Position numbers and translations under genes: made by a program. Shown piece after piece: positions 1 to 64,000 of a stretch of DNA of 64,000 bases. The stretch lies in the sequence record OQ718158.1, one strand, 5' to 3'. Numbering within the stretch: position 1 is the first letter of the stretch; the number at the start of each line of letters is the position of its first letter. Under the pieces are notes generated by a model, which was not told the origin of the DNA, searched no databases, and saw nothing but the letters and a program-made list of their open reading frames with translations.

Positions 1-187
1 TTGATTGGGAATAAAAAGGTATCGACATATAAATCAGATGCTGGTATAATAGCAAATGTAATATTGATAGTGGACCCCAAGACAAAGGATGGGGATATTT
101 ACATAGTCATTTATCAAGATTCGTCGAACAAACGCGATCAGGATATTGATAAATTGAATATTCATTGTGAACTGTAAGGTATAACAA

Positions 188-571
188 ATGATAAACGATG
201 TAATGCTTTATGTATTAATTACTCCGATTCTTATTAACTCAGTAATAACTATTTCAATGGCATTATTTGGTATAGTAGCAATTGTTTATGCGGTTAGTAC
301 TGGAAAGTATACTTTAATTAGTAAGGTTGATTCATGGTTCGCATCTGATAGTGTACCATATTCAGCTAGTATGATTACGATTGGTATTCTAATCGTTGCA
401 TTTACACTGCACTGTATTGGTTTTATTAATACAAGTATTTTTTCAGTTTTTATTGGTCTATCATTATATCCATCACTTTGGTACTTGATTTATGTAATCG
501 ATGTTTGGTATAATAACTACAAGCAGTACAAAGTGAAGAAATCCATTTTATCCAAAGGAAACAAATCATGA
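188..571 (+). CDS. hypothetical membrane protein
   Basis: 127 aa, about three hydrophobic segments, basic C-terminus. Confidence 0.75.
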   Translation: MINDVMLYVLITPILINSVITISMALFGIVAIVYAVSTGKYTLISKVDSWFASDSVPYSASMITIGILIVAFTLHCIGFINTSIFSVFIGLSLYPSLWYLIYVIDVWYNNYKQYKVKKSILSKGNKS

Positions 572-918
572 AAGTAATTTTGTTTTTTGTTTGTATGATT
601 ATATGTGGTATGTCTTATGCAGAACCATTACCTGGACTAGTCTGTACTGAAGGTGATATTAAACACATTTACCAAGGTGATAGCGATGACCATACTATCG
701 TTTATATCGATGGTGAAGTGTATAATTTTGTTAAAGAACATACTGTAGGTGACATTAGTTTTACGCAGTACTCGAATGATACTGATCCCAATATGCTTGC
801 ATTTCTTCAAGTTGATGTATATGAAGAAAGTAATGGTGAACAGTATGTTAAACTTGTGATGATGCGTAAGGCAGCAAAACAGGCAACATTCGGTGGCTTG
901 TGTAAATATGAGGACTAA
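568..918 (+). CDS. hypothetical exported protein
   Basis: Sec-type signal peptide; Cys near both ends of mature part; overlaps upstream stop (ATGA). Confidence 0.75.
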   Translation: MKVILFFVCMIICGMSYAEPLPGLVCTEGDIKHIYQGDSDDHTIVYIDGEVYNFVKEHTVGDISFTQYSNDTDPNMLAFLQVDVYEESNGEQYVKLVMMRKAAKQATFGGLCKYED

Positions 919-922
919 ACAT

Positions 923-1114
923 ATGTTGATTTATCAATGTGATAACATTCGTGTTATGCAGCATCCCTACTTACAAATCTTTGATGTGCAGCAGTATATG
1001 GAAGGTGATGACCCAAGAACCTATGGTCGTAAGTATGATTACTTCACTGTAAAGCAGTGTCATAACATCAAAGAAGTACGACAATTAGTTCAAGAACTTC
1101 AAAATAAAGGTTGA
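923..1114 (+). CDS. hypothetical protein
   Basis: ATG 923 after AGGA SD; ORF-track start 893 trimmed. Confidence 0.65.
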   Translation: MLIYQCDNIRVMQHPYLQIFDVQQYMEGDDPRTYGRKYDYFTVKQCHNIKEVRQLVQELQNKG

Positions 1115-1140
1115 CTTCGGTCAACCTTTTTTGTTATAAT
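1106..1140 (+). promoter_or_regulatory. terminator/sigma70 promoter fusion cassette
   Basis: hairpin AAAGGTTGAC-TTCG-GTCAACCTTT plus T-tract; TTGACT 1111-1116, 18 bp, TG-n-TATAAT 1135-1140. Confidence 0.9.
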
Positions 1141-1169
1141 TACTTCATCAACTACTGGGGATTTTAATT

Positions 1170-1610
1170 ATGTACGTATATCGTTTTGAACTTAAATTCA
1201 GTTATATTGAACCTAACTTAGATCCAGCAAAAACAGTAGGGCCGTTCGCACGGTACTCTTCACGATACAGTACTAAAAATGGATTTGACCGTTTGTGCAT
1301 GACCACGCCTTCGCAATTCCAACCAGAACCAACTGAAGATGGAATCTATTCAATCAAACGTGGCTGGGCATTTGGCTGTCAGAGTTTGAATGATTTGTTT
1401 AAGTTCTTTACTATGGACTTGGGTAAATTACATCGTGCAGGGTTTGCTGTATCAGTATATGAAGTTCCTGATAATCATGTTGACATTGGTCGTAGTCAGG
1501 TTCAGTACTATTGTGGTAGTGCCAATCTGGTTCGTATTATGTCAGTGAGAGAAGCAAAGGATGAGTACCGCCAAAGTAAAAGAGTAATACATGAGGCTGT
1601 ATATGGATAA
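1170..1610 (+). CDS. conserved phage hypothetical protein
   Basis: 146 aa after promoter; GPF..PEP..DG..FG..S..F..GF..YEV..G.SQV pattern resembles a recurrent phage family. Confidence 0.7.
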   Translation: MYVYRFELKFSYIEPNLDPAKTVGPFARYSSRYSTKNGFDRLCMTTPSQFQPEPTEDGIYSIKRGWAFGCQSLNDLFKFFTMDLGKLHRAGFAVSVYEVPDNHVDIGRSQVQYYCGSANLVRIMSVREAKDEYRQSKRVIHEAVYG

Positions 1611-1947
1611 GACTCAAATAGAATTAAAAAAATTTGTATCGTTTTATCTACCCAATGACCCACGTTGTACACAATATGATGTTGCATATTACAATGCATT
1701 GACTACACAGTTAATGAAGAAATTCAAACAGTGTTTGACTGTATTCAATGATGATGGTAGACGTAGATATAGAATCATTCCAATGAATGATGAAAACGAT
1801 AACTACTTTGACTTTGATGTTGTTTTTCGAGCATATAATGATGATAGAATAAAATTAAATTATGAGCAAATAATGCTTGACCTCAGTGTTATCTGTGTTA
1901 TAATTACTCACATAGCCGAACTTGATGGTTTAAAAGAATGGTATTAA
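1603..1947 (+). CDS. hypothetical protein
   Basis: ATG 1603 after GAGG SD, coupled to upstream gene. Confidence 0.7.
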   Translation: MDKTQIELKKFVSFYLPNDPRCTQYDVAYYNALTTQLMKKFKQCLTVFNDDGRRRYRIIPMNDENDNYFDFDVVFRAYNDDRIKLNYEQIMLDLSVICVIITHIAELDGLKEWY

Positions 1948-1961
1948 CTTAGAGGATAATC

Positions 1962-2228
1962 ATGAAGCTTAAATTACAATACAATGGTTTTACTTTGCGT
2001 AACGACACTGAGTTTGTCAATCGTTCACCAGGTGCTGAGTTGTTTTTGCGAGAGATGAACATTCCTTTCGTCATCACTACTGTTGGTGACCGTGAAGTGC
2101 TACAATACGCAGAGCATCCAGTTATTGATGTTCCGTGGTATTCTGAGCATATGTATATGGATATGGCCCGTCGCTACGACTGTAAGTTCGTAGTTGAAGG
2201 TGATAAAATTACAGTCCAATTCAAATAA
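1962..2228 (+). CDS. hypothetical protein
   Basis: GAGG SD, operon context. Confidence 0.75.
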   Translation: MKLKLQYNGFTLRNDTEFVNRSPGAELFLREMNIPFVITTVGDREVLQYAEHPVIDVPWYSEHMYMDMARRYDCKFVVEGDKITVQFK

Positions 2229-2239
2229 GGTAACTTAAA

Positions 2240-2533
2240 ATGATCAGTACTTCAGTAAATGCAAGCATCGTGGCAGACGTAGAAATGGTTAAAGAATGTA
2301 CAGACGAAACCCTTCGCAACATGTACATCAATGATTTGATTTCAGAGTACGGAAGTCGTGGTGTTCATGAGTTTGTTCGCCTAAGCGGTGAATTGATGAA
2401 GAATCGCATTCGTATGAAGCTTAATGTGCATCCAAAAGCATGGGCGTTTACAATGAAGTACGCTGAAGATATTGTTGAGTTGCGTCGCAATGATGTGTAT
2501 AATCGTTTACACAATGGTACATTAAAGGACTAA
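2240..2533 (+). CDS. hypothetical protein
   Basis: AAGGT SD, operon context. Confidence 0.75.
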   Translation: MISTSVNASIVADVEMVKECTDETLRNMYINDLISEYGSRGVHEFVRLSGELMKNRIRMKLNVHPKAWAFTMKYAEDIVELRRNDVYNRLHNGTLKD

Positions 2534-2538
2534 ATTAT

Positions 2539-2560
2539 AGGAATCCGTAAAAGGATTCCT
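2539..2560 (+). terminator. possible intrinsic terminator
   Basis: AGGAATCC-GTAAAA-GGATTCCT hairpin; weak T-tract. Confidence 0.4.
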
Positions 2561-2583
2561 GTTCTTGTTTATAAGGTAATAAA

Positions 2584-2808
2584 ATGAAATATCTAGTACT
2601 AGTACTGCTATTCTTGAGTACTGTTGTATGTGCTAAACCAAAGTATCATGTAGTGTGTATCAACGAGATGGAAGGATATACTGAAACATATAAGAACCAT
2701 ATTGTTGAAGTTGCAGCCCAAGGTTCCTATGGGACCATCATCTTCCTTAAGAACAATGTGATTGTTCAGTACAAAAAAGATTCAAATTGTAAAGTGACTA
2801 AAAAATGA
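2584..2808 (+). CDS. hypothetical exported protein
   Basis: signal peptide MKYLVLVLLFLSTVVCA; two Cys bracket the mature domain. Confidence 0.7.
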   Translation: MKYLVLVLLFLSTVVCAKPKYHVVCINEMEGYTETYKNHIVEVAAQGSYGTIIFLKNNVIVQYKKDSNCKVTKK

Positions 2809-2878
2809 TCTAGATCAATTTTTCAGATATTCTCTGTAAATAATAGCAGTACAGAACATTATTTTACGGAGGTGTAAT

Positions 2879-3115
2879 ATGGAAACTATAATCATCATAT
2901 GTGCGTTGTTTGCATTTTTGGTAATGTGGTCACCAACATTCATTGCATATAAAATGAAAAATAAAAATGCAGAAGCAATTATGTACGTAAACTTATGTTG
3001 CATACTAACTTATGGAATACTTTTATTCTTTACTGAATTTACATTAATCCCAGTAGTAGTTTGTTCATCAATGTTTATTTGGTTGTTTCTGCTTTATGAA
3101 TCTATTAAAAAATAA
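2879..3115 (+). CDS. superinfection immunity (T4 Imm-like) membrane protein
   Basis: 78 aa, hydrophobic; SPTFIAYKMKNKN..AI.YVNL pattern recalls T4 Imm; GGAGGT SD. Confidence 0.5.
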   Translation: METIIIICALFAFLVMWSPTFIAYKMKNKNAEAIMYVNLCCILTYGILLFFTEFTLIPVVVCSSMFIWLFLLYESIKK

Positions 3116-3169
3116 AAGATATAGGGTTGGTAATATGCCATCCCTTTTACTTTATGTGGGGTTTAATTA

Positions 3170-3742
3170 ATGAATAGAAAAGGTAAGTTCAAAGTATCAA
3201 AGAAGAACAAAAGTTCTAGATTTAGACCTATAACTTTAACTTTTAAGGCTAAAGAAGAATTAACTGCACTTAGTAAAAAGATAATTTCATCTAAGATTAA
3301 AGTATCATACGTAAATTCGGTAAAATTTCAGAAGGTTAAACCACAAGACAAACTCATTTCACTTATATTTAAACGTAATGATTTTGAGATATTAGTAGAT
3401 GATTATAGAGCCTATAATGCTGGATTCATTCATGTCACTTGTAATACCGAACTAACTGAGTTGGAACATTTGACATGTATCATAAGTGTAGATAACGGTG
3501 TGGTGAAGTACAATTTTTTACATTTTACCAATATCAATAATGGAATGGGTGTACAATCCAGACCTATAGTACCTACATGTGATGTGACTAATTTAGCAAA
3601 GCTCAATGAAGAAGAATATTTTCAAGAAAGCATTGTAACTGAGCATTTAGATGCTATAATAGCAACTTACAAAGAATGCATATGGGTTTTGAATGCGATA
3701 AAGCCCAAATTGTGTTTAATGAATGTCGTTCGTGATTTATAA
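3170..3742 (+). CDS. hypothetical protein, basic N-terminus, EE.xFQxS family
   Basis: K/R-rich N-terminus; LNEEEYFQES near C-terminus, shared with 19835 and 39214. Confidence 0.7.
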   Translation: MNRKGKFKVSKKNKSSRFRPITLTFKAKEELTALSKKIISSKIKVSYVNSVKFQKVKPQDKLISLIFKRNDFEILVDDYRAYNAGFIHVTCNTELTELEHLTCIISVDNGVVKYNFLHFTNINNGMGVQSRPIVPTCDVTNLAKLNEEEYFQESIVTEHLDAIIATYKECIWVLNAIKPKLCLMNVVRDL

Positions 3743-3755
3743 CTGGAGATGTAGT

Positions 3756-4199
3756 ATGGGTTGGATTAACGTTAATAGCATTGAACTAAATGAGCAAGAC
3801 ATATTTGCCTTTGTTAATTTGGTAGAGAACATTGCTATTAAAGGTCGTCTGTTTAGTTCATCGGACGGTAAAAAATGGATCTCTCTTATGAACGACAATG
3901 GCGAGATTTATGACGTTATGCAACTACCTCATTGGGCTTATAAGAATACATCTGATGATGTGATGGCTGCTGTTATGCGTGAGTTTGAGAAGCTGCCAGG
4001 TGGTGATATTAAGAACATCGTATTCAATGCAGAACGCATGAACTACACACCAGAGCAGCTTCAACAGTTGGCAATTGCTGCCTATCAAGCTGCCATTAAG
4101 AAACCTGAATGTGTGATATTAAAGTACACACCGAACTTGAAGTTAACACTAGAAGATATGGATTCCTTTATCTTCAGTTCAGAACTTAAACAGTACTGA
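3756..4199 (+). CDS. hypothetical protein
   Basis: ATG 3756 after GGAG SD. Confidence 0.75.
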   Translation: MGWINVNSIELNEQDIFAFVNLVENIAIKGRLFSSSDGKKWISLMNDNGEIYDVMQLPHWAYKNTSDDVMAAVMREFEKLPGGDIKNIVFNAERMNYTPEQLQQLAIAAYQAAIKKPECVILKYTPNLKLTLEDMDSFIFSSELKQY

Positions 4200-4270
4200 T
4201 TTGACTTTGGAACAACCATTTCATATGTGATATAATCTTAAGTGTCTGTTGAAATAAACAGCACATGAAG

Positions 4271-4278
4271 TATAAATA
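4271..4278 (+). promoter_or_regulatory. T4-type late promoter
   Basis: exact TATAAATA about 30 bp upstream of the ORF at 4311. Confidence 0.65.
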
Positions 4279-4310
4279 TTAAAGTAATTTATCTCTTTAA
4301 GGAGTATGAA

Positions 4311-4694
4311 ATGGTTGATAAATGGAATAAGAAAGATCCATCGCATGATGTGGATATTTCTGGAATTGATAATGCACATAAGCATAAGTATCTTGATTCA
4401 CTAGGTCTACTAAAGCCTGACCAAAGTCTTGCACATGATCGTCCTTCACGCGAAAAAGCTTTCAGTTTAGAATCACTAGGCCATGAATTGAATCGTGTAT
4501 TTGAAGATCATCCAATTTATGTACGTGATATCATTGAGAAACTTAAAGTGACTCCTAAAGAGCACTTCAAGGCAACAGTACACGCAGCATTCCGTGCACT
4601 ACATGAAGCACTAAAGAAAACTCATAACCTTCGTAAGATTCATGATGATATCGTGAACTCTATTGAAGGCGAAAAACATAAGTTTAAAAAATAA
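4311..4694 (+). CDS. His-rich helical protein, putative late/internal virion protein
   Basis: AAGGAG SD; late promoter; aligns with N-terminal part of 5566..7053. Confidence 0.75.
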   Translation: MVDKWNKKDPSHDVDISGIDNAHKHKYLDSLGLLKPDQSLAHDRPSREKAFSLESLGHELNRVFEDHPIYVRDIIEKLKVTPKEHFKATVHAAFRALHEALKKTHNLRKIHDDIVNSIEGEKHKFKK

Positions 4695-4700
4695 TTAAAA

Positions 4701-4734
4701 GGGGTTGACTTCAGTCAGCCCTTTGTCGTATAAT
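4701..4734 (+). promoter_or_regulatory. terminator/sigma70 promoter fusion cassette
   Basis: GGGGTTGACTTCAGTCAGCCC hairpin; TTGACT 4705, TATAAT 4729. Confidence 0.8.
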
Positions 4735-4781
4735 ATTTTCATCAAGTGATACAAAATACAAACAACGTGAGGTATTAAATT

Positions 4782-4895
4782 ATGCAAGGTACTAAATTCA
4801 TCATCGCTGCCCTAATCGCTGCTGTTGTAGTGGGTACAGTATGTTATTCAATTGACACCTATATCAATACACCTAGTGTTGAACAAACCAAATAA
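4782..4895 (+). CDS. small single-TM protein (37 aa)
   Basis: MQGTKFIIAALIAAVVVGTVCY..., GAGGT SD; below ORF-track cutoff, translated by hand. Confidence 0.6.
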   Translation: MQGTKFIIAALIAAVVVGTVCYSIDTYINTPSVEQTK

Positions 4896-4903
4896 GGGAT
4901 ATC

Positions 4904-5167
4904 ATGGCTGAAACATTATCACTATATGCGTTAGTACTGTTATTTGTCGGATTTCTTCCCGCACTCATTACAGCCATTCGTGTTGTTAAACATGAAGCTG
5001 CATTGATTGTATGTAGTATTGGGTCGAACATTCTATTGTATTTCTTTTTGACAAACACTATTGTACTGTTCGCTTTCTTTATCATGATTCTGTGGGTACT
5101 TGTAATTCTCGGATTCTTCATTTGGTCATTGGTTGATCCTAAGAAAAAAACAGGAGAAGTGAAATGA
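4904..5167 (+). CDS. superinfection immunity (T4 Imm-like) membrane protein
   Basis: FLPALITAIR...FIWSLVDPKKK resembles T4 Imm LPWFIALMR...FIWSIAGETKK. Confidence 0.5.
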   Translation: MAETLSLYALVLLFVGFLPALITAIRVVKHEAALIVCSIGSNILLYFFLTNTIVLFAFFIMILWVLVILGFFIWSLVDPKKKTGEVK

Positions 5168-5460
5168 AATTAATTATTGTAATGATGATGTTTTTGGCTT
5201 TCCCAGTACTGGCTACTCCTAATCTGGACTGCACACTGTTGCGTTCAGATGGTGACACACTTGAAATCAACACATATGAACTCTTTGGTCCAAGTGTAGT
5301 GGAGAATGAAACCACCTACAATTTCAAAGCTATTGACTTTGAAGGTAATGTTCCAGTACTAACTACAATGACTATTGACAAAACTACTTTACTCGGACGA
5401 ATCACCACACAACGCGGAGAAAGTAAAACATTCACAGCGAAAGCTGACTGTAACTACTAA
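5164..5460 (+). CDS. hypothetical exported protein
   Basis: signal peptide ending VLA; N- and C-terminal Cys. Confidence 0.7.
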   Translation: MKLIIVMMMFLAFPVLATPNLDCTLLRSDGDTLEINTYELFGPSVVENETTYNFKAIDFEGNVPVLTTMTIDKTTLLGRITTQRGESKTFTAKADCNY

Positions 5461-5481
5461 TGGTATAGTACAGTGAAAATA

Positions 5482-5520
5482 GGGTTGACTTCGGTCAACC
5501 TTTTCTTTATACTATAAATA
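5482..5520 (+). promoter_or_regulatory. terminator plus overlapping early (TTGACT-17-TATACT) and late (TATAAATA) promoters
   Basis: hairpin GGTTGAC-TTCG-GTCAACC; TATACT 5508-5513; TATAAATA 5513-5520. Confidence 0.75.
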
Positions 5521-5565
5521 TAGTCATAGAGAATAAACAATATGAAATCTATGGAGAGAAATCAA

Positions 5566-7053
5566 ATGCCAGGTCAATTTACTGATAAAAATGGCGGGAA
5601 CATGGCAGGTCACTCTGATAAATGGAGTGAACGCAATCGTCGTCAAAATAGCTACCAAGCAGGACAGGGGTCACGTGGTTCACGTAATCAAGGGACAGGT
5701 TTAGCTGGTAAGGCAAACGCAGAAGCAGGTGAAGTTAAGAGTACTGAGAACATGACTGAGCTAGAAAAGCTACGTTATGTTAACTCATTAGGTCTTCTTA
5801 ACGCAACACAGAAACAACGCCTTGCTGATATGGAACGTGCTGAGAAAGAACAAGAAGTTCCTAAAGAAGAACCAAAACCAGAAGCTCCTAAAGCAGCTAA
5901 CCCTGTTAAAGAGTTATCTGATAACTTAGGTAAGATCTTTGCTAACAAACCACAGTTGATTCAGGGTATTGTCAAAGCACTACAGGCAGTTCCTAAAGAA
6001 GAACTCAAAGGTAAAGCACAAGCTGTACTTGATGCAATGAAAGGTAATAAGAGCACTGAACCTACTGAAGTATTCAGTACTATCATGCGTGCACTTGAAG
6101 GTACACACAAAGAAGATTCCAAAGAACCTGAACAGGGTGAAGCAAGTCTTGATGGTATTCTTAAAACTTTTGATAGTATTGGTAAAGCAGACCGTGCTAA
6201 TGCCCAGCAAGTCAAGAATGTACTGGCTAAACTTGAAAACCGTTTAGAAGGTAAAGATGATAAGGTTAAGCTCGTATCAGATGCAGTTAACAGTGCACTT
6301 AAATCTTATGTACAAGGTGAGAAAAGTCGCTTCGTAACAGCTATGGATGCTGCATTCAACACTATGAAAAAGTATGAAGCAGAACATGGTGAGAAAGTGA
6401 CACCTGATGGATATCTACTACGTAAAGATGAAGAAGGTGCAGTTGAACAGAAAGATGTTGAGCCTGAGCAAGAAGATCTACCTGATACCGTTGATATGGA
6501 TGGATACATTCATCGTCCTGAGATGGAAGAGTTTGGGTCAGATAAAGAAGGTTTTGAACATGCAATGGCAGTATATAAAGCATTAGTTAAAAATCCAGAT
6601 TATGCTAACCGTTTTGTTGACGAGTTTGATAGTGCATGGAATAACTACAAAGAGAAAGGTTATGATTTCCCTGCTGAAGCTGCATTCTTTGAACTTGGTA
6701 AACTATTAGCTAAACATGGAATTGACGTTGGTTCATCTGATTCCGAAGGTATGGAAGAAGAACATCTTGAAATGACTGATAAATCAATTCATGAACTTCA
6801 AAAGTTAATGATGTGGATATCCGAGATTGGTAAAAAAGCAGGTGCTGATAGTAAAAGTATCAACAAAAATATTAGTTGGATTAAAGATAATGTTGGTAAC
6901 AATGCTCGTAAACTTCAAAAGGCTTGGGCTGATTTAGTAAATGGTGCAGATGATGTTGACATTGAATCACCAGAAGCATATGAGTATGCACTAACTACAC
7001 TTGATAACTCATTCAAAGAGTACGACCGTGGTGTTGGAAAGGATAAAAAATAA
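5566..7053 (+). CDS. large charged helical protein, putative internal virion protein
   Basis: likely start MPGQF at 5566 (GGAGAG SD; ORF open from 5542); K/E/D-rich; early and late promoters. Confidence 0.8.
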   Translation: MPGQFTDKNGGNMAGHSDKWSERNRRQNSYQAGQGSRGSRNQGTGLAGKANAEAGEVKSTENMTELEKLRYVNSLGLLNATQKQRLADMERAEKEQEVPKEEPKPEAPKAANPVKELSDNLGKIFANKPQLIQGIVKALQAVPKEELKGKAQAVLDAMKGNKSTEPTEVFSTIMRALEGTHKEDSKEPEQGEASLDGILKTFDSIGKADRANAQQVKNVLAKLENRLEGKDDKVKLVSDAVNSALKSYVQGEKSRFVTAMDAAFNTMKKYEAEHGEKVTPDGYLLRKDEEGAVEQKDVEPEQEDLPDTVDMDGYIHRPEMEEFGSDKEGFEHAMAVYKALVKNPDYANRFVDEFDSAWNNYKEKGYDFPAEAAFFELGKLLAKHGIDVGSSDSEGMEEEHLEMTDKSIHELQKLMMWISEIGKKAGADSKSINKNISWIKDNVGNNARKLQKAWADLVNGADDVDIESPEAYEYALTTLDNSFKEYDRGVGKDKK

Positions 7054-7060
7054 ACATTTA

Positions 7061-7095
7061 AAAGGTTGACTTCGGTCAACCTTTTTTTGTAAATA
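7061..7095 (+). terminator. intrinsic terminator followed by TAAATA
   Basis: AAAGGTTGAC-TTCG-GTCAACCTTTTTTT then GTAAATA. Confidence 0.85.
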
Positions 7096-7124
7096 TTGTA
7101 GAGGGTTTTATAAGAGGTAATGCA

Positions 7125-7376
7125 ATGTTTAAATATGTTTTATTTTCACTTGTATTGTTTACTGATATAGTTTATAGTACTGAATACCAGTGCTCCATTG
7201 CTAGACAGGAGTTTAGAAACGGTGAGTTCTATACCAAGTCTTACACTAGAGGATTGGTACATGACAATAATAAAACTATAGGGTTCAATGCATTTGATAA
7301 CAAAGATCGATATACGTCTGGAATACTATCTGAACGTAAGTCTGATATACTAGGTATCGAGCGTGAATTCCGGTGA
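7125..7376 (+). CDS. hypothetical exported protein (possibly N-half of a split gene)
   Basis: signal-like N-terminus, GAGGT SD. Confidence 0.6.
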   Translation: MFKYVLFSLVLFTDIVYSTEYQCSIARQEFRNGEFYTKSYTRGLVHDNNKTIGFNAFDNKDRYTSGILSERKSDILGIEREFR

Positions 7377-7737
7377 CACGGTTGCAATGTGTAATGATAT
7401 TGAGAGTACTAAGAAAGTATATACTAATGGTGAAAATACTTTTAGATTCCACAATCTTACTACTAATGAAAGTTTATACTTCTACAACTGTAAAGAGTTC
7501 ATTAAACCTGTGGATAACTCATGTGATATGCCGGAGCCAAAAGCTGCTGTATGTGAGGAACCACAATCCAAAGCTGACAAAGATTCAAAAGATAAGAAAG
7601 ACAAAGCTGACAAATCGGATAAAAAAGAAAACAAAAAGAAAGCTAAAGATGATAAAGATAAAAAGTCCCCTAAGCCAAATCCATTTGAAAAGCCAAAGAA
7701 TGAAAAGCCAAAACCAGACATGACATGTAAAATATAA
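7363..7737 (+). CDS. hypothetical protein with K/D low-complexity tail
   Basis: GTG start overlapping upstream ORF; KADKDSKDKK tail. Confidence 0.55.
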   Translation: MNSGDTVAMCNDIESTKKVYTNGENTFRFHNLTTNESLYFYNCKEFIKPVDNSCDMPEPKAAVCEEPQSKADKDSKDKKDKADKSDKKENKKKAKDDKDKKSPKPNPFEKPKNEKPKPDMTCKI

Positions 7738-7743
7738 AAGAAA

Positions 7744-7777
7744 AGGGTTGACTTCGGTCGGCCTTTTTTGCTATAAT
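7744..7777 (+). promoter_or_regulatory. terminator/sigma70 promoter fusion cassette
   Basis: GGGTTGACTTCGGTCGGCC hairpin; TTGACT 7748, TGCTATAAT 7769-7777. Confidence 0.85.
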
Positions 7778-7803
7778 CATTTCATCAACTACTGGAGGCA
7801 AAC

Positions 7804-8217
7804 ATGTTAAAAGTTATTTTCCGTTCTATCAGTTCATTACTTCTTATGATTAGTTCAGTTTGTTATGCAAATGAAGTATCTGATTTATTTGAGAAGAATT
7901 ACCCAACTGCACAAGAGATGGGTGTTTTAAAATGCAAGCTAACTTCGTACAACATCATCGGCAGTAAACTTGTACTAGAACATGAACGTAGTACACCAAT
8001 CCCTCTAGTAGAAGAAGGTAGTACCTTTAGCTTCAAGTACGGGGTGAACGTAACATCTGGTGTAATGAACAATGTTGATGCAGAGACTGGTTCAACATGG
8101 AGTACTAGCGGTAAAGATGTGTTTCATCGTATGCGTGAAAATGGTAAACTGAAGTACGTATATGAAAGTTCATTCATGAAACGTGTATTCATTATAAAAA
8201 ATTGTGTACCAGCATAA
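7804..8217 (+). CDS. hypothetical exported protein
   Basis: signal peptide ending CYA; GGAGG SD. Confidence 0.75.
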   Translation: MLKVIFRSISSLLLMISSVCYANEVSDLFEKNYPTAQEMGVLKCKLTSYNIIGSKLVLEHERSTPIPLVEEGSTFSFKYGVNVTSGVMNNVDAETGSTWSTSGKDVFHRMRENGKLKYVYESSFMKRVFIIKNCVPA

Positions 8218-8228
8218 GGAACAACATC

Positions 8229-8504
8229 ATGCGTTCATTTGAAAACTTAATAGGTAAACTTCGCTTACAAGAAATTGAAGCTGATGTGAAGGAATTATCT
8301 GAAACTAAGAGTTACATTCATTTAGATGAACTGTTTATTAAGTACGGTGAGATTGGTTTTAAGTCATTATTTGTGTTTGTCATGAAGGTGCATAGTTTAA
8401 AGTACTTTGATTTGAGTTCAAAAGACGGACAACCAAATCTGTATTACATGTATTATCTTAAGAACATAGACGAAGCTAATACATTATTCTTAGAATATAT
8501 GTAG
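8229..8504 (+). CDS. hypothetical protein
   Basis: ATG 8229 after AAGGA. Confidence 0.65.
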   Translation: MRSFENLIGKLRLQEIEADVKELSETKSYIHLDELFIKYGEIGFKSLFVFVMKVHSLKYFDLSSKDGQPNLYYMYYLKNIDEANTLFLEYM

Positions 8505-8513
8505 GGGTAAAAA

Positions 8514-8852
8514 ATGGAACAACATTTTGAATTAATTAATAAGGTATCATTTTATGTAGTATCATTAATTTGGGTGTATTACATGTTTTGTTACATTATT
8601 GCATTCTTCCGATACACGACCTTGTATCAACGCATATACTACGATGCACCCATTTCATTTATGATGTTCTGTGCATGTACGTGGGGGATAATTGAAGCAC
8701 TGGTATGTGGATATAGTACTGACGAATTAAATCTCGTATCGGGGTTGACATTACTAACAATTGCCATTATGATAGCTACTGTTCCGATATTTTTGCTCTT
8801 TAAACTGCTTCATCGTATCGATGAGTGGCGTAATAAAATCCCTGAAAAGTAA
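8514..8852 (+). CDS. 3-TM membrane protein, paralog family
   Basis: three TM segments, ends WRNKIPEK. Confidence 0.8.
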   Translation: MEQHFELINKVSFYVVSLIWVYYMFCYIIAFFRYTTLYQRIYYDAPISFMMFCACTWGIIEALVCGYSTDELNLVSGLTLLTIAIMIATVPIFLLFKLLHRIDEWRNKIPEK

Positions 8853-8855
8853 GGA

Positions 8856-9203
8856 TTGATAATGATTTTTTACACTAATGCGTTTGCTTATGCCGTTGCA
8901 TCAATCTACATTGTGTACTTCTTATTTGGTGGAGTACTGTACTTCTTTAAGTACAAAACATTGTTTAACCGAATGTATCCAAATCACCCAATTGTAGTAG
9001 TACTTTTGATGATTTCTGTTGCTCACATCATTGTAGAAACAATAATGGGTATCAGTGCAGTACATTACAGTCTAGGTACTATTGTGATTATTACTATGAT
9101 CATCGCATACATTTTAGTAATGGGTTCTGGTTTATTTGGGAATGTAGCAATGAAATTGTATAATCGAATTAAAACCTTACGTGATAATCTACCGGAGCGT
9201 TGA
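8856..9203 (+). CDS. 3-TM membrane protein, paralog family
   Basis: YFFKYKTLFNRMYP, ends LRDNLPER. Confidence 0.8.
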   Translation: MIMIFYTNAFAYAVASIYIVYFLFGGVLYFFKYKTLFNRMYPNHPIVVVLLMISVAHIIVETIMGISAVHYSLGTIVIITMIIAYILVMGSGLFGNVAMKLYNRIKTLRDNLPER

Positions 9204-9204
9204 G

Positions 9205-9549
9205 ATGTATAATTTAAATTTAATCTCATATATCATAACAACACTGTTTACTTTCTATACCTTTGTCGGTATACTCCTACTGTACTTTAAATTTTATAAA
9301 CTCTTTGACCGTTTATATCCATCATTGGAACATGAATTCTTATTGGTGATGTACATCTGTTTAACGTGTATGTCTACATTTTTCACTGTATTTGATGGTA
9401 TCATCGGTATTAAAGCTGAAGATCCAAATGGCAGTACACTTGTTGCCTTTATCCTGGTAGGATTCTTCGGTACTTATATCACTTTCATTTCAACATGGTC
9501 TGTGGTTGATTATCTCATTAGATTACGAGATAAAATGCCAAATCGATAG
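9205..9549 (+). CDS. 3-TM membrane protein, paralog family
   Basis: YFKFYKLFDRLYP, ends LRDKMPNR; start trimmed to ATG 9205. Confidence 0.8.
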   Translation: MYNLNLISYIITTLFTFYTFVGILLLYFKFYKLFDRLYPSLEHEFLLVMYICLTCMSTFFTVFDGIIGIKAEDPNGSTLVAFILVGFFGTYITFISTWSVVDYLIRLRDKMPNR

Positions 9550-9558
9550 GGGATTGCT

Positions 9559-9816
9559 ATGTTTGCATTGCGTAATAAAAATACAAAAGAGATTCTATGT
9601 ATCTCAACAGTATGGGATTGTGCAGGAAGTGAAATGATCCTCGAAGAAGGTTCAGGTGATTGTGTTTATGTTGTTCATGATCGTCGCGAACTGGAATCAT
9701 TACTTGATGAATTTAATGCTGGTGGAAATCCTAAAAGTACTCAATTCCCTGAGATCAGGAATCCAGCACCACCAGGCTCTTATGAAATTCTACAACTGTG
9801 GGAGATGGATAAGTAA
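9559..9816 (+). CDS. hypothetical protein (paralog of 11679)
   Basis: MFALRNK..YVVHD..L..LL..PE..YEILQL pattern shared with 11679. Confidence 0.7.
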   Translation: MFALRNKNTKEILCISTVWDCAGSEMILEEGSGDCVYVVHDRRELESLLDEFNAGGNPKSTQFPEIRNPAPPGSYEILQLWEMDK

Positions 9817-10196
9817 TGCGACAAATGCACAAAGTAACCGAGCTAAACAAGCGTCTGATTAAACAATCAATGTTTGAGGATAAAGAGTCTTACTATAACT
9901 TCAAACGTGCTGTAGAGGCTGCTATCCACATTCAGAAGCTTAAAGATAGTGGATGTATTATTCTCGAAAATGGTTCTGACGTTGTTACTGATGACTTCAG
10001 TGTAGCGTTTGATGTTTCACCTGATGGTTCGCTATCAATGCCACGCTTAGGGACTGGTGACATGACTGTGTGGGTAGGTTTCACTATGGGGAATGTACCA
10101 GGCACGGTGTATGTAGATGATGCTGAGTTGAAAGAAAGCTTTAAAAACTTATCGCATCTTGAACCACAATACGCACATGAAATGAATTTATTTTGA
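9816..10196 (+). CDS. hypothetical protein
   Basis: coupled TAATG junction. Confidence 0.7.
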   Translation: MRQMHKVTELNKRLIKQSMFEDKESYYNFKRAVEAAIHIQKLKDSGCIILENGSDVVTDDFSVAFDVSPDGSLSMPRLGTGDMTVWVGFTMGNVPGTVYVDDAELKESFKNLSHLEPQYAHEMNLF

Positions 10197-10197
10197 G

Positions 10198-10225
10198 TTG
10201 ACAAACTCATTCAGTACTGTATAAT
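10198..10225 (+). promoter_or_regulatory. sigma70 early promoter
   Basis: TTGACA-16-TATAAT with AGTACT abutting the -10; leader hairpin GGGGATG/CATCCCC follows. Confidence 0.8.
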
Positions 10226-10272
10226 GTTTATCAAGGGGATGAACTTCTCATCCCCACAATCGAGGAATTGTC

Positions 10273-10827
10273 ATGATTACTTTTAAGAAAACTGCTAACC
10301 ACATCCATGAGATCTACATTAACGGTCACAAAGCTGGCCTTCTTCGTTTACTCGCCCATCATCCGAATATTACCGTATCTGATAATGAACCTAAAGATTG
10401 GCGTGTATTTTTCTTTGGAAAGTACAGTGATTTTCAAGTATCAAACCTGAAGAACATTCGTTCAGTATGCACGTTAACTGAAATTAAAGAAAAGTTAACC
10501 AAAGCATTGAAAACTAATCCAGATGGTGTTCTTCCACCTGATAACTTTGTAGAGAAAGGATATGCCTTAGCTCATTTCAAAGATGGTACTATTCAATCTA
10601 TCAGTACTGAATATGAATATCAATGGACTGAGTACTTCACTTATGGATCGCGTAATACATTGATGGCTTCACGTAGTAAATTGGAAGAAGTACTGACTCG
10701 TATGAATGAACGCGAGCGTCAGTACTATGACAAACCAGAAATGTGGAGTTCAACTTACATTGACCGTATTGACTATGTTATTATGACTCCAATCTTTGAC
10801 ACTGCTTACTATGATTCTTTGAAATAA
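10273..10827 (+). CDS. hypothetical protein
   Basis: GAGGA SD, 184 aa. Confidence 0.75.
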   Translation: MITFKKTANHIHEIYINGHKAGLLRLLAHHPNITVSDNEPKDWRVFFFGKYSDFQVSNLKNIRSVCTLTEIKEKLTKALKTNPDGVLPPDNFVEKGYALAHFKDGTIQSISTEYEYQWTEYFTYGSRNTLMASRSKLEEVLTRMNERERQYYDKPEMWSSTYIDRIDYVIMTPIFDTAYYDSLK

Positions 10828-10838
10828 GGATAACTTAT

Positions 10839-11015
10839 ATGAAACTACGTACTCGTAATCGACTGATGGATGCACTGTACCATGAACAGCTTTCACTGAA
10901 TGAAGTGAAGCGACAGTTAATGTACACATATCTGTTACCCGCTCGCATTGCAAAACAACGTGCTAAAGAATTGCTGAAAGAAGCAATCGAGTACTGGGAA
11001 TCTGATTCGTACTAA
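10839..11015 (+). CDS. hypothetical protein (58 aa)
   Basis: AAGGA SD; MKLRTRNRLMDALY..., translated by hand. Confidence 0.6.
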   Translation: MKLRTRNRLMDALYHEQLSLNEVKRQLMYTYLLPARIAKQRAKELLKEAIEYWESDSY

Positions 11016-11043
11016 TTGTCACGTTAATTAAGTGAGGCGATAA

Positions 11044-11295
11044 ATGAAAATTTTATTAGTTCTAATACTACTAATTGTTTTACCATTTACGTTAGTATCC
11101 CCTGAACTTGCATGGAATGTGTTTGTGTACTTACTATGTACTATGATAGTAAATGGTATCTTGTTCTTAGTTCTATTCATAAATGGAATAGGACACGGTG
11201 GAGGATGGACCAGTACTGCTGATATTGTACATAAAACCACTATGTCTTTATTTGTAGTGTGGAATTTATTCTGGACTTGGTTTGTGTTCTTCTAA
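11044..11295 (+). CDS. hypothetical membrane protein
   Basis: three hydrophobic segments, GAGG SD. Confidence 0.7.
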   Translation: MKILLVLILLIVLPFTLVSPELAWNVFVYLLCTMIVNGILFLVLFINGIGHGGGWTSTADIVHKTTMSLFVVWNLFWTWFVFF

Positions 11296-11305
11296 TTAAA
11301 AAAAT

Positions 11306-11677
11306 ATGAATATAGATTTGAAAGGTGCAACACGAACTGTCATACTCATTGGGGAATATGCTATCAAGATTCCAACCTTTAAAAGTTGGAAGCTATTCTT
11401 AACAGGGATGATAGCTAACCTCAATGAACGTTCGTGGATGCAGTACTCCAAGCGTAGTGATACTGGTATCTGTCCTACTTTGTGGTCATCATGTACTGGA
11501 CTAGTAACTGTACAGAAACGTTGTAAGCCAGTACAACATAGGGGTTTATTTTGGGTGGAGTTGTGTGCTTTAGCATTGAATTCAGAGTTAAGTACTGACT
11601 TCTTCTATTCAGATGCGAAGCCAGAAAACTTTGGGTATCTGTGTGGTAAGTTGGTTAAACTTGATTATGGAGATTAA
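11306..11677 (+). CDS. minimal protein-kinase-like protein
   Basis: KGATRTV (Gly loop), YAIKIP (VAIK Lys), SDAKPENFG (catalytic loop), KLDYG (DFG-like). Confidence 0.7.
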   Translation: MNIDLKGATRTVILIGEYAIKIPTFKSWKLFLTGMIANLNERSWMQYSKRSDTGICPTLWSSCTGLVTVQKRCKPVQHRGLFWVELCALALNSELSTDFFYSDAKPENFGYLCGKLVKLDYGD

Positions 11678-11678
11678 T

Positions 11679-11948
11679 ATGTACGCATTGTATAATAAAG
11701 AAAAGAAACGATTTGCTAAGGTTGAAATTTCGATTGATACATTTGATATGTTGGAGTACTGTATTGTAACGGACTTATATGCTAACTTGTATTACGTTCT
11801 TGATGACGTATCAGTACTGCAACGATTGCTTGAGAATTCCAAAAGTCAATGCCAGGGCATCCATGATGGTTCATCTTATGAAACACCTGAGTGTTCCTAC
11901 GGCTATCTGGACGGGTATGAGATTGTGAAGTTGGGGATTGTTGAATAA
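11679..11948 (+). CDS. hypothetical protein (paralog of 9559)
   Basis: ATG 11679 after GGAG; MYALYNK...YEIVKL. Confidence 0.7.
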   Translation: MYALYNKEKKRFAKVEISIDTFDMLEYCIVTDLYANLYYVLDDVSVLQRLLENSKSQCQGIHDGSSYETPECSYGYLDGYEIVKLGIVE

Positions 11949-11960
11949 ATGGATTAAACA

Positions 11961-12374
11961 ATGAAGAAGTGTATCACGTGTAATATTGAAAAAGACATTA
12001 GTGAATTTGGTATAAGAAGTGATACTGGGAAACATAGAAATACATGCAAAGGTTGTAGTAATATTACCAGTAAGAAAACCAGAAATAAAAAAACTGATGT
12101 CAAAAAACTTGAAGAAATCAAAAGAAAAAATAAAGATTTCATGACCAGAGTTAAATCATTTTATGGTTGTAGTGTTTGTATGATGAAGTATCCAGAATGT
12201 TTAGACTTTCACCATCTTGACCCTAATACCAAAGAACATACACCAAGTTCTATGTTCAGTAAAAGTCGAGATGCTATCAAAGATGAAATTCGAAAGTGTA
12301 TGATTCTTTGTTCTAATCACCATCGCATGGTACATTCTGGTAGACTATGTTTGATTGAAAGAAAAAAGGGTTGA
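11961..12374 (+). CDS. HNH endonuclease, free-standing homing type
   Basis: CxxC motifs, CLDFHHLDP...EIRKCMILCSNHHRMVH. Confidence 0.85.
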   Translation: MKKCITCNIEKDISEFGIRSDTGKHRNTCKGCSNITSKKTRNKKTDVKKLEEIKRKNKDFMTRVKSFYGCSVCMMKYPECLDFHHLDPNTKEHTPSSMFSKSRDAIKDEIRKCMILCSNHHRMVHSGRLCLIERKKG

Positions 12375-12400
12375 CTTCGGTCAGCCCTTTTTGCTATAAT
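12367..12400 (+). promoter_or_regulatory. terminator/sigma70 promoter fusion cassette
   Basis: AGGGTTGACTTCGGTCAGCCCTTTTTGCTATAAT. Confidence 0.9.
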
Positions 12401-12428
12401 CATTTCATCGAAACGAGAGGATGAATAC

Positions 12429-12944
12429 ATGACACGCATTAACTTAGTACACGTTAAAGAACTTGCTGACCAACATCTGATGGCTGAATATCGTGAACTC
12501 CCACGTGTGTTTGGTGCTGTACAAAAACATGTTCAAGCACGTAAGCGAGTCCGTGATTTCAAAATTAACAGTACTTACCTGTTAGGTTCAGGTCATGTAA
12601 CATTCTTCTACAACAAGTTATTGTACTTACAGAAGCGTCATATTGATATTGTTAACGAATGTTTGCGTCGTGGTATGAAGATTCAAAACACTGAAGTAAA
12701 CGACATTAGCGGATTCCCTGCTGAGTTTTGTAATGACTACGTACCATCGGAGTCAGAGATTAAAATGTCTCGTGAGCGTTTGATTGAGAAGCTCCAGATG
12801 AAGCCTACGTGGTATAAATTTACTGACGTTGAACGCCCACAGTACGTTAAAGATATGCAGGACGTAAGTAGTAATATAGAATCTAGTACTGATATGTTAG
12901 ACGAAATTGAAGAACAAATCAAAGATGAAATGAATAATTATTAA
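12429..12944 (+). CDS. denV: pyrimidine dimer DNA glycosylase / endonuclease V
   Basis: [35 protein letters not shown] is near-identical to T4 DenV; extra acidic C-terminal tail. Confidence 0.97.
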
Positions 12945-12982
12945 AGGTAAGGGTTAACTTCGGTCACACAAAGGAACATAAC

Positions 12983-13177
12983 ATGTTATTAGTATATTCA
13001 AAGCGTTTCTGGATTTCTTTTATTGTACTATCGCTTATCGGCTTCGGTGTGAGTATACTCTTTTCGTGGGATGAATTGGGTACATGGTATTATGAAGTTC
13101 CGTGGTACATGAAGATAGCTCCTTGTTATGCGGCATTGTTCGTGTCATTCCTTATTGTTGTCTTCAGCGAGGATTAG
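12983..13177 (+). CDS. small 2-TM membrane protein
   Basis: AAGGA SD, two hydrophobic segments. Confidence 0.7.
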   Translation: MLLVYSKRFWISFIVLSLIGFGVSILFSWDELGTWYYEVPWYMKIAPCYAALFVSFLIVVFSED

Positions 13178-13283
13178 TTGATGTAGTAGGTGCTACACCA
13201 AAGTATTTGGATATTTGAGATATAAACATTGACACCTGTTCTATCTTTCTGTATTATGTACATCACCAAATGAGGAATACCAC

Positions 13284-13643
13284 ATGGCATCTTTAAGTGA
13301 AATCGCGGAATACAACCCACTAACAATCTCAACAATTCAACGTACAAAAACTTTTTATTTCCGTCCTGCTGATGGATGGAAACGTGGAATGAATGGTGAC
13401 TATCGAGTACTGGAAGATGCACTCGTCGAGCGTATCAACTCTGAACTACATAAGTATGAAGGTGTTAAAGTTGTGCGTTCAACTTCTCGTTATTTTGAGT
13501 ACTACATTGAGTCTTCAACTGTAAATGAAAACTCATCATTCTCGGTGGATAACACTGATATTCTTCGCAATGCAGTTGGTCTGTTATGCAACATTGCTGA
13601 GGAAATGGGATTAACTATTACTACAATGAGTGAATTAGAATGA
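13284..13643 (+). CDS. hypothetical protein
   Basis: GAGGA SD. Confidence 0.7.
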   Translation: MASLSEIAEYNPLTISTIQRTKTFYFRPADGWKRGMNGDYRVLEDALVERINSELHKYEGVKVVRSTSRYFEYYIESSTVNENSSFSVDNTDILRNAVGLLCNIAEEMGLTITTMSELE

Positions 13644-13837
13644 TTAAAACTTTTATTCTTACTATGGTATTTGGGTCTTATGGGTATGGTGGTGGTGTAG
13701 CAACAGTTGAGTATCCATTATACGAAGATTGTAAGGCCGCCGCTGAAGTGTTTGTAAAAACAACCAAAGATTTAGCAACTGTCACTGATGCAAAAGCTTG
13801 GTGTACAACTAAAAATACACCAGAAACTAAGAAATAA
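13640..13837 (+). CDS. small exported/membrane protein
   Basis: hydrophobic N-terminus, C..AA..C pattern. Confidence 0.65.
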   Translation: MIKTFILTMVFGSYGYGGGVATVEYPLYEDCKAAAEVFVKTTKDLATVTDAKAWCTTKNTPETKK

Positions 13838-13844
13838 AAAATAA

Positions 13845-13878
13845 AGGGTTGACTTCGGTCAGCCCTTTTTGCTATAAT
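13845..13878 (+). promoter_or_regulatory. terminator/sigma70 promoter fusion cassette
   Basis: AGGGTTGACTTCGGTCAGCCCTTTTTGCTATAAT. Confidence 0.9.
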
Positions 13879-13904
13879 TATTTCATCAACTGATGAGGTA
13901 ACAA

Positions 13905-14141
13905 ATGAAACTATCTTTTATACGATTAGCTGAATTTTTCGGTACTAATGTAATTACTCTACAACAAATCGCAGATAATACATCATTAACTACTCAAGAA
14001 GTACTTGACTTAGATGTAATTCAGTGCGATAATACTTCCATCGATTACAAAGAAGGTCTTGTCGAAAAAGATAAGATTCAAGCTAAGATTAATGGTGCTG
14101 GACGGGTTCAGTACTGGAAAGGAGTTTTAAGTAATGTATAA
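13905..14141 (+). CDS. hypothetical protein
   Basis: GAGGT SD after promoter. Confidence 0.7.
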   Translation: MKLSFIRLAEFFGTNVITLQQIADNTSLTTQEVLDLDVIQCDNTSIDYKEGLVEKDKIQAKINGAGRVQYWKGVLSNV

Positions 14142-15249
14142 ATTTTATTTTAATGACGATGGTGAAAAAGTTTATTTCCACGAAGAACTTGGTATGCGTT
14201 TTGAATGGATGCACGCGGAAGACATTGAACAATTTTCTTGTGGAAAAACTGCCAAAGACCACGTTGATGACATAGAGGCATCATTCTATGATTTAGGAAT
14301 AACTGATATCACAATTTTGGGTATTGGTGTGTCAAACGCAGCTGAATTTGGTATTTCTGGAAATTCACATGCTAAAATCGTCTTAAAAAAAGACGATATC
14401 ATCTATAATAATTATAAAATAACTGCTTTTAAAACAAAGCTTAATAAGTTGTCAGAAGGTGATGGTATTAAGTTATCTTTTTCATACACAAATGATAATT
14501 ATTACTATTACGTAACCAAACTTGCAAAATTACAATCTAAAAACTGTCATATACATCCAAATGAAATAATTGATAATGGAATTTCATCTAAAATAAAATT
14601 CACATATAGTGATGGTGTAACTGTACCTAGAAGAATAAATGATATATTGACAAAAACTAAAATTAATGTGAGTTATTTTGTAGATGATGATATTAGAGAT
14701 GGGGTAGCTTTAAATCGATGTAGAGAATTGAAATATCATTTTCAGTCTATTTACAAGCATGAGAATGGACGATACTTTGTAAAATATGAGTGTACTAGAG
14801 GTCATCAATGTGATCAAGACTATCATGCATTTACTGGTACAGCGAAGCAATCATGTGGTGTGTGTTCTAAACTTAAGACACACTCATATGGTCATAATGA
14901 TACCATGAAATTTTTAAGGAATTTGCATATTACAATAACGGAAAAAACTTTCAATGATTTGAAAGATAAAATGAAACTTCCATATGATTTTTATGTGAAA
15001 GATTTAAATGCGTTGATAGAATATGACGGTAGTGATCATTTTAAAAATAAGTCATCTCGAAACAATTTTATTGATCGTCAGAAGAAAGATAAAATGAAAA
15101 CGGAGTACGCAATCAACAATGGATATAACTTCCTACGAATTGCATATTATGAAGGTCATCTTGAAGTACTGGAATCTTTCCTGAAACTCATCGAAGAGAA
15201 CCCAGGAAAGCAAATCGTACAGATTTATGGTGATGTGAAAATCATCTAA
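14134..15249 (+). CDS. putative homing endonuclease with C-terminal DUF559/Vsr-like PD-(D/E)xK domain
   Basis: C..GH..C..C Zn motif; LPYDFY..LIEYDG..HF..D..K..YA..NG..FLRI. Confidence 0.75.
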   Translation: MYKFYFNDDGEKVYFHEELGMRFEWMHAEDIEQFSCGKTAKDHVDDIEASFYDLGITDITILGIGVSNAAEFGISGNSHAKIVLKKDDIIYNNYKITAFKTKLNKLSEGDGIKLSFSYTNDNYYYYVTKLAKLQSKNCHIHPNEIIDNGISSKIKFTYSDGVTVPRRINDILTKTKINVSYFVDDDIRDGVALNRCRELKYHFQSIYKHENGRYFVKYECTRGHQCDQDYHAFTGTAKQSCGVCSKLKTHSYGHNDTMKFLRNLHITITEKTFNDLKDKMKLPYDFYVKDLNALIEYDGSDHFKNKSSRNNFIDRQKKDKMKTEYAINNGYNFLRIAYYEGHLEVLESFLKLIEENPGKQIVQIYGDVKII

Positions 15250-15256
15250 AACAAAA

Positions 15257-15290
15257 AGGGTTGACTTCGGTCAGCCCTTTTTGCTATAAT
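15257..15290 (+). promoter_or_regulatory. terminator/sigma70 promoter fusion cassette
   Basis: AGGGTTGACTTCGGTCAGCCCTTTTTGCTATAAT. Confidence 0.9.
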
Positions 15291-15318
15291 CATTTCATCA
15301 ACTGATGAGGATAACGAA

Positions 15319-16089
15319 ATGACCAGAGAAGCACGTAGCATTCAAATCCAGAAAAACTTCAACTCCATGATGGTTGCTCTTGAGTGTTTGCTCGACGATA
15401 ACAGTACTGTAAAAAGTATGGTTGTCAGCGGTGCACCTGGTGTTGGTAAGACTTACACCCTGTCACAACGCCTCCAGAAAGCTCATGACGCAGCAGAATG
15501 GAACGTAGCTACTATCAGTGGTAAGATGACTACTCTTGCTCTGTACGAAGTTCTGTACAAGAATCGTCACAGCACTAACGTATTAGTACTGGATGATATG
15601 GACAGCATCTTTGATTCAGAAGACGGTATGAACCTGCTCAAAGCAGTACTGGACAGCGGTAAACGTACTGTGTCTTACATGACTAGCTCTAAGTACTTAA
15701 CTACCAACGGTATCCCTAACAGCTTTGATTTTAACGGTCGTATCGTATTCATTACTAACAAAGATTTAGCACTGAATGCTAAAGCTAAAACCAAAATGTC
15801 TGCTCACTATGCTGCTCTTATGTCTCGCTCTGTGTATGTTGACTTACAGATCCAGACTAAAAGCGATATCATGATTCACATTGAAAACGTAATGAACAAG
15901 ACCAACATCCTGTCAACTAAAGGTGTTAATAGTAATGGTAGCAAAGCAATCCTGAATTGGATGCTGAAACATGAAGATGCACTTCGTGCCCCTTCACTGC
16001 GTATGCCTCTGTTGATTTCAGCAGTATACAACAACAACCCGTATGATTGGGAAGAGCAGTGCGAAAACTTGTTCCTTGAGAAAATTTAA
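15319..16089 (+). CDS. AAA+ family ATPase
   Basis: Walker A GAPGVGKT, Walker B VLVLDDMD, sensor-1-like FITN, SRS arginine finger. Confidence 0.85.
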   Translation: MTREARSIQIQKNFNSMMVALECLLDDNSTVKSMVVSGAPGVGKTYTLSQRLQKAHDAAEWNVATISGKMTTLALYEVLYKNRHSTNVLVLDDMDSIFDSEDGMNLLKAVLDSGKRTVSYMTSSKYLTTNGIPNSFDFNGRIVFITNKDLALNAKAKTKMSAHYAALMSRSVYVDLQIQTKSDIMIHIENVMNKTNILSTKGVNSNGSKAILNWMLKHEDALRAPSLRMPLLISAVYNNNPYDWEEQCENLFLEKI

Positions 16090-16098
16090 TTACATGTA

Positions 16099-16127
16099 TT
16101 GACAGCACTACACTATGGTAGTACTAT
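16099..16127 (+). promoter_or_regulatory. sigma70 early promoter
   Basis: TTGACA-17-TACTAT upstream of the membrane-protein array. Confidence 0.75.
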
Positions 16128-16156
16128 AACTTAATATTCACCACCGGAGATACGAT

Positions 16157-16495
16157 ATGCTTGAGTTTTTTAATTCAGATACAATGCTTAGTATTACTTT
16201 GATTTATCTGTTTGGTTTTTTCTTTTATCATGCACTAGTTGTAGTACTATGGTATTTTAAAAAGAAAATTGTTTTCAAACTGTATCCTGATGGAAATATT
16301 TCACTACTTCTTTTCACTATTATCCAAGGTATGTTTGCAATTGTTGGTCTTATCGCACACTTAATTTATTGTGCTAATCCACAGTTGAACTCAATATCAC
16401 AATATATTGTTTTCCTTGGATTACTAATTTGGGTGCTGATATACTTGTTTAATCTCATCATTAATGGTAGAGCAAAAATTCGTGGGGACTTCTAA
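16157..16495 (+). CDS. 3-TM membrane protein, paralog family
   Basis: LWYFKKK..KLYP; three TM segments. Confidence 0.8.
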   Translation: MLEFFNSDTMLSITLIYLFGFFFYHALVVVLWYFKKKIVFKLYPDGNISLLLFTIIQGMFAIVGLIAHLIYCANPQLNSISQYIVFLGLLIWVLIYLFNLIINGRAKIRGDF

Positions 16496-16842
16496 TGTTT
16501 GAATCTTATCTTGAGTTTTTAAAGAGTAGTTCTGTTGCACATTCAATTGCAGGGATTATTCTAACAGGTTATGTAACATTTTGGGTAGTTATGTTTCTAG
16601 GATGGTATTTTAAACGACAATTCTATAAGCGTAATGGTGAAGATTTTATGAATTCTTTCATTAATCAATCGTTGTTTGCATCAACATTGATAGCATGTAT
16701 TGTAGCAACACTCACAGGAAAGGTACTGCCAGCATTCTCCGCAGTTTACGGTACATTGGGTATGATATGTGTAGTTTTTTACTTGACCATTAAACTTTGT
16801 TGTGTTATGATTGAACTTCGAAACAAGATACCGGAGGAATGA
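16495..16842 (+). CDS. 3-TM membrane protein, paralog family
   Basis: GWYFKR; ends LRNKIPEE. Confidence 0.8.
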   Translation: MFESYLEFLKSSSVAHSIAGIILTGYVTFWVVMFLGWYFKRQFYKRNGEDFMNSFINQSLFASTLIACIVATLTGKVLPAFSAVYGTLGMICVVFYLTIKLCCVMIELRNKIPEE

Positions 16843-17177
16843 TGGAATATTTTTTACACTTACTGCCGTGGTATATGAAAGTTAGTACTATGTACTATAT
16901 TCTTAGTGCTGGATTCTACTTTCTGATGTGGTTCTTCAAACGACCAATTTCAGTATTCATCTCTGATAACATGCTGCAATTAAAATTACACGCATGGTTT
17001 TTTATGGCGATGTTTATGCCTATTATTCACTACTCAATGATTAGTAGAGGTTTACGTTCTAATGGTGAACCAATTATATTAGTATTCTATTGGGGTTCAA
17101 CTATTGCATATGTAAGTTTGTTGTTGATCCCAGCCGTTCATAAATTGCGTTCTAAAGTTCCTGATGCGAGGTACTAA
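16839..17177 (+). CDS. 3-TM membrane protein, paralog family
   Basis: MWFFKRP; ends LRSKVPDARY. Confidence 0.8.
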   Translation: MMEYFLHLLPWYMKVSTMYYILSAGFYFLMWFFKRPISVFISDNMLQLKLHAWFFMAMFMPIIHYSMISRGLRSNGEPIILVFYWGSTIAYVSLLLIPAVHKLRSKVPDARY

Positions 17178-17491
17178 TGGATATCGTAACATTGATTTAC
17201 ACGTTGTATTCATTCTATTTTATTATGTGTTGGGTTGGATTTTTATTTGTACTGAAAATGTTTGATTATGTTGAAAAACAGATAAAAGAATTTTGTATTC
17301 CTTTTATTGGGTCAACCATAATTAGTATTACTTGTTTGTATTATTTGGTATGTGATCCACCTGTTAATACAGCAATGATTGACTTCATGTTATTACCAAC
17401 AACTGTTATTTTTTTATGTAGTCTGATGCCACCGATTAGTCGTGGGCTAACCGAATTTAGACGCAATCAAAAGCGTAAACGAGGGATGTGA
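17177..17491 (+). CDS. 3-TM membrane protein, paralog family
   Basis: three TM segments, basic tail. Confidence 0.75.
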   Translation: MDIVTLIYTLYSFYFIMCWVGFLFVLKMFDYVEKQIKEFCIPFIGSTIISITCLYYLVCDPPVNTAMIDFMLLPTTVIFLCSLMPPISRGLTEFRRNQKRKRGM

Positions 17492-17859
17492 TGGAAATTG
17501 CACTTATTATATTAACTGCTATGTTGTTTATTAGTACAATTGTTATTATTGGCAAGTTCTTCTGTGTATCCTTCTTGGAAACCGTATACGATGAAATTGC
17601 TGATGATTATGAATTACATGCGGGATTTTTTACTACGTATTGGATTAGTTTATTACTACTTATCACTGTATGGATTTTACATATATTCAAATGGGGTATG
17701 GTAGATGGTGATCCAGTACTGGCAATTATCTGTGTAGTGTTTGGTCTACTCGGTGGTGCTGTCCATAATCTGATGGTAATTTGGCAAACCGTACAATATG
17801 TATTAGTTCCACATTTTCAGAGAATGCACCAAAGCATCAAATACCGCAAACGAGGATAA
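17488..17859 (+). CDS. 3-TM membrane protein, paralog family
   Basis: three TM segments, basic tail. Confidence 0.75.
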   Translation: MMEIALIILTAMLFISTIVIIGKFFCVSFLETVYDEIADDYELHAGFFTTYWISLLLLITVWILHIFKWGMVDGDPVLAIICVVFGLLGGAVHNLMVIWQTVQYVLVPHFQRMHQSIKYRKRG

Positions 17860-17860
17860 C

Positions 17861-18223
17861 ATGAATAATATTGAATTATCTTTTATTGGTCAATTAATGG
17901 TAATGGCGTATACATTTATCTTCTCACTGAATGCATTCGTGTGCATTGGGAAGTACTTCCATAAGCGACCATTATCAAATATATATGATGTAATACAAAG
18001 GAGATATAGTCCAGCATATACTGTGTTGAGTACAGCATTCAATTTTGGTTTTATTCTAATGCTGGTTGCATTATTAACATCGAGTTCGAATTTTATAACA
18101 TTTGGTATTATGGTATGTTCACTAACACTGTGTGTGGTTATTCTCTGTGCATCAGTTGAGTTGATGGCGTGGATGTATAATAAGATTTCCGAAATCCATG
18201 AGCGTTTAGGTAAGAGGAACTAA
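17861..18223 (+). CDS. 3-TM membrane protein, paralog family
   Basis: GKYFHKRP; three TM segments. Confidence 0.75.
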   Translation: MNNIELSFIGQLMVMAYTFIFSLNAFVCIGKYFHKRPLSNIYDVIQRRYSPAYTVLSTAFNFGFILMLVALLTSSSNFITFGIMVCSLTLCVVILCASVELMAWMYNKISEIHERLGKRN

Positions 18224-18224
18224 A

Positions 18225-18596
18225 ATGAGTTATCGTGAAATATTTTCGATCATTACTATTATTGTGTTTAGTTTAGGTTCTTTGATTTGGTTATTGTATT
18301 ACTTCTGTGTAACCCCAGTATATAATATGCTAAATTCAGTACGCTCTGATGTTGGTATTGTTTCTTTTATTATCTTCATGGCATATTATATGCTAAGTAT
18401 CACAGGTTTGGTTTTGGTTGTTATCTTTGACCTTGGACCGAATCAAGATGGTATGGAGGTGTGGGAATTGATAACGATGTTTGCATGTATGATACCTGCA
18501 TTTGGTGTATGTGCTGGTGTATTTTATGGGTTATGTAAAGGTGTGAACTACTTAAAAAATATCCACAATACTATTCGTAAAAAACGTATGTTATAA
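18225..18596 (+). CDS. 3-TM membrane protein, paralog family
   Basis: YYFCVTPVY similar to 17488; basic tail. Confidence 0.75.
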   Translation: MSYREIFSIITIIVFSLGSLIWLLYYFCVTPVYNMLNSVRSDVGIVSFIIFMAYYMLSITGLVLVVIFDLGPNQDGMEVWELITMFACMIPAFGVCAGVFYGLCKGVNYLKNIHNTIRKKRML

Positions 18597-18602
18597 TAAA
18601 AA

Positions 18603-18627
18603 ATCCAGTACTATAATAGTACTGGAT
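18603..18627. terminator. bidirectional terminator between convergent genes
   Basis: ATCCAGTACT-ATAAT-AGTACTGGAT hairpin. Confidence 0.75.
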
Positions 18628-18632
18628 TAATT

Positions 18633-19757
18633 TTAATTATCTAAGCCACCAATTACACTGAACTGTGTGGTAACGTCTGAACTATTATCTATGTAAGTTC
18701 TTCGACCAACATAATATAGTTGTCCTTTTGCTTGAATAAAAGTTACGGTCCCTGTATTGAATGTTATAATATCATTGTATGTAATGTCAGGTGGTAGTGC
18801 TGCTGATAATGCAGTAACAGCACTTAATGCAGCACTAGCACTACCATTTATACCAGCAGCAATACTACCAGTACCATAGAACTTATTATCTTTACCAATG
18901 AATACGTTGGCTGATGCTTGTGTAGCTGATGTTATTGCCTTACCAATTTGGAATGCGGTTCCTATGGTGTATGGTGTGCTCCTGGCTGCGTCTATGCTTT
19001 GTGTATATCCATCCCCTAGCTGACCATTAACTTTGTCACCACATGAGTATAGAGTACCATTGAGGCTGTATATGATCCCACGGTTAGAGAAGCTAACAGC
19101 TTCTGCATTAGTCCATACTGGTGCGGTGTATGAGTTTACACGACTAGCGGTAGTTCCTAGACCTAGTATACCATATGTGTTATCACCACATCCAAACCAT
19201 TGTCCAGAACTGTTTTGATAGAACACTGAACGTTCTGTTGATTCCATGCGTACAGCATCCACAGCACCACTTTTAACGAACGAAGTGGATGAGGATGTAG
19301 TACCAGTACCCAATGCACCATAAGTGTTTGTACCAATCGCATAGATTGATCCTAGTGGTGTCATAACACGTATGCAGTTATATCCCAATTGAACTTTACA
19401 TTCAAATAGGTTGTCCCATATTTCAGGAACAGCAGAAAATAAATTTGTAATTTCGAACCATGATGTTGTCGAACCAGTTAATCCTATACTGCTTTTGTTT
19501 CCTAAAATGAAAACAGTTTTGTCCTTCTTAATTATCCATGATGATAGAAAGCCTATCTCACAGCTATGAACATTTGATTCGATTTGGGTAATATAATACT
19601 TAACGGTGTTATCACCCATAAATGCCGCAGCACCAGATGCAAAAAGGTTTCCAGTTTGTTTATTTAAAATGTAGTTATTGTTTCCATATACACTAACATC
19701 ATAAGAACTTTCTTGTTTTTCGTTCCCATAATCAAATAACAATACGAAAGGTAACAT
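18633..19757 (-). CDS. RCC1/BLIP-II-like beta-propeller protein (array member 1)
   Basis: MLPFVLLFDYGN; YAIGTNTYGALGTG, FGCGDNTYGILGLG, YSCGDKVNGQLGDG repeats. Confidence 0.85.
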   Translation of the reverse strand: MLPFVLLFDYGNEKQESSYDVSVYGNNNYILNKQTGNLFASGAAAFMGDNTVKYYITQIESNVHSCEIGFLSSWIIKKDKTVFILGNKSSIGLTGSTTSWFEITNLFSAVPEIWDNLFECKVQLGYNCIRVMTPLGSIYAIGTNTYGALGTGTTSSSTSFVKSGAVDAVRMESTERSVFYQNSSGQWFGCGDNTYGILGLGTTASRVNSYTAPVWTNAEAVSFSNRGIIYSLNGTLYSCGDKVNGQLGDGYTQSIDAARSTPYTIGTAFQIGKAITSATQASANVFIGKDNKFYGTGSIAAGINGSASAALSAVTALSAALPPDITYNDIITFNTGTVTFIQAKGQLYYVGRRTYIDNSSDVTTQFSVIGGLDN

Positions 19758-19834
19758 GATAAAATCTCCTTGTGTTATACTTTATTTAATCATTTTATAA
19801 TGTACAATTTTACAGCGATTTAATTGAGGTACTC

Positions 19835-20485
19835 ATGAATAAAAGAAGTAAGTTCTATCAAGAATATTTCACTAAACAGAAACGATTCACAAAAAAATAC
19901 TTTACATCATCCCACCGACCAGTTGCAAGTTACAAACGTCCTAATACTAACTATCTTACTGGTGGCAAGTTTAGTGCAAAGTTCGAATTACTTATGCGTG
20001 AAAAGAATATCAAGATGCATTACGCAGAGACAAGAAAAAACTCATCAATTATTTGTTCTGATTTTCTTGAGTACGGTTGCTTAACTTATAAATTCAATGA
20101 TGTATATTTGTATATTGATGTTGATTGTAACAGTACTCGTATGTTTGAGATTTCAATTCACCCAAATCACAACCGTTATATAAACATTAACTTGGTTGAT
20201 AAAGTACTGATTGGTATATCTAGTACTGATGGTGGTGGATTTGAATTTATTGCTTCAAAATATGATGAAGATTTCGTACTTTACCCAGTACTTGATGATG
20301 TGAAAGATATTCTCAATTCATTAAAAGGAAGTCAATACAAATTATCTGAAGAACAGCTATTTCAGTACTCACTTATTCATGATGATATCGAGATATACTT
20401 AGAGTGTGCGAGAATCTTGGAGTATCTTTATAATGAACTAACAACAACTGGTAAAGTGACAGCATTCACATTATATAATATGTAA
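19835..20485 (+). CDS. hypothetical protein, basic N-terminus, EE.xFQxS family
   Basis: LSEEQLFQYSLIHD; GAGGT SD; inserted in opposite orientation within the array. Confidence 0.75.
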   Translation: MNKRSKFYQEYFTKQKRFTKKYFTSSHRPVASYKRPNTNYLTGGKFSAKFELLMREKNIKMHYAETRKNSSIICSDFLEYGCLTYKFNDVYLYIDVDCNSTRMFEISIHPNHNRYININLVDKVLIGISSTDGGGFEFIASKYDEDFVLYPVLDDVKDILNSLKGSQYKLSEEQLFQYSLIHDDIEIYLECARILEYLYNELTTTGKVTAFTLYNM

Positions 20486-20490
20486 AAGAA

Positions 20491-20515
20491 AAAGCCAGTA
20501 CATAGTACTGGCTTT
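20491..20515. terminator. bidirectional terminator
   Basis: AAAGCCAGTAC-ATA-GTACTGGCTTT. Confidence 0.8.
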
Positions 20516-20518
20516 ATA

Positions 20519-21652
20519 TTAAACTGGTGGAGAATTATATGGCTCAAATTTATAAGTTGTCGTAGCAGTACCAGCAATGGCGTTGTTAGCTAGTATGTAC
20601 ATAGTCCTATAGTCGATTACTACCACAGTAATACTACCACCAAAAGCATAGTCTGTTATGTTATTAGTGTTGAATGGTAAATTAGATGAACTGGTCCATG
20701 TATTAGCTGTTGTGCTATTTGTACCATTGGAATAGCCGACACTAGATGCACCAGTTGTCCATAAGTTTCCATCATTGAACAACGATACATGGTTAGCTGT
20801 ATATGATTTATTAGGTATAGAACTATCAATTGGCGTATTCCAAACTTTAGTAACCCATGTTGTGACGGCTGTATTATTAGTAACACCATTACCTAACGAA
20901 CCATTTATTGGTATACCTCTTATATAAGAAGTGTTAGTACTAGGGTCAACATATCCAAATGTATATGTATCAAATGCAAATTGAAAACAATCAGAACTCG
21001 GTAATGTGTACAGTAATGTATATGAAGACGTGATTATTGATGAATTTGTACCGTTCACGCCTTGGTATAAAATACCACTACCCAATATTTGATTATTATT
21101 TTTTGTTATAGCAGTCATAGATGGATATGTTTTTACTTCACGCACATCATTAGTTACATATGTTTGTGTTGATAATGCAACATTACTACCATTACCAATA
21201 ACACCTGTATTTGCACCGCTTCCATAAAGTGAACCATCATTCAAAAGTACCATTGTGGCATTACTATTTCCAGTAATTGTTTTAATATTACTAACATCCA
21301 CCGCAGCAAATACAGTTGATGTTAAATCAGTGAAACGTGTATAATGTGATGTTGTGCCATTGATTGGTGTCGCAAAACCAGAATACAAAATTCTATTTTC
21401 TTTGGTAATAAGGAATGTTCCAGTAACACCGTTTGAATGGATATCAATAATATTATCGCCCATTAATACCCAATCACTTACGAATGTTGTACCAGCACCC
21501 AACCCATATGTCGTATTGTATCCACGTCCATACACTCTACCATCACTGAGTAATGTTACCACACATTGACCACCACCACCAAGGATAACTTTTTGGATAG
21601 TACTCTTTACTTTTATATTCCCGTACTTAACCATTCTTGCAAAAGGTAACAT
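20519..21652 (-). CDS. RCC1/BLIP-II-like beta-propeller protein (member 2)
   Basis: MLPFARMVKYGN; GRVYGRGYNTTYGLG, GSLYGSGAN. Confidence 0.85.
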   Translation of the reverse strand: MLPFARMVKYGNIKVKSTIQKVILGGGGQCVVTLLSDGRVYGRGYNTTYGLGAGTTFVSDWVLMGDNIIDIHSNGVTGTFLITKENRILYSGFATPINGTTSHYTRFTDLTSTVFAAVDVSNIKTITGNSNATMVLLNDGSLYGSGANTGVIGNGSNVALSTQTYVTNDVREVKTYPSMTAITKNNNQILGSGILYQGVNGTNSSIITSSYTLLYTLPSSDCFQFAFDTYTFGYVDPSTNTSYIRGIPINGSLGNGVTNNTAVTTWVTKVWNTPIDSSIPNKSYTANHVSLFNDGNLWTTGASSVGYSNGTNSTTANTWTSSSNLPFNTNNITDYAFGGSITVVVIDYRTMYILANNAIAGTATTTYKFEPYNSPPV

Positions 21653-21722
21653 AATTCCCTCCTTTATTCTTTATACTATATTTAATCAAAAAGAAAAGCC
21701 AGTACTCTGTACTGGCATTATT

Positions 21723-22883
21723 TTAAATTGGTGAATCTTCAACAAATATAGTACTAGCAGTACCACCAGATACTAGGTTAGTACCACTTGAATATATTTT
21801 GTTTCCATCTGTCATATATGTTTTACCATAGCAACTTTGGATTTTAACATCTTTGAAATTCAAATCAGGAGTAATAGATTTAGTGTAAGTTAATACGTTA
21901 GTAGTTGAACCTGTACTTAATTGTCCATAGTATGAAGTCGCTGAGTTATTACCAGCAACGTATACACCTGTGTCAGTAATAACAAAGTTAGAGTAATATC
22001 CGTACCCATATCCTATATCTAATATATTTCCTTGTGGTTGATTTGCCACAACAGTTGTCAATATGTTGGTTGATGCTGCTGTATTAGTAGCAGCCTGTCC
22101 ATATGATTGGTCACCACCAGTATACACAGTAACAACAGACGTACTATTGTTTCTAGCAATACCTTGAACCATACCATTAACAGTACTTATAAATGCTATA
22201 GTACTAACAGTTGCTGGTAATCTATCTGATAATGCGAATACATTATAAAAACTCACGGTTGAAGTACTGTTAGTATCACCCTTAACTTCACCTGTGTAAT
22301 ATAGTCTACCACTTTCGGCAATAAACGAACACATGTTTATACCTGCAATAATCCTTTTCGGAACCGCACCACTTGGTATAATTGATTGTACTAAAGTAGA
22401 GAAACTGTTAGAATAAGAAGCATTCCCAAGCTGCCCTCCTGTGTTATAACCACCACTCCAAATTGTCCCATTACTCATAAGTATTGAAATGAAGTTATTC
22501 CCTAGTGATATTTCTGAAATTGTTCCTTGGGAATTAACTTGATTAATAACAGTTTGCATAGAAGTCCATGCATTAACAGATGATGTACCCATACACACAT
22601 TGTATTGTCGCCCTGTGTATTGATATGTACCATCTGATTTGTGAATCATTGTAGCATACTGACCACACCATACATCAATGACATCCGATGCAGTTACTGT
22701 CCATGATGTTCTGGTTGTATTGTCTCCTAAACCCAACTGACCACTTGAATTGGAACCACGGGTATATAATTTACCATTACTACCCAATACCATAACCCAG
22801 TTATACCCTGCAACTAATTTTTTAATGGCAGCAGGGGATGGTGCAATGTTCCCGTAATCAAACAATCTTACAAAAGGTAACAT
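21723..22883 (-). CDS. RCC1/BLIP-II-like beta-propeller protein (member 3)
   Basis: true start 22883 (MLPFVRLFDYGN, AAGGAG SD); GKLYTRGSNSSGQLGLGD. Confidence 0.88.
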   Translation of the reverse strand: MLPFVRLFDYGNIAPSPAAIKKLVAGYNWVMVLGSNGKLYTRGSNSSGQLGLGDNTTRTSWTVTASDVIDVWCGQYATMIHKSDGTYQYTGRQYNVCMGTSSVNAWTSMQTVINQVNSQGTISEISLGNNFISILMSNGTIWSGGYNTGGQLGNASYSNSFSTLVQSIIPSGAVPKRIIAGINMCSFIAESGRLYYTGEVKGDTNSTSTVSFYNVFALSDRLPATVSTIAFISTVNGMVQGIARNNSTSVVTVYTGGDQSYGQAATNTAASTNILTTVVANQPQGNILDIGYGYGYYSNFVITDTGVYVAGNNSATSYYGQLSTGSTTNVLTYTKSITPDLNFKDVKIQSCYGKTYMTDGNKIYSSGTNLVSGGTASTIFVEDSPI

Positions 22884-22896
22884 TTTTTTCTCCTTA

Positions 22897-24045
22897 TTAT
22901 ATTGATGGCATATCCAACACATATGAGTTGCTAGTAATTGATGAATATGTAGAATTTAAACCTGTACTATAAACATAATCACCTGCCCATAAGAATGTTC
23001 TATCCAATGTTGTATGTATTTCAATATCATCATATGATGATAATGATATTTGTGCTAGTGTATATGTAGTAGCATCAATGTTTGAACCAATACCCAAAGT
23101 ACCATTGTATTGTGATTGGGAGTTTTGACCAGTTGCATATATACCAGATTTGGTTATTAAATGCTGATTGTACATTGACGTACCTTTAAACAATTTAATT
23201 AAATTAGAGTTAGGTGTAGTTATTGGTGCAGGAGCAAGTATTGTTGTTGTAGTGCCACCATCACCTAATTGTCCATATCGTTGGTAACCACCAGCGTATA
23301 CCTGTTTAACTCCAGCCGTAGTTTCAATAATAAAGAATGAACCATAGCCAGTAGTATTAAAGTCTATAATTTTATTTGTACTCAAACCAACATTATATCT
23401 AGTAAATGTTGTTGCATTTGCTGAACCACCAGCATTCCCACCTACCATTTGCCCACTATAATAAAATGCTCCAGTACTGTCAGTATAAGCCATACAGTTC
23501 TCACTACCATAGATTTTTACTGGTGTACTGGGGAAACTAGAGGTTATATTCACACATGTATTATATTTTGCAGTAGTTCCAGTAATTTCACCATTGTTGT
23601 TTTGCCCAATTACCCAAACTGTGTCATCCGAACGTATAGCCATTGAGCTATAAAACGAGGATACAAATTGTTTAATAAAGGAACCAGGGAGAGAAGTAAG
23701 CATACTATTGATTTGTGCACTCACATTGGTCCATGTATTCACAACTGAATTGACACCTGCGGCTGCACCTGAACCAGAACTCCACCATGATTCATCATTC
23801 TTTTTAATCAATGTACCATTAGCAGAGCAATAAACATCAGCAACTGAACTATTAACTAATATCCATGCCCTCGCTGCTGTTGTATTACCAGTACCTAGCT
23901 GTCCTGCTGCATTACTACCCTTAGCATATAAATCTCCATTCTGCGTTAAAAGCATAGCATGTTGGTATCCAGTTGACAATTTCTTTATTTTTGGTAATGC
24001 TGGTGCTTCATTTCCATAATCAAACATTCTAACAAAAGGTAACAT
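22897..24045 (-). CDS. RCC1/BLIP-II-like beta-propeller protein (member 4)
   Basis: MLPFVRMFDYGN; GDLYAKGSNAAGQLGTG, YAGGYQRYGQLGDG. Confidence 0.88.
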   Translation of the reverse strand: MLPFVRMFDYGNEAPALPKIKKLSTGYQHAMLLTQNGDLYAKGSNAAGQLGTGNTTAARAWILVNSSVADVYCSANGTLIKKNDESWWSSGSGAAAGVNSVVNTWTNVSAQINSMLTSLPGSFIKQFVSSFYSSMAIRSDDTVWVIGQNNNGEITGTTAKYNTCVNITSSFPSTPVKIYGSENCMAYTDSTGAFYYSGQMVGGNAGGSANATTFTRYNVGLSTNKIIDFNTTGYGSFFIIETTAGVKQVYAGGYQRYGQLGDGGTTTTILAPAPITTPNSNLIKLFKGTSMYNQHLITKSGIYATGQNSQSQYNGTLGIGSNIDATTYTLAQISLSSYDDIEIHTTLDRTFLWAGDYVYSTGLNSTYSSITSNSYVLDMPSI

Positions 24046-24116
24046 AATTCCCTCCTTTATTCATTATACTATATTTAATCAAAAAGAAAAGCCAGTACTC
24101 AAGTACTGGCATTATC

Positions 24117-25295
24117 TTAAAATTGTGGTAGTTGGTATTCAGTTAATGTCCATGTACCTGTAACTGTTCCATTCGGGGACATCCCTGTGTAGTATAATTT
24201 GCCACCAGCGTATACAAATAATGCATTGTCATTAGCAGCAACCATCGAAGTTTCTGGATCAAATACTACAGAAATTGGTAATTGTGATTGAACAAATACT
24301 GACGCATTGGTAGTTGAATTGTTACCAAGTTGTCCATAGTTGTTATACCCAGTACTGAAAATACGGCTACCATTTCTATATAATATACCCCTAGTACTTT
24401 GTGAATGTAGATCTATAAATTCAAAATCGGAAACATTAGTTAATTGCAAATAAGTACTTTGTGGAGTTAGTGCTGTCTTATTCGTATTGGTTGTAACTCC
24501 ATTACCTAATTGACCGTAAAATTGTGATCCTAAACCATATAGCGGATAAGTACCATCTGAATAAAGAACTATACCCAACATCTTATTATGTGAAAGAATA
24601 TCTATTGGATATTTCCCTGTACCAAAGTCGTATCTAGTCCAAGACGTTAATGTAGCCGACGCTGCCCCAGTTAACAAAGTACCAGTGGTAGTTGTGCCAC
24701 ATCGCCACGCTGAATTATCATTCTTAATTATCCAAGTTGGACTATTAAAAAATGAACTAACCTTTTTAACATTAATATTGACCTGGGTTAATTCTGTAAG
24801 CATTGATGAACTTGAACCCAACTCATATGTGGAGTTATTACCTATTGCATAAAGAACCCCACTATTTGTTAGTACAAACAAATTACGAACATTAGGATAT
24901 ATCTCTTTAATATCATCAATATTAATACCCGAAAAATAAGAAGTACATTCCACAAAGGTAGTACTTTGTACTTCACTCGATGCACCTGTCCAGGTGTTCC
25001 ATCCTGCATAATAAAATTTATTATCATTAGTCTGTACTAAGCTATATGAAGAGTTCCTAGTGCACCAGAAATTTTTCACATTTTGCATTAATCGAACCCA
25101 TGATGTCTGTGTTGTAGTATTACCCAGTCCGAAAATACCAGCATTGTTTCCACCGATACCCCACAAATCACCGTTACTATACTGTAGCATCAATGTATTG
25201 TTGGTGAACGCTGATGGTGCTTGCATTTTAATTACATTAGCTGATGGTGCAGGTTTAATATTCCCGTACTTAACCATTCTTGCAAAAGGTAACAT
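24117..25295 (-). CDS. RCC1/BLIP-II-like beta-propeller protein (member 5)
   Basis: MLPFARMVKYGN; YGLGSQFYGQLGNG, FSTGYNNYGQLGNN. Confidence 0.88.
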   Translation of the reverse strand: MLPFARMVKYGNIKPAPSANVIKMQAPSAFTNNTLMLQYSNGDLWGIGGNNAGIFGLGNTTTQTSWVRLMQNVKNFWCTRNSSYSLVQTNDNKFYYAGWNTWTGASSEVQSTTFVECTSYFSGINIDDIKEIYPNVRNLFVLTNSGVLYAIGNNSTYELGSSSSMLTELTQVNINVKKVSSFFNSPTWIIKNDNSAWRCGTTTTGTLLTGAASATLTSWTRYDFGTGKYPIDILSHNKMLGIVLYSDGTYPLYGLGSQFYGQLGNGVTTNTNKTALTPQSTYLQLTNVSDFEFIDLHSQSTRGILYRNGSRIFSTGYNNYGQLGNNSTTNASVFVQSQLPISVVFDPETSMVAANDNALFVYAGGKLYYTGMSPNGTVTGTWTLTEYQLPQF

Positions 25296-25370
25296 ATATT
25301 TTTCCTCCTTTATTCATTATACTATATTTAATCAAAACGAAATGCCAGCACTCAAGTACTGGCATTATTG

Positions 25371-26561
25371 TTATAGTTGTCTTGGAGTATCAAGTACATA
25401 TCTATTTGTACTAGGACCACCATCATCATAAGTTCCGGTTGAATATATATTTTTCATATCAGCAGTTAGGAAAGTACGTAACGACCCTCGATATATTTTT
25501 ATTTTATCATACATAGAATATGTTATTTCTGACGGCAATGGACATGCAGTAAATTTACCAATGGTAACATTAGAACCAACACCCAATGAACCAGCATAAC
25601 TACTCGCATTTAAACCTGTTGCATATACACCAGAACTCGTAACTAGTATACTAGATTGTGCTGGGTATCCAGTATGAATTGAATACAAAGTACCGGGTGG
25701 TAAGGTTGTACTATTATTTCCTAATACTGCTCGTGCTGTACTAGACGTAGTGTTATTACCCCATGCCCCATTATTGGCGTTCCCACCCACTAGGAACTGA
25801 CGTGCTCCTGTACTTGGATTCTCCACTAAAGCACTGACTGCACCAATTGTACATACAACATATTGTAATGTTTTTGTATATGTTGTACTTGGCTGATATA
25901 AAGTATATTGATTGTATGGAGTCCATGTATCAGTAGTACTTATACCTGATGTACTACCACCAATATATAAATTATTTTGTGTATCATAAAACATTACACA
26001 GCTATTTGTTGACTGTATTCGTGCAATATCAACATTAGGCGTGACAGCTTTTACAAATGATCCATCTGTTATTTGCTGAGTACTACCAGTACCATCAGCG
26101 AATTGTCTAGCCCCACTCCAACCAGTACTCCATATTGTATTATTATCCATTAAGAAAGTAAACCAAGTAGTACCTGCATACATCTGTTTAATTGAAGTAC
26201 CTGAACTTTGTGTGTACAAATTTTCAATATATTGGTTATAACTTAAAAATGATGTAGTACTAGTTTCTAAACCAATATGACTACCATATCCACAATAAAA
26301 ATAATTTAAGTCCTTATCTTGAACTAACAAAGTTCCTTGTGTCATCCAGCAATCTTTGACATTTTCTCTAATTAATGTCCACGACCTTACTGCATTATTA
26401 TTTCCGCGACCGAACTTCCCATAACTATTATTTCCTCGTGCGTATAGTTGACCGTCAGTATAAAGTACAACCACATCAGTATCAGTTGGTATTATTTTCT
26501 TAATTAGAAGAGGTTCAGGTGTGATATTCCCATAATCAAACAATCTAACAAAAGGTAACAT
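25371..26561 (-). CDS. RCC1/BLIP-II-like beta-propeller protein (member 6)
   Basis: MLPFVRLFDYGN; GQLYARGNNSYGKFGRG. Confidence 0.88.
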   Translation of the reverse strand: MLPFVRLFDYGNITPEPLLIKKIIPTDTDVVVLYTDGQLYARGNNSYGKFGRGNNNAVRSWTLIRENVKDCWMTQGTLLVQDKDLNYFYCGYGSHIGLETSTTSFLSYNQYIENLYTQSSGTSIKQMYAGTTWFTFLMDNNTIWSTGWSGARQFADGTGSTQQITDGSFVKAVTPNVDIARIQSTNSCVMFYDTQNNLYIGGSTSGISTTDTWTPYNQYTLYQPSTTYTKTLQYVVCTIGAVSALVENPSTGARQFLVGGNANNGAWGNNTTSSTARAVLGNNSTTLPPGTLYSIHTGYPAQSSILVTSSGVYATGLNASSYAGSLGVGSNVTIGKFTACPLPSEITYSMYDKIKIYRGSLRTFLTADMKNIYSTGTYDDGGPSTNRYVLDTPRQL

Positions 26562-26631
26562 ATTTTCCTCCTTTATTCATAATACTATATTTAACCAAAA
26601 AGAAAAGCCAGTACTTGATACTGGCGTAATG

Positions 26632-27774
26632 TCAATAAGCTTCCCACGGTAAGGGTGTCTTCCTAAATCCATACCTGGTTGTGGTCGCACCATCACCAGC
26701 AATGTATCGACCGATACCACATTGGTATAACTCTGTACTACTACATATAGCACCACCAATAGTACCACTACTCCACAGAATTATATTAGAATATGTTATT
26801 GGTAAATCACTACATTTAGTATATACACCAACGGTAGCAGTCCCACTAATACCACCAAACATACTTCGGTTAGCACCAGTATAATATATACCATCTGGAC
26901 TCATAAATGCAGAGGTGTAAGTTGTACTACAATCCACTGGACTTCTTATAGTATTAAGATCGCCTGGGTATGTCCTGACACCAAAGGTGTATACATTACC
27001 ATCAGTTGTAATACCATTACCTAACTGCCCACTGTTTTGTCCACCACATGTAAGCAACAATGCAGAACCAGAAACAATTGCAGTAGCATTATACGAAGTA
27101 CCCATCGCAATAGAAGCACCAGACAATAGTTTTGGAGTAACAATAGCTGTTGTATTACCCTGGCCTAATTCACCATTGATATTTCGTCCCCATGCGTATA
27201 TAGAAGTTGTATCCAATCGACATAGTACTGAACCATAACTAAACGTATATCGCATGTCAATTACCGCATTAGGCAAATTAACCTTAGTTGCAACACTAAT
27301 AACACCACCAGTAACACCACTGTTTGCGTTCATGTTACGACCATATGCATATAAAGAACCATCTGAAGTTTTAATATGCATCATACCATCTGTACAATAC
27401 AATGCATCTATACTATCCACTGCAACCGGACCCATACTGGTAGTTATATCGGTCCACCCAAGCGTGGTAGTACTGGAAATTAAGTTATTTCCGGCGTATA
27501 GTATTCTATTATTATTAGTAACTACAACTGTATATCTGGCAGTAACACCAATTAATCGAACATCAGTATATATCTTAGACCACGCACCTAATGAATTGGT
27601 GTTTGCATCCAAAAAGCCCAACTGCCCATCTGTATTGTATCCAATACCCCATACATCACCTGCACTGTCCAATAACACTTCATGTGAAAATCCAATCTTA
27701 AAATCTTTTATTGTAGGAACTACCGGAACTGGTGCAATATTCCCGTACTTAACCATTCTAGCAAAAGGTAACAT
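26632..27774 (-). CDS. RCC1/BLIP-II-like beta-propeller protein (member 7)
   Basis: MLPFARMVKYGN; GDVWGIGYNTDGQLG, YAWGRNINGELGQG. Confidence 0.9.
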   Translation of the reverse strand: MLPFARMVKYGNIAPVPVVPTIKDFKIGFSHEVLLDSAGDVWGIGYNTDGQLGFLDANTNSLGAWSKIYTDVRLIGVTARYTVVVTNNNRILYAGNNLISSTTTLGWTDITTSMGPVAVDSIDALYCTDGMMHIKTSDGSLYAYGRNMNANSGVTGGVISVATKVNLPNAVIDMRYTFSYGSVLCRLDTTSIYAWGRNINGELGQGNTTAIVTPKLLSGASIAMGTSYNATAIVSGSALLLTCGGQNSGQLGNGITTDGNVYTFGVRTYPGDLNTIRSPVDCSTTYTSAFMSPDGIYYTGANRSMFGGISGTATVGVYTKCSDLPITYSNIILWSSGTIGGAICSSTELYQCGIGRYIAGDGATTTRYGFRKTPLPWEAY

Positions 27775-27850
27775 AATTCCCTCCTTTATTCATTATACTA
27801 TATTTAATACAAAAAAGAAAAGCCAGCACTCAAGTACTGGCATTTTAATT

Positions 27851-28999
27851 TTAACGAGGTATAACTATTTTTTTGAATAATCCAGTATTTCCTGCATTTT
27901 CTTCTTCATATGGAATTGTACCCATACCAGCAGTTCTGCCACCATTCCCTGAACCATACAGTTCTCCATTCTTAATCATGAATGTTATCATATAACCATG
28001 TGTCATTTTATCATATGGAACTGGTTCAGTTATATTATTACATGCTCGCCATGTACTAATAACACTAGAGTTCGTTATACCATCACCTGATGCGTTTCCT
28101 CGACCAGCGAAATACCATATCCCACCTGCTCTAACGTGTGCTTCATAATTAGAACCACCTATGTAATCAATCGCAGTACTAGGAATACTAGAAGCTGGTA
28201 TCTTTGTGATTGTTCTAAGACTGTTAATAGTGCCATTAGTACCATCACCCAACTGTCCATATATTTGTGAACCGAATACATATAGCCCATCACTCTTTAA
28301 TACGTAATTAGCACTATATGCATTTTCTGAATTTACCTGTAATACTCCAGTAGTAACAGTAGTCAATGTGGTGGTAGTTGTACCAGTCGAACCAATACTA
28401 GATTTATTCCCACTGTACTTTAATATTCCATTATTGTATAATACAAATGAAGCATTATCAGCGGTTACACCAATATCTTTAACATCAACTTCTGGTGTCA
28501 ATGTCAGTACTGATACTCTTTGGTCAACAGCCCCAGTAAAAACTTCACCGTTGTTATTGTAACCCATCTTATATAATTTATTATCTATTGTTAATAATAA
28601 TGTAACGCCGTTTCCTATAACTATTTTACTATATGTGTCATTCACATCATCAAAAATACCAAGTATTTCTGTCCATACACGATAAGTAGTATTAACACCA
28701 CGATAGATTTGAGCACCAGTACTCCACCATGTGCCATCATTTTTACGTACTAATATTCCATGTGTATTACCAGTAGTCCAAAATTCCTTTACATCAGTTA
28801 AACATAAAACCCACTCTTCAACTATAGTAGGAGAACTACTACCAGTACCTAATTGATAGTAAAAATTATGCCCTCTGCCATATAATCTTCCGTCTTCTAA
28901 TAAAATAAACACATTATTCTGTAAAACTTTTACCATCTTTATACCAACTGGCACAGGTGCTTCATTCCCATAATCAAACATTCTAACAAAAGGTAACAT
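27851..28999 (-). CDS. RCC1/BLIP-II-like beta-propeller protein (member 8)
   Basis: MLPFVRMFDYGN; GRLYGRGHNFYYQLGTG, YVFGSQIYGQLGDG. Confidence 0.88.
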   Translation of the reverse strand: MLPFVRMFDYGNEAPVPVGIKMVKVLQNNVFILLEDGRLYGRGHNFYYQLGTGSSSPTIVEEWVLCLTDVKEFWTTGNTHGILVRKNDGTWWSTGAQIYRGVNTTYRVWTEILGIFDDVNDTYSKIVIGNGVTLLLTIDNKLYKMGYNNNGEVFTGAVDQRVSVLTLTPEVDVKDIGVTADNASFVLYNNGILKYSGNKSSIGSTGTTTTTLTTVTTGVLQVNSENAYSANYVLKSDGLYVFGSQIYGQLGDGTNGTINSLRTITKIPASSIPSTAIDYIGGSNYEAHVRAGGIWYFAGRGNASGDGITNSSVISTWRACNNITEPVPYDKMTHGYMITFMIKNGELYGSGNGGRTAGMGTIPYEEENAGNTGLFKKIVIPR

Positions 29000-29070
29000 A
29001 TTTCCCTCCTTTATTCATTATACTATATTTAATTCAAAAAGAAAAGCCAGTATCAAGTACTGGCATTATG

Positions 29071-30180
29071 TTATTTTGGTAAATCAATTTTAGTAAAGAC
29101 TGCAACATCCTCGCTTGCCCCTGGGATGGCGTAATAAGAACCAGTACTATATACATCTCCGTCTTTTGTTAATATTGAAGTTAAACCATCACTAAAAAGA
29201 ACATCACTAATCTCACTAACTGAAACAGGTAATTGTAAATTAGTAGCACTATATATTGCACCAGTTTGAGAATTGTTTAATCCCAAACCACGGTTCGCCC
29301 CAACACCCTTCTGATATGTACTAGTAATTATAATTTGTGTAGCAGTATTTAATGCAGGTGAATTCGTCATAAACAACGGAGAACTATTAGGCAAAGAACT
29401 TACAGGAACTGCACGAAATGTAGTTGTATCTGAACTAAGAAAGTTTGGCGTTTGACCACATACGAAATATGATGTACCATTATAGTAATTAAATGCATTA
29501 CCACCTATAGCTGCATCTATTACTCCAGTACTACGTAATCCCCACGTGTTAATTTGTGTTCGGTTCCCCGTGCCATGCTGACCCCTGTCATTCCACCCAG
29601 AACTATATAACTTATTATCTAATGTAATATACATACTGTCATTTGAATTCGTCATTACTTTACGCACATTAGTAGCACATTGAGTTAATGTGTAAATTGA
29701 TGATGAACCAATACCTAAAGCACCACGATATCCATTAGCCCCTGCACCATAGAGTACTGAACTAGTGCTAAGTACAAATATTAAACCATACGAACATACT
29801 ATATCAGCAATTTCATTTACCGATAGTACACTCGTAAACCACGCAGTCCTATCAACTAATACAGTACTGTAAGAAGTCCCAGTAGAAGACGAAAACCAAT
29901 AAGTCTCACCAGCAGTCCATATAGTATTGTCACTCTTAATAACAACAACTGTACGATCACCAGCAAAAAAATTAGTAACTTCTGTACTCACTAATCTCCA
30001 TGAAGATACAGTGTTGGTATTACCATTTCCAGATTCACCACCTTGATTTCTACCTATGTAATATAAATCATGTGAATCAGTCAATAAGAATTGACCCTGT
30101 GTAGACGCACCAACTTTTATTATATTTTTAGGACCAGGTGTGATATTCCCATAATCAAACATTCTTACAAAAGGTAACAT
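29071..30180 (-). CDS. RCC1/BLIP-II-like beta-propeller protein (member 9)
   Basis: MLPFVRMFDYGN; LYSSGWNDRGQHGTG. Confidence 0.88.
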   Translation of the reverse strand: MLPFVRMFDYGNITPGPKNIIKVGASTQGQFLLTDSHDLYYIGRNQGGESGNGNTNTVSSWRLVSTEVTNFFAGDRTVVVIKSDNTIWTAGETYWFSSSTGTSYSTVLVDRTAWFTSVLSVNEIADIVCSYGLIFVLSTSSVLYGAGANGYRGALGIGSSSIYTLTQCATNVRKVMTNSNDSMYITLDNKLYSSGWNDRGQHGTGNRTQINTWGLRSTGVIDAAIGGNAFNYYNGTSYFVCGQTPNFLSSDTTTFRAVPVSSLPNSSPLFMTNSPALNTATQIIITSTYQKGVGANRGLGLNNSQTGAIYSATNLQLPVSVSEISDVLFSDGLTSILTKDGDVYSTGSYYAIPGASEDVAVFTKIDLPK

Positions 30181-30190
30181 ATTTCTCTCC

Positions 30191-31321
30191 TTAATTTAAT
30201 AATGCCCCTGGCAAATCCACTTTGACGAATTGTGCATATGCTGAGGAATTTTGATCAAAGTTTGGTCCCAATCCATAAAATGAGCTAATGCCGTCTTCAT
30301 TTGTGTATATGATATAAACGTTCTTTACATCATTTCCGCATATAAATCGAATGTCTTTCGTTTGTGTTCCCGCTGGAACATTACGAAGGTTCACAACGCC
30401 ATTACTTGCATTGTTATCAGCCGACGCAATTGGTAATTGATTTTGACCATATTGACCACGCATATTTTTTGCATCTAAACCAAACACAGTATCTGATACC
30501 GCACCAACTTTCAAAAATGAACCAAAACTATTATTGAATGACTTTGGAAATGTACCACTATAAACACTTCTCCCATCTGATAATACCGCTGAACTGAATT
30601 TCCCGCTATTCGATATGGCAAATTCATTGTAAGGAAGTGTACCCATTTTGGTATATACAGAATATGAATTAGTGGAAGTATTATCAATAATCTTATTACC
30701 ATTATATCCAATACCATACTGGTATCCGTCTGCATCTTGAACTATACACAAAGGACCACTTGGGGTTTGTGTCAACGAAACAACACGTTCAACTTGTATA
30801 TCACCAAATGTATTTCTTCGCCATGTTCTATCTATTATAGTACTAGTATTACCCAAAGATAATGCCACACTATATAATAGATTGTTTTCAGTAAAAATGG
30901 CAACATAATATGCGTGGTTAATAACTTGCTTCATCCCAGCATCAATAACTTCCTGTGGAATATGATCAGTAACATCCAACCAATCAAGGTTAGATGATGC
31001 AATATCTGGAGTACTGAATTTGTCAAATCTAGTTGAGCCACAAACTAGCACTCTATCATCATTTGTCAAAGCCACTGTGCTAGTCTGCATATTAGAACTG
31101 AATGATTTAACATTACTAATGTTAGACTTGTACCAACCCTTATCAGCAGCACCCACCGTGAATCCGGTTCCCATTGATCCACTTGTACTTGTACCATAAG
31201 CCCACATCTCACCACTATATGTTAGTGCCATACAGTGGCTTCCATTTGCTTGGAAATCCTTTATACCAGTGGGAGCAACCACTGTATTCCCATAATCAAA
31301 CATTCTAACAAAAGGTAACAT
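30191..31321 (-). CDS. divergent RCC1-like beta-propeller protein (member 10)
   Basis: MLPFVRMFDYGN; GEMWAYGTSTSGSMGTG; more degenerate repeats. Confidence 0.8.
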   Translation of the reverse strand: MLPFVRMFDYGNTVVAPTGIKDFQANGSHCMALTYSGEMWAYGTSTSGSMGTGFTVGAADKGWYKSNISNVKSFSSNMQTSTVALTNDDRVLVCGSTRFDKFSTPDIASSNLDWLDVTDHIPQEVIDAGMKQVINHAYYVAIFTENNLLYSVALSLGNTSTIIDRTWRRNTFGDIQVERVVSLTQTPSGPLCIVQDADGYQYGIGYNGNKIIDNTSTNSYSVYTKMGTLPYNEFAISNSGKFSSAVLSDGRSVYSGTFPKSFNNSFGSFLKVGAVSDTVFGLDAKNMRGQYGQNQLPIASADNNASNGVVNLRNVPAGTQTKDIRFICGNDVKNVYIIYTNEDGISSFYGLGPNFDQNSSAYAQFVKVDLPGALLN

Positions 31322-31398
31322 AACTAATTCTCCAAATTCAAATAATTATAATGTATTTACAAAAAAAATACCAGCACATATTTCAGTACTGGTATCAT

Positions 31399-32580
31399 TT
31401 ATGGTAAAATGATAGATTGTAACGAACTCATACCCAATGCTGGAACACTAGCCTGTGGTGCTGGAGAATTCAATTTTGGTGATGAAACCGCATATGACAT
31501 TCCTGAACCCAAATCTGGATCAAAAACTACAGCACAATAATTCCCACTATATATAAGTCCATTCTTGTATCCTTGTGCACTTTGAATGCATTTCGTGAAC
31601 GTACCAATATCTGTAGTGGCATTTATTAAGTTCCTCCCACGATAACCGCAGGTGTATATGAAATTATCATCGCCTATGTACATACTAGAATCCCCAGAAG
31701 AACTACATAGATACGACATATAAGCACGCATGTTTTTAGGAGCAACTGACAATGTACCTGCATAGAATTTATTATTCGAACCCGTAATATCACCATCACC
31801 CAATGCACCAAAACTTCCCCAGCCAGTACCATAATATCTCTTATCACTCAAGAATATAATACAGTTGTTATTACACATCTTGACTTGATATATCAATGAA
31901 GGATCAACCCCAGGGAATGATTCAGTGTATGTTAGAACAGCCAGATCAGTACTAGCATTACATTGATGATATGTATTAGTACCAGCGGACAAGATTGTTC
32001 CATTAGCTAACAGAATTCTCGCAGTACCAGTACCAGCAGTACAAGCAACTGCACTTCCTGCACTTCCGGTGTATATTTGTCTGAAAGTAAAGAAACCAAC
32101 AGTTTTACTTCCCTGCCCACTCCAACCAGTATTATCAACTCCACACGCCCATACTGAACCATCTTGCATGATCATCATTACACCAAAGCGTTCTATTGAA
32201 ATATAAACAATCTTCGTTGTATCAACTGCACTAAATCTAGAAGTTATATCAGTCCATACCTTAACACTTACCGCCGTCGCACTGGAAGTAGGATCTTCAC
32301 CAGCTATCATTATCCTCCCATTGTTAGTAAGATACATTGTCTGACTATAACCAGTACTACAAAACTTAACACTATCAGTCTCTGGAACTTTTAACCACTC
32401 GTTGTAACGTGTTACGTTAGTGTTATTACCTAACTGATAATAGTTATTCATCCCAGATACATATAACACACCATCCTTTATTAAACTATAAGTCGCACTA
32501 TAGTCACTACAGGTATAACGTGTACCCACAGGTCGCTCAACGACGTTCCCATAATCAAACATTCTAACAAAAGGTAACAT
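31399..32580 (-). CDS. RCC1/BLIP-II-like beta-propeller protein (member 11)
   Basis: MLPFVRMFDYGN; GVLYVSGMNNYYQLGNN, YGTGWGSFGALGDG. Confidence 0.88.
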   Translation of the reverse strand: MLPFVRMFDYGNVVERPVGTRYTCSDYSATYSLIKDGVLYVSGMNNYYQLGNNTNVTRYNEWLKVPETDSVKFCSTGYSQTMYLTNNGRIMIAGEDPTSSATAVSVKVWTDITSRFSAVDTTKIVYISIERFGVMMIMQDGSVWACGVDNTGWSGQGSKTVGFFTFRQIYTGSAGSAVACTAGTGTARILLANGTILSAGTNTYHQCNASTDLAVLTYTESFPGVDPSLIYQVKMCNNNCIIFLSDKRYYGTGWGSFGALGDGDITGSNNKFYAGTLSVAPKNMRAYMSYLCSSSGDSSMYIGDDNFIYTCGYRGRNLINATTDIGTFTKCIQSAQGYKNGLIYSGNYCAVVFDPDLGSGMSYAVSSPKLNSPAPQASVPALGMSSLQSIILP

Positions 32581-32653
32581 AATAAAATCTCCGTAATTAA
32601 ATTATATAGTATTTACAAAAAATACCAGTACATATTTCAGTACTGACCTATTA

Positions 32654-33775
32654 TTAAAAGGGCAACGGTAACTCAGTAAAAGTACTTACGTCCGGTAAAC
32701 CATACATTGAATTAGCATCACCACAGTAATACCACTTCGTAGAATCATGTACCACCGATAAACGCTGTGCACATAACACTTCCTGTATGTCATTAAACAC
32801 CATCGGGACTAACTCATATGTATCCGCAAATGAAGATACACCACCACTCGCATGAAAAGTATTCGTCCCAGCATAAAATAACTGATTAGTGTTCTTACCC
32901 ACAGCAAATGTCATCAATATCCCATCATTCTCCCATAAAGAAGAAAACTTATCAACACTACCAGAAAGCTCTGTGTAAGTACTCGTAATGGCACTCGCAG
33001 CCGCCGCATTACCCATCTGTTTATTCAAGTTCTGTCCAGCAATAAAATATCTCGTGCGTGCACTAGAATCAGTATATAATAACCCAGTGTTCGTAGTCAT
33101 CATTCCAATGTCCTTAATCGTCATACCAGTCTGTGAATAACTTAGATACGAAGTTAAACTACCATTATTACCCAACGAACCGTTATCACTCATGCCACAA
33201 CGATGTAATATACCACTTGTATCAACGTAGATAGTACTAACTAAACTCGTATACAACTCTTGTACATTATTCGCAATAAACACAGCAGTCGCCTTATTAC
33301 TAACCCCACCAAATGATAGGTTATTATCAAATCCCTTAGCGTATAATTGATTATTAGTAGTCAATAATCCAATCGTGAAATAAGACATTTTCATATCCCT
33401 TACTGTACTCAAATCTACTGCCCCAAATTGGTGCGTAACATCTGTCCATGTGAAAATCTGTGCACTACCAACACCACCCGTTTCAAACCATTTGTCACCA
33501 CAGTACAATATGCGATTACCCTTAGTAAAGATAACTGTTACCAATCCACTACCACACGCAAACTTTACATCACTTCTAACCTTCGTCCAATCAAGTACAT
33601 AGGTAGTGGTGTTATTACCTATACCTAACTTGCCATAACGGTTATAACCACGCACCCACAAATCACCACTCTTAGTAATTAATAGTAATGCGTCTCCTGT
33701 ACTTATTATTCGAAATCCCGAACTAGGATCAGGTACTTCATTTCCATAATCAAACATTCTAACAAAAGGTAACAT
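32654..33775 (-). CDS. RCC1/BLIP-II-like beta-propeller protein (member 12)
   Basis: MLPFVRMFDYGN; GDLWVRGYNRYGKLGIG. Confidence 0.88.
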   Translation of the reverse strand: MLPFVRMFDYGNEVPDPSSGFRIISTGDALLLITKSGDLWVRGYNRYGKLGIGNNTTTYVLDWTKVRSDVKFACGSGLVTVIFTKGNRILYCGDKWFETGGVGSAQIFTWTDVTHQFGAVDLSTVRDMKMSYFTIGLLTTNNQLYAKGFDNNLSFGGVSNKATAVFIANNVQELYTSLVSTIYVDTSGILHRCGMSDNGSLGNNGSLTSYLSYSQTGMTIKDIGMMTTNTGLLYTDSSARTRYFIAGQNLNKQMGNAAAASAITSTYTELSGSVDKFSSLWENDGILMTFAVGKNTNQLFYAGTNTFHASGGVSSFADTYELVPMVFNDIQEVLCAQRLSVVHDSTKWYYCGDANSMYGLPDVSTFTELPLPF

Positions 33776-33848
33776 ATATCCCTCCTTTATTCATTATACT
33801 ATATTTAATCAAAAAAGAAATGCCAGTACTCAAGTACTGGCATAGTAT

Positions 33849-34976
33849 TCAAAAAGGTAAATCAATTTGCTTAGTAATAATAGTATCTAACGGTATTGAA
33901 CACAATGAGAAATTCTTTCCACCCGTATTTTCAGGATTATATCCATTCATCCATACATTATTACCTTCGTAAAATGTATTCCAGTATAAAGACCCACTAT
34001 ATCGTGTATTCGAATTGAACGATGTAAAATTGAATTCTTGAAATGCTGTAAAATATGGAAGGGAACTTGAACTACTTCCCGTAAATGGGGTATGCCCAGT
34101 TGCTATTAGTTTGTTTGTATCTGCATTAATTAAAAATACAACACTAGTCGAATAGTCCAACGAATCAGGATGATATATATTACTCATATCACCTATAGTA
34201 AAACCAACATCAAAAACTTTACTATGTGCACCACTACCAGCAAAAGTAGTTCCAGTTGCATATATTTTATTATCAGATGTTATCATTACAAAACCAACAC
34301 CAGAAACAAAACTGCATTTTATATCATAAGATATATCATCAAACAACGGAACAAATGTGGTTGCATCACCCGATGTTGCTTTAACTTGAAAGCTGTTATT
34401 TGAACCTGAACCATATACAGTTCCATCGTTTTTAATCTTAAACAATGTATCGCCAAGGTAACCGCCAAATATATTATCCACATTAGTGTCAAGTACAGTC
34501 CACGCTGAAACATAATTTTTATGTCCTAAACCTAATGTACCACTTCGATTCCATCCTCTTCCATAAAGTGTTCCGTCTTTCATTAATATAAATGCTGTAT
34601 AACCACATAACATTTTTTTAATTTGGGTAACATCTATACCAGTGAAATACACAGCCCAGTCAGTATATCCTTGTTGGAAAGTATTAGAATTCGTGAATGC
34701 ATATGTTGAACCTGAACCATATATTTTATCACCTTTAATAACAACGGAAAACGATCCTAACCATAAGTCATCAACTTCAGTTGTGATTTGTTGAACTGCT
34801 CCTAACGATACAAACTGTGTACTTAAACCCGCATTATAGTTTGAATCTTCACCGTGTGCATATACAGTGCCATCTTGCATTAGAAACATTTCAAGAGTGT
34901 AACTAACAACACTTTTCTTTATATTATTAACTTCGATTATATTCCCATAATCAAACATTCTAACAAAAGGTAACAT
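33849..34976 (-). CDS. RCC1/BLIP-II-like beta-propeller protein (member 13)
   Basis: MLPFVRMFDYGN; GTLYGRGWNRSGTLGLG. Confidence 0.88.
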   Translation of the reverse strand: MLPFVRMFDYGNIIEVNNIKKSVVSYTLEMFLMQDGTVYAHGEDSNYNAGLSTQFVSLGAVQQITTEVDDLWLGSFSVVIKGDKIYGSGSTYAFTNSNTFQQGYTDWAVYFTGIDVTQIKKMLCGYTAFILMKDGTLYGRGWNRSGTLGLGHKNYVSAWTVLDTNVDNIFGGYLGDTLFKIKNDGTVYGSGSNNSFQVKATSGDATTFVPLFDDISYDIKCSFVSGVGFVMITSDNKIYATGTTFAGSGAHSKVFDVGFTIGDMSNIYHPDSLDYSTSVVFLINADTNKLIATGHTPFTGSSSSSLPYFTAFQEFNFTSFNSNTRYSGSLYWNTFYEGNNVWMNGYNPENTGGKNFSLCSIPLDTIITKQIDLPF

Positions 34977-35045
34977 AATTCCCTCCTTTATTCATTATAC
35001 TATATTTAATCAAAAAAAGCCAGTATCAAGTACTGGCATATTAAT

Positions 35046-36194
35046 TTACTGCAAAAATGACATATCGACTTCTGTATAATTAAGAACGTTCTGTCCAGAA
35101 ATACCACCCATTACTACTATTGCAAGGCCACAATAATATAATTTTCCAGTATCAGTAAGTATAAGTGAACCAGATGGGGTGCGTACCAAATTACAAGAGG
35201 TATTAAACGAAGTATATGAAGGAGTATAGGAGTACTGATTAATATTATTACCAACACCTAATTGACCAGACGCGTTGCTTCCAGATGCATAAAGTACTTC
35301 ATCACCTTTAACTATATGTGATGCCATGTTACCAACACAAGTATATAAACTATAAACACCTGCACTCAATAATGTGGGGGTTTTATATTGTATATCAGTA
35401 GAAGAGGAAGTACCACCTGTACCAAATTCGTTCCCATATTGTGCACCGAACTGTTTACCACAAGCGTACAAATTATTATCCGATTTGATAAAAAATGTAC
35501 TCTGATAACTTACATTAAAATCTATAACATCCGAAGAAATCATCGTCACCCCAGTAATAGAAGTTTGATTACCCGTGCCCAACTGGTAGTAATAGTTAAA
35601 ACCACAACCCCATAAAGTATTATCTTCTCGCAAATAAATGTTACCAACTGCCTTTTTAACCGAAGTTATAGTATCTACTCTTTTGAATGTGTTAAAAGAA
35701 TTAATGTTTGTGCCATCACCAAATGATGATATGTTCGATATATTGTTAGCTCCACAACAATACAATGTACCATCGTTTGTTATCAAATTCACCTTCATAT
35801 CATAAAAACTACTCATGTATTTTATATCAGAAACATTAATACCACTTGATGTTATCCACGTAGTACAGTCCGTCCACAAAGTTTTTCTATCAGTTACACC
35901 AGTGAATGCCTTCGTGTTACCAGTGATAAAAACTTTTCCAGTACCTTTCTCTTCATACAATTGACAATCACTACTGTTATCTTCCAATAGAACTCGTTTA
36001 ACATTCTCCGCACAAAGAATAAATTTACTCGATGCTACACCTGTACCAGTACCCCAATTCGTCGCAGAAGATGCATACAACTTATCAGTATAAGTATCAT
36101 GAAGATACATAGAATCACTGGAATATATTTTAAAACGCCCAGAGTTGGTAGGTGCTTCATTCCCATAATCAAACATTCTTACAAAAGGTAACAT
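35046..36194 (-). CDS. RCC1/BLIP-II-like beta-propeller protein (member 14)
   Basis: MLPFVRMFDYGN; LWGCGFNYYYQLGTG, LYASGSNASGQLGVG. Confidence 0.88.
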   Translation of the reverse strand: MLPFVRMFDYGNEAPTNSGRFKIYSSDSMYLHDTYTDKLYASSATNWGTGTGVASSKFILCAENVKRVLLEDNSSDCQLYEEKGTGKVFITGNTKAFTGVTDRKTLWTDCTTWITSSGINVSDIKYMSSFYDMKVNLITNDGTLYCCGANNISNISSFGDGTNINSFNTFKRVDTITSVKKAVGNIYLREDNTLWGCGFNYYYQLGTGNQTSITGVTMISSDVIDFNVSYQSTFFIKSDNNLYACGKQFGAQYGNEFGTGGTSSSTDIQYKTPTLLSAGVYSLYTCVGNMASHIVKGDEVLYASGSNASGQLGVGNNINQYSYTPSYTSFNTSCNLVRTPSGSLILTDTGKLYYCGLAIVVMGGISGQNVLNYTEVDMSFLQ

Positions 36195-36206
36195 ATTTCC
36201 TCCAAA

Positions 36207-37112
36207 TTATTTAAAAACATACTGCGTATTAACACGTGTCCCGTTGTCGTAACCAAGTACGTAAAATATTTCAGCACTATTATTAGAGCCAAATAATGCA
36301 CCAGTACTATTACTCAACGTTGTATTGATAGCTAATGGTATCCATTTGTTTTGCTCGGCATCATATTTTAATAAATTTAATGCACCATAAGATACTGCAT
36401 ATATACCTTTGTCATATCTATTGTAAATTATCTTACTAGGGTTAGCTCCACCAACTGCTGCCATTCTTGACCAAACCGCACTCTCTATGTGATATTTTTG
36501 TGCAGGAGTAGATCCTTGTCCTGTAAAATATATGTAAGTACCATCAGTGCACATATCACCACCACCATTGTTTGTTGTATTCCCAGTAGTACCTAACGAT
36601 GTCCATGTATTAGTACTCGGCGTATAACTATATAATGCAGTATTAGACGGTGAACCCCACAAATATATCTTATCCCCTGTAGTAATCATCTTACTATATA
36701 CTGCCTGGTTAGGTTTGCCAACACTTGTATTATTCAGTGTCCATGTATCAGAGCTTATGTCATATACATAAAAATTATTATTAGCAACATTCGCTGCACC
36801 TAAACCACCGAACAAATATATTTTTCCTTGATAGGCACACAATGCACTTCCATAGGTGGATACTGGTGGTGATGATAATTGTACCCATATTCTAGAATTT
36901 AAATTAAAACTCCATAACTGATTATCCTGGTTCGAAGTATTCATTATACCACCAAATATATAAGCAGTATTTCTTGATGCATCATACGTATAACCAAAGT
37001 TATTTCGTGCTGAAGGTACTGGTGATGTGGTAAATTGAGTTCGTATACCACCATTTGGGGCTGGTAATGGAGCTTCATTCCCATAATCAAACATTCTAAC
37101 AAAAGGTAACAT
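36207..37112 (-). CDS. Kelch-repeat beta-propeller protein with the same N-terminal tag (member 15)
   Basis: true start 37112 (MLPFVRMFDYGN); AYIFGG, IYLFGG, YVYDISSDTW, YSYTPSTNTW. Confidence 0.88.
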   Translation of the reverse strand: MLPFVRMFDYGNEAPLPAPNGGIRTQFTTSPVPSARNNFGYTYDASRNTAYIFGGIMNTSNQDNQLWSFNLNSRIWVQLSSPPVSTYGSALCAYQGKIYLFGGLGAANVANNNFYVYDISSDTWTLNNTSVGKPNQAVYSKMITTGDKIYLWGSPSNTALYSYTPSTNTWTSLGTTGNTTNNGGGDMCTDGTYIYFTGQGSTPAQKYHIESAVWSRMAAVGGANPSKIIYNRYDKGIYAVSYGALNLLKYDAEQNKWIPLAINTTLSNSTGALFGSNNSAEIFYVLGYDNGTRVNTQYVFK

Positions 37113-37160
37113 ATTTCCTCCTTTATTCATTATATCATATTTACCCCATAAACAAAACCC

Positions 37161-37189
37161 TTGACATCCTTTCAGTACTGGTGTACTAT
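37161..37189 (+). promoter_or_regulatory. sigma70 early promoter for the mini-gene operon
   Basis: TTGACA-17-TACTAT, AGTACT in the spacer; divergent from the Kelch gene promoter. Confidence 0.8.
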
Positions 37190-37214
37190 AGAAGGAATAC
37201 AAGGAGAACTACAC

Positions 37215-37442
37215 ATGACAGCTACACTTAAGTACTACATTAATACTCTAAATGAACTAGAGTACGGTAAGTTTCTCGCGGATAGTTCGTGGCTAATTGA
37301 GCTAAAAACACATAACAGTACTGGATGTAACCTTATGCTGAACAATGCACTTGATACCCTTGTAGTGAGTATTTTACACAGCACCATCTGCGGGGATAGC
37401 AATAAACAATTATCAAAAATCTTAGTACTGGTAGCTCTATGA
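37215..37442 (+). CDS. tandem mini-protein
   Basis: ATG 37215 after AAGGAG; KYYINTL...ILVLVAL. Confidence 0.7.
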   Translation: MTATLKYYINTLNELEYGKFLADSSWLIELKTHNSTGCNLMLNNALDTLVVSILHSTICGDSNKQLSKILVLVAL

Positions 37443-37651
37443 ACACTATGAACATTGAACAGTACTACATTGATGCACTGCCAACAAAAGGTCTACGAGA
37501 AAGCCTACTGTATACACAAAATAATTATATAAACCTCAAACATTGTCCTAAACTATTGAACTCGTACAGGAATAATAAAATAAGAAATGCTGTACAAGGG
37601 GTAGAAAGTATGCAATACTATTACATCCTAACCCTTTTAATCGAGCACTAA
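37439..37651 (+). CDS. tandem mini-protein (paralog of 37850)
   Basis: MNIEQYYIDALP...VQGV..YY.IL.L. Confidence 0.75.
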   Translation: MNTMNIEQYYIDALPTKGLRESLLYTQNNYINLKHCPKLLNSYRNNKIRNAVQGVESMQYYYILTLLIEH

Positions 37652-37652
37652 T

Positions 37653-37838
37653 ATGTATAAAGAATTCTACTGTAGTAAGCTGCACAAACAATACAGAGAT
37701 TCATTTCCCAATGAACCTATGGATATGAATAGTCCCTTTTATAAATTTGACTTCAGACTGGAGACACGTTATGCAATAGAACATCAATTTCCTGAAACTA
37801 AGTACTTATCTATCATGAACCTCATCTTTAAGTTCTAA
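37653..37838 (+). CDS. tandem mini-protein
   Basis: MYKEFY..KL...YL.IM.LIF. Confidence 0.75.
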   Translation: MYKEFYCSKLHKQYRDSFPNEPMDMNSPFYKFDFRLETRYAIEHQFPETKYLSIMNLIFKF

Positions 37839-37849
37839 AAGAGTACTAT

Positions 37850-38062
37850 ATGAAAACTATGAACATACACCAGTACTACTTAGATATTCTCCCTAAAGAT
37901 GTACAGTTCATCCTTAAACAAGAATACAGTACTTTAAAAAACCTTAAAAGATCCGCACCGAATGTATTAATCCTGCACCAAGAAAATGTAGTTGATAATA
38001 TTCTACAAGGTGTACCAGGGACCGAGTACTTTAACATAATAAGGCTAATTACATTACCATGA
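37850..38062 (+). CDS. tandem mini-protein (paralog of 37439)
   Basis: MNIHQYYLDILP...LQGV..YF.II.L. Confidence 0.75.
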   Translation: MKTMNIHQYYLDILPKDVQFILKQEYSTLKNLKRSAPNVLILHQENVVDNILQGVPGTEYFNIIRLITLP

Positions 38063-38244
38063 ATCATATATTATACTATTACCAAAATCTATCCGACAGG
38101 GACAAGTACACCCACAACTCCAATGTATGGTACTACAAACGCGGTAGTATAAGAGACAAACAACATTACTTCTGTATTGCTATAAAAGAAGCACTAACAA
38201 CTAAGTACACGTACAGAGCAGTACTGAAACTTATTGATATGTAA
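38059..38244 (+). CDS. tandem mini-protein, subfamily A
   Basis: ends KYTYRAVLKLI. Confidence 0.75.
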   Translation: MNHILYYYQNLSDRDKYTHNSNVWYYKRGSIRDKQHYFCIAIKEALTTKYTYRAVLKLIDM

Positions 38245-38254
38245 AGAGAATACT

Positions 38255-38437
38255 ATGAGCATTGAATTGTACTTAAGTAAATTACAGCCTGGCGATAGAT
38301 TCATCTACAATAAGTTCGAATTCAACTACAAGAACGGGAGCAACAAATATCGTCGAGGATACCTATATACAAGCACAAGAGATGCACAAAACGAAAAGTA
38401 CACATACAGAGAAGTACTTAAACTAATCTCTATTTGA
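38255..38437 (+). CDS. tandem mini-protein, subfamily A
   Basis: start trimmed to MSIELY; ends KYTYREVLKLI. Confidence 0.75.
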   Translation: MSIELYLSKLQPGDRFIYNKFEFNYKNGSNKYRRGYLYTSTRDAQNEKYTYREVLKLISI

Positions 38438-38445
38438 GGTAATAT

Positions 38446-38631
38446 ATGAATACATTTGAGTACTATACAAATAAACTATCTATGCCTGAAAGATCTCATC
38501 TCTATGTGTGGAGAAATGCGTATAAAAGCGGCAATAAACTTATACAAAGAAATTCCCTTACAGTGTGTACAAATTTAATTAAAGCAGAGTACCGCACATA
38601 TATTGAAGTACTCAAACTGATAGCAATCTAA
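38446..38631 (+). CDS. tandem mini-protein, subfamily A
   Basis: MNTFEYY; ends YIEVLKLI. Confidence 0.75.
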   Translation: MNTFEYYTNKLSMPERSHLYVWRNAYKSGNKLIQRNSLTVCTNLIKAEYRTYIEVLKLIAI

Positions 38632-38639
38632 GGTACTCT

Positions 38640-38819
38640 ATGCAAGAATTCTATATCTATAACCTCCAGCACAAAGATAGATACAACTATAATAAATTCC
38701 AAAGGTACTACACAGTCGGGAACAAAAGAGATAAAAAACGTTATCTACTCTCGTGTACAGTAGAAGCACAAAACGAAAAGTACACGTACAGAGAAGTACT
38801 TAAACTAATCTTAATCTAA
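38640..38819 (+). CDS. tandem mini-protein, subfamily A (59 aa, not in ORF track)
   Basis: MQEFYIYNLQHKDRY...EKYTYREVLKLILI, translated by hand. Confidence 0.75.
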   Translation: MQEFYIYNLQHKDRYNYNKFQRYYTVGNKRDKKRYLLSCTVEAQNEKYTYREVLKLILI

Positions 38820-38826
38820 GGTAGAC

Positions 38827-39015
38827 ATGAACACTTTTGAGTACTACTTCAATAAACTAAACCACATAGAACAAAGTATGCACAACTCATTTATTCAGCA
38901 CCATCAATCATCTGCACATGGAATTAAAAATATATCGATTGAGATTATCACTACCCGTGTACTGTCATCTGAACGTTATATGTATATTGATGTACTGAAA
39001 CTCATCTCTATGTAA
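38827..39015 (+). CDS. tandem mini-protein, subfamily A
   Basis: MNTFEYY; ends YIDVLKLI. Confidence 0.75.
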   Translation: MNTFEYYFNKLNHIEQSMHNSFIQHHQSSAHGIKNISIEIITTRVLSSERYMYIDVLKLISM

Positions 39016-39023
39016 GGAATAAT

Positions 39024-39203
39024 ATGCAAGAATACTATATAGAACACATAAGCATTAAAGACCGTTTCATGTACGACACCTTCGTGAAGTACTACAACCT
39101 GGCAACTAATAGTACTAAAAATATTAATCTCAATAGCTGCATTCATCACGCACTAACAAAAGATAATCCCTTCAGGGAAATCCTCGCTCTCGCATCTGTA
39201 TAA
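39024..39203 (+). CDS. tandem mini-protein, subfamily A (59 aa, not in ORF track)
   Basis: MQEYYIEHISIKDRF...FREILALASV; AAGGA SD; translated by hand. Confidence 0.7.
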   Translation: MQEYYIEHISIKDRFMYDTFVKYYNLATNSTKNINLNSCIHHALTKDNPFREILALASV

Positions 39204-39213
39204 AGGAAACCAA

Positions 39214-39873
39214 ATGAAACTTAATGCACACAGCAAACAATACCTTAAGCACTTTAAATACCTCAACAGTATTCAAGCAGAATCAGTTACATCATCTTAT
39301 ACGTATCACCCGAATATACTAAAGAAACGAAATAAAAAGAAAAAATCCAGAAATGTTCTCGTATCTAAGAACCTCAAATCGTACTTGAAGAAAAATAATA
39401 TAGCTCTTGCTTTTATTAATATCTATAATACTGATTTAAAAGTATTGAGTACTAATACCAGCACAAAAGCACTAAAGAATGCATCTATCTATATACACAT
39501 GGATAATATCCCGTGCACTATAATTCTATCTTTCGGGAATGTATACTTCTTCGGGAATTGTAATAGCACCCATGATATCAGTACTGCACAATTCCAAATC
39601 GGCGATATGTACTGCATGGGTTCAGAAAAAATACACGATAACATGCACTTCTTCCAAAAGCAACGTACTAACGAAACTGATACAGTACTGCAATTCCTCA
39701 AAGAATTACCAGGCAAAGAATTAACACCAGAAGAAGAATTCATGTACAGTACTGTAATCGATAATCCAGGACTCTATAAAAACGCGTACAAACTAACAAA
39801 ACATGTACAGGAACTTATCAGTACTGATAAGAAAATTCATCACCTCATTACGTATATTACAAACTATGTATAA
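39214..39873 (+). CDS. hypothetical protein, basic N-terminus, EE.xFQxS family
   Basis: LTPEEEFMYSTVID; paralog of 19835. Confidence 0.75.
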   Translation: MKLNAHSKQYLKHFKYLNSIQAESVTSSYTYHPNILKKRNKKKKSRNVLVSKNLKSYLKKNNIALAFINIYNTDLKVLSTNTSTKALKNASIYIHMDNIPCTIILSFGNVYFFGNCNSTHDISTAQFQIGDMYCMGSEKIHDNMHFFQKQRTNETDTVLQFLKELPGKELTPEEEFMYSTVIDNPGLYKNAYKLTKHVQELISTDKKIHHLITYITNYV

Positions 39874-40048
39874 AGAATACTACAAAGATAAAATCCCAAT
39901 GCATCTACAACACCATATACCAAACGTTGCATTGGGTATCAAAGATCACGCAAAGATAATGTTCCAACAATGTACTAAGTACACGCTCATATACGATGAT
40001 AATCCATATATGCTGTACTACGTAGTAATGCTAACATTCAGGTACTAA
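39866..40048 (+). CDS. tandem mini-protein, subfamily B
   Basis: start trimmed to MYKEYY; ends LYYVVMLTFRY. Confidence 0.75.
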   Translation: MYKEYYKDKIPMHLQHHIPNVALGIKDHAKIMFQQCTKYTLIYDDNPYMLYYVVMLTFRY

Positions 40049-40049
40049 T

Positions 40050-40229
40050 ATGCACAAACATAAAGAATTCTACCTCTCGTACCTTAATTCCGATATAGTA
40101 ACATCCAATACCTTCAGTACTAAAATTATCTATAATGAATTAATGAAAGAGTGTATTAAAGGTGCTATTAACCCTAAAGATACGTATGACTTGTACTATG
40201 CAGTACTAACCCTTGTTTTCACGAAATAA
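40050..40229 (+). CDS. tandem mini-protein, subfamily B (59 aa, not in ORF track)
   Basis: MHKHKEFYLSYL...ECIK...LYYAVLTLVFTK, translated by hand. Confidence 0.75.
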   Translation: MHKHKEFYLSYLNSDIVTSNTFSTKIIYNELMKECIKGAINPKDTYDLYYAVLTLVFTK

Positions 40230-40237
40230 CACATAAT

Positions 40238-40429
40238 ATGAATAACCACAAAGAATACTACATAGATAAACTCCCAATGCATCTACAATACCTTGTACCA
40301 ACAGAACCATTGGGTATAGAAAAAGACTACGAAAAAGACTACTTCGTTAAGTGCACTAAATCCTCGATAGATATTGAGGACTATAATCGAGTACTGTATC
40401 ACATCCTTTTACTAATATATAAGTACTAA
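40238..40429 (+). CDS. tandem mini-protein, subfamily B
   Basis: MNNHKEYY..LP..F..C..LY.ILLLIY.Y. Confidence 0.78.
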   Translation: MNNHKEYYIDKLPMHLQYLVPTEPLGIEKDYEKDYFVKCTKSSIDIEDYNRVLYHILLLIYKY

Positions 40430-40430
40430 T

Positions 40431-40619
40431 ATGAATAACCACAAAGAATACTACATACAATTTCTCCCCAGTATTTTTGAACACTACGCCAGATATAAAG
40501 TCCCCCTGGATAACGATTTGGCAGTACTGGGATTCAATAACTGCATAGAACGAAGTATAGAAAATAGTAGTAGTTATGACCAATTATATAACACTATCCT
40601 ACTTATATTCAGGTACTAA
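40431..40619 (+). CDS. tandem mini-protein, subfamily B
   Basis: same pattern as 40238. Confidence 0.78.
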   Translation: MNNHKEYYIQFLPSIFEHYARYKVPLDNDLAVLGFNNCIERSIENSSSYDQLYNTILLIFRY

Positions 40620-40620
40620 T

Positions 40621-40812
40621 GTGTATAAAGAATACTACATAAAAGATTTACCACCGCACCTTCAAGGTAATCTGTTAGAAGATGAACCTCGCGGTATCAA
40701 TGCTCAAAACGATAAAGTGTACTTTACTATGTGCACTAAAGCATGTATACTAGATTTTGACAGCTATCATCGAGTACTGTATCATGTACTGTACCTAGCT
40801 TTCGTGTACTAA
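40621..40812 (+). CDS. tandem mini-protein, subfamily B
   Basis: GTG start 40621 (VYKEYY); closest to 40238. Confidence 0.72.
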   Translation: MYKEYYIKDLPPHLQGNLLEDEPRGINAQNDKVYFTMCTKACILDFDSYHRVLYHVLYLAFVY

Positions 40813-40822
40813 AGAGGCCAAT

Positions 40823-41029
40823 ATGAACGAACAGAAAGAATTTTACACCAAACACCTCAGTGCATCAGAACAAATGTTTCTAAGGAGTGTATCACCTTTA
40901 AGTTTAGATACACCACACGCCAGAGATTGTTTTAATAATTGTATACGTATTACTCTAGAAGCTTTAGAAAATAATAACAAAAATATTCAGTACTCAGGCG
41001 TAATGGGACTAATATTCTTCTATGAATAA
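40823..41029 (+). CDS. tandem mini-protein, subfamily B (paralog of 41403)
   Basis: KHLSASEQMFLR..PLS.DT...NNCI. Confidence 0.78.
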   Translation: MNEQKEFYTKHLSASEQMFLRSVSPLSLDTPHARDCFNNCIRITLEALENNNKNIQYSGVMGLIFFYE

Positions 41030-41210
41030 CAAAGAATTCTACATAAACCATCTGGAACTAAACTCCCAAATGCTTATACCACTAAACCCAATAGATATCA
41101 AGGATAAGAAAAATACCCAACAATTCATTTACCATACACAGTGTGCTATCACTCCAGATTATAATACATATAAACTGTACTACATTCTCGCCCTAATATA
41201 CAGGTACTAA
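41022..41210 (+). CDS. tandem mini-protein, subfamily B
   Basis: MNNKEFY...LYYILALIYRY. Confidence 0.78.
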   Translation: MNNKEFYINHLELNSQMLIPLNPIDIKDKKNTQQFIYHTQCAITPDYNTYKLYYILALIYRY

Positions 41211-41211
41211 T

Positions 41212-41397
41212 ATGCATAGAGAATACTACACACAATTTGTTAAAGGGAACTACAAACACGCCGTCCCCGTAAACCCCTTAAATTCTAATGACCCAAGTAC
41301 TATATTCTTGTTCCATGACGCAATACGTACAGTACTCAATACTAAAGATGAACAGGTGCAGTACGTATTCTTACTATTACTTATATACAGACACTAA
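41212..41397 (+). CDS. tandem mini-protein, subfamily B
   Basis: MHREYY...LLLIYRH. Confidence 0.75.
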   Translation: MHREYYTQFVKGNYKHAVPVNPLNSNDPSTIFLFHDAIRTVLNTKDEQVQYVFLLLLIYRH

Positions 41398-41402
41398 CTA
41401 AT

Positions 41403-41612
41403 ATGAATAAAGAACATAAAGAATACTACTCCAAACACCTCAGCCCCTCAGAACAAATGTTTCTAAGGACTACAGCACCTTTAAGTACTGATACATATTT
41501 CGGCAGATTATGCTACAATAATTGTATTCAAATGACTTTAAACGCAAACGACAATAATAACAGTACTAACCTGTACTCAGGCATCATAGGTATACTATTT
41601 CTATATGAATAA
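41403..41612 (+). CDS. tandem mini-protein, subfamily B (paralog of 40823)
   Basis: KHLSPSEQMFLR..PLS.DT...NNCI. Confidence 0.78.
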   Translation: MNKEHKEYYSKHLSPSEQMFLRTTAPLSTDTYFGRLCYNNCIQMTLNANDNNNSTNLYSGIIGILFLYE

Positions 41613-41787
41613 AGAACATAAAGACTTCTATATAAGAAAACTAACATTCGTCCCCGTAAAAATATATAAAGAATGCGACCCAAGATTATACCTATGGCAC
41701 TTCAATGAGTGCATAAAAGATTCTATATACCCTAAGAACTACAAAGAACAATTGTGCTCAGTACTAACCCTAGTACTATCATATTAA
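41605..41787 (+). CDS. tandem mini-protein, subfamily B
   Basis: HKDFYI.KL..F.ECIK..VL.LV. Confidence 0.75.
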   Translation: MNKEHKDFYIRKLTFVPVKIYKECDPRLYLWHFNECIKDSIYPKNYKEQLCSVLTLVLSY

Positions 41788-41800
41788 TAGAGATAATACT

Positions 41801-41983
41801 ATGCATAAAGACTTCTATATAAGTAAACTCAAAGAGAATGAACAAGCATGGGTTAACAATTTAATCCCCCTGGCAATGACTCAATACGAATTTAATATGT
41901 GTACAAAGATTGTTTTAACTAGTAATGATATCTCTAATACGTACTACTTCCTATTAAGAGTACTATATGGTACTTTGAAATAA
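41801..41983 (+). CDS. tandem mini-protein, subfamily B
   Basis: MHKDFYISKL..QAW..FN.CT. Confidence 0.75.
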   Translation: MHKDFYISKLKENEQAWVNNLIPLAMTQYEFNMCTKIVLTSNDISNTYYFLLRVLYGTLK

Positions 41984-41994
41984 TAAGGTATACT

Positions 41995-42201
41995 ATGCAG
42001 AACATAAAAAACTATAAAGAGTACTATATAAGTAAACTACCACCGACTGACCAAGCATGGATTAGATCTATAATAGTACTGGCATTTAATAGATATGCAT
42101 TTAACAGATGTACCGAGATTGCTATAGACCCTTATAATATTAAAGAGAATGTACAGCATAATCAGTACTACTATATGTTAATGCTTATATATAGGAAGTA
42201 A
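41995..42201 (+). CDS. tandem mini-protein, subfamily B
   Basis: YKEYYISKL..QAW..FN.CT; last gene of the operon. Confidence 0.75.
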   Translation: MQNIKNYKEYYISKLPPTDQAWIRSIIVLAFNRYAFNRCTEIAIDPYNIKENVQHNQYYYMLMLIYRK

Positions 42202-42546
42202 TTCAACATATAGACAGGGGGAAGCTCCGCAGGGAAAGCATTGGACAGGCTTTAACATATGTTATATATGTTAAAATTCAGCCTGGACAAATGCGATCAC
42301 TAGGATTCTCCCCAGGCTAAACCCCGTAATCATATGTAGTCATAAGTAATCATATATAAACATTTAAGTAATCATTTATAATCACTGTAGTGATCAGTAG
42401 TGAGTACTAGAGTGTAATAGAGTACAGGAATGTGCACGTTTAATCAAGAACGTAGCAGTACTGATATGTCACTAAAGTAGGCAGAGGAAGTCTGCCGTAC
42501 TTTGTAGTTTCCAAGCTCCTTTTCCATTTTGCAAATTACATCAAAT

Positions 42547-42574
42547 GTAATCAAAAGTAATCAAAAGTAATCAC
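42547..42574. repeat. GTAATCAAAA tandem repeat (about 3 copies)
   Basis: direct reading; further TAATCA copies at about 42327-42385. Confidence 0.8.
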
Positions 42575-42623
42575 GCAATGATTAGTACTGAATTATTACT
42601 TTCACCTTAATTTCAATTACCCC

Positions 42624-42641
42624 TTTACCCTTCGGGGTAAA
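42624..42641. terminator. UUCG-tetraloop hairpin
   Basis: TTTACCC-TTCG-GGGTAAA. Confidence 0.55.
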
Positions 42642-42850
42642 ATTCCATTACCCCTTGAGGCTCCAGCAAAAAGTTGGTTAGTACTCCATCCTAAATCTCG
42701 ATCCTAAAAATTTTGGAGTACCTATGAAATAAAAGTTGGATCTTCGAAATTTGAAATTTACGTTGGGACGTTTATGATTTGTGGGATATAATGATGTTTG
42801 TAGTCGGGTAGTTTTCAAGAATATCAGCACTGAATAATGAAAGAAAGCTA

Positions 42851-42878
42851 TTGACATTATGATTCAGTACTGTATAAT
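42851..42878 (+). promoter_or_regulatory. sigma70 promoter with no downstream ORF
   Basis: TTGACA-16-TATAAT with AGTACT before the -10. Confidence 0.75.
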
Positions 42879-43281
42879 GTTCTACATAGGGTGATGAGTT
42901 GCTGCGAACAATTCATTTACTCTACCTCCTGTCGTGAGACAGTACAGAAAAGATAGTTCCTCCTGTGGTGGTACATCTTTTTGAACCTCATATGAAAATC
43001 GTAATAACAGTACTGATATTAACAGAATGGTGTCAGTACTGATTTTAATCTAAAGCATTATGCCACCAGCACAAGCTGGTGGATTCCCTCTAACAGTATT
43101 CAGTACTACATGATGGTCTTCATCCTCCTAGGGTAACATAGTGAGGGCTATGATGGCAGTACTGAATACTCCCTTTCAAAAGATAGATCTATGGTATAGT
43201 ACTGACGGATTTTGGGCGTAGTTACCCTGGATGGATTTTGGACGTAGATATGTCTAGCCCTCCAGAAGTCTGGAAGTAAAG

Positions 43282-43393
43282 ATGGCTATCCATCTAGACG
43301 GCTAAACGGCTAGATTTCTGGATGGCTAGATGGCTAGACGTTTGGACGGCTAAACGGCTAGATGGTTACACGTCTGGAAGTATAGACGGCTAA
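43282..43393. repeat. A(C/T)GGCTA(A/G) octamer cluster, 8 copies
   Basis: copies at 43282, 43298, 43306, 43322, 43330, 43346, 43354, 43386; GACGGCTAAACGGCTAGAT repeated at 48 bp spacing. Confidence 0.85.
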
Positions 43394-44234
43394 ATCAAAA
43401 TTTTATTTTGTTTTTCCAATAGTTCCCCTACCGCGTGGGGATAGTTTCCCCGCAGTATCTGGAGTTAGATTTTTCTGAATCTGGAATCATTATCTTATAA
43501 ACTGGGGGCAATGTCAACGACCTGGACGGATATTTTTAAAAATTTTTTCAGTACTGAATTTTGGGCGTAACTATGCACCCGGTGGGCTTGAGTCTTTCTC
43601 GACTTGATGGAACTATTATACAGTACTGAAAAAATAAAGCAATACCCTGGAAGCAAAAAAGTTTTAATTAATTTGCTTGCTATCCTGGGCCGGACTATGG
43701 TACTATATTTCAGTACTGAGAAAGTGCGTTTACCTGCTAGGGTGCGGGAGTGTATCCTTTTTTTATATCTTGAATTTTGGGCGTAATTCCGCACCCTCTG
43801 GGGTTTCCGCTTTCTCGCGTCTATGTAGTAATTATACGCTTTTTCAGGATCAAGTCAATACCTAAAAACAAAATAATTGAAAATAATTTAACGCGTTTAA
43901 ACGGCCCGTAAAGCCCTGGAATGATTGGAATGGTGCAAATGTATAGCTTAGGTGTATTAATGCGTTAGAATGCGTCTGAGGCCGTTTTACGGGGTATAGG
44001 GATGATTTGGTGGATTGATTCAGTACTGAATGATAGTACTACTATATAGAAAGATAGTTCCCCTGGATGGTTGCAGTACTGAATGATAGTACTGAATAAT
44101 AGTTCCCCTATATAGAAAGAAAACTATTTTAAAAGTATTTGTAGAAAGTACTTGCAAACTAAGTTTAACGGCGTATAATGTTTTACATCGAGAGCGGGAA
44201 CACTTCCCGCTACATATTACGAGAGATTAAAACG

Positions 44235-44597
44235 ATGGCGACTCAAATCACTAAAATTATTGCTAACCTGGTTAACTTTCGCGACGAGATGAAAGATCTT
44301 CCGGCAGAAACGGTAAAAATTCACATTTCAGCTTATCGGGAACTTATTGCAATGTTACCGCTTAAGCGTGAACAATACGCCGCGACCGTGATGCTTGATG
44401 CGATGATCCATAAGATGATCGCCAGTGATTTAACGATGGTTTATCAGTATATGGGCGAAAATTTCGCGGTGTATAGTAAACCAGTACCAGGAATGGAAAG
44501 TACAGAAGTATTACACGGTTTAAATTTAAAACAAGATGCATGGGATAATATGCCTCGTTTCCTGGTATGGGCTGACAGTGGCAAGATTTACGAATAA
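44235..44597 (+). CDS. early hypothetical protein
   Basis: true start MATQ 44235; upstream MFYIE extension is promoter DNA. Confidence 0.75.
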   Translation: MATQITKIIANLVNFRDEMKDLPAETVKIHISAYRELIAMLPLKREQYAATVMLDAMIHKMIASDLTMVYQYMGENFAVYSKPVPGMESTEVLHGLNLKQDAWDNMPRFLVWADSGKIYE

Positions 44598-44691
44598 GTT
44601 TTAAAAAGTACTTGCAAACTAAGTTTAAAAGCGTATAATGTTTTACATCAGGTGGGGAATAGTTCCCCACTATAATTAAGAGATTAATTTC

Positions 44692-44925
44692 ATGAGTACT
44701 ATTTTAACTGTTTCTCAATCCGTTGCACTGACTGACCTATTAAACGCTTTAAGCCGTTGCACTGAGGTTGGCTTGTTTGATGTGGTAGACGTTGCACCGG
44801 ACGTTATTAATCATTTTTGTGATGCGATGGAAGAATGTAAGGAAGATGATAGCCGTATGATGGCGGTCGCCTTTGAGGAAGTACAACCAGGTGAGATCAA
44901 AGGTTTACCAGTACTGAAAAAATAG
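44692..44925 (+). CDS. early hypothetical protein
   Basis: own promoter cassette and SD. Confidence 0.7.
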   Translation: MSTILTVSQSVALTDLLNALSRCTEVGLFDVVDVAPDVINHFCDAMEECKEDDSRMMAVAFEEVQPGEIKGLPVLKK

Positions 44926-45007
44926 TACTTGCAAACTAAGTTTAAAAGCGTATAATACTTTCTATCAGGTGGGGAATAGTTCCCCACTATATAAGAGGAT
45001 TTAAAAA

Positions 45008-45247
45008 ATGGCTAAATCAAAAATGTTCTTAGGTCACAAAAACAAAACTCATTGGAATGTAAGCCTTTGGATTAATAACGATGAGTCATTGTACCGGTTG
45101 GCCCAGGACTTTATTAACGATAGCACTAATCGCAATGATGCGGCCCGTCATATGATGTTATTTTTAGAACAGACTGGACAAGATAAAACACCGGACGGAT
45201 TCAAATATAGCACTACTGCGATCCGTGCGGCGATGGTTGGAATGTAA
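45008..45247 (+). CDS. early conserved phage protein (paralog of 47111)
   Basis: GHKNKTHWNVSLWINNDESLYRLA...TPDGFKYS. Confidence 0.8.
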   Translation: MAKSKMFLGHKNKTHWNVSLWINNDESLYRLAQDFINDSTNRNDAARHMMLFLEQTGQDKTPDGFKYSTTAIRAAMVGM

Positions 45248-45335
45248 TAGAATAGAATTTATTTAAAGTACTATTGCACGGGGATAGTACTTTATAATAG
45301 TGTTTTATTCATACACCAACGATAAGGGCAACAGC

Positions 45336-45602
45336 ATGAATATTAAGTATTTTGCGACGCGTGAACAAGCTCGGATCGCCGCACGGCAGGACGGGGCAAC
45401 GTTTAAAGATATGGGCGTACAATCGGAACGTGGTAAACGTTGGGCCATTGTAAAGCGTAGTACCGCCAGATCATTACAGTACTGGTTAGCGGCCTTAAAA
45501 AGTCCCGATAGTGTATCGCGTCGAGTGGTAGAAATAAAGCTCGACCGAAAGGGCAACCGCGTGACTGTGTACCGTACTAAAAAGATTGCAGTACTTGAAT
45601 AA
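45336..45602 (+). CDS. early hypothetical protein (paralog of 57850)
   Basis: ATRE.AR..AR..GA.FKDMG...DRKGNRVTVY. Confidence 0.75.
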   Translation: MNIKYFATREQARIAARQDGATFKDMGVQSERGKRWAIVKRSTARSLQYWLAALKSPDSVSRRVVEIKLDRKGNRVTVYRTKKIAVLE

Positions 45603-45689
45603 AAAGTACTTGCAAACTATGTTTAATGGCGTATAATGTTTTACATCGAGAGCGGGAACACTTCCCGCCTATAACCTGGAGTAATAAAA

Positions 45690-45920
45690 ATGACTAATAT
45701 GTATATGACTGAAGTTAAAACCGTAAAAGATACTACCACGAATAAAACTACTTACTTACAGCGGATCTGCGGTGTATGGCAACGTATCAGCAAATCAAAG
45801 TACTTTAAATTAACATCATATGCAAACCGTTCGGATTCATTCAGTACTGAAATAAAAGGTAATAAAGTACACCAATACGGCACTTATTATTATTATAGCC
45901 TGGACGCGATTGCAGTCTAA
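45690..45920 (+). CDS. early hypothetical protein
   Basis: promoter cassette, GGAG SD. Confidence 0.7.
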   Translation: MTNMYMTEVKTVKDTTTNKTTYLQRICGVWQRISKSKYFKLTSYANRSDSFSTEIKGNKVHQYGTYYYYSLDAIAV

Positions 45921-46202
45921 GCAGTTTACAAATCTTTACAATTGCCGGTATTGACTTATTTTGTCAGTACTGGCATAATGTATTCATTGGCAGATAAGCC
46001 GTAGCCCATAGGGTGCGGGAGTGTATCTATAGAAAAATTAGTTTAGTACAGTTACAATTGTGCACCCGGTGGGTTAGCTGTTGTCATGGGGTATATTATG
46101 CCAGTACTTGATAATGCTGTCAATACTTTTTTAATATTCAGTACTGAAAACTATTTTTAAAAAGTACTTGCAAACTATGTTTAAAGGCGTATAATGTTTT
46201 AC

Positions 46203-46277
46203 ATCAGGACGGGGAACGAAATAAGTAACTTCCCGTTAAGTAGCCCAGGAGTAAGGCACACGAAAAACTCCCCTGAT
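46203..46277 (+). ncRNA. candidate structured small RNA with H-type pseudoknot (copy A)
   Basis: starts at +1 of promoter 46168-46195; ATCAGG/CCTGAT closing stem; GCC/GGC and GGAG/CTCC pseudoknot; no ORF. Confidence 0.75.
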
Positions 46278-46345
46278 AAAATAGTTTGACAATTGTTTTT
46301 AAAAGCGTATAATACTTACATCAACTACTGAATGAGGGTTACAAA

Positions 46346-47020
46346 ATGAAAACTATCACTACTACTACTTTCGTTATGGATTTTTCTGAATTGAATGAGG
46401 GTTGCAAAGCGAAAACTGTCACTAATACTACTTTCGTTATGGATTTTTCTGAATTGAACGCAGAACAAAAAACGTCAGCTATCGAACTGGTTCGGGAACG
46501 TGAAAAAAACTTAAACGATGATTATTTTTCTGAAAGTGAAATTGAATACTATAAAGAAACAGTACTACCGGAATATGGCATTAATGACGCTGAAATACAA
46601 TTCAGTGGTTTTTGGTCCCAGGGTGACGGTGCATCAATCAGTACTGACCACGTTGACGCAGTGAAGTTTTTACGCAAGGTAAGAGCATTAACTAAATATC
46701 GCTCAATCCGTCACTTGCTGAATGAAGATGATTTGGCGATGAGTGTAAAGCGTTCTCACTCCCACTACTCGCATGAGAATACTGTAAGCGGGTACATTGA
46801 ATCGGCTTACACTGATTTAACCGCAAAACAAGAAACGTTAGTTAATGAGCTTGAGGAACTACTCACTGAAACTATTCGTGAATTATCCCGCAAGTTGTAC
46901 CGTGATTTAGAGAATGCATATGAGGATCAATTCACTACTGAAAACATTACGGCACTGATTGAGGGTAACGAATATCAATTCAATGTTATTAATGGCGTAG
47001 TAGAATCAATCGAATATTAA
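46346..47020 (+). CDS. acidic early protein (FSGFWSQGDGA family) with 21-aa N-terminal duplication
   Basis: own promoter; IQFSGFWSQGDGAS motif. Confidence 0.8.
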   Translation: MKTITTTTFVMDFSELNEGCKAKTVTNTTFVMDFSELNAEQKTSAIELVREREKNLNDDYFSESEIEYYKETVLPEYGINDAEIQFSGFWSQGDGASISTDHVDAVKFLRKVRALTKYRSIRHLLNEDDLAMSVKRSHSHYSHENTVSGYIESAYTDLTAKQETLVNELEELLTETIRELSRKLYRDLENAYEDQFTTENITALIEGNEYQFNVINGVVESIEY

Positions 47021-47110
47021 TTTAAAAAGTACTTGCAAACTAAGTTTAAAGGCGTATAATACTTTATATCGAGGCGGGGAGTGGTTCCCCGCTCAAACGA
47101 GGATTAAAAA

Positions 47111-47350
47111 ATGGCTAGTACTAAAACTTACAACGGGCACAAAAACAAAACTCATTGGAATGTTTCCTTATGGATTAATAACGGTGAGTCATTGTATCGG
47201 CTTGCTCAAAGTTGCATCGCACAAAGTAGAACTAAAGATATTGCTGCGGAATGTATGTACCGCAGATTAAAAGCCAACGGTACTACTACAACGCCGGACG
47301 GATTCAAGTATAGCACTACGGCGATCCGTGCTGCAATGGTTGGAATGTAA
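47111..47350 (+). CDS. early conserved phage protein (paralog of 45008)
   Basis: NGHKNKTHWNVSLWINNGESLYRLA...TPDGFKYSTTAIRAAMVGM. Confidence 0.8.
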   Translation: MASTKTYNGHKNKTHWNVSLWINNGESLYRLAQSCIAQSRTKDIAAECMYRRLKANGTTTTPDGFKYSTTAIRAAMVGM

Positions 47351-47408
47351 TATTCAGTACTGTAACAATGGCGGGGAATGGTTCCCGCCTTTATTGAGGG
47401 TTTATCTA

Positions 47409-47669
47409 ATGAGTAAAGTAATTAGCTATACAGTACTAAGCAAGTCATTATCTATTAGCCAGTGCACCGATGGTTATTGGCTATTTGATGAAACGCGTGG
47501 AATGAATTTAGCTATGCGTGCAAAAACTGCTGAGGCGGCGTATCTTGAGGCACTGGAATACTACCAGGAACGTTTAACGGAAGTAGAAGAAGATTATAAA
47601 AGCCTCAAAGCGAAAGTAGATCATTTCGTCGGTCAATTCATCGAGGAAGACGACGACAAACAATATTGA
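47409..47669 (+). CDS. early hypothetical protein, coiled-coil C-terminus
   Basis: true start MSKV 47409, GAGG SD. Confidence 0.72.
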   Translation: MSKVISYTVLSKSLSISQCTDGYWLFDETRGMNLAMRAKTAEAAYLEALEYYQERLTEVEEDYKSLKAKVDHFVGQFIEEDDDKQY

Positions 47670-47755
47670 AAAAGTACTTGCAATTAGTTTTAAGTACTGT
47701 ATAATGGTTTACATCAAAGGGAGAAATGGTTCTCCCTGGTAATGAGGAAAATAAA

Positions 47756-47977
47756 ATGGCTAATATCACTACTCTTTCCCAACTGGAAGCACTGGTTAAA
47801 TCTATGCGGGAACATGCCGACAAAATCGGCGTACAAGATCCAGCCGTTTGCTTCTGCGACGAATTGAATGATGATACCCTGGTAATAGCAGAAGTCCAGG
47901 ACGTTTCTAACTATTCCTCGCGTTACACTGGCGGCGTAGCAAATAAAGGTGACTTCTGTTTATACCTTACAAAATAA
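47756..47977 (+). CDS. early hypothetical protein
   Basis: true start MANI 47756, GAGGA SD. Confidence 0.72.
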   Translation: MANITTLSQLEALVKSMREHADKIGVQDPAVCFCDELNDDTLVIAEVQDVSNYSSRYTGGVANKGDFCLYLTK

Positions 47978-48220
47978 CAACGCGGGGAGATAATAACTCC
48001 CCGTTACTTTTTCAGTACTGAATCATTTAATAGACGGATCTCGGCACCCGGTGGGTTAGTGACTGTTTCGTCTTGATGTAGTAATTATGCCAGTACTGGA
48101 TGCACTTGTCAACAATTATTTTTCAAATACTTTTTATTAAAATACTTGCAATTAGTTTTTAAACGCGTATAATGTTTTGCATAGGGGGAGCGGTTCCCCT
48201 GGTAACTAAGGAATAAGAAA

Positions 48221-48457
48221 ATGGTCGAACAAATCAAATCAACGTCTTCGAATGTAACGGGAACGGTAGCACACTTTACTAGTGATGAATCGCGGGGCGT
48301 TCCCTATTGTGCTGTACATGTAAACACTGAGGGTAACTACTGGTTTACGGTTTACGGATCATATTCATTTGGACGGCCAGGGCATCAAAAAATTCTGGAT
48401 AAAGTACAACCAACGGGTAAAAATATCACTGCCGAAATGTTTTATAAAAAATCATAA
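48221..48457 (+). CDS. early hypothetical protein
   Basis: promoter cassette, AAGGA SD. Confidence 0.72.
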   Translation: MVEQIKSTSSNVTGTVAHFTSDESRGVPYCAVHVNTEGNYWFTVYGSYSFGRPGHQKILDKVQPTGKNITAEMFYKKS

Positions 48458-48541
48458 AGTACTTGCAATTAGTTTTTAGTACTGTATAATATTTTACATC
48501 GCAAGGGGGAGCGGTTCCCCCTGGTAACTAAGGATAATCAA

Positions 48542-48841
48542 ATGAAAATTGCAATCATCGCCCTGGCTTTATCTGTTTCCTCTTTCGCTGTTAATGCGTC
48601 ATTAGATGTAAGTAGTGAAAAATTCATTCAGTGCACTGTTGCAATGACCGATGAAAGAACTGGCGAGATTGTATTAAAGGATTTAGAGATCCAGCCGGAA
48701 GCATTTAAAAACGGGCCGTTCCATGAAGAAGACGAAAAAGGTAGCACGACAATTTATTACGATGCCAGTACTAAACGCGGTTCGGTCACTGTAATGGATA
48801 CTGAGAAAGTAACTCATACTGGCGTTATTAATTGCCGTTGA
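48542..48841 (+). CDS. early exported protein
   Basis: signal peptide ending VNA; Cys at both ends of mature domain. Confidence 0.75.
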   Translation: MKIAIIALALSVSSFAVNASLDVSSEKFIQCTVAMTDERTGEIVLKDLEIQPEAFKNGPFHEEDEKGSTTIYYDASTKRGSVTVMDTEKVTHTGVINCR

Positions 48842-48862
48842 TAGATACTACGGGGTAACATC

Positions 48863-49093
48863 ATGACTAAGCGAATTGTTTTACTTAACGAAAGCAGTAC
48901 TACACAACTACTTAACGCCGTGCATTATGATATTGAAACGAGCGTTAATCTTATCAGTACTGTCGTACTGTTGGACACTGGAAAGGTCGCCAATGATAAA
49001 GCGATTGCAGGTATATTAACGGATCTTGAGCCTGGTAGCAGTGCACCCATAACGTTAAATGGTAAAGTGTTTAATATTTTACTCACTGATTAA
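48863..49093 (+). CDS. early hypothetical protein
   Basis: GGGGT SD, followed by terminator. Confidence 0.65.
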   Translation: MTKRIVLLNESSTTQLLNAVHYDIETSVNLISTVVLLDTGKVANDKAIAGILTDLEPGSSAPITLNGKVFNILLTD

Positions 49094-49099
49094 GTACAT

Positions 49100-49122
49100 A
49101 GCCCACCTGGTGGGCTTTTTTT
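49100..49122 (+). terminator. intrinsic terminator
   Basis: AGCCCAC-CTG-GTGGGCT-TTTTTT. Confidence 0.85.
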
Positions 49123-49211
49123 GTTTTTGTAGTATCGTAGTACTGAGATACTTTGAAAATAGTTTTAAAAAAGTAGTTGACATTACCGCAGAAAAGCGTA
49201 GAATGTATTAC

Positions 49212-49284
49212 ATCAAGACGGGGAGCACTAAGTAGACCGCCAGTAAGTCGAACGAAAAACTGGACACGTCGAGAAAACTTTGAT
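49212..49284 (+). ncRNA. candidate structured RNA with H-type pseudoknot (copy C), leader of H-NS-like gene
   Basis: GAC/GTC and CCAG/CTGG stems, compensatory relative to copies A and B; promoter TTGACA-16-TAGAAT at 49178. Confidence 0.7.
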
Positions 49285-49327
49285 ACACTAATAAACGTAA
49301 ACTAAACTTTAATTGAGGATTTATAAA

Positions 49328-49810
49328 ATGGCTAATGTAAAATCATTCATCAAAGCACTGGTAGCAAATGAAACTAACGTCGCGGCTGAGATCCTGGCTG
49401 AACTGGATAACGATACCATGAAAGCGGTACGCAATAATTTTAACATCGCGTACAGTACTGCGAAAGAACTACAAGCAAATAAAGCGGCAGAAATTGAAGC
49501 GGCAAAGGCTGCCCGTGAAGCAGAACTACAAGCAACAATCGAAAGTATTCAGGCGGCAGTAGTTGGATTGGATCTGGAAGTAGTTACAGAGATGGCACAA
49601 AAAGCCCTGGCGGTTAAGTATGGGGAAGACAAGCCAGAAGTAAAAGCCAAAAAATGGATTCAGGAACGCGTAGCGGTAGTACTGGATAATGGGGAAGAAT
49701 ATCTGATTCCGGTGCGTGGTAACTGTATTGCGGTAGTACTGGACGCGATTAACGCCAGCGGTATGACTCGCGAGGAATGGATCGAATCTCATCGCAAAGT
49801 TGAAGCATAA
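49328..49810 (+). CDS. H-NS/StpA-like protein
   Basis: coiled-coil N-terminal half; C-terminal VLDNGEEYLIPVRGNCIAVVLDAINASGMTREEWI aligns by eye with H-NS [35 protein letters not shown]. Confidence 0.55.
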   Translation: MANVKSFIKALVANETNVAAEILAELDNDTMKAVRNNFNIAYSTAKELQANKAAEIEAAKAAREAELQATIESIQAAVVGLDLEVVTEMAQKALAVKYGEDKPEVKAKKWIQERVAVVLDNGEEYLIPVRGNCIAVVLDAINASGMTREEWIESHRKVEA

Positions 49811-49831
49811 CAATTAAAGTACTGAATCACT

Positions 49832-49857
49832 AGCCCACTGTATAAGTGGGCTTTTTT
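49832..49857 (+). terminator. intrinsic terminator
   Basis: AGCCCACT-GTATA-AGTGGGCT-TTTTT. Confidence 0.85.
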
Positions 49858-50094
49858 GTGTTTATCGTTTACCAGGCCACCAGCACCGCCTAGAAACGAT
49901 TCTAACGTATTAAACTGTTTATCTGATGCATTGCCCTAGCTGGTGGCGTGAAGGTCGTTAGAATGCGATTGAGAGCGTTTAAAGTATTTTGCAAAAAGTA
50001 ATAAAAAGTACTTGCACGATTAAGAGATTAGCGTATAATGTTTTACATCGAGAGGGGGAAACGGTTCTCCTTCCAAATCAAAGGAATCAAAACA

Positions 50095-50322
50095 ATGGCT
50101 ATCGTAATCACTCGCGTAACTGGTACTACTGGCAATTCTTCTACTGTTGCTGTAATTACTAATAAGAAAGGTGCGGAATTGCATTTTGCAATGGATAAAT
50201 GGGCCGTTAATGAGTTCGGTCAGTGGGCAAGTGTAGCATACATTGAAACCTATCAAGTGCCGTCGATTAGTTTAACTGATTTGGGCGTTGAGCGTATCCT
50301 TTGCCTTGATGAATTAAATTAA
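50095..50322 (+). CDS. early hypothetical protein
   Basis: true start MAIV 50095. Confidence 0.7.
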   Translation: MAIVITRVTGTTGNSSTVAVITNKKGAELHFAMDKWAVNEFGQWASVAYIETYQVPSISLTDLGVERILCLDELN

Positions 50323-50407
50323 AAAAGTACTTGCAAAGTAAATCGAATAAAGTATAATACATTACATCAAGGGGAGAAATGGTTCTCCCCACTACAAGGA
50401 AACTAAA

Positions 50408-50551
50408 ATGAAAACTTGTCAATGTGGTCAGAAATCTATTACGGGTTTAAAGCGGGGCGTTGCTCTTTGCCAGTACCATTATAATTTACAAGTATGGGGT
50501 AAAGAATGGGCCGACCAGGTGGAAGCAGCAAAGAAAGCAAAAAGTAAGTAA
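50408..50551 (+). CDS. small Zn-finger-like protein (47 aa)
   Basis: MKTCQCG...LCQYH; AAGGA SD; translated by hand. Confidence 0.65.
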   Translation: MKTCQCGQKSITGLKRGVALCQYHYNLQVWGKEWADQVEAAKKAKSK

Positions 50552-50631
50552 AATATTATCACAGTACTATTGACATAGTTTGATAGTACTGGCATAATAG
50601 ATTTTATCAAGACAACTAAGAGGAAACAATA

Positions 50632-50844
50632 ATGGCTATCATCACAAAAATCAAAGTTAACAAATCACTGGTTAAACTTGAACAAGTGAAAGCAGGTTAT
50701 AAAGTATCGTGGTGCGGTATGTATCGGATGTTCACCGATATAGACAATGCAATCAAGTACTACACTGACACCGTTGCCTCATTCGTTCGTGCTGATGTGG
50801 TTATGGCAGTGGCAACGCACAAAGCAGCGAAAGAAAGTAAGTAA
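50632..50844 (+). CDS. early hypothetical protein (paralog of 53770)
   Basis: MAIITK...Y.VS...Y..F..ID.A..YY. Confidence 0.72.
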   Translation: MAIITKIKVNKSLVKLEQVKAGYKVSWCGMYRMFTDIDNAIKYYTDTVASFVRADVVMAVATHKAAKESK

Positions 50845-50933
50845 AAATATTATCACAGTACTATTGACATAGTTTGATAGTACTGGCATAATAGATTTTA
50901 TCAAGACAACATATTAATTTAAGGAATACAAAA

Positions 50934-51257
50934 ATGGCTAAAACTATCATTAACACCGTTTCCCTGGCTGCAATCCGTGCAATCAATGTTGACGGTAAAC
51001 GTTGGACTGATTCATATGGCAATACTTATCATTCTTGTCATGTAAGCGTTGAACTGGATAACGGTTTGAATGATCTGGCGGTTGAATCATTTACTTATGG
51101 CTATGAAGATGCATATCAACAAACGGCGTTATCTCTCTTAAAGGAATCAGTAGACGGGCTTAATACTGATGAAACCTCCCTTACTCGTGTGTGCAATGAT
51201 CTTAATATCCCGTTGCATTGTACTGTACAGAATGTTAAACGCAAAAAAGATCTTTAA
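50934..51257 (+). CDS. early conserved phage protein (paralog of 57431)
   Basis: RWTDSYGNTYHSC...FTYGY...NVKRKKD. Confidence 0.8.
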   Translation: MAKTIINTVSLAAIRAINVDGKRWTDSYGNTYHSCHVSVELDNGLNDLAVESFTYGYEDAYQQTALSLLKESVDGLNTDETSLTRVCNDLNIPLHCTVQNVKRKKDL

Positions 51258-51336
51258 TTAGCTTTACTTTATGCAGATACTTTGATATAGTGTCTGCATA
51301 GGGGAAAGAAATTAAACTACTTAAGAGGATCGTATA

Positions 51337-51606
51337 ATGAAAAATATCAGTACTTTAATCGATGCAGGTACTCATGTTCGTCGGTCTATGGTTGCAACCA
51401 GTACTACAAAACAAGTAGCGAGCGGTTATCTTGTATTTGTGCACGATGGTAAACTCCTGGAACGTTCAATCAATTTTGATGTTAAAAACAATTGCCGTTT
51501 TATTATCTTTAAGCGTGAGCAATATAAAATTGATTTACCAGCAAAGCCCATTAGTGGGGCGTACAACGTGCAATCATTGTTTGAACGTCAACCATACACC
51601 TATTAA
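51337..51606 (+). CDS. early hypothetical protein
   Basis: GAGGA SD; weak resemblance to 55581. Confidence 0.7.
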   Translation: MKNISTLIDAGTHVRRSMVATSTTKQVASGYLVFVHDGKLLERSINFDVKNNCRFIIFKREQYKIDLPAKPISGAYNVQSLFERQPYTY

Positions 51607-51657
51607 TCAAAACATCGTTAGCGGTCGATTCAGGCCGCTTATATTGGGGATTATACC

Positions 51658-51930
51658 ATGAACGTTAATCAAGTACTGAATGAGATCGAAAGCATCATTA
51701 AACCGATGAAGCGTACTGATGCTATGTTAACACCGGAAGAATGCCGCCTTTATGAGCGTTACAGCGTCGAACAAGTCCAGGCAATGGCTATGGCTACCCC
51801 AGCCGTTAAACCGCCTGAGAATGCGTTACAGGACGTTACAGGGGATTATATCATCAATCCAGTACTAGGGAAGATGGCTGCAATCACCGAAGATCAACAA
51901 GACTACTTAAGCCAGTACTTAAAAGGTTAA
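51658..51930 (+). CDS. early hypothetical protein
   Basis: GGGGA SD. Confidence 0.68.
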   Translation: MNVNQVLNEIESIIKPMKRTDAMLTPEECRLYERYSVEQVQAMAMATPAVKPPENALQDVTGDYIINPVLGKMAAITEDQQDYLSQYLKG

Positions 51931-51935
51931 TTAAT

Positions 51936-52145
51936 ATGCTTACTGTACAGGATAAGATCGACATCTTAAAGGTTAATATGTATGTGATTGATGCAGTACC
52001 TGGTAAAGTATTTGCCTACGATGACACCACTGTAAGCGATTTCTACTATAGCCAGGCCGTGGGGGATCTTTCTGTACAGTCGGTTATTGAAAACGTAGTT
52101 AATGCAGCGTATGAGCATTTACTTTCAAATAGTACTTGCAATTAG
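51936..52145 (+). CDS. early hypothetical protein
   Basis: AAGGT SD. Confidence 0.68.
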   Translation: MLTVQDKIDILKVNMYVIDAVPGKVFAYDDTTVSDFYYSQAVGDLSVQSVIENVVNAAYEHLLSNSTCN

Positions 52146-52214
52146 TTTTTAAACGCGTATAATGTTTTACATGAAGGGGAGAAATGATTCTCCCCACTAA
52201 TTAAGGAATATGAA

Positions 52215-52361
52215 ATGAAAGCATCAAAAAAGAGTACTAACAAGAAAGCACGTTCAACCTTAGATGGGGTATTCCCTTTACGTTTCGTTGATGAAGTGGT
52301 TTCCTACCCGCCTGGCCTTACTCCTGAGATGGTAGAAAGTTTGCGTAAATCTAAAAAATAG
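52215..52361 (+). CDS. small early protein (48 aa)
   Basis: promoter cassette, AAGGA SD; translated by hand. Confidence 0.6.
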   Translation: MKASKKSTNKKARSTLDGVFPLRFVDEVVSYPPGLTPEMVESLRKSKK

Positions 52362-52442
52362 TACTTGCAATTAGTTTTTAGTACTGTATAATGTTTTACA
52401 TGAAGGGGAGAAATGATTCTCCCCAATAACAGGAGAAACAAA

Positions 52443-52595
52443 ATGAAACAATACAACGCTCGGTTTGATGTTACTATCGGTAACGGCAAAGGTCAATTCT
52501 CTTTCAGTACTCGCAAAAGTTATACAGAAAACTTCCTGCGTAATTGTGCACTGACCGCCGCACAAATTAAACATTACTTTCAGGCTAAAAAATGA
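52443..52595 (+). CDS. small early protein (50 aa)
   Basis: true start MKQY, AGGAG SD. Confidence 0.65.
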   Translation: MKQYNARFDVTIGNGKGQFSFSTRKSYTENFLRNCALTAAQIKHYFQAKK

Positions 52596-52681
52596 AATCA
52601 TTAGCTTACTATAGTTCTGCGGTGATCGGTGCATTGATCGCGGCGTTGTTAGTAACCTATCTATTCTTTATGGTGATTTAA
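52592..52681 (+). CDS. possible 29-aa single-TM peptide
   Basis: ATGA coupling, hydrophobic; translated by hand. Confidence 0.45.
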   Translation: MKSLAYYSSAVIGALIAALLVTYLFFMVI

Positions 52682-52825
52682 ATGAATCCAACAGGTTTAA
52701 ACTATAAAAGTTGTTCGGCGTTTACGAAAGCAAATAAAGCGAATGCACGTAAAGCGAAAGTACAGGAATACATCAAGCAAGGCATGACGCGAAAAGCGGC
52801 GATTATAAAAGCTAAAAATAAATGA
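52682..52825 (+). CDS. small basic protein (47 aa)
   Basis: directly after upstream stop; K/A-rich; translated by hand. Confidence 0.5.
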   Translation: MNPTGLNYKSCSAFTKANKANARKAKVQEYIKQGMTRKAAIIKAKNK

Positions 52826-53036
52826 AAAAAGTGGTTGACTCCGGTCAGCCATTTTGCTATTATATATTCATTGAGAGATAGCTCACTAGCCCACAGGGTG
52901 CATAAGTGTATCTATTATATGAGTATTGAGTACTGAAAACTATTTTTAAAAAGTACTTGCAAACTATCTCAATAAGCGTATAATGTTTTACATCGAGAGG
53001 GGGAAACGGTTTCCCCTGGTAATAAGGAAACAAATC

Positions 53037-53378
53037 ATGACTATCTCAATTGCTCAATCTAACTTTGAAAATGAAATCATCGCCCAGGCACTGCGTTTAA
53101 ATGATGGTCGGGCCGAAATTAATTACGGTTTCAATTCAGGCGGTTGCGAAAACTATCAGTACTTTGTAACGGCTGATGGCGGTGTCCTGGGTATCAATAC
53201 AGTTATTGTAAACATCCAAAAAATTAATTTCAATGATCCAGACGATAGCCAGTTTTACATCACTGGCGTAGACGTGAACTATGAGGATGACTCACTAACT
53301 GATGATCACACTGGCGAGCGGTTAGAAAGTGCATACGGTGAAGATGATTATCAGTCCGGTCCAGAAGATTTCGAATAA
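53037..53378 (+). CDS. highly acidic early protein
   Basis: true start MTISI; DVNYEDDSLTDDHTGERLESAYG; about 23 D/E versus 4 K/R. Confidence 0.78.
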   Translation: MTISIAQSNFENEIIAQALRLNDGRAEINYGFNSGGCENYQYFVTADGGVLGINTVIVNIQKINFNDPDDSQFYITGVDVNYEDDSLTDDHTGERLESAYGEDDYQSGPEDFE

Positions 53379-53473
53379 TATAAAAAATAGTTTGACAATA
53401 GATTATAGTACTGTATAATTAATTACATCAAGGGGAGAAAAACTTCTCCCCACTAACAGAGAGAGAAAACAAA

Positions 53474-53686
53474 ATGGCTAATATCCGGTCGAAATTAAAA
53501 AATGCAAAACAAGTTTTATTTTCAGATCATGAATACTTTAATAAAGATATTACAGGAGTTACAAGTATCAAGGAAGTAAAAGAAAAAACCGGCGTTTTGT
53601 GTGATGTGCGATTAGTTGGGACATTTGGGAATAACGTGCTATATCGCTGCGGTGATTACAATTTTACACTGACTATCATTAACTAA
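53474..53686 (+). CDS. early hypothetical protein
   Basis: promoter cassette, GAGAG SD. Confidence 0.7.
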   Translation: MANIRSKLKNAKQVLFSDHEYFNKDITGVTSIKEVKEKTGVLCDVRLVGTFGNNVLYRCGDYNFTLTIIN

Positions 53687-53769
53687 AAATATTATCACAG
53701 TACTATTGACATAGTTTGATAGTACTGACATAATAACTTTTATCAACTACACTACTAAGGAATTAAAAA

Positions 53770-53949
53770 ATGGCTATCATCGCAAAAACTGAAATCGTTG
53801 GTCTGGATTCTATCATCATGACGTTTGAAGATCAAAAAGGTATGTATGTAGTTTCCTATGGTGATTATGTTCGGGAGTATGAAACGGTAGACGAAGCCTT
53901 TGAAAGTTATATTCGCCAGGTGAATAAAGCATACGACGACTACCGCTAA
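53770..53949 (+). CDS. early hypothetical protein (59 aa, paralog of 50632)
   Basis: MAIIAKTE..., AAGGA SD; translated by hand. Confidence 0.68.
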   Translation: MAIIAKTEIVGLDSIIMTFEDQKGMYVVSYGDYVREYETVDEAFESYIRQVNKAYDDYR

Positions 53950-54048
53950 AATATATTACCAGTACTATTAAATCTATTGACAACGTTTGATAGTACTGTA
54001 TAATAAGTTTTATAAACAGTAGTTAACTTAACCTAAGAGAGAAACAAA

Positions 54049-54192
54049 ATGATCGCACTGGATTCATTCATCGACGCAGTACTGGCAAAAACTGGCGAGG
54101 ATCTGACCGCAGAACAATACGCGATGATCGAGCAATGTCAGCAAAACGGTAAATCGGTGAAAGATACTGTTAAGATTATCCGCAAGATGTAA
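54049..54192 (+). CDS. small early protein (47 aa)
   Basis: MIALDSFIDAVLAK..., followed by AGCCCAC/GTGGGCT terminator. Confidence 0.62.
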   Translation: MIALDSFIDAVLAKTGEDLTAEQYAMIEQCQQNGKSVKDTVKIIRKM

Positions 54193-54291
54193 TATTATAG
54201 CCCACTGGTTAACGCTGGTGGGCTTTAATCATTTACCCTATACAATGCCAGTACTAAACCGTTTATCTCGTTAGAATGCGTTACAGGACGT

Positions 54292-54495
54292 TTGACAATG
54301 ATTAGCATGAAATCAGTACAAAAACAAATAGAAACATTATCAAAAATTAAACGTAAACAATACTCGTTAGAATATACAATCAATGGTAACTATCATCTAA
54401 TGAAAGAAAATAATTTTATAGTCATTGATGAATCATTGCAAGTTATTAGTATAGTACTGAAAGCATTAATTAATGATAGAAAAAAATTAAAATAA
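54292..54495 (+). CDS. possible hypothetical protein
   Basis: ORF present but no clear SD. Confidence 0.35.
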   Translation: MTMISMKSVQKQIETLSKIKRKQYSLEYTINGNYHLMKENNFIVIDESLQVISIVLKALINDRKKLK

Positions 54496-54823
54496 TTGTT
54501 GACATACAATGCCAGTACTGGCATAATACTTACATCAAGACGAGAACGTCACTAACCCATAGGGTGCACAAATGTAACTATATAATATCGATCAATAAAT
54601 GATCAAAAAAGTACTGGATCAATTTAGCATAAGGAGTATAATTCTGATCAATTCTTGATCAAAGGCAATATACGCAGTTGAATTTATATAGACAGTACAA
54701 AGGCGTTACTATCCGTGGTAATGCTGATGGATATGTAGTATCATACGGTTTGAATAAGATAAGCACTAGTAGTATTATTGTAGCATTACAGTACTATAGT
54801 ATTTTTATAATGAGGTTAAAATA

Positions 54824-55081
54824 ATGGCTGTTGGATTCGCGAAGGACGGGGCCGAGCAAGACGAGATTAACGCAGTTATTCAGGCCGCTGTAAACCACGC
54901 TAGAACGCAAATTAACGCACAAATAGAATCACTGATACATTGCCTCGACTGTGGCGATAAAATCCCTGAGAATCGCCGCCAGGTCGTTAAGGGGTGTAAG
55001 TACTGTATCACTTGCCAGGAGGATCATGATAGTACTTTTAAACGTCAACCGCGTAATTGTTGGCATAGATCTATGAGATAA
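54824..55081 (+). CDS. DksA/TraR C4-type zinc-finger protein (YbiI-like)
   Basis: MAVGFAKDGA..EI...A+..AR; CLDCG..IPE.RR..V.G...CITCQ. Confidence 0.88.
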   Translation: MAVGFAKDGAEQDEINAVIQAAVNHARTQINAQIESLIHCLDCGDKIPENRRQVVKGCKYCITCQEDHDSTFKRQPRNCWHRSMR

Positions 55082-55144
55082 AAAGTATTGACAGTACTAT
55101 CCAGTAGTGTATAATGTTTTATATCTTAACTGAGGATAGAAATC

Positions 55145-55501
55145 ATGGGAATACAACATATCACGCGTACTACTGACAATGGCGAGATCACTGGCTATCA
55201 AGTACAGGGCAAAGTAGCACAATTGCAGTACTGGTTTGTTAAACGTGGAATCATTGCACCGGATCTTGATTATGACCGTGTAGCGTTTATTGATTCTCTT
55301 TATGTTGATCCTGATAGTCGGGGGAATGGTGAAGGTAACGAATTAATGAATGCCTTTATTGATGCCGCCGATGATTCAGATTGTATCATCTTAGAATGCG
55401 ATACGGGAGAAGATAACGCCTTTAATCTTAAAGAATGGTATGAAGGTTTCGGATTCGAGGTACTGATCGATAGTGAATATCCTATCATGATTTTATCATA
55501 G
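55145..55501 (+). CDS. GNAT family acetyltransferase
   Basis: IDSLYVDPDSRGNGEG..LM (motif A); L..WYEGFGF. Confidence 0.88.
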   Translation: MGIQHITRTTDNGEITGYQVQGKVAQLQYWFVKRGIIAPDLDYDRVAFIDSLYVDPDSRGNGEGNELMNAFIDAADDSDCIILECDTGEDNAFNLKEWYEGFGFEVLIDSEYPIMILS

Positions 55502-55580
55502 TACTTGCATTTAGTTTTCAGTACTGTATAATAGTTTACATGAAGGGGAGAATAGTTCTCCCCACTACAAGGAAAGACAA

Positions 55581-55769
55581 ATGGAAAACTTATCAAGTAT
55601 TTTAGTACAAGATGATTTCGGTAATCCTGGAAGTGCTATCATTGTTCGGGGTAATAAAGCAACGTTTGTTATTGCTGGTGGACCCGTACAGCGTAGCATT
55701 AAAAATAATGCTGTTACCATTAATAATGTACGCTATCGCTTAGATAAAGAATTAATTCATAAACTGTAA
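55581..55769 (+). CDS. early hypothetical protein
   Basis: promoter cassette, AAGGA SD. Confidence 0.7.
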   Translation: MENLSSILVQDDFGNPGSAIIVRGNKATFVIAGGPVQRSIKNNAVTINNVRYRLDKELIHKL

Positions 55770-55855
55770 AAAAGTACTGGACAATAGATTATAGTACTGT
55801 ATAATAAGTTACATGAAGGGGAGAAAATGATTCTCCCCACTAAGAGGAAAGAAAA

Positions 55856-56068
55856 ATGCAAGGTCAACTAATCGTTCGTAAATGGTCTGATACTAACGCT
55901 AAACCGTGGGATGTACAATACATCGCCCCCAATGGTGAATCCAGATATCAACCAGGTGTAACGCATAGTACTGAGCAATTCGCCGCCGCTCATCGTGAAC
56001 GTCTGTTACAATCAATGCAGCAAGGTTTCGGTGAAAAATTCATTCAGGATCATTGGCTGAAAGATTAA
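55856..56068 (+). CDS. early hypothetical protein
   Basis: promoter cassette, GAGGA SD. Confidence 0.7.
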   Translation: MQGQLIVRKWSDTNAKPWDVQYIAPNGESRYQPGVTHSTEQFAAAHRERLLQSMQQGFGEKFIQDHWLKD

Positions 56069-56154
56069 AAAGTTCTTGCACAGTACTGAATAAAGTGTAT
56101 AATGTTTTATATCGAGAGGGGAATAGTTCCCCTCCTAACAAAAAGGAAAGTATA

Positions 56155-56328
56155 ATGATCCAAGTAGAATTATCAGTACTGAAAGATCTATTTTATCGGT
56201 TAGGTACTAATGGCGAGTATCCTAAAAGTGATACCGCAAAACTTTTTGTATCACTCGACTTATGGCAACGCGAACAATTAGTAATGTCGTGGCGTAAAGG
56301 TAAAGCAGATCGCGAGGTGAAAGCATGA
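56155..56328 (+). CDS. early hypothetical protein
   Basis: true start MIQV 56155. Confidence 0.68.
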   Translation: MIQVELSVLKDLFYRLGTNGEYPKSDTAKLFVSLDLWQREQLVMSWRKGKADREVKA

Positions 56329-56474
56329 AAGAATTCTTATTTGAAGTAGTGTTTCAAGGTGTCGGTAGTAACCAACTGATTCGCTCAAGTGGTTACAATG
56401 TTAACCAGGCATGGAATAACATTAAACAAATGTACCCGAACGCTATCACATATCGCAACCCGAAAGAAGTTTAA
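56325..56474 (+). CDS. small early protein (49 aa)
   Basis: GAGGT SD, ATGA coupling; translated by hand. Confidence 0.6.
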   Translation: MKEFLFEVVFQGVGSNQLIRSSGYNVNQAWNNIKQMYPNAITYRNPKEV

Positions 56475-56656
56475 AAATAATTGAAAAAGGGATTGACTCC
56501 GGTCAGTCCCTTTGCTATTATATACGCATAGAAACAAATTAGCCCACCGGGTGCATAAATGTATCTATTGTTTGCTGGTGGCTAGTACTATCAAGTACTG
56601 AAAACTATTTTTAAAAAGTACTTGCAAAGTATCACGATAAGCGTATAATGTTTTAC

Positions 56657-56729
56657 ATCAGGACGGGGAACGAAACAAGTAACCCCGTTAAGTAGTCCAG
56701 GAGTAAGACATACGAAAAACTCCCCTGAT
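56657..56729 (+). ncRNA. candidate structured small RNA with H-type pseudoknot (copy B)
   Basis: GTC/GAC and GGAG/CTCC stems; ATCAGG/CCTGAT closing stem; own promoter; no ORF. Confidence 0.75.
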
Positions 56730-56798
56730 AAAATAGTTTGACAATAGAAAGTAAACGAGTATAATACTTACATCAACCACTGATAAGGAAACATTAAA

Positions 56799-57074
56799 AT
56801 GCGGATTCTACTGACAGCTAACGAAATCGAACAAGTACTGACTACTAACCTGGAAGACTGGAAACGTGAAGCAGATATCCAGGCGGTTCAATGGCTTAAT
56901 GATAAGTTAACGCCGGATGATTTAAGTAAGATTGTAGATCCTCAATTCTACGAAGATATTCACGACACCGCGTTAAGCGTCGAGGATGTACTTGATAAGC
57001 ACTACATTGATACTGATTTACATGTTTACGGTCGTAAAAACTTTATCACTATTCACGACATTTACAATACTTAA
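56799..57074 (+). CDS. acidic early protein
   Basis: own promoter, AAGGA SD, D/E-rich. Confidence 0.72.
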   Translation: MRILLTANEIEQVLTTNLEDWKREADIQAVQWLNDKLTPDDLSKIVDPQFYEDIHDTALSVEDVLDKHYIDTDLHVYGRKNFITIHDIYNT

Positions 57075-57160
57075 GTATTGACAAAGTATCTTAGTACTGT
57101 ATAATAGTTTACATCGAGAGGGGAAACGGTTCCCCTCCTAACAAAGAGAGAGAAATAAAA

Positions 57161-57343
57161 ATGGCTAAGTGCACTATCTGCAAGAAAGAAATAGTATTAG
57201 TTCCAAGTGCCCGTGAACGTGCCGCTCGGTTTGGTGGCAAAGCGTCAGACTATACAAAAATGTTTACTGCCCATACAGCTTGCCAGGTAGCAAAACGTTC
57301 ACAAGAAAGCGTAGAATTAATGCGTAAACTTTCCAAAAAATAA
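57161..57343 (+). CDS. small Zn-finger-like early protein
   Basis: CTIC...H..C. Confidence 0.72.
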   Translation: MAKCTICKKEIVLVPSARERAARFGGKASDYTKMFTAHTACQVAKRSQESVELMRKLSKK

Positions 57344-57430
57344 GTATTGACAAAGTATCTTAGTACTGTATAATAGTTTACATCAAGCGAGGGGAATGGT
57401 TCCCCTCCTAACAAAGAGAGAGAAATAAAA

Positions 57431-57754
57431 ATGGCTATGATCCTTACCCAGAAAGTAGAACTGAAAATTGTAACCTCCTTTGACATTAACGTTAATCGGT
57501 GGACTGATTCACACGGCAATACTTACCACTCTTGCTACGTGTCTGCGTTAATTGGCGACCGCTGGGAAGACCTGGGACACGAAACCTTTACATACGGTTA
57601 CGGTACACAAGGCGAATACACGGGCTTGGAGATCATTAAAGAAACCGTTATAGGTTTCAACCCGAAAGAAAAAGTTATTCACCGCATCGAGGAAGAGATC
57701 AACAAAGAAATAACAGTTCGATACAACGATGTAAAACGTAAGAAAGACATGTAA
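57431..57754 (+). CDS. early conserved phage protein (paralog of 50934)
   Basis: RWTDSHGNTYHSC...FTYGYG...DVKRKKD. Confidence 0.8.
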   Translation: MAMILTQKVELKIVTSFDINVNRWTDSHGNTYHSCYVSALIGDRWEDLGHETFTYGYGTQGEYTGLEIIKETVIGFNPKEKVIHRIEEEINKEITVRYNDVKRKKDM

Positions 57755-57849
57755 TAGAATCCATTTAAAGTACTATTTGACATTGCCCAGATAGTACTTT
57801 ATAATAGACTCTAACTTGTAGTACTAACTCAACTAATAGGATGTATACC

Positions 57850-58245
57850 ATGATTACTAAATTCTACGCTACCCGTGAAGCTGCCCGTATTGTTGCACGC
57901 GAGGAAGGAGCAGCATTTAAAGACATGGGCAAAGATGCACCGAAAGGTCAACGCTGGGCCGTACAGTTCAAAGAAATCTCTGATATTGTGAATTCACCTG
58001 AGCCAGTACTGACAGCAGCAGAACTAAAACGAGCGGATATGCTGGCGGCAATACTTGACGCACAAGATGAGTTTATCGCTGATTCTGATATCAAAGTACA
58101 GGTAAACCACACCGCATGGACTCACGCGGATCACCTGGCAAACCTTAAGCGTCCAAGTGAACTGATTCGCAACCAGAAAGAGATCCGACACGACCGTAAG
58201 GGTAATCGTGTAACAGTATACAGTAAACGCCGCCAGGTTATCTAA
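57850..58245 (+). CDS. early hypothetical protein (paralog of 45336)
   Basis: FYATREAAR..GAAFKDMG...DRKGNRVTVY. Confidence 0.78.
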   Translation: MITKFYATREAARIVAREEGAAFKDMGKDAPKGQRWAVQFKEISDIVNSPEPVLTAAELKRADMLAAILDAQDEFIADSDIKVQVNHTAWTHADHLANLKRPSELIRNQKEIRHDRKGNRVTVYSKRRQVI

Positions 58246-58267
58246 TAACTTGCAGTACTAACAACAC

Positions 58268-58292
58268 GGCGGGATCAGTTCCCGCCTTTTTT
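58268..58292 (+). terminator. intrinsic terminator
   Basis: GGCGGGA-TCAGT-TCCCGCC-TTTTTT. Confidence 0.8.
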
Positions 58293-58306
58293 ATAGGACA
58301 AACAAC

Positions 58307-58561
58307 ATGATTAAGGTTCAACTATCAAACGATAATGTATTACGGGTACACTATAAAGCACCTCAGAGAATCATCACAAAGGCCGTACAGCTTGCTAATG
58401 AGTTTATTAATGGTAACCTATTACCTAGGAAGTTAAGCAACGGGAAACTGCGTGTAATCGACGTGGACACTAACAACAGGATAGTAATCGAGAACACAGG
58501 AAAGATAAACCTTTATGAGCATCAACAATACAATAAGAAAATAAAACTAATATCACGTTGA
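58307..58561 (+). CDS. hypothetical protein, possible RelE/ParE-like fold
   Basis: RKL..LRVIDV..NRIV..LYEHQQYN pattern. Confidence 0.45.
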   Translation: MIKVQLSNDNVLRVHYKAPQRIITKAVQLANEFINGNLLPRKLSNGKLRVIDVDTNNRIVIENTGKINLYEHQQYNKKIKLISR

Positions 58562-58614
58562 CAGTACTCAATTGTTTTAGTACTATGTACACATACCAAC
58601 ACGGGAGAAACAAA

Positions 58615-58833
58615 ATGAAATTATCTAAAATCGAAAAGAAAACTATTGATGAAGCAGTTAAGCACGGTTATACCTTTCGTAATGATTCACATTTTACCAA
58701 TTTTCAACAAGGGTATCGTACTATTAAAAAACTAATTGACAAAGGTTTATTAGTTGAAGTCAATAACGGTAACGGTATCGAGTATCAACCAACACAGGAC
58801 GCATTTTATTTTAAGAAATATAATATTATCTAA
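58615..58833 (+). CDS. early protein, possible winged helix
   Basis: true start MKLS; R.IKKLIDKGLL. Confidence 0.65.
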   Translation: MKLSKIEKKTIDEAVKHGYTFRNDSHFTNFQQGYRTIKKLIDKGLLVEVNNGNGIEYQPTQDAFYFKKYNII

Positions 58834-58890
58834 TTGACAGTACTCAAATGTTTTAGTACTATATGTACATACCAACACGGGGGAAACAAA

Positions 58891-59133
58891 ATGATTACTT
58901 TAGAAAAACGTATCAAAGAAACTACATCGCTGGTGGAACTGTTAACAGTACTCAAATGTAAAACAACACCATTCAGCACGCCGGACTTTATTAATATGGT
59001 TGATGTTAATGGTCGCTATCGTATCACGGTCGAACAAGGAGCGGCGAAAGTATTCAGTACTAAAAACACTAAGGAAGTGATCCACGCCGTTAATGTTAAA
59101 AAAGTAGTTGCCATTGATAGTAAAGTACTGTAA
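58891..59133 (+). CDS. early hypothetical protein
   Basis: true start MITL; promoter block duplicated from 58559. Confidence 0.68.
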   Translation: MITLEKRIKETTSLVELLTVLKCKTTPFSTPDFINMVDVNGRYRITVEQGAAKVFSTKNTKEVIHAVNVKKVVAIDSKVL

Positions 59134-59164
59134 TATAGTTTCATTAACTCAAGGAGAACATGCA

Positions 59165-59749
59165 ATGCGTAATTATACTAAATTCATCCGTACACTGTCA
59201 GAAATGGAAACCAACAAAGAGATCCTTTCAGCTTGTCGGTTAGCTGGACTGGAGATCATCGGTGCTGGTTCTTCCCGTATAGTATTCGCTTTAAATGATC
59301 GGTTAGTGATTAAGGTCGCGAATTGTGATGCGGGTGTAGAACAAAATGAAACTGAATGTAAGGTATGGAATTTTTTAGACTATGACCGCCCTCAGTTGAA
59401 ACAGTACTTTGCAAAGGTGCATATGCATTTATGCGATCCTGATAATATGTTTATCGTTATGGATCGGTTGAGTACTGCAAGTAAAGGCAGTGTGAAGCAC
59501 GTTAACGCGTGCAATGAATTAAAGTACAATATTAAACGTAATGCAATTGAACGCCAGCACCGCTTTGCTGATGCACTACAACACGTCGATGATACATTAT
59601 CAACACTAACGATAAGAGATATCAGAAAACAGAATATCGGCCAGGATCGTAATGGCCTTATTAAAGTACTTGATTACGGTTTAACCTGCAATATCTGGAA
59701 TCAGTACTATAAAAAGCGTGATGTGGCAGCAAGTAAGGTAACACGATAA
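59165..59749 (+). CDS. early protein-kinase-like protein
   Basis: GAGSSRIVF, LVIKVA, QNETE, RDIRKQNIG, VLDYG; ATG 59165 after AGGAG. Confidence 0.75.
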   Translation: MRNYTKFIRTLSEMETNKEILSACRLAGLEIIGAGSSRIVFALNDRLVIKVANCDAGVEQNETECKVWNFLDYDRPQLKQYFAKVHMHLCDPDNMFIVMDRLSTASKGSVKHVNACNELKYNIKRNAIERQHRFADALQHVDDTLSTLTIRDIRKQNIGQDRNGLIKVLDYGLTCNIWNQYYKKRDVAASKVTR

Positions 59750-59973
59750 AAAAGATTAAAAAAGGGATTGACTCCGGTCAGTCCCTTTGCTATTATATAT
59801 TCATTGAGAGATAACTCACTGACCCATAGGGTGCGGAAGTGTATCTATTATATAAGTATTCAGTACTGAAAACTATTTTAAAAAAAAGTACTTGCATTGT
59901 ACTTAGAATCAAGTATAATGTTTTATATCGAGAGGGGGAAATGGTTCTCCCTGGTATATTAAGGAATAAAATC

Positions 59974-60195
59974 ATGACTACAATGACTTGCATTTACGCT
60001 TCCAATCTTCTGAATGATGCGGCCTTTAATGTTGATTCAGAATATCAATGTTATCGGGATGAAAATAAAAAAGTTTTTGTAGTTGATAATAATGGTTTCC
60101 ATATTGAATTACAATCCGGCTTCACTGGCGTTGATGGTAAATCAGTATGGGGCGTACAGGATGATAAAGGTACATATCATTTTAAACGTAATTAA
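59974..60195 (+). CDS. early hypothetical protein
   Basis: true start MTTM 59974. Confidence 0.7.
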   Translation: MTTMTCIYASNLLNDAAFNVDSEYQCYRDENKKVFVVDNNGFHIELQSGFTGVDGKSVWGVQDDKGTYHFKRN

Positions 60196-60278
60196 GTATT
60201 GACAAAGTATCTTAGTACTGTATAATAGTTTACATCAAGGGGAGAATAGTTCTCCCCGATACTAAAAGGAATAAAATC

Positions 60279-60686
60279 ATGACTACTACTAATCAAGCTC
60301 GGTCCATCGCCAACGATAAAAATCATGCTGAAATGGTCGCTGGTTACATTGAAGCTATGCAATTCAGTACTGTACACAATGAGAACGGCGAATACCTGGA
60401 AGATTATGAATTATCAGAGCAAGCCCATCAAGCGGCAGTGATTGCATGTTCACGTTTCCTTGCTGTACATGGTGAAGATATGGAAACAGTACAAAAACAC
60501 CATAATCCTGATTATACTTATAGTCATGCGGGTCATGATCTCTTTCTTACTCGCGAAGGTCACGGCACTGGTTTTTGGGATCGTGATATCGGTCACTATG
60601 ATGATATATTCACTAAGTACTGCGAAGAAATCAACGTTTGCGATCCCTATGTAGGCGATGATAATCTAATCTATATGGGCGAATAA
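60279..60686 (+). CDS. early conserved phage protein (GHD.xLTR.GHG.GFWDR family)
   Basis: AGHDLFLTREGHGTGFWDR motif; acidic. Confidence 0.8.
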   Translation: MTTTNQARSIANDKNHAEMVAGYIEAMQFSTVHNENGEYLEDYELSEQAHQAAVIACSRFLAVHGEDMETVQKHHNPDYTYSHAGHDLFLTREGHGTGFWDRDIGHYDDIFTKYCEEINVCDPYVGDDNLIYMGE

Positions 60687-60773
60687 AAGTATTTGACAAA
60701 GTATATCAGTACTGTATAATAGTTTACATCAAGGGGAGAATAGTTCTCCCCACCAATAAAAGGAAACAAAATT

Positions 60774-61046
60774 ATGTCCAGCTACTCCGCTACTATGATC
60801 ATTAAAGATATGAACGGTAATCCTACTTCTGCTGGTGGATCATTTGGAAACATTAATTTAGATGGTCGGTTATCCATGCAATCAGCCATCGATGCAGCGA
60901 AAGAAGTTTTTAAGAATGAATGTACTGTAAGTAAGCTGGATTATATGGGATTCGCTATCGAAAAAACTAATCGTTTTGTGAACTACAAAAATCCACTGAT
61001 GATCGATACTAACCTGAAAGCAAACGAAGTGGGGTACTTATTATGA
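60774..61046 (+). CDS. early hypothetical protein
   Basis: LDGRLS..AI..A motif; AAGGA SD. Confidence 0.72.
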   Translation: MSSYSATMIIKDMNGNPTSAGGSFGNINLDGRLSMQSAIDAAKEVFKNECTVSKLDYMGFAIEKTNRFVNYKNPLMIDTNLKANEVGYLL

Positions 61047-61234
61047 CAGTAGAAGAAGTTAAAAAAGTACTGGCAGTACTACGCTATCATAATCATTGCA
61101 AGGTGAAGAATGATCCTGATTATCTCGATTCATCCCTGGAAGAGGATACACTACAAGCAATAAGCCATATGCAAAAAATGCTTAAGCGTATGACCGAAAA
61201 GAATAGGCCGGACTATATCGGAAATAAAATTTAA
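61043..61234 (+). CDS. early hypothetical protein
   Basis: ATGA coupling. Confidence 0.65.
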   Translation: MTVEEVKKVLAVLRYHNHCKVKNDPDYLDSSLEEDTLQAISHMQKMLKRMTEKNRPDYIGNKI

Positions 61235-61321
61235 AAAGTACTTGCATTGTAGTTAGATTAACGTATAATGTTTTATATCGAGAGGGGGAAATGGTTTCCC
61301 CTCAAGTCCAGGAGATACACC

Positions 61322-61585
61322 ATGAACACTATCGAAATCACTATCAATGCACACGTATACGACAACGTAGTACTGCAAACTACTATGACCGCTAATGATA
61401 CCAGTACTTTGCGGAATACTGTTATTAGTGCCGTATGTGCTGCAATCGGTGATGTCGCCCTGGAAAATGCAGAACACATCAACAACGGTTTCACTATGTG
61501 CAAACGTGATAACGCAAAACATATCATCGTAGAAGGTTACGGCGGTGTAGAATTTAATGTTTATATGAAAAAAGTACTTGCATAA
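61322..61585 (+). CDS. early hypothetical protein
   Basis: true start MNTI, AGGAG SD. Confidence 0.7.
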   Translation: MNTIEITINAHVYDNVVLQTTMTANDTSTLRNTVISAVCAAIGDVALENAEHINNGFTMCKRDNAKHIIVEGYGGVEFNVYMKKVLA

Positions 61586-61652
61586 TAACTAAAACAAAGT
61601 ATAATGTTTTGCATAGGGGGAGATATCCTCCCCCACTAAAAGGAGTAATAAA

Positions 61653-61877
61653 ATGGCTAACTTTGATGAACTGATGCGGGAAGTAGCTAACCTGGCAGAA
61701 GAGAAGAAATCATTCGATTCTATCTATAACACCGCTCACCGTGATTCAGTACTGGCATGTAACCAGGATCAAAAAGATGAACTAATCGCCACCTATCATG
61801 AAGCATGGAAGTACTACCGACAATGGGAGAAAGAAGAAAGTGAGTCTACCATCGAAGGTATCAATAATCTAATCTAA
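61653..61877 (+). CDS. early hypothetical protein
   Basis: AAGGAG SD, helical and acidic. Confidence 0.72.
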   Translation: MANFDELMREVANLAEEKKSFDSIYNTAHRDSVLACNQDQKDELIATYHEAWKYYRQWEKEESESTIEGINNLI

Positions 61878-61953
61878 AAGTTTTATTTCAGTACTATTGA
61901 CATAGCTTGATAGTACTGATGTAATAACTTTACTAACTACAAGGGGAAACATA

Positions 61954-62211
61954 ATGGATCAATTCACACAATATCGGGTAAATCCTCAATCTATGGCCTA
62001 CGTAGAAGACCATAAAACGTTACCAGTACTGCAACCAGTTAAAGGCCGTATCTATCGTGGCCTTGCCTGGGATACGGCCCAGGATGGATATAAAACCGTC
62101 GCCGTGGGGATGTATTGCGGGAATGGTGAATGGTTTGATCCTAACAATCCGATTGCACTTGACAGTACTGAAAAAATGAAATGGGCCGACTACATCGAAG
62201 ATATTTCATAA
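61954..62211 (+). CDS. early hypothetical protein
   Basis: promoter, GGGGA SD. Confidence 0.7.
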   Translation: MDQFTQYRVNPQSMAYVEDHKTLPVLQPVKGRIYRGLAWDTAQDGYKTVAVGMYCGNGEWFDPNNPIALDSTEKMKWADYIEDIS

Positions 62212-62301
62212 AAACTATTTGACAGTACTAACCAGTAATGTATAATGTTTTACATAGAGCGGGGGAATAGTTCTCCCGCCAATAGTTTGGAGTTAAACAT
62301 T

Positions 62302-62502
62302 ATGTCTATCGCTATCGCCCTGGTTGAAGTACTGAAAGAAGCTAAAGCCAACCTTATCGATGTACAGATTAAGGAATTGCAAAACGGCTTAATCGGCTGT
62401 ACTTGTACCGCTGGTGGAGCGGCAGACTATCGAGAACACGAATCACTCGAATCACTGGTTCGGTATCTTACCATGATCGTTGATGATTGGAGAATCATCT
62501 AA
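62302..62502 (+). CDS. early hypothetical protein
   Basis: true start MSIA, GGAG SD. Confidence 0.68.
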   Translation: MSIAIALVEVLKEAKANLIDVQIKELQNGLIGCTCTAGGAADYREHESLESLVRYLTMIVDDWRII

Positions 62503-62746
62503 CAAAAAAGAATAAAAAAGGGATTGACTCCGGTCAGTCCCTTTGCTATTATATACGCATAGACAAAAACTAGCCCACAGGGTGCATAAGTGTATCCAAA
62601 ATATATAGTTAATAACGGTGAGTAACTATCTGCTGGTGGAGTGAAAACTATTAATAAAAAAGTATTGACAAAGTATATCAGTACTGCAATAATGTATCTC
62701 GTAGGGCGGCAATGGTGCGACGGCCCACAAAGTTAGGAGCTTCAAA

Positions 62747-63079
62747 ATGACTACTTCAATCGCTATCGTTAAAGCTTTCATCCGTACTAATGTTTCCTCT
62801 GTATTCATCGACGGCCTCGACCGTAACGTAGAATACTCAATCATTATCGCACAAACGGCAAACGGTTCTCGGTACATCCTGAATGATAGTGAAGCAAATC
62901 ACTACTACTTCACTAAAGCCACTGGCTTTAAACGCATCGATGCTGATGTAGTATACGCTAAGATGAATAAGCTGGTAGATAAGATTAACGCTAAAGGTAC
63001 TATAGATTTACAGTACTGGACCGAAACCGATCCAGAATATGGATCTCACCGCTACCTGAATCCAGGTATTAAAATGTAA
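62747..63079 (+). CDS. early hypothetical protein
   Basis: AGGAG SD. Confidence 0.72.
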   Translation: MTTSIAIVKAFIRTNVSSVFIDGLDRNVEYSIIIAQTANGSRYILNDSEANHYYFTKATGFKRIDADVVYAKMNKLVDKINAKGTIDLQYWTETDPEYGSHRYLNPGIKM

Positions 63080-63168
63080 AAAGTACTTGCATAGTACTTA
63101 GATTCATGTATAATGTTTTACATAGAGAGGGGGAAATGGTTCTCCCTCCTAAATTAAGGAGTTTTATC

Positions 63169-63570
63169 ATGACCTTCTCAATCACTTCCTTCGCTGACGT
63201 TTTAGTACTGGCTCGGACTTTTGGTAAAGATGCACTGGAGTACGCTGTAAGTAATGGCACTATCCAACCGGAACAGTGCCGCATCATTGGAAACTGCAAA
63301 CGTTGGGCGGTATCCAATACTATTGCACTGGAAAACTTCAACGATGGCAACAATGAATATTCTGTTGATGCAGTATTCGAAGCCGTAGACCTGGGCGGTA
63401 TCTATAACACTAACCTGAATGATGTGCGTATCGTTCGCACGGGGTTCGGTGCTTATGATGTATCTATCCGTGAAGCTATGGACAATGGATACATTAGCAA
63501 GGACTTACTTGCTCACATCATGCAGCTATGGACGGAACGTAACGAAGCACGCACTATCTTAGGGCTGTAA
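63169..63570 (+). CDS. early hypothetical protein
   Basis: true start MTFS, AAGGAG SD. Confidence 0.72.
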   Translation: MTFSITSFADVLVLARTFGKDALEYAVSNGTIQPEQCRIIGNCKRWAVSNTIALENFNDGNNEYSVDAVFEAVDLGGIYNTNLNDVRIVRTGFGAYDVSIREAMDNGYISKDLLAHIMQLWTERNEARTILGL

Positions 63571-63594
63571 GCGTTACACATCACTAAACATCAT

Positions 63595-63614
63595 AGGCCG
63601 CTCTCTAGCGGCCT
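63595..63614 (+). terminator. hairpin, possible terminator or processing site
   Basis: AGGCCGC-TCTCTA-GCGGCCT, short T-tract. Confidence 0.45.
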
Positions 63615-63638
63615 TAACTATATCAGGAGGGCATACAT

Positions 63639-63848
63639 ATGTTCTATACAGTATATAGCGTTATAGGCACTATTGCAGGCGTACATGATAACGTCGATAG
63701 TGCTATGCGTACAGTACTGCAACAGGTTCCACTTAAGCCTAAGACCATTAAGCAGATGACAGCACGACTAACCAGGGCGACGGCTGGCGTGGAAGTATGG
63801 CAGGACTATGGGGATACACAGATAATCGTAAGCGTAACGAAGGATTAA
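63639..63848 (+). CDS. hypothetical protein
   Basis: AGGAGG SD. Confidence 0.65.
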   Translation: MFYTVYSVIGTIAGVHDNVDSAMRTVLQQVPLKPKTIKQMTARLTRATAGVEVWQDYGDTQIIVSVTKD

Positions 63849-64000
63849 TGCGTAAAAGGATTTAGTACTGAATCATAAAAAAGTCAAGGTATTTTTAAAC
63901 TTCAGCGTTAAAAAAATGCATAGGTAATCCCTTGACTTTTATGAATAAAAAGGGATTGGACTATGGCAAAATGCGTAGGGGGCTAAAGGGCGGGTAACCT

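Follow-up and report, generated by a model that had tools for sequence, protein, structure and literature searches.

The right direct terminal repeat (DTR) of a giant Escherichia phage carries eleven copies of a promoter-coupled element that, on the best reading of its sequence, represents a new and undescribed RNA family. What was observed directly is the family itself, with its anatomy and conservation, the patterns of pairing and the confinement to the DTR. As for its role, we favor, with a probability of roughly 40%, a clade-specific set of very early small structured RNAs made from the DTR, in which the RNA itself would be the product and would act by binding a partner.

The stretch of DNA analysed (the window, 64,000 nucleotides) is identical (100%) to OQ718158.1, from Escherichia phage vB_Ec-M-J (Asteriusvirus, 378 kb), and matches the record at 334573-356573 and again at 525-20525; positions 1-21525 carry the record's annotation ‘Direct Terminal Repeats’. 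All copies lie inside the DTR (Table 1), either in its ORF-less first 1.76 kb or in one of the wider gaps between genes (211-425 nt), and a covariance model built from the element found none in 92 kb outside it. Near-consensus sigma70 promoters are predicted 106 times inside the DTR versus 69 expected and 107 times just beyond it versus 110 expected, such that the excess in density is confined to the DTR. The first-pass annotation of this DNA mentioned neither the terminal-repeat location nor the clade-wide spread, the double use of GGGU and the gene-oriented copies as unit starts described below.

Table 1. The DTR and the eleven copies of the element, in window coordinates. All cores except that of copy 2 are exact CCCANNGGGTGC matches from a pattern search; promoters and starts are predictions.
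Feature	Span	Strand	Relation to genes	Bits	Promoter	Start	Core	RNA and surroundings
Right DTR (21,525 bp)	42476..64000	.						contains all copies
Copy 1	43557..43642	-	antisense, toward DTR end	36.5	-35 43642-43637, -10 43620-43615	~43608	43586-43575	hairpin AGUC-GAGAAA-GACU; GGGUG paired to CGCCC; second leftward promoter downstream, 43517-43489
Copy 2 (diverged)	43677..43765	+	gene-oriented	11.8	TTGCTA-18-TGgTACTAT (read by eye)	~43712	43733-43745, variant CCU-GCU-AGG-GUGC	hairpin GUACU-GAGAA-AGUGC; helix AGGGUGCG/UGUAUCCU 43739-43758 plus seven U (terminator scan); convergent with copy 3
Copy 3	43773..43858	-	antisense	30.7	-35 43858-43853, -10 43836-43831	~43824	43802-43791	hairpin CGC-GAGAAA-GCG
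Copy 4	45951..46034	+	gene-oriented	44.8	-35 45951-45956, extended -10 45974-45979	~45986	46005-46016	hairpin GGC-AGAUAA-GCC; second helix ends at 46034; convergent with copy 5
Copy 5	46044..46123	-	antisense	35.1	-35 46123-46118, -10 46100-46095	~46087	46073-46062	no clear first hairpin
Copy 6	47972..48112	-	antisense, free-standing	38.8	-35 48112-48107, -10 48089-48084	~48077	48055-48044	hairpin GAC-GAAACA-GUC; intrinsic terminator 48003-47983 plus U-run
Copy 7	52828..52919	+	gene-oriented	46.2	within composite 12-bp hairpin and T-run 52828-52855; -35 52835, -10 52858-52863	~52870	52890-52901	hairpin UGAG-AGAUAG-CUCA
Copy 8	54499..54585	+	gene-oriented	41.1	-35 54499-54504, extended -10 54522-54527; palindrome CCAGTACTGG in spacer	~54534	54556-54567	hairpin GAC-GAGAAC-GUC
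Copy 9	56486..56572	+	gene-oriented	44.7	composite hairpin and T-run 56486-56513, -10 56516-56521	~56528	56543-56554	
Copy 10	59761..59852	+	gene-oriented	48.1	composite hairpin and T-run 59761-59788, -10 59791-59796	~59803	59823-59834	hairpin UGAG-AGAUAA-CUCA
Copy 11	62517..62603	+	gene-oriented	45.0	-35 62524-62529, -10 62547-62552; same hairpin type by sequence match to copies 9 and 10	~62559	62574-62585	

That annotation had proposed a multicopy family of promoter-driven elements, and the family proved real: the core CCCANNGGGTGC has 10 exact matches in the window versus 0.01 expected from shuffles, none of which reached 10, and these copies score 30-48 bits with the covariance model. The eleventh copy, at 43733 (CCTGCTAGGGTGC), is genuine though diverged (E 0.2-0.4). 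A sigma70-type promoter (score 9-11 of 12) stands before every core, with its -10 hexamer ending 22-29 nt ahead, and in the predicted transcript the core begins at +15 to +23. The orientation of the element relative to its promoter is fixed in all copies, both in the window and in relatives. No annotated CDS and no Shine-Dalgarno sequence with an ORF directly follows any of the eleven copies, as had been noted; the next feature, earlier given as another promoter, may also be a terminator or a convergent copy.

Each copy appears to consist of a strong promoter and a ~50 nt 5’-terminal module, in which a variable hairpin with an A-rich loop would be joined through a linker of 4-5 nt to an invariant segment with two folds. 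The first hairpin, already described as having a purine-rich loop and changing stems, is present in most copies, and the leaders of 60 copies from relatives, with more than 20 different stems among them, fold at -2.9 kcal/mol versus -0.9 kcal/mol in shuffles (Wilcoxon p 1e-9). The two core folds, as read from the sequence, are mutually exclusive and draw on one GGGU. Fold A is an R-CCC/GGG-U hairpin (98% paired) whose loop is 3 or 4 nt long and free in sequence and which has three compensatory CCU..AGG variants, in CBB, in Yen9-04 and at 43733 in the window. Fold B, the second helix, pairs GGGUGCR with UGUAYCY (87-88% paired versus at most 71% when slid) and contains three G.U pairs; its central pairs are UA 58, UG 20, other 0 and GU 62, GC 14, other 1, and its 3’ strand reads Y-R-Y-Y-Y in 61 of 77 distinct copies, in 15 different versions that all remain able to pair. 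Their shared use of GGGU would explain why these letters are unchanged. The TGCR-N4-TGTA string reported after eight cores was recovered in 8 of 11 copies (exceptions 43575, 43791 and 48044), and it can pair, as the inner part of this longer helix.

The pairing evidence includes these compensatory and wobble-only changes; formal covariation tests gave shuffles the same values as those observed, since an invariant strand in each core helix leaves such tests without power. Taken whole, the predicted RNAs have ordinary folding energies (z -1.4 and -0.95). The fixed orientation, the co-varying or wobble pairings and the copies with their own terminators support the earlier view of a structured, promoter-coupled RNA that is neither coding nor purely a DNA feature.

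Among relatives, the covariance model finds ~115 copies in all, of which 83 fall in 17 RaK2-like loci and a further ~30 come from metagenomic fragments. The carriers include RaK2, GAP32, CBB, Yen9-04, BF, 121Q, Erwinia phage Hallingskeid (11 occurrences of the same core versus 0.69 expected) and metagenomic relatives. About 10 core letters are invariant across RaK2-like phages, although genome identity is only ~25%. Closer to the window, the 81 nt of copy 8 recur with 100% identity in 7 other Asteriusvirus phages, whose DTRs are ~95% identical overall, and phage fEgEco12 keeps 11 copies in the same order and orientation despite differing gene cassettes between them. Searches of Rfam, E. coli genomes and the literature returned no match to the element, and no complementary target for its RNA was seen in 114 kb of phage sequence.

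About one third (30 of 82) are antisense to the local genes and about two thirds are co-oriented; in the window seven are gene-oriented and four are antisense. Many unpaired antisense copies, in several genera, have an intrinsic terminator ~25 nt after the motif, and other antisense copies form conserved convergent pairs (cores 57-75 bp apart; at least six phages), two of which are in the window (copies 2/3 and 4/5). These antisense copies, many of the unpaired ones with their own terminator, support the RNA as product. Since gene-oriented copies carry no terminator themselves, a discrete small RNA could arise from them only by processing. In the window seven copies would open early transcription units, four of them sitting on a hairpin and T-run that would terminate the preceding unit.

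On the favored reading of a partner-binding RNA, host sigma70 RNA polymerase would transcribe the element from the terminal repeat, and eleven copies in each of two repeats would place 22 element promoters in every packaged genome. The free-standing products would be a ~50-nt RNA at 43733, where the helix and seven U predict an intrinsic terminator, a ~105-nt RNA at 48044 and those of the two convergent pairs. Acting in trans and available at high dose ahead of all phage protein synthesis, the RNA would serve as a decoy or cofactor by binding, sequence-specifically, a partner that is conserved either in Enterobacterales or among these phages. All observations are consistent with a decoy or protein-binding RNA. 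CsrB/RsmY-type sponges and phage RNA anti-CRISPRs that mimic repeats likewise bind a protein through many copies of a short hairpin motif at high dose; their motifs either follow one another on a single RNA or imitate a known repeat, whereas each copy of the element has its own promoter and a free loop sequence, and its core lacks the GGA of CsrA sites. In the Pseudomonas jumbo phage PA5oct the DTR is highly transcribed early, with ORF-less transcripts by RNA-seq (PMC7318152), and by this analogy, together with the near-consensus promoters and the DTR location, early and abundant expression of the element RNA is plausible. PA5oct ncRNA001/002 resemble the element in being ORF-less, highly transcribed and located in the long early DTR of a distantly related jumbo phage (PMC7318152), but they are single-copy, 236-451 nt long and score at best 10 bits with the covariance model; no copy was found in the searched part of the PA5oct DTR.

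A co-transcriptional cis-acting element would be expected in just this position behind a promoter as well, and the most serious alternative, although doubtful, is an element in the manner of HK022 put or lambda nut that modifies the polymerase transcribing it. The nascent two-hairpin RNA would then bind host RNA polymerase, with or without a factor, and alter pausing or termination along the unit. Like putL and putR, the element forms two stem-loops just downstream of a strong early promoter and is conserved in sequence between copies; the -10-like TANNNT at +12 or +14 after the core (35 of 60 copies) recalls the -10-like element inside or adjoining put and the sigma-dependent pause that aids putL folding. 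An invariant core across different host genera would suit a target as conserved as RNA polymerase, the DTR gene strand has intrinsic terminators, and a terminator hairpin underlies the start of 38 of 52 gene-oriented copies, so that each unit begins afresh with the leader. The short stem and purine-rich loops (GAGAAA, GCGAAA, AGAUAA) of the first hairpin, within an early leader RNA, resemble the boxB that N protein binds in nut. Yet put, at ~70 nt, combines a triplex with two long stems, where the element has stems of 3-7 bp; put has two copies per genome, both gene-oriented, versus eleven per repeat on both strands; and antitermination is proven for put. In nut, boxA precedes the hairpin, whereas the invariant part of the element follows it, and neither a boxA nor an N-like arginine-rich protein was found in the DTR. 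Furthermore, every DTR gene already has its own promoter, and beyond the DTR, where genes form long, tightly packed arrays with sparse promoters, these promoters do not carry the element. On the antisense third, with no gene ahead and a terminator after, a terminator-resistant polymerase would be harmful or pointless.

It is unlikely that the element only punctuates transcription units by pausing, attenuation or insulation and with no specific partner, for example by shielding the next promoter from occlusion or stabilising a 5’ end. Composite terminator-promoters (hairpin plus T-run) do occur at those 38 gene-oriented copies versus 2 of 28 antisense ones (Fisher p 1e-8), a regular gene promoter lies 56-115 nt downstream of seven window copies, and the second helix becomes a true intrinsic terminator where U-runs follow (43733; GAP32 L070:8962). 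A U-tract follows it in only ~5 of 83 copies, however, and a generic hairpin would leave unexplained both the invariant core letters and the conserved free-standing antisense copies.

We consider a DNA-level feature, either a recombination cassette or a site for a DNA-binding protein that lies beside promoters by chance, very unlikely. The promoter-early stem-loops (PeSLs) of T4-type phages (Arbiol 2010, PMC2839356; Comeau 2014, PMC4122927) are likewise ~100 bp repeated cassettes with a strong sigma70-type early promoter and a G/C stem-loop, concentrated in a plastic region rich in small orphan genes. One described PeSL layout, a -35-overlapping hairpin followed by a T-run, recurs in the element promoters at 52828, 56486, 59761 and 62517 and in most gene-oriented copies in relatives. 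The DTR is mosaic among relatives (38-73% coverage), and several element promoters hold palindromes such as CCAGTACTGG. PeSLs, however, end in a Shine-Dalgarno sequence and an ORF start codon, and their stem-loop, placed within the promoter or around it, serves as a terminator, whereas the element has no ORF, is defined by an invariant transcribed motif and is one third antisense. The ordinary gene cassettes of the DTR, with whole-gene indels bounded by near-identical promoter cassettes (e.g., around 44687/44924), are the closer PeSL analogues. None of six colinearity breakpoints versus fEgEco12 falls at an element. The CCU..AGG compensation, the variable loop length and the wobble-only variation point to a folded single strand rather than a duplex site, and the invariable orientation relative to the promoter also argues against a DNA-level role.

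The convergent promoter pairs recall the ColE1 RNA I/RNA II layout. A transcription-primed origin with a persistent R-loop, as at T4 oriF/oriG or ColE1, is nevertheless unlikely, the least probable reading of all and the weakest of the three functions first proposed: these phages have T4-like replication genes (CBB paper), and the transcribed segment is G-rich with copies on both strands, but the conserved pairs are convergent rather than divergent, so primed forks would collide, the second helix could not do without its G.U pairs, which are weak in DNA, the flanks of the copies show neither a conserved AT-rich unwinding element nor conserved iterons, and eleven origins in 21 kb would be unprecedented. 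Separately, a Chi site is present at 56574, beside copy 9.

The 64,000 bases analyzed here are from vB_Ec-M-J (OQ718158.1), an Asteriusvirus of 378,573 bp in the RaK2/121Q/PBECO4 group of jumbo phages, the record of which annotates positions 1-21525 as direct terminal repeats (DTR). Because the end of the window matches both the start and the end of that record, its last part is the right DTR copy (see the table); in the close relative fEgEco12 the DTR is 20,993 bp long by restriction digests (PMC13070987). The DTR carries 53 small genes on the + strand, nearly every one with its own promoter, typically of the form AAAGTACTTGCAA-N16-TATAAT, followed by a GGGGA...TCCCC hairpin in the 5'-UTR and a Shine-Dalgarno sequence (SD). 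Promoter-like sites number 106 in the DTR against 69 expected, twelve of them perfect (12/12), whereas directly outside they occur at chance level (107 against 110 expected). The elements discussed here, each a sigma70 promoter followed by a short folded RNA with an invariant core, occupy unusually long gaps in this gene array as well as the ORF-less beginning of the DTR.

The core sequence CCCANNGGGTGC has 10 exact matches, all inside the DTR, where 0.01 would be expected. A covariance model trained on 60 copies scores these ten at 30-48 bits and the diverged 43733(+) at 11.8 bits, and gives no further match in the remaining 42.5 kb of the window or over the 50 kb after the left DTR, the scan of vB_Ec-M-J covering 114 kb. 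The promoters of all 11 copies agree with the consensus at 9-11 of 12 positions and have spacers of 16-18 nt, A-rich upstream DNA and often an extended -10; transcription is predicted to start at the A of CAT, with the core beginning at +15 to +23 and the RNA module spanning about 45-50 nt. We infer that the element is transcribed, the nearest experimental support being the early and high expression of the PA5oct DTR, including ORF-less DTR transcripts (PMC7318152). A -10-like TANNNT after the core (35/60 copies) is suggestive, yet inseparable from the AT-rich background.

The identical core is present 11 times in Erwinia phage Hallingskeid and, in whole IMG/VR contigs scanned with the exact 21-nt pattern, in RaK2, GAP32, CBB, Yen9-04, BF and 121Q as well as in several metagenomic jumbo contigs, the matches being clustered within each genome. 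With the model we find 83 copies in 17 RaK2-like loci, some lacking the exact core, and about 30 more in metagenomic fragments; the 17 kb searched of the 39-kb PA5oct DTR, which include its two RNA-seq-defined ncRNAs, give no match. In a search of Rfam 15, the window has no match at gathering scores; at E up to 10 the DTR has three unrelated weak matches, none on the element. No tRNA or tmRNA gene was found, none of 5,426 E. coli genomes matched a 53-nt query for host mimicry, and complements of the conserved single-stranded parts, as possible base-pairing targets, are not enriched in 114 kb of phage DNA. The literature on the motif, on Asteriusvirus promoters and on jumbo-phage DTR RNAs yielded no description of the element.

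The RNA has stems of 3-7 bp and can form a first hairpin, followed by one of two competing helices. Folding of the leader into the first hairpin beats shuffled sequences (p 1e-9), with more than 20 different stems (including GGC/GCC, GAG/CUC, GAC/GUC, CGC/GCG, AGACA/UGUCU and CCAC/GUGG) beneath A-rich loops (GAGAAA, GCGAAA, AGAUAA, AGAACAA); the hairpin is missing from some copies. The core hairpin, R-CCC-loop-GGG-U, is paired in 98% of cells, the base 5' of CCC being G or A facing an invariant U and the loop comprising 3 or 4 nt of free sequence; a CCU...AGG double change has occurred in three copies from different phages. The first-pass annotation had listed the upstream hairpins, counted TGCR-N4-TGTA in 8 of 11 copies as a possible pairing and noted that neither SD nor ORF follows the element. 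Re-inspection and recount bear out all three (what comes next is a further promoter, a terminator or a convergent copy), and the pairing itself extends to a second helix, GGGUGCR with a downstream UGUAYCY, as an alternative fold. This helix is 87-88% paired against at most 71% for slid controls, its central pairs vary within wobble rules only, and a pairing-competent 3' strand in 15 versions is found in 61 of 77 distinct copies; shuffle tests are powerless here because one strand never varies. Both the core hairpin and the second helix need GGGU and are therefore mutually exclusive. Constrained folds put the two only a few kcal/mol apart for most window copies, and the minimum-energy fold contains the core hairpin in 32 of 60 copies and the second helix in 17. 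Such two-way pairing would explain the invariance of GGGU without protein contact. A third, long-range helix that would pair the 5' leader (AGAUA, AUAGA) with a 3' UAUCU(AU) and close the structure, attractive in several minimum-energy folds and with apparent compensation (for example UUAGACA/UGUCUAA), was rejected as unsupported, since cognate duplex energies are no better than permuted ones (p 0.27 with all copies and 0.44 with 47 non-redundant ones).

Over all phages, 52 copies run in the direction of the local genes and 30 are antisense to them. The split is 7 gene-oriented to 4 antisense in vB_Ec-M-J, fEgEco12 and Hallingskeid alike; fEgEco12 retains all 11 in the order of the window, and Hallingskeid has a similar order. 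Composite terminator-promoters, in which the promoter is set within a hairpin with a trailing T-run, underlie 38 of 52 gene-oriented copies versus 2 of 28 antisense copies (p 1e-8), so that the gene-oriented copies open fresh transcription units, which run on into a regular gene promoter 56-115 nt downstream. The antisense copies have no gene downstream. Many unpaired ones (in RaK2, CBB, BF and metagenomic relatives) are followed about 25 nt past the motif by an intrinsic terminator, as is 48044(-), with a predicted RNA of about 105 nt; others form convergent pairs with cores 57-75 bp apart, an arrangement also seen in 121Q, Hallingskeid, CBB, GAP32 and metagenomic relatives. A promoter and terminator of its own without an ORF, as befits a free-standing small RNA, is found in the antisense subset only, plus 43733(+), where seven U come after the second helix at about +50, the scan calls this helix as a terminator, and an RNA of about 50 nt is predicted. 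That leftward copies serve as promoters of a leftward operon was rejected, the genes directly left of the right DTR being on the + strand.

Coordinates of the features in the window, unless another locus is named
Feature	Position	Remarks
Right DTR copy	42476-64000	window = DTR coordinate + 42475
Element family	43575-62585	entirely within the DTR
Copies lacking the first hairpin	56543, 62574, 46062	
CCU...AGG copies	43733; CBB L041:4085; Yen9-04 L023:4533	
Predicted transcript starts	~43608(-), 43712(+), 43824(-), 45986(+), 46087(-), 48077(-), 52870(+), 54534(+), 56528(+), 59803(+), 62559(+)	one per copy
Another terminator of the phage	58268	
Terminator of 48044(-)	48003-47983	
Start of DTR without annotated ORF	42476-44235	first 1.76 kb; three elements, many CAGTACTG sites
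Tandem repeats, ORF-less DTR start	43290-43390	GGCTAGATGG/GGCTAAACGG type
Consensus promoter	42851-42878	transcript begins ACAUAGGGUGA, a partial core without CCC
Gene cassettes	44140-63640	intergenic regions across the DTR
Cassette-flanked indel vs fEgEco12	44687/44924	g002
Three genes with recognizable domains	54824-55081, 55145-55501, 59165-59749	
g003-g005; g046	44920-45924; 61043-61231	
AGTACT, examples	43550, 44022, 46140, 52929	
Chi sites in the DTR	43063, 43075, 49877, 49939, 54214, 55674, 56574, 58929, 60831, 62410, 62632	
Second ORF-less unit	46201-46284, 56656-56739, ~49212-49300	last copy diverged
Trp_leader match	49795-49859	intrinsic terminator at 49832-49852
LexA-box-like sites	Hallingskeid L002 934-17505	
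Locus outside the DTR	L097	vB_Ec-M-J record 21526-71000

Taken together, the fixed orientation, the pairing patterns and the copies that stand free with a terminator point to the transcript as the functional entity of the element. As the antisense copies speak against a purely cis-acting leader, we favor, with a probability of about 0.4, an early multicopy RNA with a putative conserved partner. The main rival, which we consider rather unlikely, is a polymerase modifier like put or nut: it is favored by the position, the conserved sequence, the two hairpins and the unit-opening layout, and HK022 put, which acts in cis on the RNA polymerase beta' zinc-binding domain and suppresses pausing and termination without protein factors, shares the post-promoter position. 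However, put is about 70 nt long with two long stem-loops, a size and stems that the element with its tiny helices does not share, and such a role is weakened further by the antisense copies, by the lack of boxA and by the long operons without an element. Set against lambda boxB, whose hairpin has a purine-rich loop, most copies show loops such as GAGAAA, GCGAAA or AGAUAA on stems of 3-5 bp, and some copies show none. Neither CGCTCTT nor GCTCTTTA, as expected for boxA, lies near any copy. In a weak test for a small arginine-rich N-like protein, no 18-residue stretch of a DTR protein exceeded 5 Arg, and none lay at an N-terminus.

The element also invites comparison with the PeSL cassettes of T4-type phages. 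It shares their strong sigma70-like early promoter with AT-rich upstream DNA in 11/11 copies. PeSLs also have a stem-loop in or beside the promoter able to terminate upstream transcription; of the window copies, 4/11 have a 12-bp hairpin with T-run over the -35 (three found by scan, the fourth by sequence identity). Simple punctuation or attenuation is a poorer fit to the element and improbable. PeSLs end in an SD and an ORF start codon, which the element lacks, and are crossover points of gene gain and loss between relatives, whereas none of the six breakpoints against fEgEco12, all at ordinary gene cassettes or inside genes, falls at an element; a DNA-level cassette or binding site is also a poorer fit and very improbable. 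Least probable of all is an R-loop origin. Transcription-primed origins of the T4 oriF/oriG or ColE1 type have an unwinding element or a zone of persistent RNA-DNA hybrid after the promoter; in the element an AT-rich stretch comes after the second helix, as is true of all intergenic DNA here, and no specific conserved unwinding element was seen. Judged by eye, EcoKI/EcoBI sites, DnaA box, Tus/Ter, CsrA site, CRISPR repeats, T7 primase sites and tmRNA or RNase P RNA stretches were set aside as poor fits, with a mismatch either at the variable NN or in the spacing.

To return to the early multicopy RNA, we tentatively suggest, with some doubt, that the two-state hairpin may be an RNA ligand of an Enterobacterales-wide host machine (RNA polymerase, an RNase or a defense sensor), made within seconds of infection by about 22 consensus promoters. 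This would be an RNA-only step of host takeover or anti-defense, ahead of any phage protein; the same hairpin could also modify the polymerase in cis, like a put element in miniature. Cassettes of promoter and stem-loop are a known kind, as are the early leader and small RNAs that phages make; the element family itself is undescribed, and is set apart by its invariant two-state core, its multicopy layout in two orientations and its restriction to the terminal repeat.

RaK2-like jumbo phages are therapy candidates against E. coli, Klebsiella, Salmonella and Cronobacter and, to our knowledge, almost nothing is known of how they take over the cell; the annotation of their 20-kb terminal repeats consists of dozens of hypothetical proteins only. 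Besides these, the repeats carry a deeply conserved multicopy module of predicted non-coding RNA and at least one further probable ORF-less RNA family, and the exact coordinates, the structural model and the covariance model obtained here make concrete experiments feasible. Should RNA polymerase or a defense protein prove to be the partner, the module would represent a new RNA-based takeover mechanism; if it is neither, it still flags the starts of early transcription units and improves the annotation of RaK2-like phages.

The second ORF-less unit is promoter-driven, repeated and ~80 nt long, with the common blocks AUCARGACGGGGA, UAAGUAG, AGUAAG and ACGAAAAACU; all copies have a promoter on either side, and the unit is conserved in fEgEco12 and has no Rfam match. 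It is probably another small RNA family. A sub-threshold Rfam Trp_leader match (29.9 bits against a gathering score of 41) is probably just the intrinsic terminator that overlaps it.

The DTR boundary is a sharp switch in gene organization: within it there is one promoter per gene with spacers of 80-90 nt, whereas outside it (L097) the genes form long overlapping or tightly packed arrays with sigma70-like sites at chance level. The DTR gene cassettes, composed of a AAAGTACTTGCAA-type promoter, the GGGGA..TCCCC hairpin and an SD, resemble the PeSL cassettes of T4-type phages (PMC2839356), and near-identical cassettes flank whole-gene indels against fEgEco12; genes are thus shuffled as modules in the manner of PeSLs, in a jumbo phage that is not of T4 type. 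Three DTR proteins, a DksA/TraR zinc finger (E 2e-11), a GNAT acetyltransferase (E 4e-9) and a weak protein-kinase-like match (E 0.0035), fit host-takeover functions. Genes g003-g005 and g046 have 82-90% nucleotide identity to rV5-like and phi92-like phages (Phapecoctavirus, Justusliebigvirus and records labelled Campylobacter phage), which at the sequence level indicates early-gene exchange among unrelated coliphages.

The palindrome AGTACT occurs 288 times in the 64 kb (about one per 220 bp), in and outside the DTR, often as TCAGTACTGA or CCAGTACTGG over -35 boxes or promoter spacers. All RaK2-like loci have it at the same density (Hallingskeid, 192 in 30 kb), whereas it is rare in PA5oct (2 in 17 kb); a clade-specific protein could use it as an operator or binding site. 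LexA-box-like TACTGT-N8-ACAG is found 10 times in 30 kb of Hallingskeid against 0.09 expected, usually ~20 nt past an element, and never in the window, where TCAGTACTGAAAA stands at the equivalent place. Chi (GCTGGTGG) occurs 15 times in the window against 0.67 expected, with 11 sites in the DTR, nine of these on the + strand, the orientation that faces RecBCD when it enters at the right genome end; two opposed sites are found 590 bp from the left DTR boundary, the next 50 kb contain only two sites, and Chi is also found within element-promoter spacers in relatives. This pattern suggests that the genome ends are protected against RecBCD.
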